Source: Marsupella aquatica (taxonomy: Eukaryota; Plantae; Marchantiophyta). Taken from it: 64,000 bases of DNA. The DNA is taken from contig OZ316899.1 in the NCBI GenBank assembly GCA_973895155.1, positions 4,157,241 through 4,221,240 of the forward strand, given 5' to 3'. The position numbers and the translations under genes are program-made. This document shows, in pieces, positions 1 to 64,000 of this stretch. The notes below the pieces were generated by a model. That model searched no databases and had not been told where the DNA came from. It was given only the letters and a program-made list of their open reading frames with translations. How positions within the stretch are numbered: position 1 is the first letter of the stretch; every line of letters starts with the position of its first letter.

Positions 1-954
1 ATAACGCTGGAACTCCGGGATGAGGCATGTCCTCATCAAGAATCCGTTGTCCACTGCCCCCTTGGCCGAGAAGATAGAGGACTGATATTTGGCTCCCTTG
101 CCCCTAGGAGCCCGCAACTCTACCCAGTTTATTCCTTTGGGTAGGCCGAAAATCATCTTTAGACGTGCCTCATTGAGACACATCACTCTCCCGTGCGCTC
201 GGGTTTGTTGGCGGGCTTTTTCAAAGTTCTAAATAAACTCCGTCATATCTTGCCCGTAGTACCTGCTTCCATTCCAAGGGAGAGAGGCGAGGTGCTCAAA
301 CCCTTGGGTCTTAAGGTAGCATGCATGCTTGGGGTGGAGGATGTTCTTGTGGACATTCTCCCCCATGCGATGCATGGTCAGCTTGGCCACCGCAACTGTG
401 GCCAAAGGTAGCCCGGATATAGTTGCAGGTTCCTTTCTCTTCCTACCCCGAGACTGATTCCCGGGGTGACTTGAAGAGGGGGACATTTCCCCATCCTCCC
501 TATCGGGTGCCGGTAGCGCTACCGCCGTAAGTATTGGTGCGGGGGCTGCTACAGTCACCGTGTTATCCCCTTGGGCTTGTTGTATTGGCGCCGGGTTGCT
601 TGGCGCATGCTGATTTGCACCCGGCGGCCACCGGTTTAGGGGAGGGTGAGCCTCCTCGTCTTCAGAACTAATGTTCAACGCGTTTACCATGGATCGCACT
701 CGGAGGGGTGGTGCAACCGGTGGTGGAGATCAGCCTGGCTGAGGCCGAGGTGGTGTTGGCGTGGATACTGATGAGTTGGCGCCGGTTGTAGCTGGAGGAG
801 GCGCCATCAGATTCAGGAAGGTTGCGGGGAGGCCGAGTGAGGTCAAGATAGGTGATCCACCTGTGGATGCGGTACCAAACTGGTAGTCTATGGAGGCCTG
901 GACTTTGGCGGGGATGTGATTGAAGTGGTGTTGTTGTAAGTCGATCGTGCTCAA
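1..954 (-). pseudogene. TE accessory ORF remnant (plant-mobile-domain / Transposase_32-like), truncated by window edge
   Basis: ORF 229-699 reads through one in-frame TAG (EFI*NFEKARQQ...LKMIFGLPKG) to base 1. The LASLPW...EF...N...FGLP pattern resembles ORF 43814-44503. Family call is from memory. Confidence 0.4.
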
Positions 955-2899
955 GAGTGTGAAGACTTTATCCAGAAGCCAAAGGAGTGCCTCCTGGAAA
1001 CCAACGTACTTTGGACCGTCAAAGAAGTATTTGGATATCTTGTCGGGACGACAGAGGTTGCTCTAGAACGGGAGGCTGAAATCTCCGTTATAGTGAGAGC
1101 GCCCGGCGAGACGGATGAGTCATTCGTAATGCCTTTCGGTTTTGTATCGATGCGGATTGACCTTGGCTAGTGTCTTCGCTAAATGATTCCCAATGGATAG
1201 AAATTGAAGCCAAAACCAAAGGGCAGAATTGGACATAATAGTGACAGACATATAGGGGAAAGGCGGTGGATGACTAAAGAACAGATGAGTGAGCTGGGAT
1301 TGGAGCTGGCACAACGGGTGAAGTGCTGGTGCTTTGCGAGAGAATGGCCCGCCTTTTATACCCAGGGAGCTCGTCAGCCAAATGGCCCCCTCCTCCTTCT
1401 GATAGGCCGATCCTTTCACGCTTGCAATGTACCAGCCACTCCGCAAGTCCGGGTCAAAGCGTGTCAACGAGCCGCCCCTTTGACTCTTTATACGGACCCA
1501 AGGGGACATCCCTACACGCCCGAAACCCGGAGTCACAAATGGCGCTCTGCCGCCAGCCTGAGCGTAAATGCCCCTTATTAACTAATGATTCCCTAGTCAT
1601 AAGTACTACCTACTTAGTGTCGTTATGCTAATAACTATGGCCTATGGTGCCCCTAATGTGCGTGCTAAGCACGGGCTAGGCCAAATCAGTCATTAACCAT
1701 CATGTTGGCGGCGTCATAGAGATATAATGTATCAATATTTTAGTATAAGTCTCATGTAAAGCAAGCTTGGGCTCCAGTTGGTGGAAAGTACATTGGGCAG
1801 CTGATCTGACAACAAATTCTCTCCTTTTGCCTAGTGGAGAGCTCTTAGCTAGATCCATTGGAGAGATTCACAAAAATCTAAAGAGATTATCCAATTTCTT
1901 AACCAATACCTTGATTTTTTTAGAAAGAGTTACACTAATGAGACATCAATAGCATATAAGGAAAGATTTCCTCTTGTGAGATATTGGGCAAGAATTGTGG
2001 AGTTGTTGACAAATGGGCTTGCACTAGACGGGGAGGGAAATATTAAATTTCACTTGAAAAATGGATTTTGGCCTAAGACTAACCATGGCACTGGTTACAA
2101 GGTCAACCAATTGACATGCTAACAACGTGGTCCTCCAAGTGAAGATGAGGAGAATGAGATGACAACTCTTCAAAATGAGGCCTTGGAAGAGATGGAAGAT
2201 CAAGCAACACCATTTGTTGGATCTTGAACAAAGAGAGAACAAGGACAATGGATTCCCCTACAGGATATTTGTGAAGAAAAGTTTGTGTTTCTTCAACCCG
2301 AGGATGATTGGGAGAATAAAAATGGTGGAGGTTATATCTGGTTTGCGAGAGCTTAACTTTGGGTTTGGTGGACCCTAAGAATGAAGTCCCAATTACATCT
2401 TCAATAGACCCTCCTTTGCCTCAACAATATACTCTAATGTTTCCAAACAAATGGTGGAGGCCTAAACACTCTAAACTTGATGTGACTGAGAGTGCTCGGT
2501 ATCTAAACTATTTATTGTCCACTAAAACATGAGAACAAGATCCAGGGTTTGGTGAGAACACTCAATATTGGCAGTATGCAGGTTTTGCAATTAATGTGTG
2601 GTTTTAAATATGGAATGAAAGAAGCAAATATGGCATGCAAAGATCTGAAGATTCCTTGAAAGAGTTGTAGGACTCGAATATCTTAACACTTAGCTCCAGC
2701 GTTGCTGACTCCAACGCCAAGCTCCCCTATGGTCCAGGCCAAAAATGGCCATCTGGGGAAGAGTTAGCATAGGGAGACTAGTGGGCAATGGGGCGTGGCA
2801 CTGGCAAAGGCAAGGCGCTAAGTTGATGACACACTAAGGAGTTAGACTAGCTGGAGGGTGGTCGGGTCAGGAGAATGGGCCGGACTCAAGGTCAACCGT

Positions 2900-3751
2900 T
2901 GTCACGTGGACTTTAAGTTAGGGGCTCCTCGGGCAAACTACACGCTTCTGGCTGCGATCAGGACAGGTGACAAGCACTTTTCGGAGCGAACCCTCACTCC
3001 TTTATATTTTTTTACTTTTCTCACAAAGTTTACAATAGGTGCCCTCAAGTAAGCTTGCCCGCAAGAGTCTGGTAGTTGACCCTACGGCGGGCCGCTACCT
3101 CTCACTTATCGGGTAGAACTCCTCGAGTGACTAACTACTCGAAATCTGACGGAAAAACTATCCTCCTCGGTTCACAAAAACCAAAACTCGACTAGCTACT
3201 CCTCTAGTCTAAAATAGCTCGCACGGAACTCGGGCCTAGACCAACGAGGCTCCAAACTCGAGAAATTCCAGCCTAGATCAACGAGACTCCAGACTCGAGA
3301 AACTCCCCGCCTGGATCAACAAGACTCCAGACTCGAGAAACTCCCCGTCTGGATCAAAAACTCCTTGCCTGGATCGAAAACTCACTCAAAACTCCAAAAC
3401 CGACGCACAACAGCCGAGTCCCGCAGAATGGAGCGAAACTCACAGAATGTAATTCAACCGACCTGAATAGACAACCGTTAACCTCAATGAGTCGAGGCTC
3501 AAGTCTTAAGTAGCATCAGAAACCCAACCATCCAGCCTGAGCCAGCTGCCATCAGCGAGGCTCATCCAAACTCCAAGCCTAGTGACTCACCCAAACACCA
3601 AACCTGGTGACGATGAGTCACCCAATCACCAAACCTCAATCCATCCAACCAAGCAGCCCCTCCGAGTCAGCATGCATGCAACCCAACCGGGAAGCCTCGT
3701 CCATCATCCCCTATAAAAGCCATTCCTGAGCCGAAATCATTCGGCACGACA
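2900..3751 (-). repeat. Element B 3' LTR, containing ~38-bp internal tandem repeats
   Basis: TGTCACGTGG...GGCACGACA. About 17 substitutions versus 16292-17143 by eye (15 transitions). Repeats of GCCTGGATCAACAAGACTCCAGACTCGAGAAACTCCCC at ~3235-3375. Confidence 0.95.
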
Positions 3752-3760
3752 TCCTCCCCC
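3752..3760 (-). other. Element B polypurine tract
   Basis: GGGGGAGGA on the minus strand abutting the 3' LTR. Confidence 0.9.
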
Positions 3761-3796
3761 AGTAAACCTGAGCAGCCTCCGGTCTGCTCCAATCCT

Positions 3797-5881
3797 TCAG
3801 ATTTCCTCCAAGTCTGAGTCTGAACTCGAGCCATGCGCCTGGACCACTTCCTCCTCAAGAAACTCAAACCCAAAGCCTTCAGACTCGGCCTTAGGCACTC
3901 CACCTTCCAGAAACCCAAAATCCAACTCATCCGAATCGGAACCAGTCAAGTCACTTCCGAAACTCAAGTCCATCGGATGCGCCTGGACCAGCGCCTCGTC
4001 TTCAAACTCACTCAAGTCGGAACTTGAGTCCATTCCCTTCTCGGTCCTCCTCTTGAAGATCTTCACCCTTTTCCCTACGTAAGGTACTTGGTGAACCGTC
4101 CCATCCAACTCCCGAATAGTGTAGGTCGCATTCGCATGAACAACAACCACCACATACGGACCTTGCCACCTCCGAGCAAACTTGTTTCGGCTCAAGTGTT
4201 GCTCGTCCAACTTACTTTTGTAAACCAGAACCCAATCCCCTTCCTTAACCAAGACAGGCCTCAACCGATGAGTCCTGTCGAACCTGCCCTTGTTCCTTAA
4301 CCTTGCCATCTTCAATTGCTTCCGAGCCACCTCAATCTTCGCGGGTAACAAGTTGAAGTGTTCGATTCTTCGAGCCAGCAACTCCTCTCTCGAAACTTCA
4401 TCTTTCCATCCAATCAGTCGCCAGCTGCAAACATCTTCTTCGAGTGGCATCATCGGCAAGTGCCCAGTAAGTAGCTCAGCCGGAACGTATCCGGTCACTG
4501 AGCTACATGTCATCCGATCCGCTAGCAGAGCAAGTGGAAGGAGACTCGACCACCTGCCCAAGTCCCCATCACAAGTCTTAGCCAAAGCGCCTACAATCTG
4601 GATGTGCCCCCTTTCAGACTTCCCATTGCCTTCCGGATTATAACTCGAAGTCGGCTTCAGTTTGATGCGGTATTGGTCAAAAAACTCTTGCGCTTCCTTG
4701 GAGTTGAGCTCCCCCCTATCAGCCCTGATCCTCGTAAAGCACCCATGCCTTGCAATGATATCCTCAAGTATGAACTGGCAAACGGCAACAGTAGTGTTCG
4801 AAACCAGCGCTCTCCCTTCCACATAAGAAGACAAGTCTTTTCTTGCCAAAACCAAGTATCTTGCCCCATTGCTTTCTCTCGGCATGTACACCACATCAAC
4901 AGCCCATTGAAAGTGTAGAGCCACGGGGTAAGTCGGAACCAATCCATCCCTATGTCGGATCCTCGAGTAAAACTGGCAAATCTTGCAAGTCTCGACATAG
5001 TCTCGAACGGCCAAGTACAAACCTGGCCACCAGTACAGCTTCCGAACCCTCTCGTAAGTCGAATGCACCCCTTTGTGCCCAACCATGTCAGCATCATGGC
5101 TCTCTTTGAGAATTCGGTCTTTCTCCCCCTTAGTATCCACAACCCTCTGCAACAACTGACTTGGGTCCTTTTGCCTTCGCCACAAATAACCCTCCCTCAA
5201 TAGGAACTTGTAAGATCTCTTCCGGATCTTGACGAACTCCTGGTAACTCCACTCTGGTTGCTTCTCCAAAGTGCTAATGTAACGCCCGATATCCAGCAAC
5301 TCTCCCGAGTAGAGTTCCTCCTTGAACTCTAGACTTCCAACACTTTCGGTTCTGGTCACCTTGCCAACTCTCGTTGCTACCTCATTTCCGAATCTCGCCC
5401 TCGACAGCATGTCGGCAACCGGATTATCCTTTCCTGCAATGTGACTTAGCTCAGGGTTGAACATCCGAATGAAAGCGATCCACCTGAGCATCGCTATGTC
5501 AGGCGTGTCACAATTCGCGATCATCCCCAGCAGCGATTGGCAATCAGTCTCAACCACCACCGACGCCCCAATCAAATAGTTCCTCTCCTGATGGAGTGCC
5601 ACCTTGGCACCCCAAAGCTCTCTCTTAACTTGGGCATATCTCCTTTGCCTTTCCGTAAAAATTTTTGCCCTAAATCTGATTGCATACCTTTCCCCATTCT
5701 CGTCATCTTGCCCAACAGCCCACCCGGCTGCGAACGGACTCGCATCAACAGTCATGATCAGTGGTCGCCCGCTCTCATAGTCCGCAGCTCGGAGAACTGG
5801 TGGGCTCATGAGAGCGCTCTTAAGCTTAGCCATTGCTTCACTATGCTTGGGTAGCCATCTCCACTTAACCTTTTTCCTCAA
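3797..5881 (-). CDS. Element B pol: RNase H + integrase with acidic tail, no chromodomain
   Basis: RNase H motifs VDAS, KREL, ETDC and VADMLSR. Integrase HHCC finger (HDADMVGH...CKIC), core DVVY/DRG/GKSER, and a GPY motif. Confidence 0.92.
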   Translation of the reverse strand: MRKKVKWRWLPKHSEAMAKLKSALMSPPVLRAADYESGRPLIMTVDASPFAAGWAVGQDDENGERYAIRFRAKIFTERQRRYAQVKRELWGAKVALHQERNYLIGASVVVETDCQSLLGMIANCDTPDIAMLRWIAFIRMFNPELSHIAGKDNPVADMLSRARFGNEVATRVGKVTRTESVGSLEFKEELYSGELLDIGRYISTLEKQPEWSYQEFVKIRKRSYKFLLREGYLWRRQKDPSQLLQRVVDTKGEKDRILKESHDADMVGHKGVHSTYERVRKLYWWPGLYLAVRDYVETCKICQFYSRIRHRDGLVPTYPVALHFQWAVDVVYMPRESNGARYLVLARKDLSSYVEGRALVSNTTVAVCQFILEDIIARHGCFTRIRADRGELNSKEAQEFFDQYRIKLKPTSSYNPEGNGKSERGHIQIVGALAKTCDGDLGRWSSLLPLALLADRMTCSSVTGYVPAELLTGHLPMMPLEEDVCSWRLIGWKDEVSREELLARRIEHFNLLPAKIEVARKQLKMARLRNKGRFDRTHRLRPVLVKEGDWVLVYKSKLDEQHLSRNKFARRWQGPYVVVVVHANATYTIRELDGTVHQVPYVGKRVKIFKRRTEKGMDSSSDLSEFEDEALVQAHPMDLSFGSDLTGSDSDELDFGFLEGGVPKAESEGFGFEFLEEEVVQAHGSSSDSDLEEI

Positions 5882-6555
5882 CAGCTCATAGAGCGGGTCC
5901 GCCAGGTGCGAGAAGTGAGGGATCCAGATCTTGTAAAAGACACAAGCACCCAGAAACCTTCAAACTTCCGGCACCGATTTGCAATCCTTCATCTCGCTAA
6001 TAGATCTCACGTTATCCATGTTCGGTTTCCTCCCATAAGATCTACACATTTGCCCAACGACTTTCACCTCTTTCATCCCGAATTCAGACTTCTCCCCCGA
6101 AAGAGTGACTCCCACATCAATCAGCTTCTCGAGAACCGCCTTAACATCCGCAATGTGATCCCACACAAACTGTCGGATTCCATCACTTCTCAAGGTCTCA
6201 TCCCTCCCTTCAGCCAAGCACCCTTTTATCGGGACATTGTCAATAAACGGTCTCGCTTTTTCTGGAATGAACGGCTCCAAGATTTTGCTCATTGCATTTT
6301 GCATGTGTGCAACTGAGTTCGTCGCCCCTTGAGGAAGAGTGCACATCCTCAAGAGGCCCAACGGAGTCCTCATAGTCGTAATGTCTCGACTCTCTTGCGC
6401 CAACTGGAACTGGTCGTAACCTGAAAACAAATCACCCATGGAGTAGATCGCCCTTCCAGGGAACTCCTCCGCAAACTCATCCAGGAGTGGCCCAACTCCC
6501 ACATTCCTGATGGTCACCTTGTTTGGAGGTTGCATATCCTGAATGAACCTCAAGC
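5882..6555 (-). pseudogene. Element B reverse transcriptase, 3' part (5' part at 13161-13421)
   Basis: DLFSGYDQF, LPQGATNS and FIDNVPIK (degenerate YxDD). It joins KNGSL|RFIQD across the copia insertion. Confidence 0.9.
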
Positions 6556-7030
6556 TGTTGAGCATAGACGACGATCGCAACGGCAAGCCCATGAACCATC
6601 CAACGCACAATAGTCGACACAAGAGATACGTGGTTCACCTCCTTGAGGCTACGTCCACGGGAACACACAAGAGAACTTTACTGAACTCTAAGCCCGTCGG
6701 CTATACCGAGTCTCCACAGTGTAAGCTCTCCCTATCTCTCAAGTGGCTCCATAACAATGAGCCTTGGTTCTACCTCTCCAAGCACACATGCCTCTTATGA
6801 TATAGTGTGCAACTTAGTTGTACCTAACCACATAGTTGTACCTAACCACATAGTTGTACCTAATCACGTAGTTGTACCTAACCACATAGTTGTACCTAAT
6901 CACGTAGTTGTACCTAACCACATAGTTGTACCTAATCACATAGTTGTACCTAACCACGTAGTTGTACCAACCCACGTTGTTGTACCAACCACGTCATACC
7001 TAACCTAGACGTAAGAGTAAATACCCAACA
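6556..7030 (-). repeat. Element C 3' LTR
   Basis: TGTTGAGC...ACCCAACA, followed by the PPT (AGGGGAAGAT on the minus strand) at 7031-7040. Confidence 0.97.
6815..6995. repeat. 18-bp tandem array in the C LTR (also at ~12945-13125)
   Basis: About 9-10 units of TAGTTGTACCTAA(C/T)CAC(A/G). Confidence 0.95.
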
Positions 7031-7221
7031 ATCTTCCCCTTGACTCTGGTCTAGGGGAGAGTAATACTGCCAATGTATATGATCCCTCAGCGGGAAATTC
7101 TGGACAGAAACCAAACCGGTTTCCCTCTCTAACTAGAGCAAACCAGAACTAAGCCGTAGCCTAATACATAGGAATGAGGAAGAGCATATATCAGTAATTA
7201 CAATGAATGTTTAAGAAAACT

Positions 7222-10200
7222 CTACTTGTGATGCAATTGCAAAACCTGCAATACGTCACGGTGTCTAGAGAAACTCTCCAAAGGAATCACTTTGGTAAAT
7301 GCGTCAGCCGGGTTGAGTTTACCATCAATCTTGACTAGCTCAAACAAATTATCAGACACAGCCTGCCTGATAAAATGGTACCTGACGTCAATGTGCTTCA
7401 CTCTACTGTCCATCACTTGGTTCACAGCAAGGTGGAGCGCACTTTGACTATCACAATGGAGCTTCACATTCCCCTGTGGCAATCCCATTTCAGTGATAAG
7501 TCTATCCAACCAAATCGCTTCCTTTGCTGCTTCCGCAGCTGCAACATACTCCGCTTCTGTAGTAGACTGAGCAATACACTTCTGCAAAGTAGACCTCCAA
7601 CTTATGCATCCACCGCCAAGTGTGAACACGTATCCTGTTGTTGATCTCCTTCGGTCCAAATCTTGTCCATAGTCAGAATCTACATAGCCAATCAATGATC
7701 TAGCATTCTTTGCATTCGCATCAAATAAAAGACCATGATCCACGGTACCCTTCAAGTACCTGATAATCCACTTCACTGCTTCCCAGTGTACCTTCCCTGG
7801 ATTCGACATGTACCTGCTCACCTTGCCCATAGCCATGGCAAGATCAGGTCTAGTGCAAGTCATCAAATACATGAGACTCCCCACTGCCTTGTCATATGGA
7901 ACCTTTGACATCAACCCCTTCTCTGTGTCATCCGTAGGACAGAACGCTGATGATAACTTGAAGTGTGGAGCCAACGGGGTACTTACTGGCTTGCTATTCT
8001 CCATGTTGAACCTTGCAATTACCTTCCTCGCATAACTGCTCTGCGTCAACCATAGCTTGCCAGCCTCCAAGTCCCTAGTGATCTCCATACCCAAAATCCT
8101 CTTAGCTGGCCCTAAGTCCTTCATCTTAAACTCTGCACTAAGCAGTGCCTTGAGCTTAACAATCTCAGACCTATCCTTGGCTGCAATTAGCATGTCATCC
8201 ACATAAAGTACTAAAACAATGAACCCAAAGACAACATTCTTCACCGGTTTCAAATACACACAAGGGTCAAATACACTTCTGTGAAAACCTTGTGACCGAA
8301 TCCAATCGTCAAACCGCTTGTTCCACTGTCTTGGTGACTGCTTCAACCCATACAAGGATTTCAGCAATCTGCAAACCAATTCCTCCTGTCCTCTCTTCAC
8401 AAAACCTAGCGGTTGTCTCATGAAGATCACCTCTTCCAATGTGCCATAGAGGAAAGCTGTGACAACATCCATCTGATCTAGGAGCAGACCAAACATTACA
8501 ACAAGTACACACAATAGTCGTATTGTAGAGTACTTAGCAACTGGTGAGAAGACCTCATTGTAATCCACACCTTTCTCTTGTGTGAATCCCTTTGCTACCA
8601 ATCTAGCCTTGTAGACCTTCGATCCACCTCCTATGGAATTATCCTTCAGCTTGTAAATCCACTTGCTGTCCACCACTTGCTGACCCTTAGGCAGCTTAAC
8701 AAGCTCCCAAGTTTTGTTGTCCTTTAGTGACTGCATCTCCGTTTGCATTGCTGCAGTCCACTTCTGCTTCTCTTTTGAAGCACTTGCCTCATGAAATGAA
8801 GAAGGTTCTCCTTCTTCCAAAATTAACGCATCACCCTCATCATCAGCTGTAAAATCATCCTCTTGCAGTTGAGATGAATCAACCCACTGTCCATACCTTG
8901 ATGGAGCGTGTACAGTGCGACCAGATGTTCTTCTAGTCGATGACTCCGGTTGATCTGCGTGTGCTGGTACAATTTGAAGCTCAACAGCATCCACTTGTTG
9001 CTCACCAGCATCAACAAACTCCTCTGGTTCCTCTGGCATAGGAACCAGCTCCATAATTGGAGCAACTCCTTCTCTCCGGTCATGCATCTCATAACCAATC
9101 TCCCCCTCAACGAGATCCGGGATAGGAGATTTTCCTTTGTCAGTACGGGAGACCTGAGTATTCTCCCCCTCCTTCAATAATCTGGATTCATTGAAGGAAA
9201 CATCCCTACTGACAACGAGCTTACAGGCAATAGGATCCCATAGCCTATAGGCTTTCACACCACTCTGGTACCCAAGAAAAACACATTTCCTGGAGGTAGG
9301 ATCCAACTTGGTCCTATTCTGCTTTGGTGTGAGAGCATATGCATCACTTCCAAAAATTACCAAGCCATGATAGTCTGCTTGCCGCTTATAGCGCATCTCA
9401 AACGGCGTTTTGAAATTGATAGCACTAGAAGGAGAAAGATTTACCAAATAAGCTGCGGTATTGACAGCTTCTGCCCAAAATTCTTGTGGTAAACCTGATT
9501 GGCTCAACATACTCCGTGACCGCTCCAACAGTGTCCGATTGAGCCTCTCAGCGACACCATTCTGCTGCGGAGTATAAACTGTGGTGAGATGGCGAGTTAT
9601 CCCCTGTTCTGAACAGTACTCTTCAAATTCCATTGAAGTGTACTCCCCGCCGTTGTCTGACCTCAGACTCTTCACCCTTGTATCCAAACACTTGATCGTG
9701 TTTCCAGTCTGATTCTCCACCTGGGCCTTCCACTTCTTAAAAATGGACAAGACATCAGACTTATGCGTCATGAAATAAATCCACACAAATCTTGAGTAAT
9801 CATCAATAAATGATACATAGTACAACTTTCCAGAGTGTGAGGGAGTCGGGGATGGACCCCACACGTCACTATGTATGTACTCAAGAACCGCTTTGGAACG
9901 ATGAGTTCCAACACCAAAAGCACGACGATGCTGCTTTCCAAGAATGCAATGCTCACAAAACTCTAATTTACAAGATTGCAAATCAGAAATGAGTCCATTC
10001 TTCCGTAAGATAGCCAAACCCTTCTCACTCATGTGGCCTAGCCGTGAATGCCACAGTTGAGTCATCTCCTCGTGAGACTTGGTTACATTGGCCTCTCCAC
10101 ATACAGTATTGCCCTGTAACACATACAAATTCTTTTGTCTACTCCCCTTCAAAATCACTGTCTCTCCCGACCTGACTTGAAGTTCACCATCAATAACGCT

Positions 10201-10494
10201 CCATTGATGACCATTTGAATCCAACACACCGAGTGAAATCAGATTCTTACGCATGCCAGGTACATACCTGACTCCGGACACTATGCGCACAGCGCCATCA
10301 AACATTTGAATCTTCACAGACCCAATTCCCTCAATTTGACAGGAGTGATCATTTCCCATCAGAACTGAACCGTTTGAAACAGAGTAAGAACTGAAAAACT
10401 CACGAATGTAACAAATATGAAAAGAGCAAGCACAATCAAGAATCCACACATCATCTGCTCTCCTAGATGACGTGCACAGGGCATACCCCCGGCT
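7222..10494 (-). CDS. Element C pol (protease, GAG-pre-integrase, integrase, RT, RNase H), uninterrupted
   Basis: WILDCACSFH, LWHSRLGH, CEHC, HSDVWGP, SDNGGEY, NGVAER, ARLVAKGF, YGLKQ, LYVDDML, DSDY, KHIDVRYH. Confidence 0.96.
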   Translation of the reverse strand, partial: SRGYALCTSSRRADDVWILDCACSFHICYIREFFSSYSVSNGSVLMGNDHSCQIEGIGSVKIQMFDGAVRIVSGVRYVPGMRKNLISLGVLDSNGHQWSVIDGELQVRSGETVILKGSRQKNLYVLQGNTVCGEANVTKSHEEMTQLWHSRLGHMSEKGLAILRKNGLISDLQSCKLEFCEHCILGKQHRRAFGVGTHRSKAVLEYIHSDVWGPSPTPSHSGKLYYVSFIDDYSRFVWIYFMTHKSDVLSIFKKWKAQVENQTGNTIKCLDTRVKSLRSDNGGEYTSMEFEEYCSEQGITRHLTTVYTPQQNGVAERLNRTLLERSRSMLSQSGLPQEFWAEAVNTAAYLVNLSPSSAINFKTPFEMRYKRQADYHGLVIFGSDAYALTPKQNRTKLDPTSRKCVFLGYQSGVKAYRLWDPIACKLVVSRDVSFNESRLLKEGENTQVSRTDKGKSPIPDLVEGEIGYEMHDRREGVAPIMELVPMPEEPEEFVDAGEQQVDAVELQIVPAHADQPESSTRRTSGRTVHAPSRYGQWVDSSQLQEDDFTADDEGDALILEEGEPSSFHEASASKEKQKWTAAMQTEMQSLKDNKTWELVKLPKGQQVVDSKWIYKLKDNSIGGGSKVYKARLVAKGFTQEKGVDYNEVFSPVAKYSTIRLLCVLVVMFGLLLDQMDVVTAFLYGTLEEVIFMRQPLGFVKRGQEELVCRLLKSLYGLKQSPRQWNKRFDDWIRSQGFHRSVFDPCVYLKPVKNVVFGFIVLVLYVDDMLIAAKDRSEIVKLKALLSAEFKMKDLGPAKRILGMEITRDLEAGKLWLTQSSYARKVIARFNMENSKPVSTPLAPHFKLSSAFCPTDDTEKGLMSKVPYDKAVGSLMYLMTCTRPDLAMAMGKVSRYMSNPGKVHWEAVKWIIRYLKGTVDHGLLFDANAKNARSLIGYVDSDYGQDLDRRRSTTGYVFTLGGGCISWRSTLQKCIAQSTTEAEYVAAAEAAKEAIWLDRLITEMGLPQGNVKLHCDSQSALHLAVNQVMDSRVKHIDVRYHFIRQAVSDNLFELVKIDGKLNPADAFTKVIPLESFSRHRDVLQVLQLHHK

Positions 10495-11526
10495 TCATAA
10501 AACATACTCATCATTGAGTAAATCAGCTTCTCCATCAGCCCTAGCCACATTTGCCGATGAAGTTTCCGCTGCCTTTCCCTTACAGTCTCGCTTGAAGTGT
10601 CCAACTTGGTTGCACTTCCAACATGTCACCTGCCTCCTCTGAGGGGATTTACCCTTGGACTTAGATCTGGATTTAGATCTAAACTGGGTTCTACGGTCCC
10701 CAGTTGGTCGCTGCATACTCCTCCCACGGTTAACATTGAGGGCAGCACCAGATGATGAAGGCTGTGACGTGATGTGCATCTTCTGCTGAAGATCATCACT
10801 AAGCAGAGAACTTACCACGTCATTGTATGAAATGGTATCCCTATCACGATGCAACAACACTCGTGATAGGGACTGGTAAGATGGAGGCAATGAACTAAGA
10901 AGCTGCAGAGCCTTCGTCTCATCATTCAAAGTCTCCCCAAGGTTTTCCAAGTCAACGACCATGTCGTTGAAAGCATCCACATGGTCTTGCAACTTCGTAC
11001 CAGATTCCTTCATCCTGAAACTCATCAGTTTGTAGGAAGTGTAGAGCCGGTTCGACAACTCCTTGCGGTGATACTTGCTCTGCAATTCCGCAAACAAGGA
11101 CATGCAATCCTTATGTGCACCTAACTGCTTGATGATGGGAGGCATGAGATAGAGTGTAACACACCACACTCCCTGCTCCTGCATGCGGTCCCATTGTTTC
11201 TCATCAACATCGTCTTCACGAGGGCTCAGCAGTTGGCCCATCCCTGACGCATAAAGCACTCCCTTCACTTGCTTCTCCCATAGCAAGTAGTCAGAGCGCC
11301 CATCATACTTTGTCACTTCATACTTGGGTCCCCCAAGCTTGAAAGTCCCCATCTTCTTCTTTACCGTGAGCTCCGGTAGTAGTACTGCTTCCTCCACCAC
11401 ACGCCGCACCGGTGATGGTATCGGTGTCACGTGCTCTTCCTCCTGCTCCTCTCTCTGCCCCTGAAACCTCCGCGGTGATCCTCGTGCTTCAAGTTCCACG
11501 TCTTCGAAAAAACTCCTCCGAATCAC
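10495..11526 (-). CDS. Element C gag with CCHC zinc knuckle
   Basis: UBN2-type gag region, CWKCNQVGHFKRDC, ending in a TGA that is in frame with pol. Confidence 0.93.
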   Translation of the reverse strand: MIRRSFFEDVELEARGSPRRFQGQREEQEEEHVTPIPSPVRRVVEEAVLLPELTVKKKMGTFKLGGPKYEVTKYDGRSDYLLWEKQVKGVLYASGMGQLLSPREDDVDEKQWDRMQEQGVWCVTLYLMPPIIKQLGAHKDCMSLFAELQSKYHRKELSNRLYTSYKLMSFRMKESGTKLQDHVDAFNDMVVDLENLGETLNDETKALQLLSSLPPSYQSLSRVLLHRDRDTISYNDVVSSLLSDDLQQKMHITSQPSSSGAALNVNRGRSMQRPTGDRRTQFRSKSRSKSKGKSPQRRQVTCWKCNQVGHFKRDCKGKAAETSSANVARADGEADLLNDEYVL

Positions 11527-12671
11527 TCATATGAGAAAGTCACAAAAAATGTTGTTTTTCACAACTTCTCGAAAAACTCAAAACTCAACACCGCCGCGTA
11601 GCCTACAAAGCTAGGAGTCCAATACTGAAAACCGAAATCAAAATCGAAATTTGACGGAAAAGTTATTCAAATTTCGGTCGAGGTGGGTAAAACCTTGGGA
11701 AACTCCCCCGTTTTGACCACCTCAGGGAATAACCGAAATACCAAGTACAACCCGTTGTCGGAATTGCGATGTGATTGGTGCGCTGCATTGCCAACTTCAA
11801 TGGCTACGACCTCGCCGAAAAATAACCAAAAAAGTTACCGTTCGGCGGATGAAATCTTTGTCGGACGGTAAAAAAATAGCTCTCTGGTTTTTTGGAATAT
11901 TCTATGACCCTTGTACAGGCCCTGTGGGAATTTTGGAAGAACAATCGAGGGGCTGACATGTGTCCTCGAACCCCCAAAACCCCCTACCACCCTTCGTCGT
12001 CGAAATCTGGTCGCGCGCGCAGAAAATACACACGGCAGAATGTACCCCTCGACACCAAACGCAAGATATCTCACTCGGGTTTTGACGAAATCAAGATCCG
12101 ATTTCAGATTTGGAAACTAGACTCCGAGGCAATGAAGATCGATATAAGAAGCACCCAAAACGAGGAAAGAACGAGGGAGAAAAAAATTGGTAAAGATGAC
12201 AGATTTCTCTCAATTGCCATAGCCAATTTCGAATCAGTTTTTTCAAAGAGAAAAAAATGGTACCTTGTCAACAACGAATGTTGATCAATTGCACTTGGTG
12301 CCGTCACCAAGTCCAACAAGGTAATTGATTTTGCTTAGCCTTCCTCTTTGCATCAAAGAGCCAATCCCGGACTCAAAAACAATCGTCTTGCCTCAATCTC
12401 TCCGTTGAGTCAAAACACTTGACGCTTCTCCCTCCGAGTCGATTGCCAACTTTCTTCACAAAATCCAGAACGACGAAAACTTAGATCTCTCTGCACCACG
12501 AGCTCCGTTCAACGATTTCTTCACACCGTTAGAAAGCTCTTGCCCTGATCTATCCGTTGAGCCCATAAACTCCAAGTTCCATGCGATGGAACTCTGGAAA
12601 ATCCACCAACACTCAACGCTGGAAAAACCGTCATGAAATCCCGTCACGAACACACGTCACCTCCCAAGCAT

Positions 12672-12683
12672 GCTCTGATACCA
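12672..12683 (-). other. Element C primer-binding site (tRNA-iMet)
   Basis: TGGTATCAGAGC on the minus strand, 2 nt from the 5' LTR. Confidence 0.95.
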
Positions 12684-12685
12684 AT

Positions 12686-13160
12686 TGTTGAGCATAGACG
12701 ACGATCGCAACGGCAAGCCCATGAACCATCCAACGCACAATAGTCGACACAAGAGATACGTGGTTCACCTCCTTGAGGCTACGTCCACGGGAACACACAA
12801 GAGAACTTTACTGAACTCTAAGCCCGTCGGCTATACCGAGTCTCCACAGTGTAAGCTCTCCCTATCTCTCAAGTGGCTCCATAACAATGAGCCTTGGTTC
12901 TACCTCTCCAAGCACACATGCCTCTTATGATATAGTGTGCAACTTAGTTGTACCTAACCACATAGTTGTACCTAACCACATAGTTGTACCTAATCACGTA
13001 GTTGTACCTAACCACATAGTTGTACCTAATCACGTAGTTGTACCTAACCACATAGTTGTACCTAATCACATAGTTGTACCTAACCACGTAGTTGTACCAA
13101 CCCACGTTGTTGTACCAACCACGTCATACCTAACCTAGACGTAAGAGTAAATACCCAACA
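12686..13160 (-). repeat. Element C 5' LTR
   Basis: Same 475-bp sequence as 6556-7030. Confidence 0.97.
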
Positions 13161-14877
13161 CAAGCTTCCATTCTTCTTTCTCACCGTAAACCATCTGTTC
13201 GAGTAGGGAGCATCAGACCTCTCGAGAATCCTAGCACTCAGCTTCTACTTAAGCAGTTCCGCAAGCTTTGGAGCTAAAGCCCGCGGAACCAAAATCGGTT
13301 TCAGATCCCACGGAACATGAGGGATGGTAAAGATGACCATCGGTGTCACCTTACTCGGATCCGCACAACCAATCTCCTCAATCGAAAATGAGAATGCCTT
13401 ACCATGCTCCATTATCATTTTTCAAAATGCCACTTGCTCCACCTCCGTAAGTAACCCATCCGAACCAACCTTTAGCTTTGCCAAACTCTCTTGAGTAAAC
13501 TTATGCCCTATCCAACCAGTTGGCCTCAGCCTTGGTTCCAATCTCGCTCGATCCATAACCTCCATCGCATCATCTGGCAAAGGTATCGCCGCCGGCCTCA
13601 CCTTCTTGTCGACCGTTTTGTATTTGGTACTCGAGTATACAAGCACGGCCATAGACGAGTACTGCCTTTCCAACTCCTTCTCCAGCTTGTCCATTCCCAA
13701 GTTAGACTCCGCACATTCGAGTGGCTCTTCCTCTCCATTATCCATCATGTTTTCCCTTTCACAAGGAGCTAAGGAACGAGCACTCCACTGATCCACTCTT
13801 TTCAGCGAAGTGCCAAGTCGTTTTCCGGACCTGGATCGGAATCGACACTCTCAGTCCTCAACCCTTTCCTATTCCTCTCGTTTCCAGGTAAAACAGCCGG
13901 AAATTGAACCACCTCTTTCCCATCTTTGCTCCGAACCTTCACCATGAAGGTAGTATCATCCAGAACCTTTGTCTCCATCCTCCATTCAGTGATGAACGGC
14001 ATGCCCAGTATCACCGGAAACGACAAGTGCTCATGAACAAAAATGTTGCAAGCCTACTTGACATTCCCGAACTTCACCATCACATTCGGACATCCGCCCC
14101 AAAGATAGTCCTTCATTGAACTGACCGAGTTCACACTCCAAAGCAACTCATTGTCCACCGGCCAATTCCCTTTTTGAAACACCTTTGGATCCATCAAGTT
14201 GATCTCCGAGCCAGTATCAATGAGCGCCCGCACCTTGCCTTCCATTCCTTCCAACTGGCACTCGCTCTCCGGACTTGCTCGAGCCCAGTATCCATCCCGG
14301 TAAGCGTAACCGTTCCCCTTCATTGAGCCCATGACATGAATGGTCCTTGACTCCGCGGTAATGCTTTCCCATTCTCCCCATTCGGTCGGGTCCCTGTTTG
14401 CCACAGACTCAGTTTCACTTTCGGCTCCCATGAGGTCCTCCTCCGCATTGAAGAACTCAATGTCCAAGTCCATGGGCTCCTCTTCAAGGGACTTGACCCC
14501 CTTCGGTTTTCCCAAGTCTGACTCTTCAGGGACAGCAAGCTTACTACCTGAACCCATGGACACCCCAGCAGTGTAAGTTTGGAAACTTCCAATTTCCGTC
14601 TCGCCAGCCTCCCACATCAAGGTGTGAGGGCCCTCCTTGTAAATCCGTTTCCTCTTGGATCTCTCCAAGATCGCTTCCTGGATCTCTCCAAGATCGCTTC
14701 CTGGATCTCTCGCCTCATACTGCCAAAGAACTCGGCGTTGGTAAACCCTTGAGCCTGTTGGCTCCAGAACTTCTCAGCTACAACCTCCGGGTACATGGTC
14801 TGGTCCACGTCCCTGCCAAGCACCCAGCCCGGGTCCTTCCTGATCGGTTTCCCTTTTTCCGGCTCTTTCTCGCTCAT
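13161..14877 (-). pseudogene. Element B protease and RT N-terminus, with frameshifts and stops
   Basis: ALIDTGSEINL aspartic protease, ILGMPF, YKTVDKKVRPA, and PYSNRWF. A 23-bp tandem duplication at ~14657-14710 shifts the frame. Confidence 0.85.
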
Positions 14878-16268
14878 TTCCTCTTCTTCGAACCTAACCC
14901 TCCTTTCTTTGTCTCGAGTGTCCCGCCTCTCTCGTTCCCCTGATTGAGACGGAGTGTCACCTCATCGGTTTTCTTCCTTTTTGACTCGACCGAGGCATCC
15001 CAACTAGCCCCAACCTCAACCGTTATCGCATTGATCAGCACCGGGTCACTCCATCCGGATCTCTCTCGCACCAGATCCGCCAAGCGCTTGTAAAACTTGT
15101 CCGTTTCCATCACGGGGCCATCCAACTCCACATTGTAAACATTTGCTTCCAGGTGCAAAGAGGACGCCTCTTTGACTCGCTTCCCTGCTCGCTTCTCAGC
15201 CAAAGCCTTCATGCCTCCCTTGTTGGAGTTGAATGGGATCGGCTCTTCAGTATCGGCAAACGATATCTTTTTCTGACCAACTTCACCGACGAACTTGATC
15301 AACCCTTTATCCGCAGCTTCCCTCAGGTCCAGGCACTCCCGTTTGTCATGCTCTTTGCTGTCGCACCACATGCATGGCCAACTCTGCATCTCTCGTTTCC
15401 TCTCGGGAGCACTCGCAACCCTTGGTTTTGGATTCTCGACCGCATGTGCCACCAAGATCTTCAGGGTCTGCATCATTTCTATGAGATCATCCACCGATGG
15501 TTTGATCTCATCCTTCGCTGGTTCCCGCTTCCCTTTCCTCAATATCGGTTCCGATGGCCTTAGGTCGAGAGTGGTAGCCTCCTTGTCTAGCTCTCGCCGC
15601 CGGTGTCGATTGCTCACTTTCGACACCGCTTTCTCAACTTGGTTCCAGTCGTTAGACAAGGTAACTCTCAAAGGTTCCAGCAGCTCCATCGCGTTCTCAA
15701 GCTCTTCTCGAAGGTCCTCATCGGCTGCCCGCAAGAAGAGCGTCGAGCGCTGCAACTCGATGATTCCCACATCCCGCTTTGGTAACTGAGACACCCTTCT
15801 CTTGAACTCCCTTAGGAGCTCTTGCGGCCCCTTCAGCTTCTTGTTCCTGTCATTCACCCAATCCAAGAAGGTAGCCTGCATGACCCGATCAGCATCCTCA
15901 GCTTGGAACTCCTCTTTCATCTTCTGGTCGAAATCATCCCAGCCCTCAGCTGACTCAATGATGGTTTGCACCGTCGAACTCAACTCCTTCTCAACCAGCA
16001 CCATGAACTCTTTCACGGCTGTCCCTTCGTCCAACTTGTAGACAGCTGCCTCTGTCAGGTAAGACTTAAGGTAGCTTGTCACATTTCTCCCATCAAACTG
16101 CCCATTCTCCTTCAGAACCTCTTGGAGACATCGAGTAGTTCTATTCGCTTCTCTGTTCGCCCTTTCCGACTCAAGCTCTTCCTTCCTTATGGTTCTCATC
16201 ATCGACATGACGATGCTCGATATCCGATCGACTTCATCATAGTCACCCATCTCATCCAACCGCCCCAA
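14874..16268 (-). CDS. Element B gag with CCHC knuckle and DUF4100-like segment
   Basis: FDGRNVTSYL gag start, CMWCDSKEHDKREC, followed by GLIKF...IPFN. The DUF4100 resemblance is from memory. Confidence 0.85.
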   Translation of the reverse strand: MGRLDEMGDYDEVDRISSIVMSMMRTIRKEELESERANREANRTTRCLQEVLKENGQFDGRNVTSYLKSYLTEAAVYKLDEGTAVKEFMVLVEKELSSTVQTIIESAEGWDDFDQKMKEEFQAEDADRVMQATFLDWVNDRNKKLKGPQELLREFKRRVSQLPKRDVGIIELQRSTLFLRAADEDLREELENAMELLEPLRVTLSNDWNQVEKAVSKVSNRHRRRELDKEATTLDLRPSEPILRKGKREPAKDEIKPSVDDLIEMMQTLKILVAHAVENPKPRVASAPERKREMQSWPCMWCDSKEHDKRECLDLREAADKGLIKFVGEVGQKKISFADTEEPIPFNSNKGGMKALAEKRAGKRVKEASSLHLEANVYNVELDGPVMETDKFYKRLADLVRERSGWSDPVLINAITVEVGASWDASVESKRKKTDEVTLRLNQGNERGGTLETKKGGLGSKKRK

Positions 16269-16271
16269 GGA

Positions 16272-16290
16272 ATCCCCAGTATGGTCGCCA
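16272..16290 (-). other. Element B PBS, tRNA-Arg-like
   Basis: TGGCGACCATACTGGGGAT, 1 nt after the 5' LTR. It resembles the complement of plant tRNA-Arg 3' ends. Confidence 0.7.
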
Positions 16291-16291
16291 A

Positions 16292-17143
16292 TGTCACGTG
16301 GACTTTAAGTTAGGGGCTCCTCGGGCAAACTACACGCTTCTGGCTGCGATCAGGACAGGTGACAAGCACTTTTCGGAGCGAACCCTCACTCCTTTATATT
16401 TTTTTACTTTTCTCACAAAGTTTACAATAGGTGCCCTCAAGTAAGCTTGCCCGCAAGAGTCTGGTAGCTGACCCTACGGCGGGCCGCTACCTCTCACTTA
16501 TCGGGTAGAACTCCTCGAGTGACTAACTACTCGAAATCTGACGGAAAAACTATCCTCCTCGGTTCACAAAAACCAAAACTCGACTAGCTACTCCTCTAGT
16601 CTAAAATAGCTCGCACGGAACTCGGGCCTGGACCAACGAGGCTCCAAACTTGAGAAATTCCCGCCTGGATCAACGAGACTCCAGACTCGAGAAACTCCCC
16701 GCCTGGATCAACAAGACTCCAGACTCAAGAAACTCCCCGCCTGGATCAAAAACTCCTTGCCTGGATCAAAAACTCACTCAGAACTCCAAAACCGACGCAC
16801 AACAGCCGAGTCCCGCAGAACGGAGCGGAACTCACAGAACGTAATTCAACCGACCTGAATAGACAACCGTCAACCTCAATGAGCCGAGGCTCAAGTCTTA
16901 AGTAGCATCAGAAACCCAACCATCCAGCCTAAGCCAGCTGCCATCAGCGAGGCTCATCCAAACTCCAAGCCTGGTGACTCACCCAAACACCAAACCTGGT
17001 GACGAAGAGTCACCCAATCACCAAACCTCAATCCATCCAACCAAGCAGCCCCTCCGAGTCAGCATGCATGCAACCCAACCGGGAAGCCTCGTCCATCATC
17101 CCCTATAAAAGCCATTCCTGAGCCGAAATCATTCGGCACGACA
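16292..17143 (-). repeat. Element B 5' LTR
   Basis: 852 bp, about 98% identical to 2900-3751 by eye. Confidence 0.95.
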
Positions 17144-18156
17144 CCGTCCATACCCCCAAACGGACTTTGAGTTTTGAGGGCTTGAAGGAGAGCTCCTCTT
17201 GGGCCCAAGGCAAATGGAGTTTATTCCATGGGTAACGGTTGCTTGGGACATGAGTTACGGCCCGATCCGGGTTTGGCCAATTGGGGGTCCCAAGCAACCT
17301 GATGGGATTTGAGGGCCTAGTCAGGAGCATTGGATTGGCCCAATCACAATGGGCTAAAGTACTCCGCTTATGAACGCCTAACTAGAAAGTTATGGACATT
17401 GCCAATTGGTGGCGCGCCCAGACATGCGGGTTGGGATCTAGATGGGGGGCCAAAATCTGGGGACCAAAGTAGGTTTGGGGGTGACAGGTCTCTAGAAGCA
17501 TATATGAGGGGAGTGGTGTCACCCTGGGGGCTAAGGGCGAGCCAAAGTCGTGAGCTGCAGCGGTCGCGACACTAAGGGAAAGCACTAAACAAAAATGACA
17601 ACATCCCATTTTGGCAATATCCTGGACAAGGAGTGTTGTGGATGGGTGGTACTGATCCCGAAGACAAGCAAAATCCTCTCCGGATTGAGTTTTGCGGAAT
17701 GAATGGTGCAAGAGTTCCAATTTGTTTGAGGTTGATGTTAACGGCATGTCTCCATTCTTTAGAGTTTTCTTGTAACTCTTGTTGTTTGTCGTCTTGACAA
17801 CAAGTACCATAAATTGACATACTTATGTTGTCAGATTTGGAACGAGGACCCTTGGGTCAACCTTTCACGACAAGTGTTGCAACCTTCATATTGAGGCGCG
17901 TTTTGTAAGGACAAATTTAATTAAACATGTACTTTTACATGACCCATGTGCAACGAATACAATACGGTCCGTGTCCTAATCTTTAAACTATCGTGCAGGG
18001 TTGGTTTTGTGGATATCTTTGGTTACACCTGGTGATTGAAGGTACTTCTATTGGTGGTTTTGGTAACTCTGCTTAATGGCTGCGTCGGAGAACCTAATTG
18101 TTGCTAAGATGGGATCTGTATTAGCCAAGGAGCGAAGGAAATATATTTGAGAAAAA

Positions 18157-18405
18157 GTGTCTGGTGTGGAATGCGGAAGTCTTTTGGATGGACTTCCTGA
18201 TCAACTCGTTGAATCTTGCATTTGGCCTCTCTTGGCATTGTCTTGCACAGAAGACAAACACCTTACCCTTGACCTAAAACTTTTACCCAAACAAACGACT
18301 GGCTCAAATAAGAACAATCATTTGTCTTGGATCCACCTCAAAGAAATGGAACCATCTTGTTATTGGTACACAATTTTGGGCTTTACTAAAATACGCAGTC
18401 CATGA
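18157..18405 (+). pseudogene. F-box-like gene fragment within an unassigned 1.8 kb block (17590-19389)
   Basis: LLDGLPDQLVESCIWPLL resembles an F-box start. It is degraded downstream. Confidence 0.35.
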
Positions 18406-19388
18406 GATTAATGAAATAAACAAAATGCTTGCATGCATTCCTAATGCCGACCTTCTCTTGAACCTACATATACCAGGATCTTCCGAGAGGAAACTCATGT
18501 GCTCCCTGCAATTGATATGCTTGGGTGCTTTTTGTATGACCAAATAGATATGTTTCGTAGAGTTTGGGTGAATCTTGGAGAAAGTGGGAGGAGGACAATT
18601 CTTGCATGGCATGGACAAAAGTAGGGAGATTCATTTAGTAGTTAACAAGTCTGAGTGGATGAGAGATTGCTGCGAACATCTGATAAATTTATTGCACTCC
18701 TCATTCCTCTGTCCGATTTAGTAGTCGATTGTTTTCAGTGTGTGGTTTGCTCGAGAAGAGCTTGTAAAGAAGCATTTTGAATGTAAATGACATTGAATTG
18801 CTTTGCCTGACTTTGGATTGTGTGGTCCAAAGTGTAGTTTTGTGCGTAGCTACGGACGATTGGCTGACAAGTGCATTGGCTTCACAGCCCATTATACAAG
18901 GTACTGTAAAGTTAGAATAAACTTGTAAAATTGGCATGAGTTAATGTTCGCCAAAATTTATTCATGATTTCCTTTTGCTGATCAGGCCATGCTCGAGAAA
19001 TGCATATTTGTACCCTTTGTGGATCCTCCGAATGGGGGAATGGCCCCATGCTGGATCAACTAAGGAGGCTGGATGAATCACTAATTTTGAAGATTTGCAG
19101 GCTGGTCACAAAACCGTTCTATAAGAACCCATTTCACTTTTACGTAGACCAGGTAGAGGGAAAAATTTATATCTGGTGGGACAGATATGTTTCATGGTCT
19201 AGAAGAATTATCCCGCTCTTTCTTAAAATTGGTGCTGTAAAACGTTTTATACTGCATTGCTATCATGTTGTGAAGGGCAATCCTACATATGACCAAATTC
19301 TATGCCTAGAATAGATGTAGAGCATTCAATGAGATTTAGGATGTGATTGACTAGCTTGACAAATCCTCTTGCCACCGAGTTTTTGATT

Positions 19389-19577
19389 GACAGTGAGGGC
19401 TGTTGAGTAGCGGTCGTGTAGGTGAGCAAGTGCGGCTTTGTATGGGAGGGGCCGCAGGTGGTGCAAAGGGCACTAGGGTGCTTGCTCAAGGTATTCCGTG
19501 GAGGCTTTTGGGCACCAAGGGCACTTAGGCGTGAGTGTTGGGATTGGTGAGGGTGCTGGGTGGCAAGGTCCACCACT
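19389..19577 (+). repeat. 3' end of a family-A LTR
   Basis: Matches 62470-62659 and ends GGTCCACCACT, followed by GAACT. Confidence 0.9.
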
Positions 19578-21546
19578 GAACTCAAGTACCCGGCTGGTGA
19601 GCTATTTGTGTGGATTACCACTTTGGGACCGTTCCTAAGGTAAATCTCCCACTTCTTCAACGCATAGATCACAACATACATTTCCCTTTCCAGTGTGATC
19701 CAATGATTTTCCAACTTACATGACTCAAAGGCCACGGGACGCCCATCTTGGTGAAGACAGGCGCCAATGGCGTAATCACTTGCGTCTGTCCAAATCTTGA
19801 ACGGCTTCCCCATCTCAGGTACTTTAGAACCGGCGGCGTTATCATTAACCGCTTAAGTTCTAGGAATGCTAACTCGCAATCCTGTGTCCACACAAACACT
19901 TTGTTTTTCAACGTTAGCGCGTTTAGGGGCCTCGCAATCCTTGCATAGTCTTTCATGTATCTCCGATAGAACCCCGTAAATCCTAAGAAGGCTCTAACCT
20001 GCCTTACATTGGACGGGCGCTCCCATTCTTTGATCTCCTTAAGCTTGTCTTGACTAGGCGTAATCCCTTCCGGGGTAAAGGTATGGCCGGGGAATTGAAT
20101 CTCGTTCATCGCAAACTTGCACTTGCTAGGTTTAGCAAAGAGACAAGCCTTACAAAGGCGAGAGAATACTTCTTTGAGCAACTGCTCATGTTCCTCCAAC
20201 GTTTTTGAGTAGATTAGGATGTCGTCAATAAAGACAATCACTCCTTGGTCCAACAAGTCATGAAAGATGGTATTCATAATCTTCATGAACGTTGCGGTTG
20301 CATTACACAACCCGAACGGCATAACCAAAAACTCATAGGATCTGAACCTTGTGCACATCACGGTCTTGTACTCATCTCCCTTAGCCATGCGGATCTGGTA
20401 ATACCCAAACCGCAAGTCCACCTTTGAAAACTTCCTAGCCCCGGAGAGGCAATCGAAGAGGTCATCCATATGAGGTAACGGGTACTTGTTCTTTACCGTT
20501 TGCTTATTGAGGGCCCGATAATTTGCGCACAATCTCAAAGTACCATCCTTTTTGGACACAAACAGCGCGGGCGCCCCATAAGGACTCTTACTAGGATGAA
20601 TGAACGCTTGGTCGATCAACTCTTCCAAGGAGTTCTTCAACATCATTCGTTCGTTCAGGTTCAAACGATAAGGAGCTTTAGCCTGAGGAGCCGAACCTGG
20701 CTCCAATTCAACTTGGTGATTCACTTCTCTCCGCGGGGGTAAACCTTTAGGTAGCTTCTGCGAGAGCACGTCATTGAATTCCTCTAAAATTTCAGGAATT
20801 TGACCGCAGTTGGGCCTGACCTTAGCTGACTTAACCTTTGGCTGTGAAGCAGCCTCCTTAACTGGGTGGAGATGAAAGAAGAAACATTCATGTCCACCCT
20901 TGAAGTCTTTCCACCATTGCTTCGCCGATACACACGGAGACAACCATGACACTTTACTTACTTTGAGAAATCTTTCTTTATTTTTGATAACTCCGTGTAC
21001 AATGATGGGCTCACCGCCCTTAATGGGAAAATGGAGCATTTCACCCCCCGGTTTCAAGGTAACATTGTGCTTTCTGAGATAACCTACCAAAAAAATGAAG
21101 TCTATGGCTAGACCGTCTAGAACGTAGAACATCTCCTGACTAACAAAATTTTGTTGTTTGCCTATGACCTCTACTCGAAGTCTATGTACTACTCTTGACA
21201 CTATCCCATTTGTGTCGTTGGCAAACTTGCACACTAACGGTTGTAGCAACTCTTGCACATCCACCCCAAGACGTGCTGCCGCCTGCCCACTTATGAAGCA
21301 GGCGGTTGCGCCTGTATCCACCAAAGCAACACCCAGATTACAGTTAGAGGTGACATTCACAAAAATCAGTTTTTTGGGATCCATTGTCTTAACCTTAGGT
21401 ATCTTCTCTTGCAACAACACCTTCTCTACGGCAGGAGCATCCCCTACAGGAACCTTGTCAGCTACTAAGGGTTTGGTTAGAGCGATACTTATCTTAATGC
21501 TCTTCTGCCCTCCATCTCTGCTCGGCTTGCCACCTTTGTGGAACAA
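19578..21546 (-). pseudogene. Element A pol, 5' half (protease, RT, N-part of RNase H), inverted
   Basis: LVDTGATACF, KYPLPHMDDLFD, MPFGL, VFIDDILIYS, WTDASDYAIGA, cut at YLSS. Confidence 0.93.
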
Positions 21547-23110
21547 TCCTTACTTTGATGGCCCATGGTACCACACGTGAAGCACAAACCTTCCACCCGC
21601 CTCTGCTCCATGAGTGCCTGCTTCTTTGCTTTGTGCGCCGATGAGGTTCCTTTCTTGAAGTTGTCGACCTTCCGGTTTTGCTTAGCTTCTCCATTCTGTG
21701 GCTGGGGATCCGAACCACTAGCCCCCGCCCCTCAGATTGCTTACGCTTATTCCCGGGACCTTTTGATTTCCCAGCTTCCCCCTTGAATCCCTTGCCACCC
21801 ACCTTCGCCAAGTCTGATCGGTTATTCACCAACGTAGTGGCCTTGTCGAAGGCGTCAGAAAGCATTTTGAACTCGTGACGCTTTTCCAGTAACTTTTCCC
21901 TGAGCAACGGCGGGAGCTTCACGATAGAGTTGTGAAGTTGTGTATGTAGGGTCTCTTGTCCCACCGGGATACACGCCAACTGGTTTTGGTAATAAGTGAT
22001 GAACTTTTGGATATCACCCCTGAAGCTCATCTCTGTTACACATTTATGAGCGTACCACTTTGAGTACTTAGTGGTGACATGAGCACAAAGTCCTTCAACC
22101 AGATTTTCCCAAGTTAATGGCAAGGAGGAATCCTCTCGTGACTTCTTCCATGACTTGTACCAAGTCAAGTCATAGTCCTTCAGGTAAGGAGCGACTGCGG
22201 TGGCCCAAGTGGAATGCTCAACGCATGCTTGGAGATGAATTTCCATCGTGGAGAGCCAACTCAAGAACTTTTGTCCACTTTGTTCATAGGCCCCGTCGTA
22301 AGTTGGAGGAGTCGGTAGTTGGTTCACTTGGAACATACTCCGTCCAACTACCATTCCCCCCTCGGGATGCGTTGTACTCTGACTATCCATACTAAGTAAG
22401 TACTTAATCTGGGCCCCCTTGTTGTGTTCCAACTGCTCATAAATGAGTCGTTGGTCTTGAGTCAATGGACCCAGACCGTCGTCAGCGGCTGGGCCCTTGC
22501 GGGTTGTATGAGGATGGTCCTCCAACCGTCTTTCCTTTGCGGGCCGTCTGTCCTTAGGTTCTCTTGTGGATTTTGGTGACACTCCCCACGCCTTGTGAGC
22601 ACCATGACCTCCCGAGGCTGAGGCATCACCCGCATCGCCCTGGTTTTCCTTGGTCAAATTATCCACAATGACGTCCGGCTCATGGTCATCCTCTGGTTCT
22701 GCGTTCAACCCTCTCAATGCTGGGATTAGTTCCTCTTCTGGGTCCTGACCCTCTTCCTCCGATTCGGCTTCAGCATCGTCGTCGCTTCCATCTGCATTGG
22801 AGTCATCATTGTCCGACCCATCCTCCGAAGGACCAGCCACCTCCTTCCCTTTAAGTCAACGATGCTCTGTACTTGACGTGTTTGCCGTAGCGGTTGACGG
22901 ATCGGCCGTTGCCTCCTCATCATCCTGCTTGTAACGTTTGTCTAGGGAAGTCAACCCATCCTCCTTCTGTTCATCTTGAACTTGGGCTCTCCCCTTGGTG
23001 GGGGGAGCCTGTTTGCCACTCTTTGATTCAATGTTTTCAGCCATGTTCCCAATGACCGAATCTGCCCGCTGTTGACCCGTCGGGCACGTTGAAGCACTAA
23101 GTCCTCGCAA
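21494..23110 (-). pseudogene. Element A gag, frameshifted
   Basis: PTYDG...WL...W..L retrotransposon gag pattern, plus CFTCGTMGHQSKDC in the shifted frame at ~21540-21590. Confidence 0.85.
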
Positions 23111-23174
23111 AAATCCGTTAAGATTTTGGATTCCAATTTAGCACAGCCCCGGCCCGGTGTCTATGCCAGCAATC

Positions 23175-23186
23175 GCTCTGATACCA
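23175..23186 (-). other. Element A PBS (tRNA-iMet)
   Basis: TGGTATCAGAGC, 2 nt after the LTR end ...CCACCACT. Confidence 0.93.
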
Positions 23187-23188
23187 CA

Positions 23189-25445
23189 AGTGGTGGACCT
23201 TGCCACCCAACGCCCTCACCAATCCCAACACTCATGCCTAAGTGCCCTTGGTGCCCAAACACCTCCACGGAATACCTCGAGCAAGCACGCTAGTGCCCTT
23301 TGCACCACCTGCAGCCCTCCCATACAAAGCCGCACTTGCTCACCTACATGACCGCTACTCAACGGCCCTCACTATCTTCACAAGCAACCAAGCACCTCGG
23401 TAAGTAACCCTTCAGGATCTAGAACTTGTCAAGTCTAGCATCCTAATTAAAGCTCAACAGACATTGGTAAATAGGTCAGCGATAGGTCCTCCCGATGCCA
23501 TAAGCCGGAACCAAAACCCACGCCCACTGTTCGTCCAGAACAGCTCCTTCCTTGGGTGCGGCCCGGGTTCCCCCTCGTACCTATCCATCACCAACTGACC
23601 GCTCTGACCCCAGGACATGCTCATGGCCCAAATAGCGTAGCTTGTCCTAAAGCTTGTCCCAAGCTTGTCCCAACACGCCGGGACCAAAACGGCCCCGACT
23701 CTAGCAACCAACTCCCGGTTTGCCCCATTGATGGTCTAGGGGCCGAGCACCTTTGGAACTCAGCCTCCACACCTACTTGGCCTTGCCTCCCCAATGCAAG
23801 CTCCCTTGGGAGACTGAATGCGGCTTGGCTACTGTTCGGCAGGATTGGGCAAGCGGGCGAGCTAATACCCGCAAACCATGAGAACCCTAAACCCCAGACC
23901 CAGAAAAGCTCAGGAGGGCGTAGCCCTCCTCAAGAGCTTTCCAACGCACCCAAGAAGTCCACCAACGGACTTCCCGTTGGGAAGATATCGCCATTTCCGT
24001 TTGGCGGTTTCCCTTAGTGTCGCGACCGCCGCGGCTCACGACTTCGGCTCGGCCTTAGCCCCCAGGGAGACACCACTCCTCTCACATATGCTTCTAGAGA
24101 CCTGCCACCCCTGGACCAGCTTTGGTCCCTAAACATTTGGCCCCCAACCAGGATCCTATCTCGCATAATGGGTGCACCACCAACTGGCAACGCTCATAAC
24201 TTTCCCGTTAGGCATCCGCAAGTGGAGTGCCTTAGCCCGTTGTGATCGGGCCAACCCAGTGCACATGCCTAGGCCCTCAGGTCTGATCGTCTCTTGGGGC
24301 CCCCGACCGGCCCAACCCGGATCGGGCCATAACTTGCGCCCCAAGCGCCCGTTGCCCATGGTATTGTAGCGGGGACTTAAAGTTAGGGGCTCCTCGGGCA
24401 AACTGCGCGTTTCTGGCTGCGATTGGGACAGGCGACAAGCACTTTTCGGAGCAAACTCTCACTCCTTTATATTTTTTACTTTTCTCACAAAGGTTACAAT
24501 GGGTGCCCTCGAGTAAGCTTGCCCGCAAGAGTCTGGTAGCTGGCCCTACGGCGGGCCACTACCTCTAACTTGTCGAGTTGAACTCCTCGAGTGACTAACT
24601 ACTCAAAATCTGATGGAAAAAGTTTCCTCCTTAGCTCAAAAAACCAAAACTCCACTAGTCTAAAGCAGCTCACACGAAACTCGGGCCTGGACCAACGAGG
24701 TTCCAAACTCATGAAATTCCCCGCCTGGATCCAAAACTCCACACTTGGATTGAAAACTCGCACATAACTCCAAAACCGCCGCACAATAGTCGAGTTCCGC
24801 AGAACAAAGCGGAACTCATAGAACGAGACTCAATAGATCTTAATAGACAACCGCCAAACTCAATGAGCCGAGGCTCAAGTCTTAAGTAGAATCGGAAACC
24901 CAACCTTCCAGCCCGAGCCAGCTGCCATCAGCGAGGCTCATCCAAACTCCAAGCCTAGTGACTCACCCAAACACCAAACCTGGTGACAACAAGTCACCCA
25001 ATCACCAAACCTCAATCCATCCAACCAAGCAGCCCCTCCAAGTCAGCATGCACGCAACCCAACCGGGAGGCCTCGCCCATCATCCCCTATAAAAGTCATT
25101 CGTGAGCCAAAATCTTTCGGCACGACAGCGTCAACTCCATTGGCCTTGGGCCCAAGAGGAGCTCACACTCAAGCCCCCAGAACTCAAAGTCCATGTGGAG
25201 GTCCAGACGGCCATCCTTGAGCCCTGCCCATTTCCCCTTGACTTGACGAGCTATCAGCTAGTCCAAGTCCTTGGTGTGTGTCCCCAGCTTGGCTCCTTGC
25301 CTCGCTAGTGCCACGTCTCATTGCCCACAAGTCTCCCCATGCTAAGTCCTCCCGGATGGCCTATCCAGGCCTGGACCATAAGGGAGCTCGGCGTCGGAGT
25401 CAGCGATGCCGGAGCTAAGTGTTAAGGTAGTCGAGTTCCGCGACT
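23189..25445 (-). repeat. Family-A LTR (minus strand, AGT...ACT) containing a solo B LTR
   Basis: Reverse complement of the 61196-62659 sequence, about 1.49 kb after removing the insert. Confidence 0.93.
24365..25127 (-). repeat. Solo LTR of family B (older, fewer internal repeats)
   Basis: Homologous to 2900-3751 with TG...CA ends. Flanks GTAT and GCGT are consistent with a CpG-decayed 4-bp TSD. Confidence 0.9.
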
Positions 25446-27103
25446 AGTTCTAAGCCAAGGATGAACCCCAAGGAAATGCGCTGGCAGATGTTCTTGGCAG
25501 ATTTTGATTTTGAAGTCCGTCACGTTCCGGGGAAGACAAACACGATAGCTGACGCATTATTGCGTAAGGACCAGCATCGTGTCAATGGGATCACGATGCT
25601 CGAATCTGAGTGGCCAAAGGTTCTAGCCACAACGTATGGGGATGACAGGTTAGCTAAGGAATGGCAAAGCAATGGGGGTAGCCAAGGCAAGGTAAGGCAC
25701 GTGTCATTGGGGTTGGATACAACGCATAATGTTCAGTTATGGCAATACAAGCAGAGGCGTGTGTACATACCAGAGTCTATAAGGTTAGAGGTTTTGCAAA
25801 AGTACCACAACTTGCCTTGGGGAGGGCACGGAGGACAAGCCGCTACGTATCACAGCATGTCGCGAGATGTGTATTGGCCGGACATGAAGCAATCGGTCTT
25901 TTGCCACGTGCAAAGTTGTTACTCGTGCCAAAAGAACCAAACGGTCTATAGGGCAAAAGGAGGACTTCTGCAACCCTTACCGGTAGCTACAGCTCCATGG
26001 GAGTTTATCTCCATGGACTTCATTGTTGGGTTACCTGAGTCCCACGGCAGTTACTCCATCTTAACAATCGTGGATTGTTTTTCCAAGATGGTATATTTTG
26101 TTGTCTACTACAAAAATGGTTTCGGCTCGAGAGGTTGCCGCTCTAGTGTTTGACAATGTCTTCCGACAATGGGGATTGTTGTTGCATATCCTGTCCGATC
26201 ATGATAACCAAGTTCACAAGCCATTTCTAGAAGGCGTTGTTCCGGTTATCCGGTACGGACCTGACTAGGGGATCAGCGTATCATCATGAGACAGATGGCC
26301 AAACGGAACGGGTGAATGGTATCGTGGAGGACTACTTGCATCACTTTGTGATGGCCAATCAAAAGGATTGGGCAAAGTACTTAACAATGGCCGAGTTTAG
26401 GTATAACTCGACCAAGCATTTGGCAACGGGGTTTGCGCCGTTTGTGTTGGCCACAGGGAGGACGCCAAGGGCGCCCTCCTAGTTTATAAATCCGGAAGCT
26501 TGGCGGAGGGAAAGCAAGGTTCCTTCTACAGAGAATTTTATTCAAGAGCGGCGCTTAGTTGTGGAAGCGACTACCAAGGGTATGACCCTTGCCAAAAGTC
26601 GGTACAAGGAGCAAGGGGATAAACATCGATGCCAGGTAAACTTTGAAATTGGGGAGAGCGTCTGGTTGCAATTGAGACCTAAGCAATACCATGGGAACAT
26701 AAGTAGGAAGCTGGCTCCTAGATATGCGGGGCCCTATTGTATCATACAATGGGCCCACAAGGATCATCCAGTTTTGGTGGTGTTGGAGACACCCAAGGAA
26801 ATGGGCGTGGGCAAAAGCTACCATGTCAGCCGGCTCAAGAAGTTTGTCAAAGACGATGATCCCAACCGGGATCAGGTCTTGCGTCCGGACGCCTTGCTGG
26901 TGGAGGACGCTGAGGAGTTTGAGGTGGAGGCAATTCTGGACCACCGTTACAAACGCAAGTTGGGAAGACAAGTCATAGAGTATTTGGTGAAGTGGGCTGG
27001 CTATGATCAGGCCGAGAGTACTTGGGAACCGGAAGAAAATTTGGGTAATGCCTCAGAGATCCTTGGAACCTATTGTAAGCAAAGCGGCCTACCGCCGTTG
27101 TGA
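25446..27103 (+). pseudogene. Element A pol, 3' half (RNase H end, integrase, chromodomain)
   Basis: RWQMFLADFDF, IADALLR, HHCC (HNLPWGGH...CYSCQ), SMDFIVGLP, DGQTER, YAGPY, and chromodomain FEVEAILDH...YLVKWAGY...TWEPEENL. Confidence 0.94.
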
Positions 27104-27528
27104 ACTGGTACAGACAATTGTAGCTACCTTTGTGAGTTGTATCCTAGTTTCACTCCTCTTGGCCTCTTAAGGATAAAGTCGGATTGCATTGGGGCTAGAG
27201 GTTGTTGGGCGGCCGATTTGTTTTTTGCCAGTGGAAGTAGATGGTGCCCGCCTTACATCTGTGGGCGGGCTAGTTTGAACTAAAGGGGAGTACCCCAAGG
27301 GGAGAACAATGGGTCTGACGAGTTTGGAGTTAGCTTACCCGATTGGACTAGCATCCTTCTTGGATAAGTGGGATAGGTTGGAATTTCCTAAGTCTGGAAT
27401 GCGCATACCAACCTGGTTTGCATCAGCCTTATGGGCAAACCATTTGTAACCTCATAAAATTTTTAAGGCCCAAAGTGGTCTAGGCGTGTTGGAACGTTTA
27501 CAGAGGTCACGCAAATGTGACCATTTTT

Positions 27529-27540
27529 AAGGGGGGGTGC
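27529..27540 (+). other. Element A polypurine tract
   Basis: AAGGGGGGGTGC immediately before the AGTTGCGG LTR start at 27542. Confidence 0.8.
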
Positions 27541-29023
27541 AAGTTGCGGAACTCAACTACCTTAACACTTAGCTCTGGCGTTGCTGACTCCAACGCCGAG
27601 CTCCCTTATGGTCCAGGCCCGGATAGGCCATCCGGGGAGGACTTAGCATGGGAAGACTTGTGAGCAATGAGACGTGGCGCTAGCGAAGGCAAGGAGCCAA
27701 GCTAATGACACACACTAAGGACTTGGGCTAGCTGAGAGCTGGTCGGGTCAAGGGGAAATGGGCCGGGCTCAAGGATGACCGTCCGGACCTCCAGATGGAC
27801 CTTGAGTTCTGAGGGCTTGGGTGTGAGCTCGTCTTGGGCCCAAGGCCCGTGGAGTTGACGCCATGGGCAACGGACGCTTGGGGCATGAGTTATGGCCCGG
27901 TCCGGGTTGGGCCGATTGAGGACCTCGAGCGGCGATGAGACCTGAGGACCTAGGCATGAGCACTGGGTCGGCCCGATCACAACGGGCTAAGGCACTCTGC
28001 TTGGGCGCTCCTCCATATCGGACGACTTGCCCAACCCCAAAACCCGCGTGATAATGACATCGTCTTGGGTTGCAAGGACACGTATGGAGAGAGTTATGGG
28101 CGTTGCCAGTTGGTGGCGCGCCCATTATGCGCGATAGAATCCGGGTTGGGGGCCAAATGTTTAGGGACCAAAGCTGGTCCGGGGTTGGCAGGTTTCCAGA
28201 AGCATATATGAGGGGAGTGGTGTCTCCCTGGGGGGTAAGGGCGAGCCGAAGTCGTGAGCCACGGCAGTCGCGACACTAAGGGAAATCACTAAACGGAAAC
28301 AGCGATATCTTCCCAATGGGACATCTGTTGGAGGAATTCTTGGGTGCGTTGGAAAGCTCTCAAGGAGGGCTATGCCCTCCTGAGCTCATATGGGTCTGCA
28401 GCACCATGTGTTCTTGGGATTTTTGGGTGTTAACTCGCCTGCTTGCCAAATCTTGCCGAATAACAGCCAAACCGTGTTCAGTTTCCCTAGGGAGCTTGCG
28501 TCGAGGAGGCAAGGCCAAGTAGGTGTCACAACTACATTTTTGCATTTCAGGACCAGGTTTAACCTAACCCAAGATGACGTTCCTTCCATTAATGTCGGAC
28601 TATACGTTGTTAAGCTCCGGACTGTTGTTGGATGTCGTTTGGAGTTCCGACGGGATCAAATAACGTCGATTTGTGTGACGTTAACTTTACGTCCTTTAAG
28701 ACACGGTAAGTTACCTCGTATCTTATGTTGTACCTCACATTATGTCTTACTAGACGTGGTAACTTACCTGTTCCTGAAAGACGTAAATGAGAACGATGTA
28801 TAGGACGACATTCTTAAGTTTAGGCGTTTGGAATGATGTATTCGCAGATGCATCATCATAGAATACCATACGTGCATCGGGAAAAACAACGTTAATTCCA
28901 CATATTAGCGGAGGACAGACTCAACTATAGGCGGGAGGCTCACTATAGCCAGCATTCTAGAGTGAAGACATCAAAGGTCCTCAGTGTAGAGAAGTTGAAC
29001 CATGGGAGGCAAAGTGTTCAGCT

Positions 29024-29584
29024 ATGGTGCAGAAGTTCTTTGCAAATGTGCATTGTTGTTTCCTCCCGCTTGGTGAGGAGGAGAAGATGGTTCGAGGGTT
29101 CTTTTGCCGTGGAGGGCTTGTTGACAAGCTATGTACCTCACAGACCAATTTCTTGATTGCAAATACGTGGAAACAAGTTGTGGAGCACTTCAGTGACTAT
29201 GGTGGCTTGATCAAGCATTTTGCTGAAACCGTGCATTTCATCTCTACTCGGTGGGTAGAGTGCTCCATTCTTGCCAACAGGCAGTTGGATCCAGGAGAGT
29301 TCTTGTTGCATCCGAGCAGTGATTGTGGTCTGGAAGATTTGCCCGAGGATGATGACGGTGAGGCCTACCCTCCCACCTTGTCTAAATGTGACCTGTCATC
29401 CACTAAAGTTCAGATTGCTATGTTTGATTACAAGGAAAGTTGTGCAGCCAAGGTGGAGGCTCAAAGGCTACAGGCCGGTGAAGCTGTTGTGCGGAAGAAT
29501 TGGAATGCCAGCCAAAGGCGTGCTTCGTACAAGAAGAGGAAAGCGGACGAGGAGTACTACTGGTCTGGAGAAGGGACTCTGTAA
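29024..29584 (+). CDS. BRCT-like domain protein (CACTA cargo)
   Basis: GGLV...TNFLIA...VHFISTRWVECSILANRQLDPGEFLL fits the BRCT helix-3 W-x-x-x-C/S pattern. Confidence 0.6.
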   Translation: MVQKFFANVHCCFLPLGEEEKMVRGFFCRGGLVDKLCTSQTNFLIANTWKQVVEHFSDYGGLIKHFAETVHFISTRWVECSILANRQLDPGEFLLHPSSDCGLEDLPEDDDGEAYPPTLSKCDLSSTKVQIAMFDYKESCAAKVEAQRLQAGEAVVRKNWNASQRRASYKKRKADEEYYWSGEGTL

Positions 29585-29686
29585 ATCGAGAAAATAATTA
29601 AGTAGAATTAGTAGAGAAACATCAAGCGGAAGATAATAGATCAAGTATTTAAGGGGATCCGTGGCAGGTAGGAATAGCTTAGTAAG

Positions 29687-30154
29687 ATGGCTGGGAGACT
29701 AACATTAGAAGGCACAAAATTTTTTGCTATATGGAGTAGTATTGGATTAGGGTTTTGCTATGAAGGATGCGATACCAAGCTAGGAGACGACAGAGATTGC
29801 GCTCTGGGGGTGAAAGCAAGACAACAAAGGCAAACGGAAGAAGAACAATCGAATGTTTTCAGTAGGGATCGAGGCACTCATATGTGCAAGCTCGTAGGAG
29901 AGGGGAAGCCCATGTTCTGATTTATGATCCGCCTTAGGGAGGGAGACTGCCGAGTATGGAATGAAGCAGGGCAGCAGCTTTTCGGCATGAATGGTGAAAC
30001 TTTCCAACAACAGTTGACTACTCAAGAAGCAGTTGAAGAATTTTGCAGGGGAATCATGTCATCAAAGTGGAACTTGATGTTGGGACGAGAACTTGATCAA
30101 CGGCAACGTCACTGCTGGAGGCTAATTGCCGTTGAACGAGTAATCATTTTCTAG
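29687..30154 (+). pseudogene. RPA70 C-terminal-like OB-fold/zinc-ribbon protein (CACTA cargo), one in-frame TGA
   Basis: CYEGCDTKL...C...C...F*FMIRL...VWNEAGQQLFGMNGETF. ORFs 29687-29920 and 29924-30154 are in the same frame. Confidence 0.55.
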
Positions 30155-31138
30155 AACTTTAGTGAACCAGAAGATCCATTGAATGTCTATCATGTGACAT
30201 CAGAATTGAGAAACTTAACCATTGGCAGTTCAGAAACCACGGCTTCAACCACCAATTGCTTACACAGATGTTCGATGCAATAGTCTCAGTTAAACAGAGT
30301 ATACCAATCGGGAACTACAGATTGCGATTTAGTAACCGCAAAACAGCAGTTTATTAACTGCTATGCAGTTGTGTTCGATTAGTAAGTTAGATAACCATTT
30401 TGTTAGTCAGGCAGTTGGAAACCGATAATTTTGCCGGAAGATAGTATTTAAGGCAGGCAAGAGCGTAGAACAGGGTGTCACTTTTGCAATAGGTAATCTG
30501 ATTGAAAGGCGAAGCCAGACTTTCCTTAAGATGATCAGTAGATCTATTTAAGTGTTCCCTACTCAGATGTGAGTAGAATTTTGATGTTGAGAAGTAAAGA
30601 AATCATTACGGCACAACCTGATGAATTGTTCTTGGATGAGCCCATTGTTGAGAGAGTCTACCGGAAGAGATAGTGATTGATTGCGAGAGTAAGAACTAAG
30701 AGTGAATGGATTCAGAAATTGAGGAGAGGGAAAATTAAAGAGAAGATTGAGTAAAACAATCGGAATTATAAAGAAAGTTAAATCTGTTGAAGTTATAAAC
30801 CAAGGATTAGATAGAAGTATGTTAAGACGGTCATATTCCGACCGCAGGAATGAATGAAGATTAATTCACTCAGAGTGAACACGTTGAGGAGTAACACCTT
30901 GCAGAATCAAACCAACAGACAACTCATAAGTAGTGGAGTTTGGCTGAAGTGTGTGTGTGTTTCGAGAATGACAATCTAATTGTCATACACCTGCAGCATA
31001 ATGGAGTAATCATTGAATTGGCATTCTACTTATGAATAGCCTTTCTTGATCTACTTCGTAGCATAAGTAATTGATCGAACTCCTGGTGGGAGCATCAATG
31101 AGACAATTGGATCTAATCAGATCACAATCACTGGAAGC

Positions 31139-31458
31139 ATGAATACTAACAACGAGGATAGGAAGAATTCCTCACTAATTAGGCTTAGGCCAATTGAATT
31201 GTGGATCTGTTTGATTGGTTCGCACCTAATTACTTGTCGGCTAAGGGAAGAGAGTATTCCAATTTGTATTTTCACTTATCGTGAGTGGTGTGGATTTATA
31301 GAAATTATATACAGGGAAGGATAGTATTAATTGAGTCGATCGTACCCAGGAAGTGGAAAGAAGAAGTAGACATTGAAGAACATTCAGCGGAAATTACAGG
31401 TTCAAAGTATGAAAATGATTTACTAGATTACCCTGTTGTTGGACAATTAATCGGTTAA
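31139..31458 (+). pseudogene. Small conserved cargo ORF (~106 aa, one frameshift)
   Basis: Protein-level homolog of the intact ORF 63561-63881. Confidence 0.7.
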
Positions 31459-34400
31459 TACAAAAGTGAATGAATAGAGAAGGGTTATGTTGAGTTAATC
31501 GTAGGGAAGAATTAGTGTTTAACAGACTCATTAATCAACATCAGTCTGGAGGGAGGGTGTAGAGGGATGACCATGACTCATGTACGCTACATTTGCAGTA
31601 GAAAGGATGGTAGAGCTATTGTGTATCTCTATTTGGTCTATGTGCAACAATAAACACATCCATGAGTGCTATTTGTCGCAACAATTGTGTGGTTTGAATG
31701 TTGTATCTTTTTCCTGTGATTAACGTTGAAGAAAGTTTAGTACGTTGACTGAAACGTCGTATCTAAATTATTAACGTCATTCTACTCGAGGTAATATATT
31801 TTTGTCGCGCCATACATCATTAAGAATGTCGATTTTATCGTGTTACGAAGTATAGAACGACGTTATTAATCCCTTATAACGTCGGCTGATGGTTTGGTAC
31901 ACGATGTTAACTCCCGTTATGTCAAATTTGCGTAGCTATAAATGACATTAGAGTATTTGGCATCGACATAAAATTGGTCGGACAACGTTAATGACAGTTA
32001 TCCCTTGTAGTAGAAGGCCGAGGGATCATGTCCATAAATGTATGGTTGTTACTTGTTTCTTTACCAAGTGATTAACAAGCCCATCCCACTCTCCAAATTG
32101 ACAGATGCCTAGGCCATGAAATATGTCTATTTATATGCAAATCGTGACAACAGTCAATACAAATGGGGATAGTGAGTCTATCATGTCAATCCTCATTGTC
32201 TACAATAGTTGATGGCATGAAGCCCTTCCTACGGCGTGGAAAGATGGGAATCACAATGGACCATCAATGATGTTCTGTACATCAATGGGAATGAATGTAG
32301 GGCCATGCACTGCAAGGAGCCCCTCCATGCGCTCCAAGGCCCATATGCGAAATGATGCATGAACACGGTCTTGTGCTGCCCCTATCCGCTGCTGCTCCAC
32401 CCATGCCCTACAAGTACTGGGTCACATATACATTAGATCCCAATTTGTGCCAACAACCTTGAATGTACATTTTAAATCTAAGTAGGACTCAACATGAAGG
32501 ATTACGTCCCTACCTATACAACTCTCTCCAATCTGACATCTCGGTGCGGTTCTCCAACACATAATTGTGGATCTGTCGGCGAAAAATGTCATCATGTAAT
32601 GATCGCTTCTTTGACGCGCCCATCACTCGCAACCCACCATTGTCATCATCTTGTGCCTCTTCCCAAGCTATGGGAGCTTGTGTGTCCAAACTCCCTATCA
32701 CCCCGCTTGAGTAGAACAGGCACTCTGACATAATATACCATGTTGCCATACTTTCCTCTGGTCGAGCGGGTTGGTGCACCCGAGACTTTAGCACTTTCAT
32801 GAACCGCTCTACCCAATACATCCACCGCGCATGCACTGGACCAGCAATGGCTACCTCATCCACCAGATGACATAGCAAATGCAACTGCATGTCAAAAATA
32901 CATGGGGGAAACACCTTCTCCATATTGCACATAACACGGGCAGACCGTTCCCTCATCTCGGGAATCTCACTCTCCTTTATTTCCTTGGCGTATACCCACG
33001 TGTAAGGGGTACTCAAGATTTTGTCAAATTATTAGTATGATAAACATATGCAATGATCACATCATAAATATATGCCAACAAGACTATGCTAACCTGAAAA
33101 TGGAGCACAACTCATATACTGTATGTCGGAGTAGGCGTCGCTCTCTAGAATCATCACAACAACGCAAGACAACAGGTAACACATGCTGAATCAACTTGTG
33201 ATAATCGTGAGACTTCAAGCCTATTGGGGGTATGTGGGCTTCCCTTGTAGTGCACCCACGGAAGCCGGCTCCGTAATGGCTAGGGAACTTCATTTCACAT
33301 ATCATCCCGTTCATCTCCTTCAAAATCTGTTTTGGCAAAACCCAAGGAGCAGGTGGCTTCTCCCCATCTTGAGTTATCCAACAACTCTTGACCACTCCAA
33401 CCTGCTTTGCATCCTCTTGGACCCCGCAAGTATCATTCATCCCATAAATGTGCTTCACCAGGTTCTTGGCAACATTTACTCCAATATGCATGGGGTCCAA
33501 CAACCATCGGATCTGGAGCCTCTACAAGATGAAGAACCAGGTTTTGCTAGTGAGAAACTCACAAATAGAATACTACAAGTCACTAACTTAATCTGATTTT
33601 ACTTACCCTCCAATAAGGCAAGTCCCACAAAGCTGAGTGACGATTGACACCACAGTGCTTAGGTTGAAGTAACTTTGCCTCCACTTTCTCCGCCATTTGA
33701 ATTTGACCCTCAGCTGAAGGCCCATTGGGACATGGCCTAAACTCAGTCTTAGCCCAATGTGTGGTGTTATGTCGCAATATATCATCCATTGGCAAACGAA
33801 CCCTATTTCCCTCATATGTGGTTTTGTGCAGTCGCTTAAAGTATCTCCCATGCAACTCAGGACCACATGAAGGGCAAGCTGAATAACCGGCCACTTTCAA
33901 GCCAAATATTGTGCCCATACCTGTCAATGACATTTAAAACATTGTCACATGCAATAGAACCATGCACAATGTATGTCTCAATTATTTCTATGACTGAGAA
34001 TTACCTGGACCATCCGTGGTGCAATGGGTGGTCATTGCTCTCATATTAAATGTCCTCCCATTATCCGGTGTACGAGTCACATCTGTGGTCACTACCCCAA
34101 ACTCCCATAGCTTCTACAACTCTTCATAAGCTGGAGCCAAACAAATGTCTGGATTCTTACAGGCCTGAGGACCCGGAATGATAGCAAGGAGGAGAACATG
34201 ACCCTTCTTCATCGCCAACCATGGAGGGATATTTTGATTGAGCAAAAGAACTGGCCATATGGACTTAGGCTTCCGTCGTTGCTTGTATGGGTTTACCCCA
34301 TCTATTGCTAACCCCAATCAAACGTTCCTTGGCTCCCTAGAAAAATCCGGCCAAGTGCTGTCGATGTGCTCCCATGCTTGACTATCGTGATGATACCGCA

Positions 34401-35711
34401 TAATCCCTGGTGGAGATTTGTTCTCAGCATGCCACGTTTGAAGTGCTGATAAATGTTTCCATCGATAAAGATGCTATAGTCGGGGTGTGATCGGGAAATA
34501 CCTGAAGACCTGCCATAAACAGTGTTACAACCATCACTTCGACATTAAATCAAATTTAACATCGTCTCACACGATGTAAATACACCCGTACAACGTAACA
34601 TACGACGTAAAGTTTCTCAGCAATGTTAGTAACGTCGGCTACTTCATTTTACATCTTAATAAACGACATAAATATATGTCTACCATGTAACAGACGACAT
34701 AAAAAACTAATTGGTCATTTGGAGACGTAAGTTACATCTTTAGAAAGGATGTACGTGTGCATACGTCATAAATGACGAGGAAAATGGGCAAAACTATGTT
34801 TAAATAATTGAAACAACATTCTATCAAACATAACACCGCCAGGAGGAGGAGGACATCACCTTCTCTAGGATGTTTTCGTTGATGGTATCCGGTCGGTACC
34901 GTGGAAGCTTACATTGTGCCTCTGGGCACTCTGTATGCTCAGAGTATGTCCCTCTGTACATGATGCAACCACTTGGACACATGTGGATAGTCTCTAAAGT
35001 CAATCCAATTGAGGTTAACAACTTCTTAGCTTCCCTCACACACCCAGGGAGAGTGTTTGGTTGGGGCAAGAGTTTTTTGTGGAAAGCTGGAATAGTGCAT
35101 CTGTATGGACGTCTAAAGTGTTGAAAACTCCCTGCAAATTCAACATATTCAACAAAGTGGCACCCAACCTGATTTGTGAAACCAGGGAATTGTATGCAAT
35201 TAGTTTGAGGCATGACATTGGGTGTGGTAAGTAATGGTCGACACATTCACTAGCTAGTTGGGCTGGGGCATGTGAGACCTCTAAAAAACCAAAAAACAAT
35301 AAATTTATGGTAGTGGAGTGCTTTCTCCCTTAGTCCAAGGTAGATCAAGAGTTAAAATAGTAGTTAGAGAAGGTTTATATGGCCTCTTATGAGTTTTTGG
35401 ACTTAAAAATATATATTTTTGAAATGATGACACCATTTCAGGAATCCTCCGACCAAAACTAGACCTTACTTGGGCAAGAAAATATATGTTCTAAAAATAA
35501 TAATTTGGCTTAGGGTTGAGGAGTTATAGCTATAAATAAATTTTCATACCAAAATATACGGAAAATATCTTATAGCAATGGATAGGAAAATAATTCAAGC
35601 CATTATATTTTCAGATTTCCAAGATATTAGAGAAAAGGTAAAAACATGAAATTACCATAGTCAAAAGTTAACTAGGTAGGTAGGTGGCAAAGACTTCACC
35701 AATTGACCGAG

Positions 35712-35860
35712 CTACTTGGTCCTTGGTCCTTGGTGGGCTATCTACTACCTGGTCCTTGGTCCTTGGTGGGCTATCTACTACCTTGTCCTTGGTCCTTGGT
35801 GGGCTATCTACTACCTAGTCCTTGGTCCTTGGTCCTTGGTGGGCTACCTGGTCTTTGGTC
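35712..35860. repeat. 33-bp tandem repeat (~4 units) built from CCTTGGT subunits, in TnpD intron 2
   Basis: CCTTGGTCCTTGGTGGGCTATCTACTACCTGGT units. Confidence 0.9.
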
Positions 35861-37190
35861 TTTGGTCTTTGTGGACTTGGGCCTTGGTGCACACCACTAT
35901 TTTGGACTTTGTGGGGTAGTAGCCTAGTAGGAATTGTATAAGAAGTGAAGTTTTCCTTGAGGCCAATGTCCATTCTTCCATTGTGTTCTTGCACATACTT
36001 GCTCTAGCTTGAGGAGTAGTGCTTGGATGGGGAGTTTGTGCCATGTATGAACCTCATTGTGTGTGTAGTAAAATGCTTTTACTTTGAAACCACACCTTGA
36101 TGTGTACATGCACCTATGTTGAAGGAAGCTAGGTTGTTGATTGTGTTCCAATGGAGAAGTGGATGAAGATATAAGGCCTTGGCATTTGTTATGTTGAAGT
36201 TGAGAGGTGGAAGATTGTGCATTTTGAAGTTGTGTTATTAATAGTGTTTTGTTAGTGATAAGAGAAAGCTTAGACATTGAGTTGGTCACAAACTAGAGAT
36301 GTGTGGTTGAAGATCTTGGGCAGGAGCTTGAGGCGAGTCAAGACTCATCGATTAGACTTGGGGATGAAAGAAGTTTAAGTGAGTACTAAGGTCATTGATT
36401 AGGGTAGGGAAGGAAGATGGTTCATAGGTGACAGCTATGAATATTTGGGTTTTATGGGAGAAGGATGAGAGTTGAGAGTGTGTGAGTTGAAGGTAGTTTC
36501 AAGCAGAATCTACACTTGTGGTGGTGGAAACCAAACTACCTATTAGTGTGAGTATTTTGACATGATAGCAATAAATGCCCGAGGAGGACCCCCCAATAGG
36601 ACCTGGTTGACATTAAAGGACAGTATTATAAGATATTTAGTGGTAAATAACTCATTAGTTCTCATGCAAGTTGTTGACAGGGCATACCCTCAACTTCATG
36701 TGGATACTATTCAATCATGAGACTTACCGTGATGATGGAGAATCCAGGAAGAGTGGAGTTCTGGCTTCCATTTCCAACTGGTCCCAATCTTCCTGGTCTA
36801 CTTCCATGGTAGGCCTCTCACCCTGAGGTGCATGTGGTCCAAAGTGAACGTCCACAAGGTGGGAAAAAGCTTCCTCTTGAAGAATGGGTGCATCCCCCTC
36901 ATCTCCATCGTCCTCATCAAATTCTCCATCATATGCATCATGGTACTCCTCATGGTCACTATCCCCCTCAGCATCTTCCTCATCAGAAAAGTGCAGAGTG
37001 GCACGTAGGTGAAAGTCACATGCTGACATTGTCATCATGGATGGGTGAGGTGTAGGGGTAATGTATGCACCATCCTACAATTGTTAAAATAATTATTTAA
37101 TACAACATTATAATCAAACAAATAATACAATATGATTTAATGCAATATGCAACAATGGGTCCATATATTCTGAATATATCATGTCGATCC

Positions 37191-38007
37191 TCAATGCCAA
37201 TCATAATCTACAAAAATCTCTTCCCCTACTTGAATGGTGCGGCTAGCATGGGTCAAGATGTAACGAGTACAAGCCTGTGGCAAACGAGGGTGGGTCTGGT
37301 CATGGTACTCATGCCACTCAGCGTTTGGCCTAAAACCTAAACGCCAACAACCCACAATGCTATTGATGTAACCTGCCAAGTTTCCAGTGCGGGGTGGATA
37401 ACCATCCATCTGAGCATACCTAGGGTCTAGCTTGATAGACATGCCCTATCAACCAAAGGTTGGACATTGTTGAGACAAGATGCGCCATCGCTGTGCACAA
37501 TACTTTGGCCCAAAGAATGGAAAGAGCTGAGGCAAGTCCTTGGGCTCACAATCAACAGGGACCACAATATCTACAAGTGCAAATAATCCTAATCCTACGT
37601 TAGGGCCCAATGTGGAGGGAAGGAGGACCCAAGGGCGACCCCAGACTATGATAGGCTCCCTGATTGGAAGGTCCAATGGGAGCCCAAATTGGGTAGGGAA
37701 TGAGTCCTTTATGATGTCCAAGGCTCTCCCACGTACGTAACTCTCTCGGTTCCCGGGCACTAGATGCATCAAGAAAAGGGCAACGGGGTGGCCTCATCCT
37801 AGTCAGACAAGACTCCAACGACCGTGGTCTAGTACTGACCACTACTCCCCTCTCAATAGGGTGCACCCGTGCCACCCTCACCCTATCAAATACACGGTCT
37901 ATTGCCCGTAAGGTGGCATCTAGTGCCGATGGGGGGACTAGTGCTGAGAGCGCTCGACGTGCAACCTCTCTCATGCAGTCCTTAGGGGGAGACCGTACAA
38001 TAAGAAT
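37191..38007 (-). pseudogene. SET-domain lysine methyltransferase-like exon inside the first TnpD intron
   Basis: GLGLFA, GNLAGYINS...PNA, A.R.I.VGEEIFVDY. One frameshift near 37790 and an in-frame TGA TAG at 37446-37451. Confidence 0.82.
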
Positions 38008-39131
38008 CTGTTCCACATGTATGCAACAAAATTTCAGAAAGTGAGAAACATGAACATTGCTCAAGAAGCCAACCTACCCCAACCTAGTAAAAGTTAAAGT
38101 TACTCAAAATGGTTGTGCAAAAGGATAAAACTTACCTCTGGTGTCGGTGGAACATAACGACCGTGGATCCCTAAGTGGCTAACAATGGTAGTGCTCTCGT
38201 GAGATACAATGCCCTTGCATCGTCTACAAGGGCAAGGCATCTTACGGACTGGTCCAATACCACAAAGAGCAGCCATGGCCTCTCCAAACCCCTCTTCCAC
38301 TGGCAAAGGTGAGCTGTATGCCTGGGGCTCACGTGACCACCGGCGACAGTGTGACCAATGACGGCGGCTCCTCTCTCTCCTTCCGTCCTTGTGACTGGGA
38401 CGGTGATGACGTCAAGATCCACTAGTCGTCCTCCGGGGCAATGACTCACGACCCCTGCTCTCTGGTGAATAATCCCTCCTTTGCGGCGAATAATCCCTCC
38501 TATCCAGTGAGTCATCCCTCCACCTATCCGGCATATAGTCCCTCCTCCTAACCAGCGAATGATCCCTCCTCCTATCCGGCAAATAGTATCTACCCCTATC
38601 ACGATGCCAGTATCTGGAGCCAAGACTCGTATCCCCATCATCTCTCTTATCGGAGAGAGAGTCCGATGCATAGATCACCATGCCCTGCAACAAATTGAAC
38701 CGTCTTTGATTAATGTGTAGGGAAGGATCCATACCCTAAACATACCACACAAACCCTAACCCTAAAGTACAATGCCATACAGTACGTTACAAGGCTAACA
38801 GTCATTTTTCAAAGAAACCCTAACATTTAATGTCGTCAATGGACCCGCAAACAACGACCCTTAAAACACGAAGGACGACGTTTATCTAGATTAACGTTGT
38901 TATGTACGAGGTATTATGTATGTCGGTTTAGGTAACCACGTTTATAACGACGTAAAATTAGGAAATTGGCGGATCCGCGAGGTTAGGCATCCCCGGTCAT
39001 TTCCTTTGGGAAACATCGGGGGAGTATCAAGGGATTGTTTGAATGTGACTCACATTTGACATTCCCCACCTCTAGTCCTTACCTCTCCTTGCCTCCTCTA
39101 CCTCACATAATCGCTCACAGAATAGTCTGCC

Positions 39132-41243
39132 ATGTTGTATCCAGGCTATCTTCCCTATAGTGTGAACTTTGATGCACTGAAGGTGGGCCTGGAGGATCCA
39201 GAGGAGTTGGAGAAGGTGCATCAAGCCCTACATTTGACACATTCACTAGTTCAAGCATTCAACCACAGCTGGCAATTCATGGGAGGACAAGGAACAAAGG
39301 AGTCCAGGTTTATAGAATACCTGGAGAGTATTGAGGCCAACACTCCTGCCGACGAGGAGGGGGTCGAGATTGAGGAGGGGGCCGCGATTGAAGTGCCTGA
39401 ATCCACGCCTGAGCTTGATGGGGCATCGATTGATATGCTACCTTCATTCCTGAGTCTACCAGACGATGGTTGGGATGATCTTGCCTTCACTGGGATTCAG
39501 CTAGATTCTCAGGCAGCAGCTTGAACTCCTATCAAGAGTCAAGTGACAATCCCACATTAGAGATACAGGCCAGAAGATGATAGGAGGGACCATTGGCAAC
39601 ATAGGATGAGGAGGAGGCGATCTCATTCTTTGTCAAACAGCAGCACTGAAAGGAGAAGGCGAAAGGGGAAAGGATCCAATGACCAGAATGCAGGCACTTC
39701 TAGCAAGAGACGTAGGGGAGATTGACATACAGGAGCAGAGAGGAGAGAAGACCACTCACGATCGTTTCCTCTAGAGCAGCGACGTCCTTCTCAGCAAGCT
39801 GCAGCTGCTTCTGCCAACAGGGAGCACCTTCCCACCATCACCCTTGCCGCTTTTGATGCTAGGTTGGATGTCATACATGAGAAAGCACTCACGAATAGAG
39901 TGCAGACGTGCGTAGTTAAACATTGTCCCGGCTGGACTACTTGGAAGGAGCTTGTGCATAACCAGAAGAAGTTCCAATTGCTCCTGAATGACGTGCAAGC
40001 TGGATTCAGAAATGGGCGAGAGATTGACTATGGCCACATTAGGAAGAAGATCGTGAATCACCTAGCTGATCGGCGTTTCAGGTGGAGAGCCAAGGTCCAA
40101 AAACTGAGATGCTTGAGGACAGGGGATTACAAGAAACCTGATGGGATGAGTGAAGAGGACTTCAAATTGATTGTCTCCGAATTGGAAGCAGCCCTAGACA
40201 TCCCAGTTGGCAAGCGAGTGCATATGGGAGACAAGGCCACTGCTGTTCGAAAAGCGAGTGGCAAGAAGGTGACTAATTTTGGGGGGCAGGGAGGATGGGG
40301 AGGATTTCTTGCAACCTATGTAAGTGCAGTGACTCACTCTATACTCATTGAAGTCTGCATTCGCCAGTTCGTGTGCTGCCGTGGTGTAATCCTGTGCTTT
40401 ACGTCGTTTTTTAGTATTAACGTCATCTTGGCCGCGCATTACCTTGCCTCTTACGACATTTTCTCAGTAGTACCTCGCTTTGAACTACGTTAGCACTACA
40501 TTAATGTCGACAGGACAACGTTAATACTATGGGGTCGCCCTAAACTTCTTACAAGACAACGTATGTATTAGTAACATCGTATGATGATAGGTAAATAACA
40601 TCATCTTGAACGACGTAACTTCCCTTTGCTGCAGAAGTGGAAATATGGCCGAGATGCCAAGTCAAGTGAGCAAGAGCGGCTATACTCTAAGCAATATGGC
40701 TCGGCAGCCCTATGGGCAAAGCTTGACTCTGTTCCGGATGACCACCCGGTAAGTGTGCTAGCTTGTTTAGTACCATTCCATAGACCTAGACTGAAACGGT
40801 ATCTTATGCAAACCTAGACTGAAATTGTATCTCGTGCACACATGGATTGGACTGCACTAGAGGGTTTAGTAGCACGACCCATTGAGGAGGATGAGGAGCC
40901 CGACACTATAGCCCTGGAGGAGGGTACCCAGGAGGAGGACCCAGTACCTTGCAGTCAGCAGGGCTCCACTTCTCGTGACCTTTTCCCTACACTGGAGACT
41001 CATAGGGCCAGAGGACAAGGAAGGGAGAGACAGAGGGAGGAGGGAGATAGTGAGGGAGGGAGAGATAGAGATAGAGAGAGGAGGAGGAGTGGTGAGAGGC
41101 GGTCCACTAGGGTAACACGTAGCACCAGGCAGATAGTGCCAAAACCTAGAGGCAAGGCTCCACCCTTAGCTGCACCAGAACCAAAAGGCAGTAGCAGTGG
41201 CTCAGAGCAGGATGCCAAGCAGTATCAGTTGCGTCGGCGATGA
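39132..41243 (+). pseudogene. TnpA-like (Transposase_24/Ptta-like) multi-exon gene, divergent from TnpD
   Basis: KKPDGMSEEDFKLIV...VTNFGGQGGW pattern. GTAAGT donor at 40320, CAG acceptor at 40634, further exon 40842-41243. Confidence 0.6.
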
Positions 41244-42579
41244 GGCGGAGTATCGGGACGTGATAGGCCCCATTCTCAACGGCATTAGGTTGTAGGTATT
41301 TCAGTAGCAGTAGGTCCTCCATGCATTATGTACATATTTTTTGCCATTTTGATTCAGGCCACCCATTTGTGGTGGCACCTCATTCCGGGTTACAATATGG
41401 AAAATAACATGGATATAAGTGTATTTTATGTGTGTGAACTGAACCCTAACAAGGACCCCACCCAGACAGTGCAATGTGTAATAGGACGTACGTCACACCA
41501 CAAGAGCACAATACATCATCCCCTACTACGTTAACTTACCCATACGTCTCAAAAGAGGTCGTAATTTACCGGCCATGGACGATGCTAAAATAATACAACG
41601 TTAAGTGCATGGCACATTACGACATACTAGACGTGGTTAATGTTTTATTACGTAGCGTTACACGACGTTTATGGGTAAAGTTAAACACTAGCGTTGGGTA
41701 TATTTTATGTAGTCTGACATGTTGTAAAACCATTACCTCCTATTGTACGACGTTAAGAACAATATGCTGGATGTGGTAAAGAGCATCTCCCCAAACGTGG
41801 TAATTAATGTCGCTCTATTAACGTCGTGAATGAGGTCTTTCCTCCGTTGGCAATATATGTCGTGATTAACATCTTCTAAAAGTCCGTTAATCAGCCTAAA
41901 ATGTAGTTGTGTGTGGAGGTTGAGTTCCAAGAGTGCTCGGTCCTTAGACCGTGAGTGAGGCAAATTGGGAGTCGGTTGTACAAGGCGGGGCCATTCTGGT
42001 CCCGACGTGCTAGGACAAGCTTTAGGACAAGCTGCACTATTTGGGCCATGAGCATGTCTTGAGGTCAGGGCGATCAGTTGGTGATGGATAGGTACGAGGG
42101 GGAACACGGGCCGCGCCCATGGAAGGAGCTATTCTGGACAAACAGTGGGCGTGGGTTTTGGTTCCGGCTTATGGCATCGGGAGGACCTATCGCTGACCTA
42201 TTTACCAATGTCTATTGAGCTTGAGTTAGGATGCTAGACTTGGCGAGTTCTAGATCCTGAAGGGTTACTTACCGAGCTACTTGGTTGCTTGTGCAGACAA
42301 TGAGGATCGTTGAGTAGTGATCGTGTAGGTGAGCAATTGCGGCTTTGTATGGGAGGGGCCGCTGGTGGTGCAAGGGGCACTAGGGCGCTTGCTCGAGGTA
42401 TTTTGTGGAGGCATTTGGGCACGAGGGGCACTTAGGCGTGAGTGTTGGGATTGGTGAGGGCGCTGGGTGGCAAGGTCCACCACTGGGTTTAAGGTCTCAT
42501 TTTTAGATGTTGACACATACGATAATGTAATCTTGGCCGTCAATTGATCGGAATTTGTTTGTGATAATTTTATCGGAGT

Positions 42580-43600
42580 TGGTATCGCTCGTGGAATAAT
42601 GACCTAATGTTTGTACGTGAATGAGCCCTTTCTTAGTTGCAGCGATAAACTTATTGATGTTGCATTGCAAGTGACTTGTCCTTGTGTTGTGTTGTTCAAG
42701 GTTGAATCTGCATTTCCGCTATTGTTGTTTTTTGTTCTGTGGTTTGTCAGAGTGATAAATTTATCACTCCTTGCATTGAGATTTGCAGACTTTGTCATCA
42801 AGGGTTCTAGTGGAAAGAGTGGATCTGCCAAGGCTGAAAGTCTCATGACAAGCCTCACAAACGCAATTTGGACAAGTGAAGACATTTGTGATGAGGTCAA
42901 GTTCATCAAAAAACCATGGTACTTTTGGGACACCAGGTTACAGTCCAAGGATATGGCAAACTGTGAGTCTCCTATCCTTTGGGTCCAAATGCAAAAATCC
43001 GCAAAGGTTACTCTCTCATTTGGCCCGGTTGTTGGTGTGGCAATCCGTGAGTACTTGATTAGCCAGGGAGACTGAGGCAAAAGTGTTGAAAGAGGGCTTG
43101 AGTTTCTTGGCAATGTGCGGACGCAAGGGATTCACCTCTGTCATTGTTACCATGGAGAACTTTCTTGAGAAATCCCTTGAGCGTTACCCAGAAGACCCGC
43201 TCGTCGCGAAAGTTTGGAAAGCAAAAGTAATGAATCTTATGGGCCTGGTTGGGTGTGCCAGTTTGTCCAAGATTGTAATCTCATCATGCTACCAAGGGTG
43301 AACACAGAGTACAAGAGGCTCACTGGTGAAGAATTCAGACCCATCCAGAAAATAGTCATTAAGAGGCCTGGTTCAAACGGGAGTGGTGCTTTGTTGGCAA
43401 AAAGTGTTGGAGGAACTACTATGGACGAGCACGCAAGCTATCTACGGAAGGGAAGTGGGAGGGGGAAAGGAAGAGGAAGAGGGAGCACCAAGGGAGATGC
43501 CACTGGTCCTTCCAAGGACGGGAGAAGGAGCCAGGGGACCGGTGTTAGCGGAGGGGGAGGAAGGGGCAGCGACAATTGTCGAGGTCGTGCAGGTTTAGGT
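42580..43600 (+). repeat. ~1 kb coding module, copy 1 (direct repeat of 54235-55233)
   Basis: Colinear DNA and protein similarity (SLTNAIWTSEDIC...EYKRLTGEEFRPIQKIVIKRPG...GRGKGRGRG). Confidence 0.88.
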
Positions 43601-43813
43601 GCTCATTTTTGTTTTGGGCTTTGTTTGCGATAATTTTATCAGAATTGGTGTAATAGCTGTCTAAATTAGAAACTTAGAAATAATGAAAAAAATTTAAAAT
43701 TTTGTAGTTAGAAATAGATTAAACATAGCCAATTAATCTACTTTTAGATATAAGTAAAGTTAAGACTTAAGTTAGGCAGATTAGTGGATAATACCCTGAG
43801 TTATTAAGTAGGG

Positions 43814-46682
43814 GTGAGACAAGCCAGAAGAAACTACTATCGATGTTTTCGAAGCACGGAAGGAAGATTGGTGCTTCCAAGTTTGACGGTGCGTTACAAA
43901 GAGCATTTTGGCGTAAAAGCACAACGGCGCTTTGGAGCAAAAGCGCAACGGCGTTTCGGGGGAAAAGCGCAACCGCACAACAGCATTTCGGAGCAAAGGC
44001 GTAAGGGCGCAACAGAGCGAAAGCGCAACGGTGGATCACTTGGCATTGATCTCTTCGGATTGATAGTTGGTGACAACGCCTTGTTCCTTGTTACTATGGT
44101 AGACAAAGGGGGAGAGATGACTGCGAGAAGAGTTCCCTTACCTAAGGCCGTCCCTGTGACATACCCTACGATGGAAAGAAACTTGCACGTTTTGAAGAAA
44201 GCACTGGCGGTCATGCACCTGAGTAAATTGCTCACTCTGCCTTGGTCCGTAACTTCATTAAGTTTCCTAAAGGATTTCAGTGATGGGGCACGAATCGAAG
44301 TTGGTATGGTGGGAACTGCTCGGGCAAATCCAGAATTCTGGACTCTGCAATTTGTTGTTGATGCTTTCGGCTGTCCCGCCGAAGGTGACAGCCTTCACTC
44401 ACGACAAGGAGAGACTGCGAGGCCTTATTTTTCTGGAACTCAAAACGTTTGCCATGGATGGAAATGGACCAGTGCACCGATTATACTCTTAAAATCATTT
44501 TAGAGCTTTTGATTCCAATTCTCCATCCCATTCGGCCACATATGATACCTGTGTCACTTGCCAATACTATTGTGGCAAGTTGGAAGGGAGTTGCTCAGAT
44601 AAATTGGGCCTTGTTGCTAAGACAAGTTATTTTATCTCAAGTAAAGAAGGTGAAAATGGATGAGTTCACTACTCTCCCTGCTTGTCTTTGCCAGTTATAC
44701 TTTCATGGGAATTGCTTACTTCCAGGCCAACAAGAGGAGCGGATCAGACTGCTTGATGAATTTGATCTTAGTGAATCAGGACAAGAGGATACTGAAGGAG
44801 AAGATGCTGATGAAGTTGAACCAGAGTTTACTCCTCTTACCAGGGAGAACCACTTGTGGAACCCAGAAGTACCTCTTCACCAATTCCTGATAACCCTCTA
44901 TCCCCTTTTGAAGATCTCAATCAGGATAGAAGACTTTACACCCCCCTCAATTCCAATCTCGATGAGTATACATCCAAACTAGAGGTTCCCCCACCGCCTG
45001 TACCTGTAGTTGACATCTCTGTCCCTATTACTCTTTGCTCACCTACAGTCCCAACTCAAAATTTATCTGTAGACAGCTTGACCCCTTCTATGAGATCCCG
45101 CAAGAGACCCTTCATGTTCAGCAAACCAATGGCTGATGAACTGAGAGTAGAATCTAATCAGCAAATTATTGATAAGTTAAGCAACTTATTGATCTGTGAA
45201 CCTGAGGAGATAGTTGACTATGTTGAGAGGTTAAGAGCAGCCTCTGCGACTCTGCCTGAACCTAGTAGTCCCGACTCTCCATACTCTCCAACCCAAGGTC
45301 CTACTCAGTTCTATCCTGAGGTGATGGAGCTATTTCAACCCACCTCCAATATTAGGGTTACAAATATTACTGAAGCTGAACCAATGGAGGAAAATGATGC
45401 ATCACCCAGGTTAGAGCTTCAACAGACACTATCTGCCTCCCCAGGTCATTCTGCTGAACACTATTCTACTCTTGTCAATAAAATGACTGACATGTTGGAG
45501 TGTGATGAGAGACACTTAATTGATGTCTTAGATGATCTTTTGCATAAGACATCAGCTTTACTTACCCGAGATCATCATCGAGAATATTGTGAGGATTTAG
45601 TCCACGGGCTTACACAGATTTTCGGATGCAACTCCAAGCAAGTCTATTATGCTGTCCGTTATCATACCTCAGCATCTGGCTCTCCCATTTACTATTCTAC
45701 CCCTCCTTCTAGTCATTCACCCCCCTCTTCTTACAGTCCTTCAAATCAACCAGACCAGCTCTACCCTAGTTTTCCAAAACCTGAGATCACACCTACAGGT
45801 GAACATCTTGCCATTTCCTATTCTGACATCCTTCCACCAGGTCAAGATAAATCCTGCCAAGTCCATTTCATTCCTACACTCCATATTGACCCTTAAACCC
45901 CTCAGGAGAATATTACACAATTTGCTGAGTTTGTCAGAGTTTCAGACCTTAGAACTCCTCCCATTTTAGAGTTTTGGCAATACTATCATAAGAAGAGAGT
46001 TGAATGTCTCTATATCCTGAAGCTTCATCTGAAGGATGTCACCCGCCTAGAGATAGTAGAGATGGATGAGATCTGGACAGAGGCTAAATATTTTTGCCCT
46101 ATTCTTGCTGTCATAATCCTAGTTGGACACATTGTACTGGAGAATGGAGATCTGGCCCTGGCATACTTTGGGAATTTACGTGCCTATGTCTTGGAATTCA
46201 TCATCAACTTTTTGAGACAAACCAACAAACGATATCAGGTCGACCATGGTGTCCTACCAGAGGAACCTTTTATTGTTCAACAATTTATCTCACCAATTGC
46301 TGAGAGTCAGAGAATCTGGAACAACATCACTTCCCAACGGTTGGCTGATTACACCCTGAAGTGGCGGGAACTCTTACCTAGTGTCACCCCACTTCTATCA
46401 CTTGCCAAGGACTCTAACACCTTCATCAACAAGTTTCCACGCAACTACCACACCACTTGTTGTAGTTATGATCTGGTCGGCATCTATATGCAAGCTAGCA
46501 AGGTGAACACTATGTTTCTTAGGAGACTACTCCCCATTCTAAATGCTGAACGACAAATCAGGTCTCTTCCATTTGCTCGACATGATATGCAGGTTATGGA
46601 TTTCCTTCAAGAGGTGATTCGAACTGAGACATTCAAGAGTTTTCAACAACCGGACCAGTTAGCACTACTTCAGGAGGATTGA
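43814..46682 (+). pseudogene. TE accessory ORF block (plant-mobile-domain/Transposase_32-like, S/P-rich ORF, unknown ORF)
   Basis: Long ORFs 43814-44503, 44449-44982, 44856-45896 and 46062-46682. The LLTLPW...DF...WTL..VVDAFG pattern is followed by an acidic linker. Confidence 0.45.
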
Positions 46683-47198
46683 CCTATTCCATCCTTCGAG
46701 TCAGGATTAGTCAATCTCCACCATTTTTGTTAAATAGTTATCATAGTTAGAAAAGTCTCATACTTTTCCAGGAGGTAGCTCTTATCTAGCAGACCATACC
46801 CTGAAAGTATCAACTTAAACCGACATGTAGTTTAGAAGTTATAGCATTTTTAATTTTTCTTAAGCGTGATTGCGCAAAGGCACAACGGCGCTACGATGCC
46901 AAAGCACAAAGGCGCTTCCGACACTTAGAAAATTTTCCGGAACAGTGTATTTTTTATCCAACAGCACTTTTCACCTATTTTATTAAGGCACTTAGACACC
47001 TGAAAAGTCTGAAATTTTGCCAGCATGTAGCATGTATGTAAACCTTCCGCCTGGAAAAGTTTCACCCTATTATGACCTTTATGTTAGAAATTAAAATGCC
47101 AATAAACTCACTATTTATTAGTTTTGTCACAAAAATGCAAAAACACTTTCAATCCAGTTTACACTAGGGATAACTTTTGGTTAGTTTTTCATTCCAAG

Positions 47199-50100
47199 TG
47201 TTGTGAGACAAGGTTTTTGATCATAATAATAGATCACTCACTCCATTAAGGTATGGCTTTATATAGCCATTGGGTTACATCATATAAGGTTAAAGGTAAC
47301 CTTATTCTAGGGTTAAAGAGTAAACTATGGTTTACAACACTCCCCCTTGGTTAGTTTATGGGTGTGTAAAGTAACCACTGTTTTAACCCTAGATTATCTA
47401 ATTGGTATTCCCATTGATGTAGCCTCATTAAAACCTTGTCGCTTTCTTCTCAAGGAGAGAGTACTACCATCATTACATATTGGGATCCAATTGGTCCATT
47501 TTGGATATCATATTTGTATTTTGTCTAAAAATATGTTTCCTATGAATGTGTATGTTCATTCATTCTATAGATTTGTTATACTATGGGTATTTATAATTTT
47601 CCTATACTATCCGATGGTTTGTATAATGTCGATTTTGTAGGTCTTTGTTTTATTGACGACCTAACTTAGCTGTGTGTTGTGCTTTCTCCAAGATGACTTC
47701 TTTAGGTTCGTAAGATCTTTGTCGTAAGTCGTCGGGTGGGGGAAAAGCTTGGCTTGTGAGCTCTGCATCGCTAGCATGTCCGATCGAGCTGTCAGGTGTT
47801 ATGCATCTCGATCCGCCGTGTATTTGAAGATCCTTCATTCGGGTGGATCGCCTTCGCTCTTATGTGTTAGTACGAGTCTTCTTTCGATTCATGGTGTGGC
47901 CTTCATGGTGGTGGCATGTTGAGTGTTGGCGATCTGTATCACAATAACAGTGGTGGACGAAGAAAAAAAAGGATGAAGTGAAAGTTATGAACGGGGTTGC
48001 AGTGGGGATTGCAAACCTCTAATATGAGCTGCTTTGCGCTGGTTCTTTCAGTTTCGTTCGTCAATAGTTGGATTGCTTGTGTTGGCATTTGTAGTTTATG
48101 CGCTTTTCGTTAAGGATTGTATGTCATGGCTTTCATGGAGTAATGTTGATAGCTTTTTCATACCTATGCCTGTGATGTGGTCTCGATGAGTTCCTGCAGG
48201 TAGAGGTTTTGTAAATATATCTGCCCTGTTGTCCTGTGATCGAATCCATTCTACTTGTATGTTTTTGCCTTGCTGTTCTTGGGTAAAGAAGAACTTGGGA
48301 TCGATGTGCTTTGTTCTTTCGGTTTTCATAATGCCGTTGATGATTTGGTCTATGCAGGCTTTGTTGTCCTCATATATTATTGTAGGTTCTGTTATCTTTG
48401 ACTTGCCCGTGCTGGTCCTGATGTGGTTAATGATACTTCTTAACCATAGGGCTTCTCTGCATGCCTCGTATAATGCTATGACTTCTGAATGATTCGATGA
48501 TGTGGTTGTCATCGTTTGCTTTGTGCTACGCCAGGATAATGCAGTGGTGCCTTGCAGGAAGACATAGCCCGTTTGTGATTTTGAGTCTTGGGGGTCAGAT
48601 AGGTATCCAACGCCTGTGTATCCTATGAGGTTATTGGGGCTGTCTTTTGGGAAGAAAAGGCCCAGGTCTATGGTGCCTTGGAGGTACCTGAATATCCTTT
48701 TTAGGCCATTCCAGTGGCGGATTGTTGGTTGGGCGCTGTGTCTTGCGAGGAGGCTGACTGAGAACGATATGTCTGGTTGTGTGTGGTTCGCTAGGTACAT
48801 TAGTGCGCCCACTGCAGATAGATAGGGTTTTTCCGAGCCTAATATTGGTTCGTGTTCTTGTCTGCGCCTGAACATATCTTTTTCTGGGTCAAGGGACCGG
48901 AGTTCCATTGGTGTGGAGACCGGGTGTGATAGGTGCATGTTAAACTGTTTGATAATTTTCTGTGTATATGTTGATTGGCAGATAAAGGTGCCATTGTGGA
49001 GGTGCTCGAATTGTAGTCCTAAGCAATATGTAGGTTCACCCAGGTCTTTCATTTCGAACACTCCCTTCAGAGTTCTGATGGTGTCTGTGATGATTTTGGG
49101 TGTCCCAAATAGATTCACATCGTCGACGTACAGTGCTAGTATTATGAATTCATTTTTCATTTGTTTGATGAAGATACATGGGGCAATATCGTTGTTGGTG
49201 AATCCGAGGTTGATCATCTCTGTTTTAAACTTCTTGTACCATATACGTCCGCTCTACTTAAGGCCATTTATGGAGCGTAATACTTTTATGGCTAATGTCG
49301 GTTTGCCAGGTCCTGTATTTCCAGGGGTTTTCTTATGCTTGTGTTGTGTATGTCCACTTTGCATGAGGAGCTCTTTAACCTGTTCATCAGGTATGATCTG
49401 TCGTATACCCGACTTTATATCTGGGCTCAGGTTCTGGGACGTCTCCCCCTGAGTATATTGTTTCACTCTCTGGATCAATTCGTGAGGTGCTTTCATGTAA
49501 ATTTCTGTGTCCAGAGTGCCATAAAGGTACGCAGTTACCACGTCCATTAAGTTGTTGATAAGTTTATGTTGTATGGAGAATGTAATAAGGTATCTGTATG
49601 TAATTGCGTCCATGATGGGTGAATATGTGAGGTCGTAGTCCCGGCCTGGTATCTGTGTATACCCCTTCGCCACTAGCCTTGCTCTGTATCTTATTACCTC
49701 TCCTTTCGCATTCCGTTTTCTAATGAATGTGAATCGGGATTCTGTGTAGTTGTTACCTGGTGGTGCCTGTATAAGTGGTCCAAAGATCTGTCTTTTGATA
49801 AGGGCGTCCATCTCAATGTTGATGGCCTCTTGCCATTTCGGCCAATCTGCTCTCTTTTGAGCTTCTTTCATAGTGAGTGGATCTGGTGTGTCACTTTCTA
49901 TTTCTTGTACAATATGATATACAAACTGTTCGTTTATTTCTGTTGTCTGTCATTTTTATATTTGTCCAGTGTTTTTATATTGAATCGAGATTTCTTTGTT
50001 ACCTGAGTTTTGGGTGTTTATGGGTTCCGAGTGTATCGTACTTAATGTTGTGACAGGGATCGTAGCCGGGGTTTTCCTTTGTCGTGGGTGGATGTCTTTT

Positions 50101-53100
50101 GCTCCTGGTGGTCTTCCCCGTTTTGCTCTTGGTGCTGTTTTGGAGGCGGGGGTCTTGGAGATCTGCACTTGTGCGGGTATGTTTGCTGCTTCTACATGTG
50201 ACCTTGTCACGTTTGCCGCGCCATTGAATGAGTCGGGAATTTTCTCTAGCATCTCATTGAGGTGGAGGATTTGTCTGACTTCTTCATCTGCTCTCTTGGT
50301 TCTTGGATCTTGGTTAATGAGGTTTGGGTTATTCCAATTAAGGTTCTGGTGGATCTGATCGTGTAATGTTGCTTTTGTCGATAGTGTGGGAATTGGTCTT
50401 CATAGAAATGGCAGTCTTGGTGTCGAGCTTTGAATAAATTTGATGTGGTAGGTTTGAGGTATCGGATGATGGATGTGGAGTCAAATCCTACGTATATGCC
50501 TGGGTGTCGTTGGGGTCCTATTTTTGTCCTTTTAGGTCCTAAGATGGGGACCATAACTTTGCATCCGAATATTCGTAAGTGTGATAAGTCTGGTGGCGTT
50601 CCTAATGCTAAGTGATATGGGGTCTTCGAGTTATATGCGGACGGTCGATATTTGAGTAGAGTTGATGCATGGAGGATAGCATGTCCCCAGGCTGATAGTG
50701 GTAAGTTTGAGTGCATTAACATTGGTCTTGCCACCATTTGGAGTCTTTTAATAACTGATTCGGCTATGCCATTTTGGAAGTGTACATGTGGGACTGAGTA
50801 CTGGGTATCTATTCCAGCTGTCCAACAGAAGTCGCCGAAGGCTTTAGAAGTGAATTCTCCTGCTCCATCTACTCGTAGTATACGTGTGGGGTGCTCAGGG
50901 AACTGAGCTTTTAATTTTAAAATGTGGGCCAATATTCTTGCAAATACCAAGTTGCATGTTGAGAGTAGGGAGATCTGTGACCATTTGGTTGAAGAGTCGA
51001 TGAGTACTAGGAAGTACTTGAATGGGCCACTAGGAGGGTCAATAGGTCTGCAGATATCCGCATTAAGTTGTTCTAAGAAGTTGGGGATTTTATATTCGGT
51101 TTTTGGTATCGATGGGCATGTTATCATTTTGCCTTGTGAGCAGGCCATACATTGTGTCTTCCTGGAGTTGGGTTTGGCCATCTTGGGGATTCCTGTGGAG
51201 TCTCTAATAATTCTGTTGTACATGTTAGTTCCAGGGTGACCGAGCCTGCAATGCCAGGTATGTGTTATGTCTGTTGTGTCTTGTTCGAGGTGGTATGCTT
51301 GGATATGAGCTGCATATAGGCCAGGTGGTATTAAGGGTAATATCTCCATAATTTGTGGTATGCCTACCGTTTCTTGGAGTATTTGCAGGGTTTCGGTTTC
51401 ACCATGTTTTTCTGTTCTCAATTGGTATTGGTTCGCGCGTATGTCTTGAAAGCTGATTAGGTTTCGTGTAGCTGTTGGGGCATATATTGCAGCTGCTATA
51501 TTTATTTTGGTTCCTCCAGGGAGTATAATTGTTGCTTTGCCTTTGCCTTCTTTGATTTGATTGGGTCCGGCGATTGTTGTTAGAGTTCTGGAGGATGGGG
51601 TGATATATTCAAAGTATTTATTATGTTTTAGTATTGTATGTGAGGTTCCGCTGTCGATGATGCCTATATTGGGGTCATTAAGTGGTGGGTGCTGCAGGTT
51701 TGGTGTAGCTGTATGTGTTTCTATTTGCACTTCAGTTTCGTTGTATGCTGCGATATCCTCTTCGATTTCCATGTAGTTGCCTTGTGGATTTTGTCTCGTT
51801 TGGTTTCTTTCATTAGTATATCGTTGTGCCTCCTGGTCTGATGCTTTGCAGTCTTTCCTAATGTGGCCTATCTTGCCACATCTGTAACATAGTTTTTGAT
51901 GGTTACTTGTGGTCTTGTTTTGGAGGTTTCGCCATCTGCCACTGCCTATGTTCGGTCCGCGTGTCCATATGTTTCGAGGTGGTAGGGACGTACGAGTGCT
52001 CGAGGGGTGGTATCGTCCTTGTCCCTGACTTTTCCTCTTCCTCCCCTAAATGTTGTTTGGCCTCCATTGTTTCCTCGTCTTCCGTCGTTATAGCTGCCAT
52101 AATTTGCTTCTGGCCGATGGGGTGGTGGATCAGATCCTGCAGGTCTTTTTCTTGCATTATGAAGTGCTACTATTTGTTGTTTCTCTTCAACTAATAAGTG
52201 GGCTATAAGGTCCAAATAAGTCATACAATTCATATTTCGATATTGGGTTCCCAGTGCTATGTTGGCTTCTGGGAATGTTGACAATGTTTTGTCAATTCGG
52301 TTGTTATCGTTTACTGGATGGCCACACATTTTGAGTTGAGATGTAATTCTAAATAATGCACTGTTATAGTTTGCGATTGATGTGTGGTCCATGACTCGCA
52401 GGTTATGCCAGTCCCTTCGTGCTTCGGGGAGCCATATTTCTCTCATATGATCAAATCTTGATTTGAGTTGGTCCCATAGCTTGCGTGGGTTTACCTCATT
52501 CATATATTTATTCTTCACTTGTGGTGATAGGTGTTGTCTCAACAGGAATGTAGCGTTAGCTTTCTGTTTCAGAGTTAGATTTGCATCTGTATATAGTGTG
52601 TCTTCCAACTCTTGGGATGCAAAATATATTTCGACGTCTGTTATCCATGTCAGATAATTGGAACGGTCGACTTTTAGTGCCGGCTAGATCAGTTTCTCGA
52701 CTGTATTCATCTTTGATTATAGGTTGGAGGTCGACTTGATGTCTTCTATAATTGTAATATCTCGCACATTATCAGTTGCGGATCGGAATTTGATTTAATT
52801 CTGTCTCAATCGTGTCTCAATCGTTTTCGATCCTGGCATTCAATTTGGGTTTCTATTGTATCTTTGATGTGCAAAAAAAGGGATAAGAAAAATTAAGACT
52901 GCTTATCTAAGGGATTGACTACTATGAGTAGACAAAAAAATCTTTGGAGTCTGCTCGGTAGGTCAAGATTTGGGTCGAATCTTGGAAGGTAATCGGGGGC
53001 TATGGCGAGTAAAAAAACGGTTGGGGCAGTTATATATTAAGAAAGTGAACCATAAAATGATGTTATCCTCGTTGAAACATTGAGTCATCTATTCTATATA

Positions 53101-53273
53101 TTTTTGTGTAGAGCATACACGTGCTGGTAACGTGTTGTGAGACAAGGTTTTTGATCATAATAATAGATCACTCACTCCATTAAGGTATGGCTTTATATAG
53201 CCATTGGGTTACATCATATAAGGTTAAAGGTAACCTTATTCTAGGGTTAAAGAGTAAACTATGGTTTACAACA
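47199..53273 (-). mobile_element. Element E: Ty1/copia, Bianca-like, disrupted pol
   Basis: Identical 141-bp TG...CA LTRs (47199-47339, 53133-53273), PPT AAGGGGGAG (47340-47348), half-tRNA-type PBS CGTTACCAGCACG (53120-53132), and imperfect TSD CCAAG/CCAGA. Confidence 0.92.
48096..52608 (-). pseudogene. Element E gag-pol in at least five pieces
   Basis: IIDSGTSHT protease, WHCRLGH, CMACSQGK, VDGAGEF, QNGIAES, ARLVAKGY, LYVDDVN, TKHIDPKFF. Confidence 0.92.
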
Positions 53274-54234
53274 CCAGAACATTCTAGTGAACCTTGAGTA
53301 CTCCTGTAACATATTTTCATACTTTTTACTTTAGTTTATGACCCTTAAGATATGAAAGGGCATGTCCTTTCATTATCTCTTTTCCCTTTAGTTCCTCCTA
53401 CCCTATATGTAGTAGACTTTATGTCACTTTTTGTGTGAAGAAATTTCATGAGCGCTCAATTGCAAGATTGCAACTTTGTTACCTCCATTTGTAGCAAGCA
53501 CTCCATTGCATATGAGTACTTAATACAAAGGAATTCTTCCCCCTTCAAGTCTAAATGAATGAGAAGTTTGGACCCTTGAAGTAAAATTATTATGATTGTT
53601 AAATCTTTTGAGTATGTGGAAATAGATTCCTTGTTGGTGAGTTTCACATATTCCTTAGTTTTTGATGCATAGTTTTTGACGTGACATTGCTTGTGCACGG
53701 GATGCAAAGATCGTTACTTACCAATTACTTATGGCTTCAAATTTGATCATGATGGTGTCTCTTATTTGTGACACAAAGTACCGATTGGATACAAAAGTGA
53801 TTGATTACTAGTCTCCACTCAGTACCTTGGAAGGAAAAGTTGAGACATGTTGACGGCATTTTAGTAATCATCCTAGTACCGTAATCCTTTCTAGAAATGT
53901 TCTTGCGGATATACCACCTAAATCATATCAAATGAAGTTATGTTGAGGAGTCACCTTGGTTGTTTCCTAACTTCCTCACCATACCTCAAGATTTTCATTG
54001 TGTTTTATTAATTGTTTCCATTTGTTAATTTTATTTACAATGTTAAGCAAACATTCAAAACTATGTCTTGCTGAGCAACCACAGTAAAAGGCTCAACCTT
54101 TGTGTTTTTGTCACCTTATTCATTCATAAGTGCTAAATCATAGAAAATCATTCCTTACATGTTCTTCCATGGGAACGAATACCGAGTTTTGGATCTTAAA
54201 TGTTTATTTATGTCCCTAGTGTGATACTACAATT

Positions 54235-55233
54235 GGTATGGCTCATGGATTGACCTAATGCTTGTATGTGAATGAGCACTTTCTGAGTTGTAGCAATAAA
54301 TTTATCGATGTTTGCATTGTGAGTGACTTGTCCTTGTGTTGTATTTCCGCTATTGGTGTTTTTTTGTTCCATGGTTTGTCAGAGTGATAAATTTATTGCT
54401 CCTTGCATTGAGATTTGCAGACTTTGTCATCATGGGTCCTAGTGGAAAGAGTGGATTTTCCGAGGCTGAAAGTTTCATGACAAGCCTCACAAACGCAATT
54501 TGGACAAGTGAAGACATTTGTGAAGAGGTCAAGTTCAAGAAACCCTGGTACTTTCGGGACGCCAGGTTACAGTCCAAGGATATGGCAGGCTGTGAGTCTC
54601 CTATCCTTTGGGTCCAAATGCAAAAATCCTCAAAGGTTACTCTCTCGTTTGGCCTGGTCGTTAGTGTGGAAATTTGTAAGTACTTGATTAGCCAGGGAGA
54701 GGCAAAAGTGTTGAAAGAGTGCCTAAGTTTCTTGACAATGTGTGGACACAAGGGATTCACCTCTGTCATTGTTACCATGGAGAACTTTCTTGAGAAATCC
54801 CTTGAGAGTTACCCAGAAGACCCGCTTGTCGCGGAAGTTAGGATAGCAAAAGTAATGAATCTTATGGTCCCAGCTTGGGTGTGCTAGTTTGTCCAAGACT
54901 GTGATCTCATCATGCTACCAAGGTGAATGCAGAGTACAAGAGGCTCACAGGTGAAGAATTCAGACCCATCCAGAAAATAGTTATTAAGAGGCCTGGTAAT
55001 CGAGAGTGGAGCTTTGTTGGCAAAAAGCGCTGGAGGTACTACTCTGGACAAGCACGCAACTGGTCTGAGGAAGGGAAGTGGAAGGGGGAAACGGAGAGGA
55101 AGAGGGAACACCAGGGTAGATACCGCTGGTCCCTCTGAGGGCAGGAGAAGGAGCCAGGGGACTGGTGTTAGTGGAGGGGGAGGAAGGGGCAGCGGCAGTC
55201 ATTGAGGTTGTGCAGCTAGTGCAAGTTTAGGTG
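54235..55233 (+). repeat. ~1 kb coding module, copy 2, directly upstream of the MTase gene
   Basis: Homologous to 42580-43600. The frame continues past one TGA to ~55430. Confidence 0.88.
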
Positions 55234-55600
55234 TTTCAGAAGCGCCTTCCATAAATGGAAGCAAGAGTAGAGGATCCAAGGGATCGGGGCCATCTGGTTC
55301 TGGAGTCAACGTTAAGAGGAAGAGAACGGGCTGGAGTATATCCATAGCCCTGGAAGGAGTGGTAGCCCCAATCAATATGGAAACTCTGGTTATTGCCGAG
55401 CACTTGCCTCATTTGGATATACAAGCCAAGGTTCCTTTCATTCAATCAATAAGTATTACCAACCTTTAATTTTCTTTTGACAAATGAGGATTCTGATAAA
55501 AATCTCGCGGTTACTTTCATTATCTAATTTTGGATGATGTTTTCTAGATTGACGAAGAGGAGGAGACTGCTCTTTTGGGTATGAGACTAACGCCATCAAA

Positions 55601-57870
55601 GTGGAGCTCAGTCTGTTGATGCAACAAAGGGTTCAAAGGACAATTGTCCTCTTACATGTCGACAATCTAATTTTTTATGAAGTTGGAGAGAAGTCAACTT
55701 TGATGAGACCAGTGGACAAATTGCATGTGGAGAATATCAAGATTCTTCTAAGGAAAACCCCCACTTCAGCGCACTGTTTGTCCTGTGTGTGGATCCGAAG
55801 GATTGTCCCACAATCCAGGACTGGGATATTCTAAAGTCCAGAGTATGGAAGTATAGAATTATTAGAGGGAATCATGGTGCTCGGGCAAAGGCCAAGTTGT
55901 ATAAATGTATGGGAAGCAGATTTATGGTGAGCTGGAAGCTTGGGTATACGCTAGACTTACCAAATCGGAGGTTGGGCTTCCAGCACAATTATGACCAGGA
56001 GTATAGGAAGAACATGACTCATATCGGCAGAGTTCGTGCGTGCCACAATATCTTTGTTGAAATTGATGTGGGATCAACCAAGGATGTTTGCGAGGCTTGT
56101 TGTTAGGAATGTATGCTGGAATACACTCCCGGCGTTTGTGACACCATGGCCAAACATGACCTAATGTTCCAGATTGCTTTCCAAACCAAGGAAATTTGGG
56201 ATCTTCAGGAGAAAATTTTCCAGATGTGGGAGAAGGGGACTGTCTTGGGACAACCCAAAACAATTGTGGCAACAACAAATGCAAAGGGAAAGGTCAAACC
56301 TTTAATGCTGAAAGAGATTAAAATGAATAAACTTGCAGGTGACCTCAATTTAAACACTTTTCGAGGTCTTCAGGATTGTCAACTAAGGAGCATGTTAAGC
56401 GTCTGTTGAATAGGGTCATTGGGAGAGTGATCACCTTGGAGCATATGCACAAGGAAGGGGAAAAGCTAGAAAACTTTCCAAGGTGAAAAAATTATTTTTG
56501 TAGATATCTGGGTAGCCCAATTGGGCAACAAAAATGTTTCCAAATGAAACGGATGTTTTGTTGTCGTGGGAACATGGGTTGAGAAGTTGAGCAAAGCGGT
56601 AAGCACCCGTCTCGCCCCAAGATTTTTATCGGCCTTGCCATTCCATTAGTAGATTTTTTGTATACCTCGTTCCATTCAAAAATCATCCCAAGATTTTTAT
56701 CGGCTTTCGTATTCGTCAAGCAATTTCATTCTAATCAGAATCGTGTGCGACCTTTGTTACAGCTGGAGATTGGGTCAAAGCAGAAAAATAAAGTTGTTCC
56801 GCTTGTCCAGTATCATTTGGTGAGGGAGGTTATTGTTCCCTCCATTGGCATCCCATATGTGTTCAAGAATTTTGTGCTTGCTACAATTGATAGGTACAAC
56901 CGGCCCCAGGCGTTAGGCTAGGACGCGGGAGAAGCTACGGAGCAGATATGGGAAAATGCTGATGGAGATTCTTTCCTTTACTATCTCCATGTTGGGGATG
57001 TTCAAATTTTGGATTCTTTTGTTGAGGCAAGACCTTACACTCTTGCCATCGCCGACACTCCGTATGGTTTTAATGCACCTGGTTTGGAGTTTGATGAAGT
57101 GTCCTTCACTGAAAAAGATGTTGTAGATATGGTAACAAGTTTTTCAAACATGATGACTGCTAAGCACTGGAGGTTTGTTGTGATCCATTCACTACAACAA
57201 AAATATGGTCAATGTTTGCGCTTGAGACTGTGTGCAACTATGGGGTTGAGTCTAGAATTTGGGAGAAGACCGACATTCATGAGCGTCCCGCCGGTGCTCA
57301 GTTGGCATGGGCTTTTGAAAACTGGTCGATTGGTTTCTACAACAAGGAAGACATCTGGAACATGAACATGTACAATTTCCAATCGGATGAGTCTTGCATC
57401 AATATCATCAAGGTTCCATGTGTAACCAAGAAGTCTGTTGATCCGTTAGGATATGTTGTGAACCCGTATCAAAAGTCTGTTGGTTTGGGTGCTTGGTTCA
57501 TTACTCATTTCTCTGAGAAAAATGACTGGGTTATAGATCTTTGCTGTGGAATTGGATCCATATTAGCTGCTACTCTTCTCAATTCTTGCTAGAGTTGTGC
57601 GGTCAATAAAAGTTCTTTGTAGATTGATTTTGTGAGAAATCGGATTATGACTCTGGAGTCAAACTAGAATTATATGAGGAAGCGCAGATTGAAGGGCAAG
57701 GCGACAAAGATCTAGAGACTCAACCACCAATTGGAGGCCAATTGGGAACATTGGGGACTTTGACTTTCACTATTGAAGTCGTGAAGGAGATCGAGGATGA
57801 AGAAGAAGCTGAAGATGAACCTCCCAGAACGCCTAATGAGGATGATCGCAATGACATGTTACTGGATTAG
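55601..57870 (+). pseudogene. ParB-like + beta-class N6-adenine/N4-cytosine DNA methyltransferase, intron-containing, disrupted
   Basis: N-terminal RPVDKLHV and YRIIRGNHGARA (ParB-like). Then HVGDVQIL, AIADTPYG (motif IV), NPYQKS, and DWVIDLCCGIGS (motif I after motif IV, i.e. beta order). Phase-0 GT-AG intron at 56599-56738. Confidence 0.82.
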
Positions 57871-57914
57871 GAAATTCTTATCTGGTTGTAGGATAGTTAG
57901 GTTAGGTTAGGTTA

Positions 57915-58165
57915 GGTAATTTATCGCAATTACGTTTGAACCCGATAAATTTATCGGACTTTGCATTCCACTCCTTTTTTTGTCACGGTGTTTTAGCTGG
58001 GGGAATGGAGTTGTCGATAAACTTGTTAGGTTGACGTTTGAACCCTAATAAACCCCGATACATTTATCGGACTTTGCATTCCACTCCCTTGTTTGTCAGG
58101 GTGTTCTAGTTGGGGAATGGAGTTGTCAATAAACTTATCGGACTTTGCATTCCACACTCTAGCTG
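57915..58165. repeat. Spacer repeats containing palindromic CCGATAAATTTATCGG
   Basis: TTATCGGACTTTGCATTCCAC occurs three times, between the convergent MTase and transposase genes. Confidence 0.85.
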
Positions 58166-58348
58166 GTTTGTCATTTCAAGAATTTCAAAACTTCTTGAAG
58201 GTTAATGGATCTCAAAAAGAAAGATAATTATAGCTTCGGAGAACAACATAGTCCCAGATGTTCACGACTGCGACCATCCTCATGGGAATAGATAACCATC
58301 ATAACTATAACCATTATAACTTAAAAACTTTTAATCTAGCTTCTACTA

Positions 58349-61186
58349 TCAACGACTAGTGTGTACGTCCATCATTGCATTTTGAATGATTTGTCTTGTT
58401 TGTACAGAGAGAGTGCTATTTGCCAATAAAGCAAAGTTATACACATAGACTGTAGTTTCTGCTAGGGATAGTTCATCCTCCAGTACTTTGTTTGACAAAG
58501 CCTCTTTCTTCAGATAATATCTGTCATCAATTGCAGACTCCTCTTCTGAATCCATTGCATACCAAGTGATTTTAATTTGCTCGGGGATGTCATTAATTTT
58601 TGTGAGAATCTCAATGACTTTTGCCATCTAGAATGGTCTCCCCTTTGGATCCTGATGGGCTGCTACACATATCATTGCATATTTAGTATTCACCTCTAGA
58701 TTCTTGAAGCCTCCAATTTCCATGACTTTTTTCCAACTTCCTGAAATACATGACTGTCCTCACACCTGCTATTTTATCAACCAAGATAGGTTCCATTTTT
58801 GCTTTCGTAGGATTGGTCGTAGGTTCTCTCTGTATGTTTATCTTGGGCCAACTCCAATCAAAACTCCACTATGCAGGTTTCAGGTGGTGTTGAATCACTT
58901 CTTTTTGTTTGTCAAAAAAACAAACCCACCATAGCCAATCTTCGTCGTCAGAGTAATTGAATCCATCTTCAACTGCTCTCCAATAGTTTTGAAGAGTCAT
59001 AAAATGATTTTGCGCCGCCCGCTTATCTTGTTCCTCAATATCATTCTCTTGATCATCATTGTCTCTTGCAACTCCCGTGGCAGACTTCAATGCCATTTGT
59101 GGTGCAACCCACATTCCAGATGTAGGAATGGACCAAACAAATTCCACGGGCTCCCCCCAATATGTTGTCATTGAAAGATGTTTGGCATGGAAGATGGGCC
59201 AAGCAGTTCCGTTTTTGAGTACTCTCATAATCCAAAATTGTTCCTGAGCACTTATGTCGTGGAGAGTACGCAAAACATGTCCATTCATATCCTTGTTATT
59301 TGCTTGATCGTTGTCAGACACAAACGTTTTGAAATTGGCAACCTCATTGACAAAAAATATTTTTGCCGCAGGATTGTAGGATTCCTCTATGATTGCAAAA
59401 AGAGTCTCCAACTTAAAAGCCTTTTGCTTGTTCAATTTTGAAGAAAACTTGCTAAACATATGATTAATTTGGTCATGAGTATGCCCAACCAACAGAAAAT
59501 CAACCTTTATTTTTTGGAAAACACCTATCTCCATCAACATGTTCAAATATGCCATAAGATATTTGTTCTTGTTTTCTTGAGCAGTGTTATCAAGCTGGAG
59601 GTAAAGCACTGGAGGGAGCGGACCTTCCCAGGTATTCAAAATATGCTGAATAACGTGGATGGTCAGGTTGCTATCATTGTGAATATTTGGATAGTTCAAA
59701 AAAACATTTGAACTCAATTGTTTGTTGAAGATCAAACAACCCACTATGTGTATAGGGATGAAATACTTCTCATCCATGTTCTTTGGACACCAAATAAAAT
59801 GAGGTAACTCTATCTTCTTTTGATCCATGCCATCAATACAGATGCCCTAATATTTTTCAAGACTCTTGCAACATTTTCTCCGGTGCTTTGCTCCTCTCCA
59901 CTACTTGTGCCTTCCAATGCTCGTTTAGCAATGTTGAGAATTTTCCTACAATAATAAAAATGTTCAAAACTTTGTTGGCCTGACAACGATAAATTTATCG
60001 GGTTCAATATTCAAACACTTGATTCAATCACCGTAATGTTAAACCGTGACAACGATAAATTTATCGGGATAAGTATTCAAACTGTTCAAACAATATATTC
60101 ACACACAATTACCAAAGAAGAAGCATTTGAATCCTCAACCCGATAAAATTATTGGGAGTAACACACGGGTTTAGAAACTTACTCTTTTCTGCTTTGGGTG
60201 TTGCTTTATCATGAAGTGCTTTGAATTCAATATAGGGCGCAGATGGAGAAATGACTCCTTTTGGGGGGATGCGCATGCAAGGAAACTCCTTGTTCCAAAT
60301 GCAAACAGACCACAAATATGTCACACCTTGTTCTTGGCGCATGAGAGTTTTTGACTATAAGACATCAAAACATTCTATTTTTGTCCAATTGTCAAGTAAA
60401 TAAAAATATCCTTGTTGGGGAGACTCTTAACATTTGTGGTAAAAAATTCATCTAGCCACTGAACTAGACCAAGATGTGCGGTCAATTTTTCTCTACAAAA
60501 TATATCGATCTGTATCCAAGAAAACATGTTTTTTGAGATTTTTGGAGATGATTATTTCCAAGGGAAAATAATTTCTTAAAGCCACTCCAACAAAAGGTCT
60601 TCCACTAACTGAGTAACCACTTGCACCGACATGCCCACCCTTCACACATCCTCTTAGAAGTACGTTCTTCACCTGGTAGGACAGTTCCTCACATCCTAGA
60701 GACCCAAATTCCTCAGACATAAATGATCACAATAGGGATACTTAAAAATTTCTTTCATTTTGTTTCTATTCAATTTATCATTTATCACATTGTCTTTCCT
60801 AGTAATTCGATCTCTATCTTGTTTACTGGGCTCATTTGACTTCTCTCTAGCCTAAAATCCAATGAGGTCATTGGCATTTTTGGGTCCTTCAGGTAGCTTG
60901 CGAATAGATGCATCATTCTCTGCTGAGCTACCATCCTCCACCTTGACGCATTTAGAAGGGCACTGAAAAGGTGACTAAAACTATTCTCTTCTACATCTCC
61001 TAAACATTCAGACATAACTTGTGCTATTATATCGGATTCTCTATCTCCTTCCTGATCTTTGTCCTTTGATTGACTCAACTCATCTGAAAACACAATTGGA
61101 CTCCTTGGATCTCTATACATAACCCAAACGCCACTAAGACCTAGACTCCTTGACACTTGAAGCCTGGAACCAATCACAATCCACAC
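58349..61186 (-). pseudogene. DDE transposase, DUF7869/Sola-type, multi-exon, disrupted
   Basis: IDGMDQKK.ELPHF, LYLQLDNTAQENKN, FLLVGHTHDQINHMFS, and upstream W..EFP..RIP. The superfamily name is inferred. Confidence 0.7.
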
Positions 61187-61195
61187 TAGAGAACT

Positions 61196-62659
61196 AGTCG
61201 TTGAACTCGACTACCTTAACACTTAGCTCCGGCGTCGCTGACTCCGACGCCGAGCTCCCTTATGGTCCAGGCCCGGATAGGCCATCCAAGGAGGACTTAG
61301 CATGGGGAGACTTGTAGGCAATAATACGTGGCACTAGCGAGTCAAGGAGCCAAGCTGAGGACAAACACTAAGGACTTGGACTAGCTGATAGCTGGTCGGG
61401 TCAAGGGGAAATTGGCCGGGCTCAAGGATGGCCGTCCGGACCTCCGGATGGACTTTGAGTTCTGAGGGCTGCAGTGTGAGCTCCTCTTGGGCCCAAGGTC
61501 AATGAAGTTGACGCCATGGGCAACGGACGCTTGGGGCGCAAGTTATGGCACGATCCGGGTTGGGCCGGTCGGGGCCCCAAGCAGCGATGAGACCTAAGGG
61601 CCTAGGCATGAGTACTGGGTGGGCCCGATCACAATGGGCTAAGGCACTCTGCTTGCGGATGCCTAACGAGAAAGTTATGAGCGTTGCCAATTGGTGGCGC
61701 GCCCATTATGCGCGATAGAATCCGGGTTGGGGGCCAAATGTTTAGAGACCAAAGCTGGTTCGGGGGTGGCAGGTCTCCAGAAGCATATATGAGAGGAGTG
61801 GTGTCTCCCTGGGGGCTAAGGGCGAGCCGAAGTCGTGAGCCGCGGCGGTCGCGACACTAAAGGAAACCGCCAAACAGAAACGGCAATATCTTCCCAATGG
61901 GAAGTGCGTTGGAGGACTTCTTGGGTGAGTTGGAAAGCCCTCCTGAGCTCAGCTGGGTCTGGGGCACCTTGGGTTCTTGGAGTTTGTGGGTGTTAACTCA
62001 CCCGCTTGCCCAATCCTGTCGAACAGCAGCCAAGCCGCGTTTAGTCTCCCAAGGGAGCTTGCGTTGGGGAGGCAAGGCCAAGTAGGTATGGAGGTTGAGT
62101 TCCAAGTGTGCTAGGTCCCTAGACCGTCAGTGGGGCAAGTTGGGAGTTGGTTGTACAAGGCGGGGCCATTCTGGTCTCGACGTGCTGGGACAAGCTTTAG
62201 GACAAGCTACGCTATTTGGGCCATGAGCATGTCTTGGGGTCAGGGCGGTCAGTTGGTGATGGATAGGTACGAGGGGGAACCCGGGCCGCGCCCAAGGAAG
62301 GAGTTGTTCTAGACAAACAGTGGGCGTGGGTTTTGGTTCCGGCTTATGGCATCGGGAGGACCTATTGCTGACCTATTTACCAATGTCTGTTGAGCTTGAG
62401 TTGGGATGCTAGACTTGGCAAGTTCTAGATCCTGAGGGGTTACTTACCGAGGTGCTTGGTTGCTTGTGCAGACAGTGAGGACTGTTGAGTAGCGCTCATG
62501 TAGGTGAGCAAGTGCGGCTTTGTATGGGAGGGGCCGCTGGTAGTGCAAGGGGCACTAGGGAGCTTGCTCAAGATATTCTGTGGAGGCATTCGGGCACCAG
62601 GGTCACTTAGGTGTGAGTGCTGGGATTGGTGAGGGCACTGGGTGGCTTGGTCCACCATT
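61196..62659 (+). repeat. Solo family-A LTR, 1464 bp, 5-bp TSD GAACT
   Basis: GAACT|AGTCG...CCACCATT|GAACT. Confidence 0.95.
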
Positions 62660-62961
62660 GAACTTTGAGAAGCTTCTGGAACTCGGAACGGTGAACTATT
62701 CACACGTGCTGTCCCAATGACTCTGCAAGCTGCAGGAAAACTGAACACTTATTGACCACGATTCCCAAGGACCATTTGGGAAAGGGCCGAGTCTAGACTT
62801 TGCAATCCATTCCCCCGCTTGCTCATACCTCAAGTCCAGGCAATGCAAAGACCAATCGTCGTATCGGTCTTTGTATTTTTGCCTCCTATTCCTCACACGG
62901 AGACTGAAAGATCCATCATTGAAGGTGAGTTGAATGTGACGACTTGAATGTTGAGTGCGAT

Positions 62962-63489
62962 TGGGACAAGCTTTAGGACAAGCTACAAAAACAAGGTGTT
63001 TGTGTGGACACAAGATTGCGAGTTAGCATTCCTAGAACTCAAGCGACTAATGATAACGCCGCCAATTCTAAAGTTACCTGAGATGGGAAAGCCCTTTGAG
63101 ATTTGGACAGACGCAAGTGATTATGCCATTGGCGCCTGTCTTCACCAAGACGGGCGTCTTATGGCCTTTGAGTCATGTAAGTTGGAAAATCATTGGATCG
63201 CCCCGGAAAGGGAAATGTATGCAGTGATCTATGCATTGAAGGAGTGGGAGATGTACCTTAAGAACAATCCCAAGGTGATAATACACACAGATAGCTTGTC
63301 GGCCGAGTACTTCAGTTCTTACCCAAGGCTGAACCCCAAGGAAATGCTTTGGCAGATGTTCTTGGCAGGCTTTGATTTCAAAGTCTGTCACGTTCCTAGG
63401 AAAACAAACATGGCAGTTGACGCTTTATCACATAGGGACCATCATTGTGTCAATGGGATCACAATGCTTGAATCTGAGTGGCCAAAGGT
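62962..63489 (+). pseudogene. Isolated family-A RNase H fragment fused to a 25-bp piece of A LTR
   Basis: GGGACAAGCTTTAGGACAAGCTAC joined directly to KNKVFVWTQDCE...WTDASDY...SEWPK. Confidence 0.85.
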
Positions 63490-63560
63490 GTTGGTGTTAA
63501 ATGCCCAGTTTGACTTGCGATTAACGGACATCTAACTGCCTTCTTCACAGTATCTCCCGC

Positions 63561-63881
63561 TTAAACGATCAACCGACCTTCTAGCGGGGTACTCCCCTCT
63601 TCCTCTATATAGTCCCCGTAAGTGAATCCTACCAAGTGCTCTATAATGTCTAACTCTTCCTTCCACTTCTTGGGCACAACTGCTTCAGTCAACACCAGAC
63701 CCTCCCTGTAGATGATCTCGATAAACCCACACCAGTAGCGGTAAGTAATTAAACAGATGGGAATACTCTCCTGGCGTAACGCTCGGGTAATCAGGTGGGA
63801 ACCGATGGAACAGATCCACAATTCCAGTGGTCTTAACTTAATCAAGGAGCAAGGCTTGTCCTCCTTACTGTCTACATTCAT
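63561..63881 (-). CDS. Small unknown protein (106 aa), homolog of CACTA cargo ORF 31139-31458
   Basis: Intact ATG-to-stop ORF with conserved LRP.ELWIC.IGSHLIT...ESIPIC..TYR.WCGFIEIIYREG. Confidence 0.65.
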   Translation of the reverse strand: MNVDSKEDKPCSLIKLRPLELWICSIGSHLITRALRQESIPICLITYRYWCGFIEIIYREGLVLTEAVVPKKWKEELDIIEHLVGFTYGDYIEEEGSTPLEGRLIV

Positions 63882-64000
63882 GGTTGTTATAGTAGCAGTG
63901 ACCGGGGTAGGTCCTGCTGTCCCTCAATCGGCCTTCCTGGCAATCGATCTGTCTTTGGCTAAATCAAGCAATTTAAATAGAGGTATCCGTAGTAGGAACC

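Follow-up and report, generated by a model that had tools for sequence, protein, structure and literature searches.

Relics of two unrelated DNA transposons with methyltransferase cargo and family-specific motif arrays in Marsupella aquatica

Introduction

Published accounts describe ParB-like methyltransferase genes in algal transposons, Sola1 among them, and SET cargo in several transposon lineages, and have proposed self-binding and self-modification. Among the closest described systems is Sola1-1_Ec32, a giant Sola1 DNA transposon whose accessory gene lies on the strand opposite to the transposase; the authors who described it have proposed that the sequence of the element itself is bound and epigenetically modified. 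The 64,000-nt stretch of DNA analysed here, referred to as the window, contains relics of two DNA transposons of unrelated superfamilies side by side, element D and region F, each with a methyltransferase gene and its own arrays of a short motif. The cargo is of the SET type (acting on proteins such as histones) in D and of the DNA type in F. Region F has the same opposed gene arrangement as Sola1-1_Ec32. Compared by description, the F family differs in that it appears to come from a land-plant-like genome, that its elements are smaller (about 8-10 kb), that an additional N-terminal exon contributes to the accessory protein, and that lineage-specific palindrome arrays are added in every non-coding gap.

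The Plavaka giants of the red alga Bostrychia are CACTA/EnSpm-related and, like D, carry chromatin or DNA writers. In these elements, PAG2 combines a PF01555 methylase with SET and PAG3 a ParB-like region with a 2OG oxygenase, tandem inverted-repeat arrays adjoin the ParB-like gene, and self-binding or self-modification is proposed (bioRxiv 10.1101/2025.02.11.637652). In contrast, D is a plant-type CACTA element (Transpos_assoc, Transposase_21, DUF4218) with a SET gene that stands alone (about 260 aa) and lies within the transposase gene; the element has neither a methylase nor a ParB-like gene, and its motif is a short, non-palindromic repeat with an ACGT core. A SET histone methyltransferase is, as in D, the accessory gene of HarbingerS, oomycete MuDR families and Helitrons, but these represent other superfamilies and hosts, and the portions of the sources at hand report no link to motif arrays (PMC12730594; bioRxiv 10.1101/2025.02.11.637652). 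Fungal KDZ/Plavaka and other transposons with TET/JBP dioxygenases likewise show that unrelated lineages have repeatedly gained a DNA-modifying enzyme, but there the enzyme is a 5mC eraser or hypermodifier and not a methyltransferase, and the accessible text describes no motif arrays (PMC12730594).

In the VANDAL elements of Arabidopsis (VANC) and in En/Spm (TnpA), an element protein acts via short non-coding arrays on the element's own copies and changes their epigenetic state. TnpA mediates demethylation of Spm, and En/Spm shares both its superfamily and its subterminal-array anatomy with D. VANC and TnpA are not catalytic writers, while D and F carry methyltransferases; no VANC homologue was seen in D or F. 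VANC is cited as an array-acting element protein in two sources (PMC12730594; bioRxiv 10.1101/2025.02.11.637652).

Element D

Element D is bounded by a perfect 14-bp terminal inverted repeat (TIR), CACAACTACATTTT, at 28527-28540 and 41898-41911. The only two exact matches in the window are these, one per end. The target site duplication (TSD) is the 3-bp TGT at 28524-26 and 41912-14. The host sequence is a gypsy-LTR-like repeat, and the empty site is seen in a paralogue of this repeat, at about 62086, that lacks the insertion. The genes are as follows.

28527-41911, - strand: element D, CACTA/EnSpm DNA transposon, 13,385 bp (TIR, TSD and empty paralogous site)
38103-38411, - strand: transposase exon 1, Transposase-associated zinc-finger domain (CPCRRCKG...VSHLGIHG; Pfam Transpos_assoc E=3.9e-4, below the cut-off)
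37194-37974, - strand: SET-domain gene, pseudogene, located after transposase exon 1 and ahead of the other transposase exons
32177-37074, - strand: remaining transposase exons (Pfam and tblastx collinearity)
36727-37074, - strand: acidic transposase exon
34857-35246, - strand: transposase exon
34105-34528, - strand: transposase exon, Transposase_21
33592-33921, - strand: transposase exon
33132-33533, - strand: transposase exon
32642-33005, - strand: transposase exon, DUF4218
32177-32272, - strand: transposase exon
39126-41240, + strand: second gene, divergently transcribed, conserved in L006, L012 and L013

Loci outside the window carry numbers preceded by L. Exon 1 has collinear tblastx matches in L006, L013, L020 and L021. 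The second gene (39126-41240, +) gave no match in a Pfam search. The SET gene, placed just after the first transposase exon, is damaged: its reading frame shifts near 37735, and two stops lie next to each other at 37446-37451. The first-pass annotation described D as a CACTA element with a SET exon and six clusters of ACGACGT(T/A)A, and this description holds: the exon at 37194-37445(-) reaches 24.1 bits with Pfam SET (E=5e-5, cut-off 22.4), and all six clusters lie in D. The SET fold of the family is confirmed by an AF2 model with pLDDT of about 90 over residues 75-260. When this model was compared with the PDB using Foldseek, 306 matches were obtained at E<=1e-3, and the best 50 of the 306 are all SET methyltransferases. 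The family shares the cofactor-motif variant YINxS...NAE(F/W)VE with the minimal SET enzyme LegAS4. Neither the sequence nor the AF2 model of the SET protein displays a recognisable DNA-binding domain.

The motif ACGACGTWA has seven exact matches in the window against 0.36 expected, all seven inside D, and the 7-mer ACGACGT is found ten times in D and not at all in the remaining 50.6 kb. One-mismatch matches to ACGACGT(T/A)A define six clusters, with none outside D.

28661-28894: cluster 1, left subterminal region
31752-31990: cluster 2, 3' of the last transposase exon
34271-34702: cluster 3, its core (34557-34702) within a transposase intron
38828-38955: cluster 4, spacer between the two divergent genes
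40399-40618: cluster 5, probably intronic, + strand gene
41525-41827: cluster 6, right subterminal region

Region F

Region F is no single intact element but consists of three parts: a partial copy (F1), a copia insertion, and a second copy (F2) cut by a gypsy LTR.

42562-43641, + strand: F1, 1.1-kb partial second copy, 87% identical to 54233-55215
47198-53274, - strand: copia LTR retrotransposon inserted in region F, outside the system
54233-61195 (approximate): F2, decayed and truncated DUF7869 (Sola1-like) transposon, right side cut at 61196 by the gypsy LTR
54450-54923, + strand: accessory gene exon A, N-terminal domain (tblastn to L003 436-1092)
55580-56516, + strand: accessory gene exon B, ParB-like region (YRIIRGNHGARAKAKL), 2 frameshifts and 2 stops in the window copy
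56757-57867, + strand: accessory gene exon C, beta-class N6/N4 DNA methyltransferase, 2 frameshifts and 3 stops in the window copy
58361-59891, - strand: F2 transposase catalytic exon (DUF7869), stops at 59847, 58869 and 58628, frameshift near 58744
60154-61138, - strand: F2 transposase, exon(s) for the Cys-rich N-terminus, strongly decayed, cut short at 61196 where the LTR begins to interrupt F2

F1 contains four decayed palindromes and a copy of exon A at 42818-43363. The accessory gene and the transposase of F2 are convergent. Termini were not found at any F-family locus, including the window copy, so that some of the palindromes described below may be simply subterminal. That F is a DUF7869/Sola-type region with a beta-class DNA methyltransferase, as previously annotated, is borne out by the transposase ORF at 58872-59846(-), which matches DUF7869 with E=2.9e-45 (named relatives are from a fern, a liverwort and a sponge), and by the beta-class order of the methyltransferase, where motif IV (IADTPYG) precedes motif I (DLCCGIGS). 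Since motif IV has the form D-x-P-Y, the sequence points to N6-adenine as the target. The window fragment scores 18 bits with PF01555, while intact relatives reach 30.3, 34.8 and 40.1 bits (cut-off 26.7).

Exon B, which has no counterpart in the first-pass annotation, appears to be ParB-like, judged from sub-threshold scores and a low-confidence model. The best family member matches Pfam HTH_ParB with E=6.7e-4, a PDB profile search matches Spo0J only, and the best 12 Foldseek matches are all ParB, Spo0J or Noc for a model with a mean pLDDT of 55 that gives no fold for the putative N-terminal ParB domain. Published HHpred results for homologous algal proteins agree with this likeness (bioRxiv 10.1101/2025.02.11.637652). 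Bacterial ParB binds inverted repeats (parS) and is also found fused to methyltransferases, a pairing mimicked by the palindromes and the ParB-like region of F. In F, however, GNHGARAK stands in place of GERRxRA, the arginine motif that binds CTP, the similarity is below threshold, and a search with the methyltransferase signature peptides found no close relative in 185,579 prokaryotic genomes.

The palindrome GATAAATTTATC has 4 exact matches in the window against 0 expected. The general 14-bp form CGATA-N4-TATCG, with one mismatch at most, has 10 against 0.52 expected, all within 42562-60154, so the "many" sites claimed at first was an overstatement. Clusters of F2 are found at three places.

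54294-54398: upstream of exon A
57943-58140: intergenic, separating the two convergent genes; synteny with L001 3544/3606 and L003 3918-4246
59987-60154: transposase intron, syntenic with L001 1684 and L003 6044

Conservation outside the Window

The order Transpos_assoc exon, SET ORF, tnp2 transposase is kept at six further loci. SET relatives (L006-L011, L012, L013, L019, L020, L021) are 41-64% identical, lie on the same strand, and are flanked by the Transpos_assoc exon and tnp2/DUF4218 exons; their ORFs are intact, with the motifs GLGLF, GYINS, PNAEW and EEIFVDY conserved. Cluster 4 is syntenic with arrays in L013 (1328-1465), L006 (672-958) and L020 (612-869). L013 has ACGACGT nine times in the divergent spacer, L006 has the core GACGTAA 16 times, mostly as GAGACGTAA, with copies in the spacer, within an intron and 3' of the transposase, and arrays are also present in L012 and L020. 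The general motif of the D family is (A/G)(C/A)GACGT(A/T)A, located in both subterminal regions, the bidirectional promoter spacer, introns and 3' of the transposase.

The F methyltransferase is found at ten further loci, with the ParB-like exon in all eight that reach upstream and DUF7869 in all seven that reach the transposase side. In L001-L005, L015 and L016 the methyltransferase shares a contig with DUF7869. L003, L014 and L016 keep exon A, the ParB-like exon and the methyltransferase in collinear order; the ParB-like exon is followed by the methyltransferase in L004, L015 and L018, and L017 ends inside the ParB-like exon. Several diverged copies occur within one metagenome.

Palindromes occupy nearly every non-coding gap of the F family. 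Non-coding DNA makes up 38% of the sequence and holds 69 of the 73 palindromes (p=4e-24); apart from these, introns and spacers cannot be aligned from one locus to another. The half-site is CGATAA in the window, CGATAC in L001 and L003, CGAGAC in L014 and L015, and a mixture of CGAGAC and CGATAC in L005 and L017. The palindromes of L002 (TTCAAGCnnGCTTGAA), L016 (CCCGAT-N6-ATCGGG) and L018 are unrelated in sequence to these. In both families lineage-specific motif variants are found at the same non-coding places. The location of the motifs in introns of the elements' own genes, noted at first, is correct but incomplete, as they also occupy subterminal regions, divergent and convergent spacers and DNA 3' of the transposase.

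Synonymous divergence is saturated; dN of the F methyltransferase is 0.18-0.33, similar to the transposase and far below dS. As dS is saturated while the enzymes are 62-75% identical, they are not one-off captures, and the comparison identifies both as conserved components of their transposon families. Each family, judged by its sequences, carries arrays of a family-specific, lineage-variable short motif in non-coding DNA. The layout of enzyme and motif is kept in relatives outside the window, so the parallel design is real and heritable. Two of the three findings named at first as refuting the idea were looked for and did not appear: the motifs are absent from unrelated DNA, and dN lies far below the saturated dS.

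Possible Function of the Arrays

Two autonomous DNA transposons were the ancestors of the window relics, which are now inactive and pseudogenised, every enzyme gene in the window carrying stops and frameshifts. The proposal that D and F are independent self-marking systems is plausible for the families: conserved enzyme cargo, own arrays and lineage variants agree with it. The window copies themselves are dead. Their motif CpGs decayed mainly by C-to-T or G-to-A transitions, which account for 15 of 28 changes in D and for 10 of 16 in F. Host 5mC leaves such a footprint, so the window copies lacked protection and were methylated by the host like ordinary transposons.

With a probability of roughly 0.55, an element-encoded binder on the arrays tethers the enzyme, so that the element marks itself in cis. 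The arrays would be candidate binding sites of a sequence-specific DNA binder, and this binder would keep the enzyme attached to the DNA or chromatin of the element that encodes it. In F it could be the ParB-like/HTH part of the methyltransferase protein, with palindromes resembling parS sites; this predicted domain would be the most concrete route from palindrome to enzyme. In D it might be the second-gene product (TnpA-like) and/or the Transpos_assoc zinc finger, and the link from SET to array is purely positional. The mark may adjust how the element is expressed or transposed, or counter silencing by the host; self-limitation and transposition control are candidate effects alongside anti-silencing. 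The Cys-rich N-terminus of the F transposase is an alternative candidate reader of the palindromes.

CACTA elements have subterminal motif arrays with or without a SET gene. The arrays could be ordinary transposase or TnpA sites, serving at the subterminal regions and in promoter autoregulation, with the enzymes acting elsewhere, unguided by the arrays, on host chromatin, non-histone substrates or excised or replicating element DNA. We regard this as unlikely but worth serious consideration. Clusters 1 and 6 are subterminal arrays of the classical CACTA kind, a promoter spacer holds cluster 4 as well as the corresponding arrays of L006, L013 and L020, the conserved Cys-rich region of the F transposase could read DNA, and the SET protein shows no recognisable DNA-binding domain. 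On the other hand, the F palindromes are found in every intron and spacer and not at the ends alone, they adjoin and enter the ParB-like methyltransferase gene, and the pairing of enzyme and array arose in two unrelated superfamilies. Inverted repeats are moreover typical targets of the ParB family (bioRxiv 10.1101/2025.02.11.637652).

The palindromes might instead be recognition sites of the F methyltransferase, forming a methylation-state switch that ties transposase expression or end use to replication and needs no ParB targeting. The Dam sites of IS10/Tn10 are a precedent, palindromes suit a dimeric or two-strand methyltransferase target, and the sites are promoter-proximal and intergenic. 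This is nevertheless improbable, as the half-sites change quickly between lineages whose methyltransferases are 60-80% identical, and a length of 14-28 bp is more than expected for the target of a beta-class enzyme.

Plant CACTA elements frequently take up gene fragments and the enzyme genes in the window are all broken, but an origin of these genes as incidental Pack-type captures of host fragments without element function, with motifs being chance or simple repeats, is contradicted by intact ORFs and conserved catalytic motifs in many divergent relatives, saturated dS, gene order kept at 6 (D) and 10 (F) further loci, and motif counts that far exceed those expected from shuffling, each motif being restricted to its own element; it is very improbable. 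Least credible is that region F is assembly contamination or an integrated island of viral or prokaryotic origin: ParB-like and PF01555 domains are typically prokaryotic or phage, but introns or spacers split the accessory gene, F is embedded among plant-type copia/gypsy elements and paired with a DUF7869 transposase, diverged copies share a metagenome, and the methyltransferase signature peptides have no relative in IMG/VR or in the 185,579 prokaryotic genomes.

Concluding Remarks

The design is not new, as enzyme cargo together with self-binding or self-modification is already published for algal transposons. What the present families add to these cases is the lineage-specific palindrome arrays in every non-coding gap of the F family.

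Surroundings of Elements D and F

The window comprises nested transposons from a plant-like genome, with copia and gypsy LTR retrotransposons occupying 1-27.5 kb and recurring further on, and its observed/expected CpG ratio is 0.61. Element D, a CACTA/EnSpm element with a SET gene, and region F, a composite of a copia element and two copies (F1 and F2) of an element with a DUF7869 transposase, are placed as follows.

Repeats and elements in the window
23189-25451, gypsy LTR family, inverted copy
27542-28526 and 41912-42489, gypsy-LTR-like repeat, copy split by D
28527-41911, element D, 13,385 bp, between the halves of the split gypsy-LTR-like repeat
42562-43641, F1, partial copy of 1.1 kb, 87% identical to 54233-55215
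47198-53274, copia retrotransposon inserted in region F
54233-61195, F2, two convergent genes
61196-62664, gypsy-LTR-like repeat, intact copy

A polypurine tract is found at ~27530, and two gypsy LTR copies in direct orientation flank region F. The 143-bp terminal repeats at both ends of the copia element in region F are 100% identical, and its insertion is thus recent relative to the decayed host element. Both LTRs of one copia element contain arrays of an 18-bp tandem repeat (6740-7062 and 12870-13192), and these LTRs share 100% identical stretches at 6556-6855 and 12686-12985. The partial F1 copy is followed by a run of ORFs of 231, 197, 358, and 261 aa (43808-46679, plus strand). They match neither Pfam nor any F-family locus, for which reason they were dropped as part of the F system, and they may be another, unclassified element.

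Element D and its SET Gene

The terminal inverted repeat (TIR) of D, CACAACTACATTTT, is perfect over 14 bp and has two exact matches in the window, one at each end of the element. It begins with CACAA where the canonical sequence is CACTA, in agreement with the CAC(T/A) consensus, and D is flanked by a 3-bp target site duplication (TSD), TGT, at 28524-26 and 41912-14. The empty site can be seen in the intact paralogue of the gypsy LTR, which has TAT at the corresponding place. A 3-bp TSD, CAC(T/A) TIRs, a tnp2-type transposase, and subterminal motif arrays in both orientations together identify D as CACTA/EnSpm, and by its predicted domains the transposase is of the plant CACTA type.

Genes of element D
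38103-38411, minus, transposase, Transpos_assoc exon (Pfam E=3.9e-4)
37974-37194, minus, SET ORF, between transposase exon 1 and the next exon
34117-34317, minus, transposase, Transposase_21 (Pfam E=7e-17)
32513-33028, minus, transposase, DUF4218 (Pfam E=1.8e-28)
39126-41240, plus, second gene, divergent from the transposase

A 33-bp tandem repeat (35705-35864, four overlapping copies reported) is found upstream of the catalytic exons of the transposase. A weak match to the Ulp1 protease domain (Peptidase_C48, E=5.5e-4, 20.3 bits against a cut-off of 20.7) was seen in the divergent gene region of the related contig L012 (555-1010, minus strand); D itself ends short of any such domain in the window.

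The SET ORF of the window copy has a frameshift near 37735 and two adjacent stops at 37446-51, where its relatives have Arg-Tyr. A word-index search with a 114-aa piece of it gave no homologue, while a library-wide search using an 84-aa piece returned 29 proteins, the best of which are 58-64% identical, 230-300 aa long, and share the end VDYDWH. The window piece scores 24.1 bits and the ORF of contig L006 26.1 bits against the Pfam SET profile (curated cut-off 22.4). A 19-sequence alignment was used to build an AlphaFold model, which has a pLDDT of ~90 over residues 75-260, and when this model was compared to the PDB using Foldseek 306 matches with E≤1e-3 were obtained; all 50 among the matches listed are SET methyltransferases, led by LegAS4, NSD, MLL, SETD8, and SET7/9. 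EEIFVDY, with the tyrosine of the ELxxDY motif, is kept in the family, and a conserved YINS takes the place of the NHS motif. LegAS4, which is an active enzyme, has YINFS where the predicted SET methyltransferase of the D family has YINS.

Eleven further contigs (L006-L011, L012, L013, L019, L020, and L021) are collinear with D, the order being second gene, motif array, Transpos_assoc exon, SET ORF, acidic exon, and tnp2 exons. The SET ORFs of these relatives are intact, and in three of them a Met-Arg start is found at a homologous position, which suggests that the gene encodes a stand-alone protein. The SET gene in D is hence not a one-off capture.

Motif Arrays of the D Family

The motif ACGACGTWA has seven exact matches in the window, against 0.36 expected, and all seven are within D. 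The shorter ACGACGT is found ten times in D and not once in the remaining 50.6 kb of the window. When one mismatch to the motif is allowed, six clusters can be defined.

Motif clusters of element D
28661-28894, subterminal
41525-41827, subterminal
38828-38955, spacer between the divergent genes
34557-34702 (core), transposase intron
40399-40618, probable intron of the second gene
31752-31990, 3' of the transposase

The SET exon and the six clusters ascribed to D by the first-pass annotation, which was made from the sequence alone, were thus both recovered. An exact search of the window for the TIR revealed no copies internal to D, and it was therefore rejected that the four internal clusters represent ends of nested elements. 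In the relatives, the spacer separating the divergent genes contains nine copies of ACGACGT in L013, and a cluster with matching placement in L020. L006 carries 16 copies of a GACGTAA core, mostly as GAGACGTAA, which are found in the spacer, within an intron, and 3' of the transposase, while L012 carries 11 copies of the same core.

The F Family and its Methyltransferase

The exons of F2 were modeled by tblastn to intact relatives.

Genes of F2
54450-54923, plus, gene 1, exon A (N-terminal part of the accessory gene)
55580-56516, plus, gene 1, exon B (ParB-like)
56757-57867, plus, gene 1, exon C (methyltransferase)
61138-60154, minus, gene 2, Cys-rich N-terminal part of the transposase, followed by an intron
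59891-58361, minus, gene 2, DUF7869 part of the transposase (Pfam E=2.9e-45)

All F2 exons in the window contain stops and frameshifts, and the 5' end of the transposase is truncated at 61196 by the gypsy LTR. The transposase shows the acidic motifs DGMDQ, LDNT, and GHTHDQID, and the named relatives of the DUF7869 protein come from a fern, a liverwort, and a sponge. Sola1 elements are characterized by a 4-bp AWWT TSD (PMC3845634). No termini of F were found in the window or in the 10 related loci, inverted-repeat searches of L003 and the window giving only the palindromes described below, and F may be called Sola1-like on the strength of the Pfam DUF7869 match and the accessory-gene arrangement. 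As in Sola1-1_Ec32 of Ectocarpus, the gene encoding the ParB-like methyltransferase is found on the strand opposite the transposase. The two genes are convergent in the window and in L001, L003, L004, L005, L015, and L016, and divergent in L002. L002 (3629-5009) and L018 represent a distant subfamily with a transposase only 42% identical to that of the window.

The methyltransferase of F was found in 10 further loci. Those that extend far enough to cover the transposase side (L001-L005, L015, and L016) all have DUF7869 on the contig as well. L003, L014, and L016 show exon A, the ParB-like exon, and the methyltransferase in collinear order; in L004, L015, and L018 the ParB-like exon is followed by the methyltransferase, while the L017 contig ends within the ParB-like exon. 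Against PF01555, for which the cut-off is 26.7 bits, relatives reach 30.3, 34.8, and 40.1 bits, and the window fragment alone reaches 18 bits. All members have ADxPYGF (motif IV) followed by NPYQKPVxL...DLCCGTGS (motifs X and I), which is the order of the beta class. In the catalytic tetrapeptide, which reads D-(I/V/T)-P-Y throughout the family, the first proline of the canonical (D/N/S)PP(Y/F) is replaced. The leading aspartate of DxPY points to a predicted adenine-N6 rather than N4-cytosine specificity. Marchantia DN4MT1 was set aside as a relative, since it has TSPPY and not the DxPY of the F family. No viral or prokaryotic relatives were found when IMG/VR and prokaryotic genomes were searched with two exact signature peptides, a search of low sensitivity.

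Between members dN of the methyltransferase is 0.18-0.33, about equal to that of the transposase, and dS has reached saturation in almost every pair, so that strong constraint can be stated qualitatively only. One-off capture of the enzyme genes, with dN/dS near 1, had been named beforehand as an outcome that would speak against the shared design. Such capture was refuted in both families by the collinear layouts of the relatives and, for F, by the dN values set against saturated dS; the F methyltransferase is not a one-off capture.

A Candidate Reader of the F Palindromes

The 12-mer first noticed in F is the core of a 14-bp palindrome, CGATAAATTTATCG, and some copies extend to TTGAACCCGATAAATTTATCGGGTTCAA. 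CGATA-N4-TATCG with at most one mismatch gives 10 matches in the window, against 0.52 expected, and all are within F. The pairing of a beta-class DNA methyltransferase with a motif of its own, claimed for F from the sequence, is thereby borne out, and in the window both motifs are specific to their elements. The palindromes cluster at three sites, one upstream of exon A, one in the spacer that separates the convergent genes, and one in the intron of the transposase. The two accessory-gene introns of F2 contain possible decayed copies. The claim that the motifs of D and F sit in introns therefore holds for the transposase introns of both, but clusters are also found subterminally, in spacers, 3' of the transposase, and upstream of exon A.

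Cross-locus blastn showed that nucleotide homology between F loci is limited to the exons, yet every locus has palindrome arrays in the gaps. Altogether 69 of 73 palindromes are in the non-coding part, which makes up 38% of the sequence (p=4e-24). The sequence of the palindrome differs between lineages.

Palindromes of the F loci
Window, half-site CGATAA
L001 and L003, half-site CGATAC (22 copies in L003)
L014 and L015, half-site CGAGAC
L005 and L017, half-sites CGAGAC and CGATAC mixed
L016, palindrome CCCGAT-N6-ATCGGG
L002, palindrome TTCAAGCnnGCTTGAA, unrelated to the other F palindromes
L018, palindrome TCATGAnnTCATGA, unrelated to the other F palindromes

In L003 the palindromes upstream of the accessory gene are part of a 72-bp tandem repeat (153-369, with starts at 153, 225, 297, and 369). 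That the position is constant while the sequence changes is in keeping with co-evolution of the site and a putative dimeric DNA-binding protein.

Exon B contains two conserved blocks, VDPKDCP...W.Y.VIGGNHGARAK and GDLNMGHWRALQGL, and GNHGARAK takes the place of GERRxRA in ParB. Single-sequence searches of Pfam or the PDB gave no significant ParB signal. The Pfam HTH_ParB profile matches two of the 10 members scanned (best E=6.7e-4; the first member scores 14.6 bits against a cut-off of 22.6), and when the family profile was compared to the PDB Spo0J was the sole match, with E=0.21. A structural model has a mean pLDDT of 55, and its best 12 Foldseek matches are all ParB, Spo0J, or Noc (E=0.3-2). 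These lines are individually weak, but they are mutually concordant and match the published HHpred assignments of algal homologues, and exon B is putatively ParB-like. This region is the likely candidate for reading the palindromes.

Decay of the Window Copies

Both D and F are relics in the window. CpG transitions account for 15 of the 28 departures from the motif consensus in D and for 10 of the 16 in F, where 10-15% would be expected, and the observed/expected CpG ratio is 0.56 for D and 0.46 for F2. Since motif decay has mostly been by CpG transitions, the window copies appear to have been subject to host methylation, as ordinary transposons are. With the enzymes dead this is to be expected, and it lends no support to the suggested protection from silencing of the VANDAL/VANC type, in which a protein of the element would remove silencing marks specifically at its own motif arrays.

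Proposed Self-Addressed Marking by Transposons

Precedents for such cargo have been published. A survey of Ectocarpus transposons describes a Sola1 family in which the accessory gene, opposite the transposase, encodes a ParB-like domain and a DNA methyltransferase. According to a preprint on Bostrychia (bioRxiv 10.1101/2025.02.11.637652), CACTA-related Plavaka elements carry PAG2, a PF01555 methylase with a SET domain, and PAG3, in which a ParB-like domain is combined with a 2OG oxygenase; the ParB-like gene is adjoined by tandem arrays of inverted repeats, and SET cargo is also reported in HarbingerS and Helitrons. In a further study, oomycete MuDR is described as carrying SET genes, and TET/JBP genes are described from several lineages of fungal transposons (PMC12730594, 2025). 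Of the self-marking design first proposed, the pairing of enzyme and array was confirmed in both families, and the interpretation is partly supported; the idea itself is sound but already in print for algal transposons.

New here are a plant-type CACTA element with a nested, putatively stand-alone SET gene, the F family in a land-plant-like setting with its lineage-specific series of palindromes, and the presence of both families together in at least three sources: the window and the samples ERZ12295330 (L001 and L019) and SRR33386723 (L002 and L020). This co-occurrence, and their adjacency in the window, suggests that the two families share hosts.

It is plausible that the enzymes of D and F write on their own elements. 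The ParB-like methyltransferase of F would load at lineage-specific, parS-like palindromes throughout the introns and spacers of the element and would then write 6mA (or 4mC) on the DNA of that element only. Through co-evolution of binder and site, each lineage would mark itself alone. In the D family a motif-binding protein would recruit the SET enzyme, with equivalent self-marking as the result. Taken jointly, the two families would represent a eukaryotic, transposon-borne, sequence-addressed epigenetic writer that has arisen twice and persists in land-plant-like genomes. We regard this joint reading as tentative, with a chance of about one in four.

The finding of two independent designs of enzyme and address array side by side supports self-directed marking of chromatin or DNA as a recurrent strategy of transposons, and extends it beyond the algae to an apparent non-seed land plant. 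The lineage-specific palindromes, together with naturally intact proteins, make up a natural set for comparing cognate and non-cognate specificity. If the targeting is true, the ParB-like region and its palindrome would make a compact and programmable means of tethering a DNA methyltransferase, and 6mA or 4mC signals in plant genomes could originate from this pair.

Follow-up and report, generated by a model that had tools for sequence, protein, structure and literature searches.

A SET-domain exon in the transposase gene of a dead liverwort CACTA element, probably an alternatively spliced accessory exon

The gene described here lies on the minus strand of a 64,000-nucleotide stretch of Marsupella aquatica DNA (hereafter, the window). 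A sequence-only reading of the window had proposed that a SET-domain exon is nested in a CACTA transposase gene, and that a single phase-0 donor at the end of exon 1 faces two phase-0 acceptors, one leading into the SET region and the other into the transposase. Direct reading of the minus strand bore out the donor, GAG/GTAAGT at 38136, and both acceptors (Table 1). On this strand the SET acceptor AACAG ends at 38008 and the SET exon begins at 38007, and the transposase acceptor TTGTAG ends at 37075 and its exon begins at 37074. The SET exon comprises an N-terminal helical part, an R-rich linker, the SET domain and a TGA stop codon. The motifs GLGLFA (37595-37578), GNLAGYINS (37385-37359) and GEEIFVDY (37226-37203), followed by the stop, were all located on the minus strand, as had been claimed. 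The 128-nt intron that separates exon 1 from the SET exon holds in-frame stops, so read-through from the finger into SET is impossible in the window copy. The spacer that follows the SET stop, up to the transposase acceptor, may contain a poly(A) site or may be the remainder of an intron. Within the window, the SET pieces occur only once. The remainder of the window is crowded with remnants of Ty1/copia and Ty3/gypsy elements.

Table 1. Position of the gene parts, lesions and conserved domains of the element, counted from the first nucleotide of the window
Feature	Position	Strand	Details
Exon 1	38136..38732	(-)	ATG at 38732; GAG at 38136, then GTAAGT; phase 0
In-frame TGA in exon 1	38412..38414	(-)	Absent from the sequence-only reading
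Zinc-finger core CPCRRCKG...H...H	about 38163..38234	(-)	Within exon 1
Intron, finger exon to SET exon, 128 nt	38008..38135	(-)	GTAAGT...AACAG
SET exon (pseudo-exon here)	37191..38007	(-)	Phase-0 start; stop TGA 37193-37191
Frameshift, 4 extra bases in TTACGTACGT	37731..37740	(-)	Relative to the family's ELRGRALD
In-frame TGA TAG	37446..37451	(-)	Replaces the conserved R-Y of TFGRYG in relatives
Spacer, AT-rich, 116 nt	37075..37190	(-)	SET stop to transposase acceptor TTGTAG
First transposase-specific exon	36728..37074	(-)	Phase-0 start; ends in CG, then GTAAGT
Degraded transposase exons	32192..35155	(-)	Collinear with the Calypogeia element
Transposase_21 (PF02992)	34317-34114, 33933-33583	(-)	61.8 and 22.8 bits; the second below the 28.6 cut-off
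DUF4218 (PF13960)	33016-32510	(-)	99.2 bits
Convergent ORF, far end of element	29024..29584	(+)	Homologue at the same place in the Calypogeia copy

The presence of Transposase_21 and DUF4218 ORFs downstream on the same strand identifies the element as being of the CACTA (En-Spm) type, in agreement with the sequence-only reading. It is collinear with an element of Calypogeia fissa from SET through DUF4218, and its first transposase-specific exon is homologous to positions 1395-1730 of locus L005 and 11051-11410 of locus L003. The convergent ORF at the far end matched no Pfam family; BLASTP aligned it to its Calypogeia homologue at 30% identity (E = 2e-26). Comparison of 24000-32600 with 38700-46000 yielded no convincing pair of CACTA terminal inverted repeats with a 3-bp target duplication in this old and interrupted copy. 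The transposase itself is of the ordinary plant CACTA type, with nearest relatives in Riccia, the fern Adiantum and Calypogeia. SET was not among the precomputed Pfam domains of any of the 120 transposase relatives listed, and a scan of 70 transposase relatives for the SET motifs found them in two Riccia models only.

Exon 1 encodes a low-complexity stretch rich in R, S, D and Y residues followed by a CxCxxC...H...H finger, so the RS-rich and zinc-finger exon announced by the sequence-only reading is indeed there. Tandem repeats of 21-48 nt at 38465-38587 make up the R/S-rich part, which would probably serve nuclear targeting; in L005 the homologous frame has no stop over 122 codons and is likewise rich in R and S. 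Short zinc fingers of the CxCxxC...H kind normally head CACTA transposases. The finger scored 20.9-22.3 bits against Pfam Transpos_assoc (PF13963), below the cut-off of 27.7. Positions 31-61 of this profile were matched, at sub-threshold scores, in all relatives including transposases that have no SET, and in three of the latter (P0073, P0074 and P0077) the same type of finger stands directly N-terminal of the transposase.

The window copy had been called broken on account of a frameshift and a TGA TAG. Both lesions were confirmed, and a further TGA was found in exon 1. Altogether, three in-frame stops, one 4-nt frameshift and a degraded transposase mark the window copy as dead, a fossil without function of its own.

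The broken SET region was searched as its separate pieces, unrepaired. The last piece (84 aa, 37445-37194) matched Pfam SET (PF00856) with 24.1 bits (E = 5e-5), above the curated cut-off of 22.4 bits. Eight relatives scored 17.7-35.6 bits against the same profile, half of them above the cut-off. Among 1.84 billion proteins the best intact relative of the 84-aa piece was P0001 (E = 1.6e-29, 64% identity), to which the three SET pieces of the window are 46%, 54% and 64% identical. The fold was examined on this intact relative in place of the broken window copy. AlphaFold, given the family alignment as input, modelled P0001 (260 aa) with a pLDDT of 87.6 and a pTM of 0.71. A Foldseek search of the PDB with this model returned 282 matches at E<=1e-3; the 50 matches listed are all SET lysine methyltransferases. 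They include LegAS4, NSD1-3, MLL1, SET7/9, SETD8 and SETD2. The top match was bacterial LegAS4, with NSD, MLL and SET7/9 within one order of magnitude of it. Searches by sequence, with the window piece and the family profile as queries, gave no significant match to solved structures, and the tie to solved SET enzymes thus rests on fold. The window exon is a real, though broken, SET exon of the histone-methyltransferase type and more than a chance resemblance.

Residues invariant in the family alignment A2 (P0001 numbering) include the glycine G129 of the GxG motif, N204, and E252 and Y257 of ...EILVDY. Both the GxG cofactor motif and the catalytic tyrosine motif are present in the window, as GLGLFA and GEEIFVDY. 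The canonical histidine of the N-H-S motif had been reported absent from the window copy, and it is missing in every member of the family: I-N-S stands in its place (GYINS; GYIQS or GYNQS in two members), followed by an insert of 7-9 residues before P-N. The enzyme may be active although this histidine is missing. The family also has no cysteine cluster after the catalytic tyrosine. In this respect and in fold, which matches over about 145-160 columns at 15-22% identity, it resembles SET7/9, SETD8, LegAS4 and the SET proteins of giant viruses; it differs from them in having I-N-S and not N-H-S, in the insert, and in two N-terminal helices and an R-rich linker that are seen in the P0001 model and are specific to the family. 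The compact SET without post-SET cysteines described by the sequence-only reading stood, and the viral or bacterial flavor suggested for it proved not to be specific. Matches to SET structures in a viral structure library ranged from 9e-8 to 1e-3, a range similar to that of cellular ones. Since viral matches were no better than cellular, the idea of a specifically viral origin was dropped. A search of viral contigs with alignment A2 found no relative, and the same search of metagenome contigs found one locus only.

Sequences of this SET family are rare: HMMER, run with the 84-aa last SET piece against all 1.84 billion representative proteins, produced 29 hits (E<=1e-3), and there was no host-type SET protein among them. 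Most of the examined hits are about 230-310 aa long and end at the SET C-terminus or within about ten residues of it. The named members belong to Riccia sorocarpa and Calypogeia fissa, liverworts that we take to represent two classes; other members come from metagenome and sequencing-run assemblies. Intact members, such as P0001, could be recovered, as the sequence-only reading had advised. In the loci examined (L001-L015) the SET exon is present and intact at the same position, and at every locus with enough flank (L001 and L002 of Riccia, L003 of Calypogeia, and L005, L007, L008, L011 and L012-L015) transposase exons follow immediately downstream of the SET ORF and share its strand. Near-identical intact copies occur within lineages (L007, L008 and L009; L005 and L010). 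P0005 is found on eight contigs, and the four shown represent four sequencing runs. Because intact liverwort relatives keep the SET exon at the same place, this SET-bearing CACTA family, named so far only from liverworts, probably makes its own chromatin-modifying enzyme.

The splice junctions seen in the window recur in relatives. A phase-0 donor, GT preceded by GAG or CAG, was found in the window, L005, L006, L007, L011 and L012 (six loci, five lineages). The SET acceptor, ending in CAG, is in phase 0 at these loci and at L003 (seven loci, six lineages), and the transposase acceptor, AG followed by G, is in phase 0 in the window, L003, L005, L007, L011 and L012 (six loci, six lineages). Every junction seen at these seven loci is phase 0, which makes the one donor compatible in phase with both acceptors. 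Introns homologous to the 128-nt intron of the window, also GT...AG and phase 0, are present in L005, L006, L007, L011 and L012, and spacers of roughly 100-220 nt homologous to the one in the window are present in L003, L005, L007, L011 and L012. The first residues encoded past the transposase acceptor are conserved as TPxPHxS, and directly ahead of this acceptor stands an in-frame TAG in three cases (the window, L003 and L007). The transposase exon therefore needs a phase-0 coding exon upstream. SET cannot fill this role, since its ORF stops 0-10 residues from the catalytic DY in every lineage, which leaves the finger exon as the sole candidate. A sister clade has no break between finger and SET, which share a single ORF in P0024, in P0175 (54% identical to P0024) and in P0028 of Riccia. 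Likewise, at Riccia L001 finger and SET lie in one exon, and no GT was found right after the finger at the position homologous to the donor.

We consider it likely that the window holds a dead CACTA copy from a SET-bearing family, in which SET is an accessory exon within transposase intron 1, spliced alternatively with a shared exon 1. The sequence-only reading had staked this layout on a SET profile or structure match, on the presence of the exon in other family members and on a finger-to-SET junction, and it is supported in each of these respects.

The main rival, which we judge unlikely, places the SET ORF in intron 1 as an independent gene that has an AUG of its own and is never joined to the finger exon in the intron-bearing clade; its transcript would retain the intron or start inside it. 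The window, L005 and L007 have a conserved methionine, in the sequence MRxxARR, 11-13 codons past the acceptor, and in L006 and L011 the SET acceptor is directly followed by an ATG, so SET could be translated without the finger. The linker from acceptor to methionine is not conserved in sequence, and the protein collections yielded no spliced finger-SET protein from an intron-bearing relative; the recovered contigs of the family all retain introns. However, a nested gene with its own start fits poorly with a frame that is open from the acceptor to the methionine in all lineages, with linker lengths that differ by whole codons (11, 13 and 11) and with an acceptor phase that equals the donor phase everywhere. 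It also sits badly with the conserved ORF of P0024, P0175 and P0028, in which finger and SET are joined.

Sequence comparison of the intact SET ORFs bears on whether the exon is of any use to the element. Between lineages, replacement changes are much less frequent than silent ones (pN 0.29-0.36 vs pS 0.67-0.80). Values of omega between lineages were 0.10-0.29 where computable and are rough because dS is saturated in several pairs; the within-lineage comparisons (L005/L010 and L007/L008/L009) rest on 1-4 differences only. On these comparisons, the SET ORF is under purifying selection. Plant DNA transposons often capture gene fragments, and the window copy itself is broken, which would suit a piece of a host gene acquired by transduplication and without function for the element; this origin is nevertheless very improbable given pN far below pS, intact 230-310-aa ORFs kept across lineages only 40-55% identical and in both presumed liverwort classes, their constant place and junctions, and a set of hits free of host-type SET proteins.

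Equally hard to credit is a constitutive SET exon giving a single SETMAR-like finger-SET-transposase fusion: four Riccia models (P0027, P0057, P0066 and P0072) do hold SET-family sequence and Transposase_21 in one protein, but they are predictions, P0027 being stitched from eight or more short exons, and the SET stop close to the catalytic DY in every lineage, the in-frame stops that precede the transposase acceptor and the failure to find a conserved donor before the SET stop all argue against it.

Under alternative splicing of a SET exon with the shared exon 1, a single pre-mRNA would carry one phase-0 donor at the end of exon 1 that could be spliced in two ways, and both forms may be made. 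Use of the near acceptor would give a finger-SET protein that terminates at a conserved stop codon just past the catalytic ...VDY; were the window copy intact, its version would be about 470 aa long. Use of the far acceptor would skip SET and give a finger-transposase. The SET form could arise from a true alternative terminal exon, with poly(A) addition in the spacer, or from a choice between alternative 3' splice sites, in which case the downstream exons would be kept as untranslated sequence. As both products would share their N-terminal module, the SET enzyme is expected wherever the transposase goes, be it the element ends or a common partner. There it would methylate lysine, with histone as the likeliest target, and would thereby change the chromatin state of the element.

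Such action on the element's own chromatin may occur, and the substrate may be a histone and the effect a change in silencing. In its full form, the proposal is that one promoter and alternative splicing give the family an active histone lysine methyltransferase, that the finger of the transposase delivers the enzyme to the element, and that the mark counters silencing or licenses transposition; we put this forward tentatively and regard it as possible but doubtful. Histone and DNA methylation keep transposons silent, and to our knowledge very few of them carry tools that act on chromatin. If a methyltransferase bearing the transposase's own finger is made, it would be a direct example of a plant transposon editing its own chromatin. 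The proposal lends itself to testing: sequenced liverworts contain intact copies, the protein is small with a confidently predicted fold, and liverworts include a transformable laboratory model, Marchantia.

In maize En/Spm, also a CACTA element, TnpA and TnpD are made from one transcription unit by alternative splicing. The window element belongs to the same superfamily, as its Transposase_21 and DUF4218 domains indicate, and it too has a second coding region inside the first large intron, where the choice of acceptor would set the product. In contrast to En/Spm, the nested product is a SET-fold enzyme and not a DNA-binding protein of the TnpA type, and the transposase is the outer gene, whereas the transposase ORFs of En/Spm lie inside the intron; splicing in the liverwort family is deduced from sequence. 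If correct, this would be a second independent example, beside En/Spm, of a splicing choice in CACTA intron 1 that yields a regulator and a transposase.

In the SETMAR gene of primates, a host SET gene is joined to a mariner transposase. As in SETMAR, SET and transposase are encoded at one locus and would be linked by splicing. Unlike the liverwort module, which travels with a multi-copy element and whose SET has its own stop, SETMAR is a single-copy domesticated host gene with both domains in one protein.

A search of the literature outside Repbase Reports found no report of a SET-carrying land-plant CACTA element, and none of a transposon SET that shares an exon with the transposase. The role proposed here, that of a factor with which an element acts on its own epigenetic state, has a parallel in VANC of the Mutator-type VANDAL elements, described as an anti-silencing protein (PMC12730594). 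VANC is not known to have a SET fold, and a part in silencing is, for the liverwort family, a hypothetical one.

SET genes are known on HarbingerS elements, Phytophthora MuDR, some Helitrons and the red-alga Plavaka PAG2, Plavaka belonging to the wider EnSpm/CACTA superfamily (PMC12730594; bioRxiv 10.1101/2025.02.11.637652). All of these resemble the liverwort family in that a transposon bears a SET methyltransferase as an accessory function. They are set apart, going by their descriptions, by the liverwort hosts and the tnp2-type plant CACTA element of the family described here, and by the arrangement of SET, which here is an exon within the transposase gene, apparently sharing exon 1, and not a separate gene. 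PAG2 adds a DNA methylase domain, which the liverwort SET protein does not have. If the proposed arrangement is true, the liverwort family would provide a chromatin "writer" that is encoded by a transposon and addressed by the same module as the transposase.

Within exon 1, the coding sequence for the R/S/D/Y-rich stretch (window 38465-38587) is composed of 21-, 24- and 48-nt tandem repeats. In other lineages of the SET-carrying CACTA family (L006, L011 and L012) the equivalent region is poly-Ser/Asp and begins with a basic RGRKRRR. The low-complexity head thus changes rapidly in evolution and yet is never missing. The intron 3′ of the first transposase exon carries about 1.5 kb of extra sequence (window 35160-36720), including a tandem array, compared to an intron of about 105 nt in the Calypogeia copy; the extra sequence is probably a later insertion.

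A sister clade, comprising Riccia and two further sources, encodes the finger and SET in a single exon without an intron. At family locus L004, GGA|GTACCA lies shortly past the finger, and at the Riccia locus L001 GAG|GTACAG is found about 10 codons farther downstream. SET-family sequence and the CACTA transposase domain Transposase_21 are joined within one protein in four annotated Riccia sorocarpa gene models (P0027, P0057, P0066 and P0072). Only P0027 was mapped among the four; because its model is pieced together from at least eight short exons, this fusion may have been produced artefactually by gene prediction over a decayed copy.

Transposon remains, among them those at window 3797-11526, 14874-22840, 48096-51772 and 58869-59828, make up nearly the whole window. 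A long inverted duplication consisting of several blocks, 87-94% complementary, is present at 24000-28293. Comparison of window 24000-32600 with 38700-46000 revealed no CACTA termini for the window element. Short motifs rich in ACG, such as TTTACGTCGT and AACGTTAAT, are found repeatedly and in either orientation 5′ of exon 1 and around 28.7 kb; they may be subterminal repeats of the element.

Features of the window and related loci
Feature	Location	Strand	Remarks
Inverted duplication, block pair	window 24000-24361 and 27861-28293
Inverted duplication, block pair	window 25128-25445 and 27542-27861
ORF with integrase zinc-binding domain	window 25461-26153		flanked by inverted duplication
Ty3/gypsy remains	within regions listed in text		RNase H, integrase; RT, protease
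Ty1/copia remains	within regions listed in text		1075-aa pol ORF; second, broken copy
ORF with DUF7869	within regions listed in text
ACG-rich motif sites	window 28686-28787, 34596-34612, 38890-38960, 40397-40529	both
Tandem array	window 35711-35866		33-nt repeat, 3.7 copies, 96% matches
Intronless finger-SET exon	L001 10368-11837		sister clade
Intronless finger-SET exon	L004 433-1704		sister clade
Convergent ORF	window 29024-29584	+	beyond transposase 3′ end
Convergent ORF, Calypogeia homologue	L003 15417-15965	-

The convergent ORF of the window element matches no Pfam family. It is conserved in the Calypogeia fissa element (30% identity, E = 2e-26), and may represent a second gene of the SET-carrying CACTA family.

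Follow-up and report, generated by a model that had tools for sequence, protein, structure and literature searches.

Within a window of 64,000 nucleotides of Marsupella aquatica DNA, the whole stretch that was analysed, the segment from approximately 54.2 to 61.1 kb is the remnant of a cut-and-paste DNA transposon, a copy that is dead and truncated at its 5' end. Taken together, the observations are probably best explained by such a copy carrying an accessory gene in which a ParB-like module is joined to a DNA methyltransferase (MTase). The core of a preliminary description of this DNA, which had proposed a transposon-borne, intron-containing gene with ParB-like and beta-class MTase parts, is borne out by the MTase profile, the ParB fold, the splice sites, and the linkage to a transposase. 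To our knowledge, transposons held to modify their own DNA are few, and mentions of ParB-MTase accessory genes have so far been brief and confined to algae. Judging from the relatives identified here, the accessory gene is of considerable age, contains introns, is closely tied to a single transposase family, and is maintained by purifying selection. Its architecture is not new, ParB-MTase transposon genes having already been reported in algae in the accessible part of an earlier account (PMC12477816); the present locus and its relatives extend the family to the streptophyte lineage, with intact, selected relatives that include members in Chara and Ginkgo and plant-type contigs.

The decayed element and its two convergent genes

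The accessory gene appears to be laid out in three exons on the strand opposite to that of the transposase gene, the two lying tail-to-tail (Table 1). The exon 1 remnant, whose homologous part spans 54459-55076 and whose ATG lies at 54432, matches the exon-1 ORF of intact relatives in both position and orientation (L006, 393-1235; L005; L034), and yielded no Pfam match. This homologue places the true start of the gene approximately 1.1 kb upstream of position 55601, where it had been put before. A candidate for intron 1 is found at 55453-55547, and the exon 2 remnant, which is 39-48% identical to exon 2 of L006, includes YRIIRGNHGARAKA at 55852-55893 and a GNHGARA box at approximately 55864-55890.

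Table 1. Coordinates of the element copy, its genes and palindromes, and a second truncated copy, in positions of the window
Feature	Position	Strand	Remarks
ParB-MTase gene remnant, whole	54432-57870	+	at least 12 frameshifts, 7 in-frame stops
Exon 1 remnant	54432-55076	+	unassigned N-terminal region, then K/R/G-rich low complexity
Exon 2 remnant	55548-56598	+	ParB/Srx-like N-domain, HTH-like helical domain, helical linker
Intron 2	56599-56762	+	164 nt; donor GTAAGC, acceptor ending in TTACAG
Exon 3 remnant	56763-57870	+	NLS-like basic stretch, beta-class N6/N4 DNA MTase domain, acidic tail
DUF7869 transposase gene	58349-60926	-	convergent with MTase gene; RNase-H-like, DDE-type
Transposase, C-terminal piece	58349-58627	-	
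Transposase, core	58869-59828	-	
Transposase, upstream exon remnants	60172-60926	-	
Two palindromes, variants of CGATAAATTTATCG	54294-54398	.	each followed by TTGCATT; just 5' of first ATG; putative promoter-proximal cis-site cluster
Three palindromes, CGATAAATTTATCG, CGATACATTTATCG, CAATAAACTTATCG	57943-58140	.	each followed by GACTTTGCATTCC; between the convergent genes
Three palindromes, two of them exact CGATAAATTTATCG	59987-60154	.	inside transposase gene, between coding-homology blocks; likely a transposase intron
Second truncated copy, 5' part	42562-43641	+	palindromes and exon 1 only; 87% identical to 54233-55215

The extent of decay was mapped by frameshift-aware alignment to an intact relative. 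Exon 1 holds one stop (54885) and two frameshifts (54923, 54993); exon 2 holds seven frameshifts (near 55580, 55765, 55908, 55969, 56373, 56468, and 56563) and three stops (56104, 56501, and 56513); and exon 3, which closes with a terminal stop codon at 57868-57870, holds three frameshift events (near 57202/57212 and 57664) and three stops (56919, 57590, and 57620). These disruptions confirm that the copy is a pseudogene, as had been supposed. The same alignment shows that the reading frame previously assigned between 55908 and 55969 departs from the homologous one; in the last 12 codons before intron 2 it supports the frame given earlier, and the alternative of frame 2, suggested by an FPNETD stretch, was rejected. 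With both the MTase and the transposase genes broken, and conserved MTase residues substituted, the window copy is dead and without functional consequence.

Intron 2 can be followed across lineages. Its donor lies at the same codon in L006, L005, and L034, in the form GTAAG, GTAAT, or GTAAC, so that with the window four lineages share it, and a YAG acceptor stands directly 5' of the conserved start of exon 3, (F/L)xK.SKRKRR, in L001, L005, L006, and L007. In L005 and L006, which are otherwise open, the reading frame breaks exactly at this intron. An intron at 56599-56738 had been described previously; the intron is real and its donor correct, but the acceptor conserved among relatives is located at 56761-56762. 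The intron also holds two degenerate copies of the element repeat (56616-56643 and 56687-56714), and L001 shares this repeat in the intron.

The core of the convergent transposase gene matches the Pfam family DUF7869 with E=2.9e-45. The window transposase is 63-71% identical to an uninterrupted 500-aa ORF of L001, its upstream parts match L010, L034, L035, and L036, and the gene is split over several frames and truncated at its 5' end, with a gypsy-LTR-like match beginning at 61138. The DUF7869 family has hundreds of members, including several annotated copies in Chara braunii, and is also represented in Cymbomonas and in many marine invertebrates; a literature search on DUF7869 and PF25273 found no account of it. 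Among 39 DUF7869 sequences D127 is invariant and D44 and D169 nearly so. A structural model (pLDDT 84) matched RNase-H-like enzymes only in a fold search, its neighbours being IstA, Mu, Tn5, Metnase (prob 0.97), Sleeping Beauty, PFV integrase (0.98), and PIWI, with E-values of merely 1.5e-3 to 4e-2; DUF7869 is thus modelled as an RNase-H-like catalytic core with three conserved acidic residues.

The pairing of the two genes extends well beyond the window. The MTase and DUF7869 genes lie tail-to-tail in all eight plant-type loci with enough flanking sequence (the window, L001, L007, L008, L010, L034, L035, and L036, from contigs that are 50-75% identical), and they are linked, in divergent orientation, in three more distant loci (L002, L004, and L038 of Chara braunii). 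The tail-to-tail arrangement with a DDE transposase that had been noted in the window thus recurs in each of these plant-type loci, and across lineages the two genes are handed down together. One could nevertheless imagine an MTase gene that belongs to the host, or that was acquired horizontally on its own, and whose transposase neighbour is there by chance, and it is of relevance to this reading that terminal inverted repeats (TIRs) enclosing both genes, target-site duplications, and element ends were sought in the window and in L034 without being found, and that no DUF7869 gene is present within 10 kb of L037, one of the two loci examined in Chara. This explanation is effectively refuted, however, by the recurrence of the same neighbour in the same orientation in eight of eight plant-type loci and its linkage in the three distant ones, by the presence of the same palindromes on the flanks of both genes, and by the multiple and frequently decayed copies of the ParB-MTase family in Chara. 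Truncation affects the window copy, which is cut on its right side by LTR-like DNA at 61138, and related contigs end inside elements; the label of a cut-and-paste transposon is given because of the transposase family and the copy number, the ends themselves not having been found.

An origin of this segment from a virus or from bacterial contamination was also considered, and was rejected in view of spliceosomal-type introns, plant-type copia/gypsy surroundings, and the multiple relatives in Chara.

Domain architecture and selection in intact relatives

In intact relatives, the protein consists of an N-terminal region, a ParB-like module, a helical linker, a basic NLS-like stretch, and a beta-class MTase, in that order. 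By tblastn, the ParB-like part is homologous to the same protein family as the MTase part. An AlphaFold model of L006 exon 2 (pLDDT 73.6), compared with solved structures by Foldseek, has as its best match ParB-CDP 6sdk (E=3.1e-5, prob 1.0), and all of its top matches are ParB, Noc, KorB, pNOB8 ParB, PadC, or sulfiredoxin. The alignment to 6sdk runs over about 290 columns and covers both the N-domain and the HTH, within a range of 280-300 columns against targets of about 200 residues, so that at the level of the predicted fold the module comprises a ParB/Srx N-domain followed by an HTH DNA-binding domain. The resemblance to ParB that had been noted in the N-terminal segment of the window gene is hence upheld by the model of L006, but not by sequence searches: the ParB-like domain gave no match to Pfam ParBc, with DUF6551 matching weakly (E=0.004) in the Ginkgo member only, and profile A3 of the region retrieved no PDB chain at E<=10. 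The equivalent of box II reads GGNHGARA in the plant clade or GGGHxREA in the Chara clade, and because the arginine pair of the canonical GERRxRA is absent, NTP-dependent clamping by this domain is doubtful.

The MTase domain is recognizable from sequence. A 128-aa piece of the window gene (57206-57589), searched against 1.84 billion proteins, matched P0001 (347 aa) with E=1.2e-56 and 70% identity, and 50 proteins in all at E<=1e-3, a level of homology that far exceeds chance. Against the Pfam profile PF01555, whose gathering cut-off is 26.7 bits, seven pieces of the window were compared, and because the gene lies in pieces the window fragment reaches only 18.2 bits (E=0.0025), under the cut-off; intact relatives exceed it (P0001, 30.5; P0015, 49.2; P0043, 54.5; P0035, 65.7 bits), and the PF01555 assignment that had been suggested as a check is upheld through them. 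The window retains DTPY (57054-57065), NPYQKS (57461-57478), and DLCCGIGS (57536-57559), as reported earlier, and the order of motif IV, QKP box, and motif I is the beta permutation, in which the target-recognition region falls between motifs IV and I; every relative, and likewise the alignment to 5hek, shows this order.

A broad alignment of the MTase family (profile A5; a narrower one, A6, served for the collection scan for relatives) found as its best solved structure 5hek, a DpnA-like adenine MTase, with E=1.5e-15 over the full length, followed by CcrM, M.MboIIA, and M.RsrI, all of these best matches being adenine-specific. The stand-alone bacterial enzymes M1.HpyAVI (5hek), CcrM (6pbd), M.MboIIA (1g60), and M.RsrI (1eg2) share with the present family the IV-to-I order, a D-P-P-Y type motif, the QKP box, and the FxGxG AdoMet loop, and differ in the first proline of DPPY, in place of which the family mostly has I, V, F, or L. 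The catalytic tetrapeptide of the class is (D/N/S)-P-P-(Y/F/W). Its first proline is kept in P0043 and P0030 only, both with DPPY; plant and charophyte members have I, V, F, or L there, and the window copy has T, together with S for the otherwise invariant P of the QKP box. Clades with an overall identity of about 30% have in common the D, second P, and Y of motif IV, the QKP box, and the GxG of motif I, and the first position of motif IV is D in every member seen, including the Ginkgo member, where the motif is DIPH. By these motifs the relatives' protein is a beta-class N6/N4 amino-DNA MTase, for which methyl transfer is predicted.

The relatives are also under selection. Exon 3 is open in nine of them, and omega lies between 0.06 and 0.13 wherever dS was measurable, in exon 2 and exon 3 alike, which reflects strong purifying selection in the intact relatives; an accessory protein maintained in this manner therefore serves the element.

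N4-cytosine MTases typically begin motif IV with S. That the family produces N4-methylcytosine rather than N6-methyladenine is improbable, considering the invariable D at that position and the adenine specificity of the best solved matches, although PF01555 spans N6-adenine and N4-cytosine enzymes, profile A5 also matches the N4-cytosine enzymes 8s9m (E=1.6e-7) and PvuII (1e-3), if more weakly, and both products are left open in the portion of the Ectocarpus account that was accessible (PMC12477816). A preference for N6-adenine, which had been proposed from the DPPY-type motif, fits both the D-x-P-Y motif and the ranking of solved-structure matches, and is a prediction from sequence.

In DIRS1 elements, a role as regulator has reportedly been proposed for an inactive MTase domain. 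That plant and charophyte members have another residue for the initial proline of DPPY, and that Ginkgo has DIPH, could likewise be explained by a domain that is catalytically dead, or directed at RNA, the protein serving only as a DNA- or RNA-binding regulator, and profile A5 does produce weak side matches to rRNA dimethyladenosine transferases (E about 4e-3). Such a role is distinctly improbable: the remaining motif residues are conserved as described, omega is about 0.1 over the MTase exon, the domain is fused to a module predicted to bind DNA through ParB and HTH folds, and full-length alignments to DNA MTases are better by many orders of magnitude than those to RNA MTases.

Lineage-specific palindromes and possible self-marking

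The non-coding segments of the element are marked by a palindrome, for which 28 strand-matches were observed in the window as compared to 1.5 expected, and the eight palindrome sites of the element all lie outside coding homology (Table 1). The block upstream of the first ATG recurs in the truncated second copy, at 42643/42753; an exact CGATAAATTTATCG occurs in the homologous 140-nt intergenic spacer of L001; and L034 has a palindrome of its own at the equivalent place in the transposase gene (6029-6077), as L004 has a repeat of its own between its two transposase ORFs. In comparisons covering four to six lineages, the palindromes measure 14-20 bp and are abundant around and inside the ParB-MTase gene, with lineage-specific cores that differ by symmetric changes: CGATACCGGTATCG in L034 and L036, CGATGTTTGGATCG in L006 and L035, and GAGCGAGAC..GTCTCGCTC in L005. 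Cores in relatives are often flanked by GAAT/ATTC, and in the distant L002 and L004, comparable places are occupied by repeated near-palindromes of unrelated sequence. Each lineage carries its own palindrome in its non-coding segments, introns included, and these are candidate parS-like sites.

ParB proteins are classic readers of palindromes of 14-16 bp. By analogy, the ParB-like module could recognize the lineage-specific palindromes in the fashion of parS, upstream of its gene, in its introns, between both genes, and in the transposase intron. Once bound, it would deliver the MTase fused to it to the DNA of the element itself. The MTase would then mark this DNA, most likely as N6-methyladenine, and the self-applied epigenetic mark could, for instance, keep the genes of the element transcribed or permit it to evade silencing by the host. 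This mechanism, taken as a whole, is plausible but somewhat more likely to fail than to hold in one or another of its steps. It is with a little more reserve still that we suggest that land-plant and charophyte genomes harbour a living DUF7869 (possibly Sola1) lineage whose ParB-MTase loads at element-specific palindromes, distributed over all introns and spacers, and coats the DNA of the element with 6mA.

The same element and proteins could also be accommodated if the palindromes were binding sites of the transposase, or promoter and terminator sites, and the ParB-MTase acted elsewhere or without them. Subterminal repeats serve as transposase-binding sites in En/Spm and Ac, and in L034 the arrays are indeed densest towards the two ends of the gene block (19-413 and 8024-8306), while the sites upstream of genes and between the convergent ones occupy promoter and terminator positions; in addition, the long N-terminal part of the transposase contains Cys-rich motifs and could bind DNA. 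Palindromes that also occupy introns of both genes, at a spacing of 1-2 kb throughout the element, would be odd as end-binding sites of a transposase, and the standing of ParB as a palindrome reader likewise argues for the self-marking mechanism. Further to this point, the inverted-repeat arrays of red-algal transposons specifically adjoin a gene with a ParB domain (bioRxiv 10.1101/2025.02.11.637652). On balance, the assignment of the palindromes to the transposase or to transcription seems unlikely, if still worth serious consideration.

Should self-marking be true, the ParB-MTase would act as an epigenetic writer that addresses itself, with a site specificity evolving in step with the lineage of its element, and would form a natural, programmable pair of 'address plus writer' in eukaryotes. 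The lineage-specific palindromes offer a concrete, testable cis-element, whether and why a eukaryotic transposon writes 6mA on itself becomes directly testable, and the outcome would bear on the disputed reports of 6mA in plant DNA.

Comparison with algal, domesticated, and phage systems

The closest described system is that of Ectocarpus, where Sola1-1_Ec32 carries an accessory gene with ParB-like and N6/N4 MTase parts, a protein that its authors liken to those encoded by transposons of green and red algae (Dinatale et al. 2025, PMC12477816, as far as the text was available). According to the same accessible text, both systems have the two domains in one protein of approximately 1000 aa, inside a DNA transposon and on the strand opposite to the transposase, and in both it is proposed that the protein binds and marks its own element; the self-marking idea and the architecture had in fact been put forward already for algal transposons (PMC12477816; bioRxiv 10.1101/2025.02.11.637652). 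Unlike Sola1-1_Ec32 as portrayed there, the present family resides in a plant-lineage host with relatives in Chara braunii and Ginkgo, its gene has introns, and every non-coding segment carries lineage-specific palindromes. Sola1 elements are recognized by a 4-bp AWWT target-site duplication and Sola1-type TIRs (PMC3845634).

Red-algal Plavaka elements (EnSpm/CACTA) resemble the present family in that their PAG2 and PAG3 are genes for DNA modification carried on a transposon, inverted-repeat arrays lie beside the gene with the ParB-like domain, and accessory genes pass from one transposon superfamily to another (Petroll et al. 2025, bioRxiv 10.1101/2025.02.11.637652). There, by contrast, the functions are divided between separate proteins, PAG2 combining an N6-adenine MTase with SET and PAG3 a ParB domain with a 2OG oxygenase, and the transposase superfamily is not the same.

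Bdelloid N4CMT and Marchantia DN4MT1 are, like the present proteins, bacterial-type amino-MTases of the same broad Pfam family in eukaryotic genomes, and the transposon gene had been proposed as a possible reservoir for them. This proposal finds no support: the catalytic motif of DN4MT1 is TSPPY, of the N4-cytosine type, in the consulted part of its description (bioRxiv 10.1101/2021.02.12.428880), as against a D first in every member of the present family, none of which has S-P-P-Y. The accessible portions of the N4CMT and DN4MT1 accounts mention neither a ParB module nor a transposon context, both of which distinguish the present family.

Fusions of ParB and N6_N4 MTase are also known from phages and prophages (bioRxiv 10.1101/2025.10.10.680097; ParB-terminase loci, Iyer et al., PMC4738411), and such fusions are likely the evolutionary source of the eukaryotic family. 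No relatives came up when viral contigs were scanned with P0043 and P0021, by a method that detects close relatives only and has little bearing on a phage origin. Both groups combine a ParB fold with PF01555 in equal order on mobile DNA. The phage and prophage proteins are prokaryotic, without introns, and much shorter, and the eukaryotic family has one more exon at its N-terminal end, a long helical linker, and a stretch resembling an NLS, and its box II is altered.

The methyltransferase and ParB-like modules

A preliminary description had placed a gene combining ParB-like and beta-class amino-DNA-methyltransferase segments at 55601-57870, and all four motifs that it named are present there when the three forward frames are taken together (see table). 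Searched against Pfam in separate pieces, the region 57206-57589 gives a sub-threshold match to PF01555 (E=0.0025, 18.2 bits). The 128-aa methyltransferase piece has only 50 relatives when scored against 1.84 billion representative proteins, the best being P0001 (E=1.2e-56, 70% identity). Full-length relatives of about 700-1000 aa, which include several Chara braunii proteins, the Ginkgo biloba model Gb_37443 and proteins from metagenome and SRA assemblies, reach the PF01555 gathering score; they display a GG(G/N)H..(E/R)A box on the N-terminal side and the succession D-x-P-Y-G ... (N/C)P(Y/C)QKP ... LD..(S/C/A)G(S/T)G on the C-terminal side, and tblastn finds homology to them in each half of the window gene. 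Compared with solved structures, a profile of 16 methyltransferase domains matches the DpnA-like adenine methyltransferase 5hek at E=1.5e-15 (positions 24-232), followed by the beta-class DNA methyltransferases CcrM, M.MboIIA and M.RsrI; N4-cytosine enzymes are weaker matches, and RNA methyltransferases appear only at about 4e-3. The scores of the relatives and of this profile thus bear out the assignment to the beta class.

Two of the relatives have unusual features. The Chara protein P0013 (GBG86584.1, 1825 aa) contains two complete ParB-methyltransferase units in tandem, the first partly missing its motif-I region, and probably represents two neighbouring element copies fused by the gene model. 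In the Ginkgo protein (P0035, 670 aa), DIPH replaces D-x-P-Y and the ParB box reads GGCNSVEA, and this member may be inactive or domesticated.

Sequence comparison did not show the ParB identity of the N-terminal module. An AlphaFold2 model of exon 2 from an intact relative (L006, 1888-2973; 24-row alignment, mean pLDDT 73.6) has only ParB-family structures as PDB neighbours, the closest being B. subtilis ParB-CDP 6sdk (E=3.1e-5, probability 1.0), followed by Noc, M. xanthus ParB and C. crescentus ParB-parS; KorB, pNOB8 ParB, PadC and sulfiredoxin also match. The alignments cover the N-domain and the HTH domain, with low TM-scores (0.2-0.35) because the domains are placed differently relative to each other, and the ParB claim can be considered settled by this comparison of predicted folds. 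The canonical arginine pair is missing from the box-II equivalent, and CTP clamping is therefore not claimed.

Gene structure, decay and selection

Open or nearly open copies on metagenome contigs (L005, L006, L034, L035 and L036) consist of three coding blocks: exon 1 (L006 393-1235), exon 2, which holds the ParB-like module and a linker, and exon 3, which holds the methyltransferase. In the window, a homologue of exon 1 spans 54459-55076, preceded by an ATG at 54432, so that the gene begins approximately 1.1 kb before the start first proposed. From its conserved location and orientation alone, we infer that exon 1 is transcribed together with exons 2 and 3. Exon 2 stops eight codons past a conserved W, at a donor that reads GTAAGC in the window, GTAAGA in L006, GTAATA in L005 and GTAACG in L034; exon 3 follows YAG and starts with (F/L)xK.SKRKRR in L001, L005, L006 and L007, and in the window it begins after ...TTACAG at 56762. 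This conservation of donor and acceptor argues well for an intron at 56599-56762; of the interval initially suggested (56599-56738), the donor was exact but the acceptor is 24 nt downstream. The basic stretch SKRKRR is conserved in these same four loci, has decayed to SKQKNK in the window (56775-56792), and, lying between ParB linker and methyltransferase domain, resembles a nuclear localisation signal.

Frameshift-aware alignment of the window gene to L006 gives 46-52% identity, with at least 12 frameshift events and 7 in-frame stops over the three exons. In the QKP box, S replaces the otherwise invariant P, motif IV is DTPY as opposed to D(I/V/F/L/P)PY in the family, and the transposase gene is also split. 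The copy is dead, as had been recognized from the outset.

Exon 3 is open in nine relatives, where dN ranges from 0.11 to 0.39 and most pairs have reached saturation at synonymous sites. Pairs with a measurable dS give omega values of 0.06-0.13, exon 2 behaving likewise, which indicates that the accessory protein has been kept by selection within the transposon lineage.

Features of the element and its surroundings in the window, and palindromic cores of related loci
Feature	Position or locus	Strand or frame	Remarks
Second, truncated copy of element 5' part	42562-43641		palindromes and exon 1 only; 87% identity to 54233-55215
YRIIRGNHGARAKA	55852-55893	forward frame	present
DTPY	57054-57065	forward frame	present
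NPYQKS	57461-57478	forward frame	present
DLCCGIGS	57536-57559	forward frame	present
DUF7869 ORF	58869-59828	convergent with methyltransferase gene	Pfam E=2.9e-45
Gypsy-LTR-like sequence	61138-61500		similar to 25143-25503, 27541-27846, 2657-2817
CGATAAATTTATCG sites in element			2 ahead of exon 1; 3 in the spacer of the convergent pair; 3 within the transposase gene
Core CGATACCGGTATCG	L034, L036		
Core CGATGTTT(G/T)GATCG	L006, L035		
Core GAGCGAGAC..GTCTCGCTC	L005		

Pairing with a DUF7869 transposase and comparison with known systems

The tail-to-tail transposase reported next to the gene belongs to the DUF7869 family, whose model (pLDDT 84) resembles RNase-H-like enzymes only, mainly transposases and integrases, with modest E-values (1.5e-3 and up); its conserved acidic residues are D44, D127 and D169. 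DUF7869 proteins have several annotated copies in Chara braunii, and are also present in Cymbomonas and many marine invertebrates. The related locus L001 is collinear with window 56760-59850 (70-74% nucleotide identity) and has the same convergent arrangement, with an uninterrupted transposase ORF of 500 codons. The tail-to-tail pair also occurs in L007, L008, L010, L034, L035 and L036, that is, in all eight plant-type loci with enough downstream sequence, the window included. In more distant clades the genes lie side by side in divergent orientation, in L002 (protein P0043), L004 (P0021) and Chara braunii L038; at the other Chara locus examined, L037, no transposase is present within 10 kb. 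On L002, CCCTAA-type telomere-like repeats (9115-9363) lie near the contig end, hinting at a subtelomeric location and at the host.

Phages and prophages commonly carry fusions of ParB with N6/N4-methyltransferases (bioRxiv 10.1101/2025.10.10.680097; PMC4738411). In Ectocarpus, the element Sola1-1_Ec32 encodes a 1104-aa protein of this type opposite its transposase (PMC12477816), and red-algal Plavaka elements carry an N6-A methyltransferase-SET gene together with a ParB-2OG-oxygenase gene that has arrays of inverted repeats beside it (bioRxiv 10.1101/2025.02.11.637652). The window locus is therefore another, decayed member of an already known type, and its novelty is modest: what is added is an occurrence within the streptophyte lineage, the intron structure, the tight DUF7869 pairing, the evidence for selection and the palindrome anatomy. 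Whether a eukaryotic transposon directs DNA methylation to itself can be approached cleanly by experiment through this family. In sum, the preliminary observation is confirmed with corrected boundaries and its interpretation supported, except for the idea of a reservoir for N4CMT and DN4MT1, which is unsupported: DN4MT1 has TSPPY (bioRxiv 10.1101/2021.02.12.428880), whereas the ParB-methyltransferase family always has D at that position.

Palindromes and surrounding sequence

With up to two mismatches, the palindrome CGATAAATTTATCG, on which the preliminary description was silent, occurs 28 times in the window, both strands counted, where 1.5 occurrences are expected by chance, and none of the shuffles reached this number. 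Eight sites lie within the element, all outside coding homology, and four more in the truncated second copy (42.5-43.6 kb); intron 2 and the candidate intron 1 hold degenerate copies. In L001 the homologous spacer retains one exact copy and intron 2, as in the window, a degenerate one. Other lineages have their own cores in similar places, often with GAAT...ATTC flanks about 8 nt away, and several core-to-core differences are symmetric, so that the palindrome is preserved. Distant elements have unrelated repeats (GCGAAAATATTTTCGC/ACA type in L002, CGTATATCGCTATCGG type in L004), located upstream or downstream of the ParB-methyltransferase gene and within or next to that for the transposase. 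The palindromes can be read as putative element-specific binding sites for a protein; ParB-type recognition is an attractive candidate, the main rival being that the transposase binds them instead.

In L010 (963-2951, minus strand), a 662-codon transposase frame runs through the lineage's palindrome (peptide ...ERDRYR...), at a position corresponding to a palindrome-bearing non-coding segment in the window and L034; this is probably an intron staying in frame by chance, and automatic gene calls on such contigs therefore over-extend. Isolated near-matches at 18681-18694, followed by a CATTC-type flank, and at 35297-35310 lie far from both copies and could be due to chance or be relics of further copies.

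The window is repeat-rich, plant-type DNA (46% G+C) with nested copia and gypsy elements that carry gag, RT-RNaseH and integrase ORFs. The 5' part of the DUF7869 gene is lost where the gypsy-LTR-like sequence starts, and the truncated second copy is followed by unrelated ORFs (43814-46682) with no match in the related loci. Near-identical direct repeats at 47195-47352 and 53129-53286 bracket copia-type gag, integrase and RT ORFs (48096-52608, minus strand), and resemble LTRs of a copia element that inserted recently between the two element fragments.
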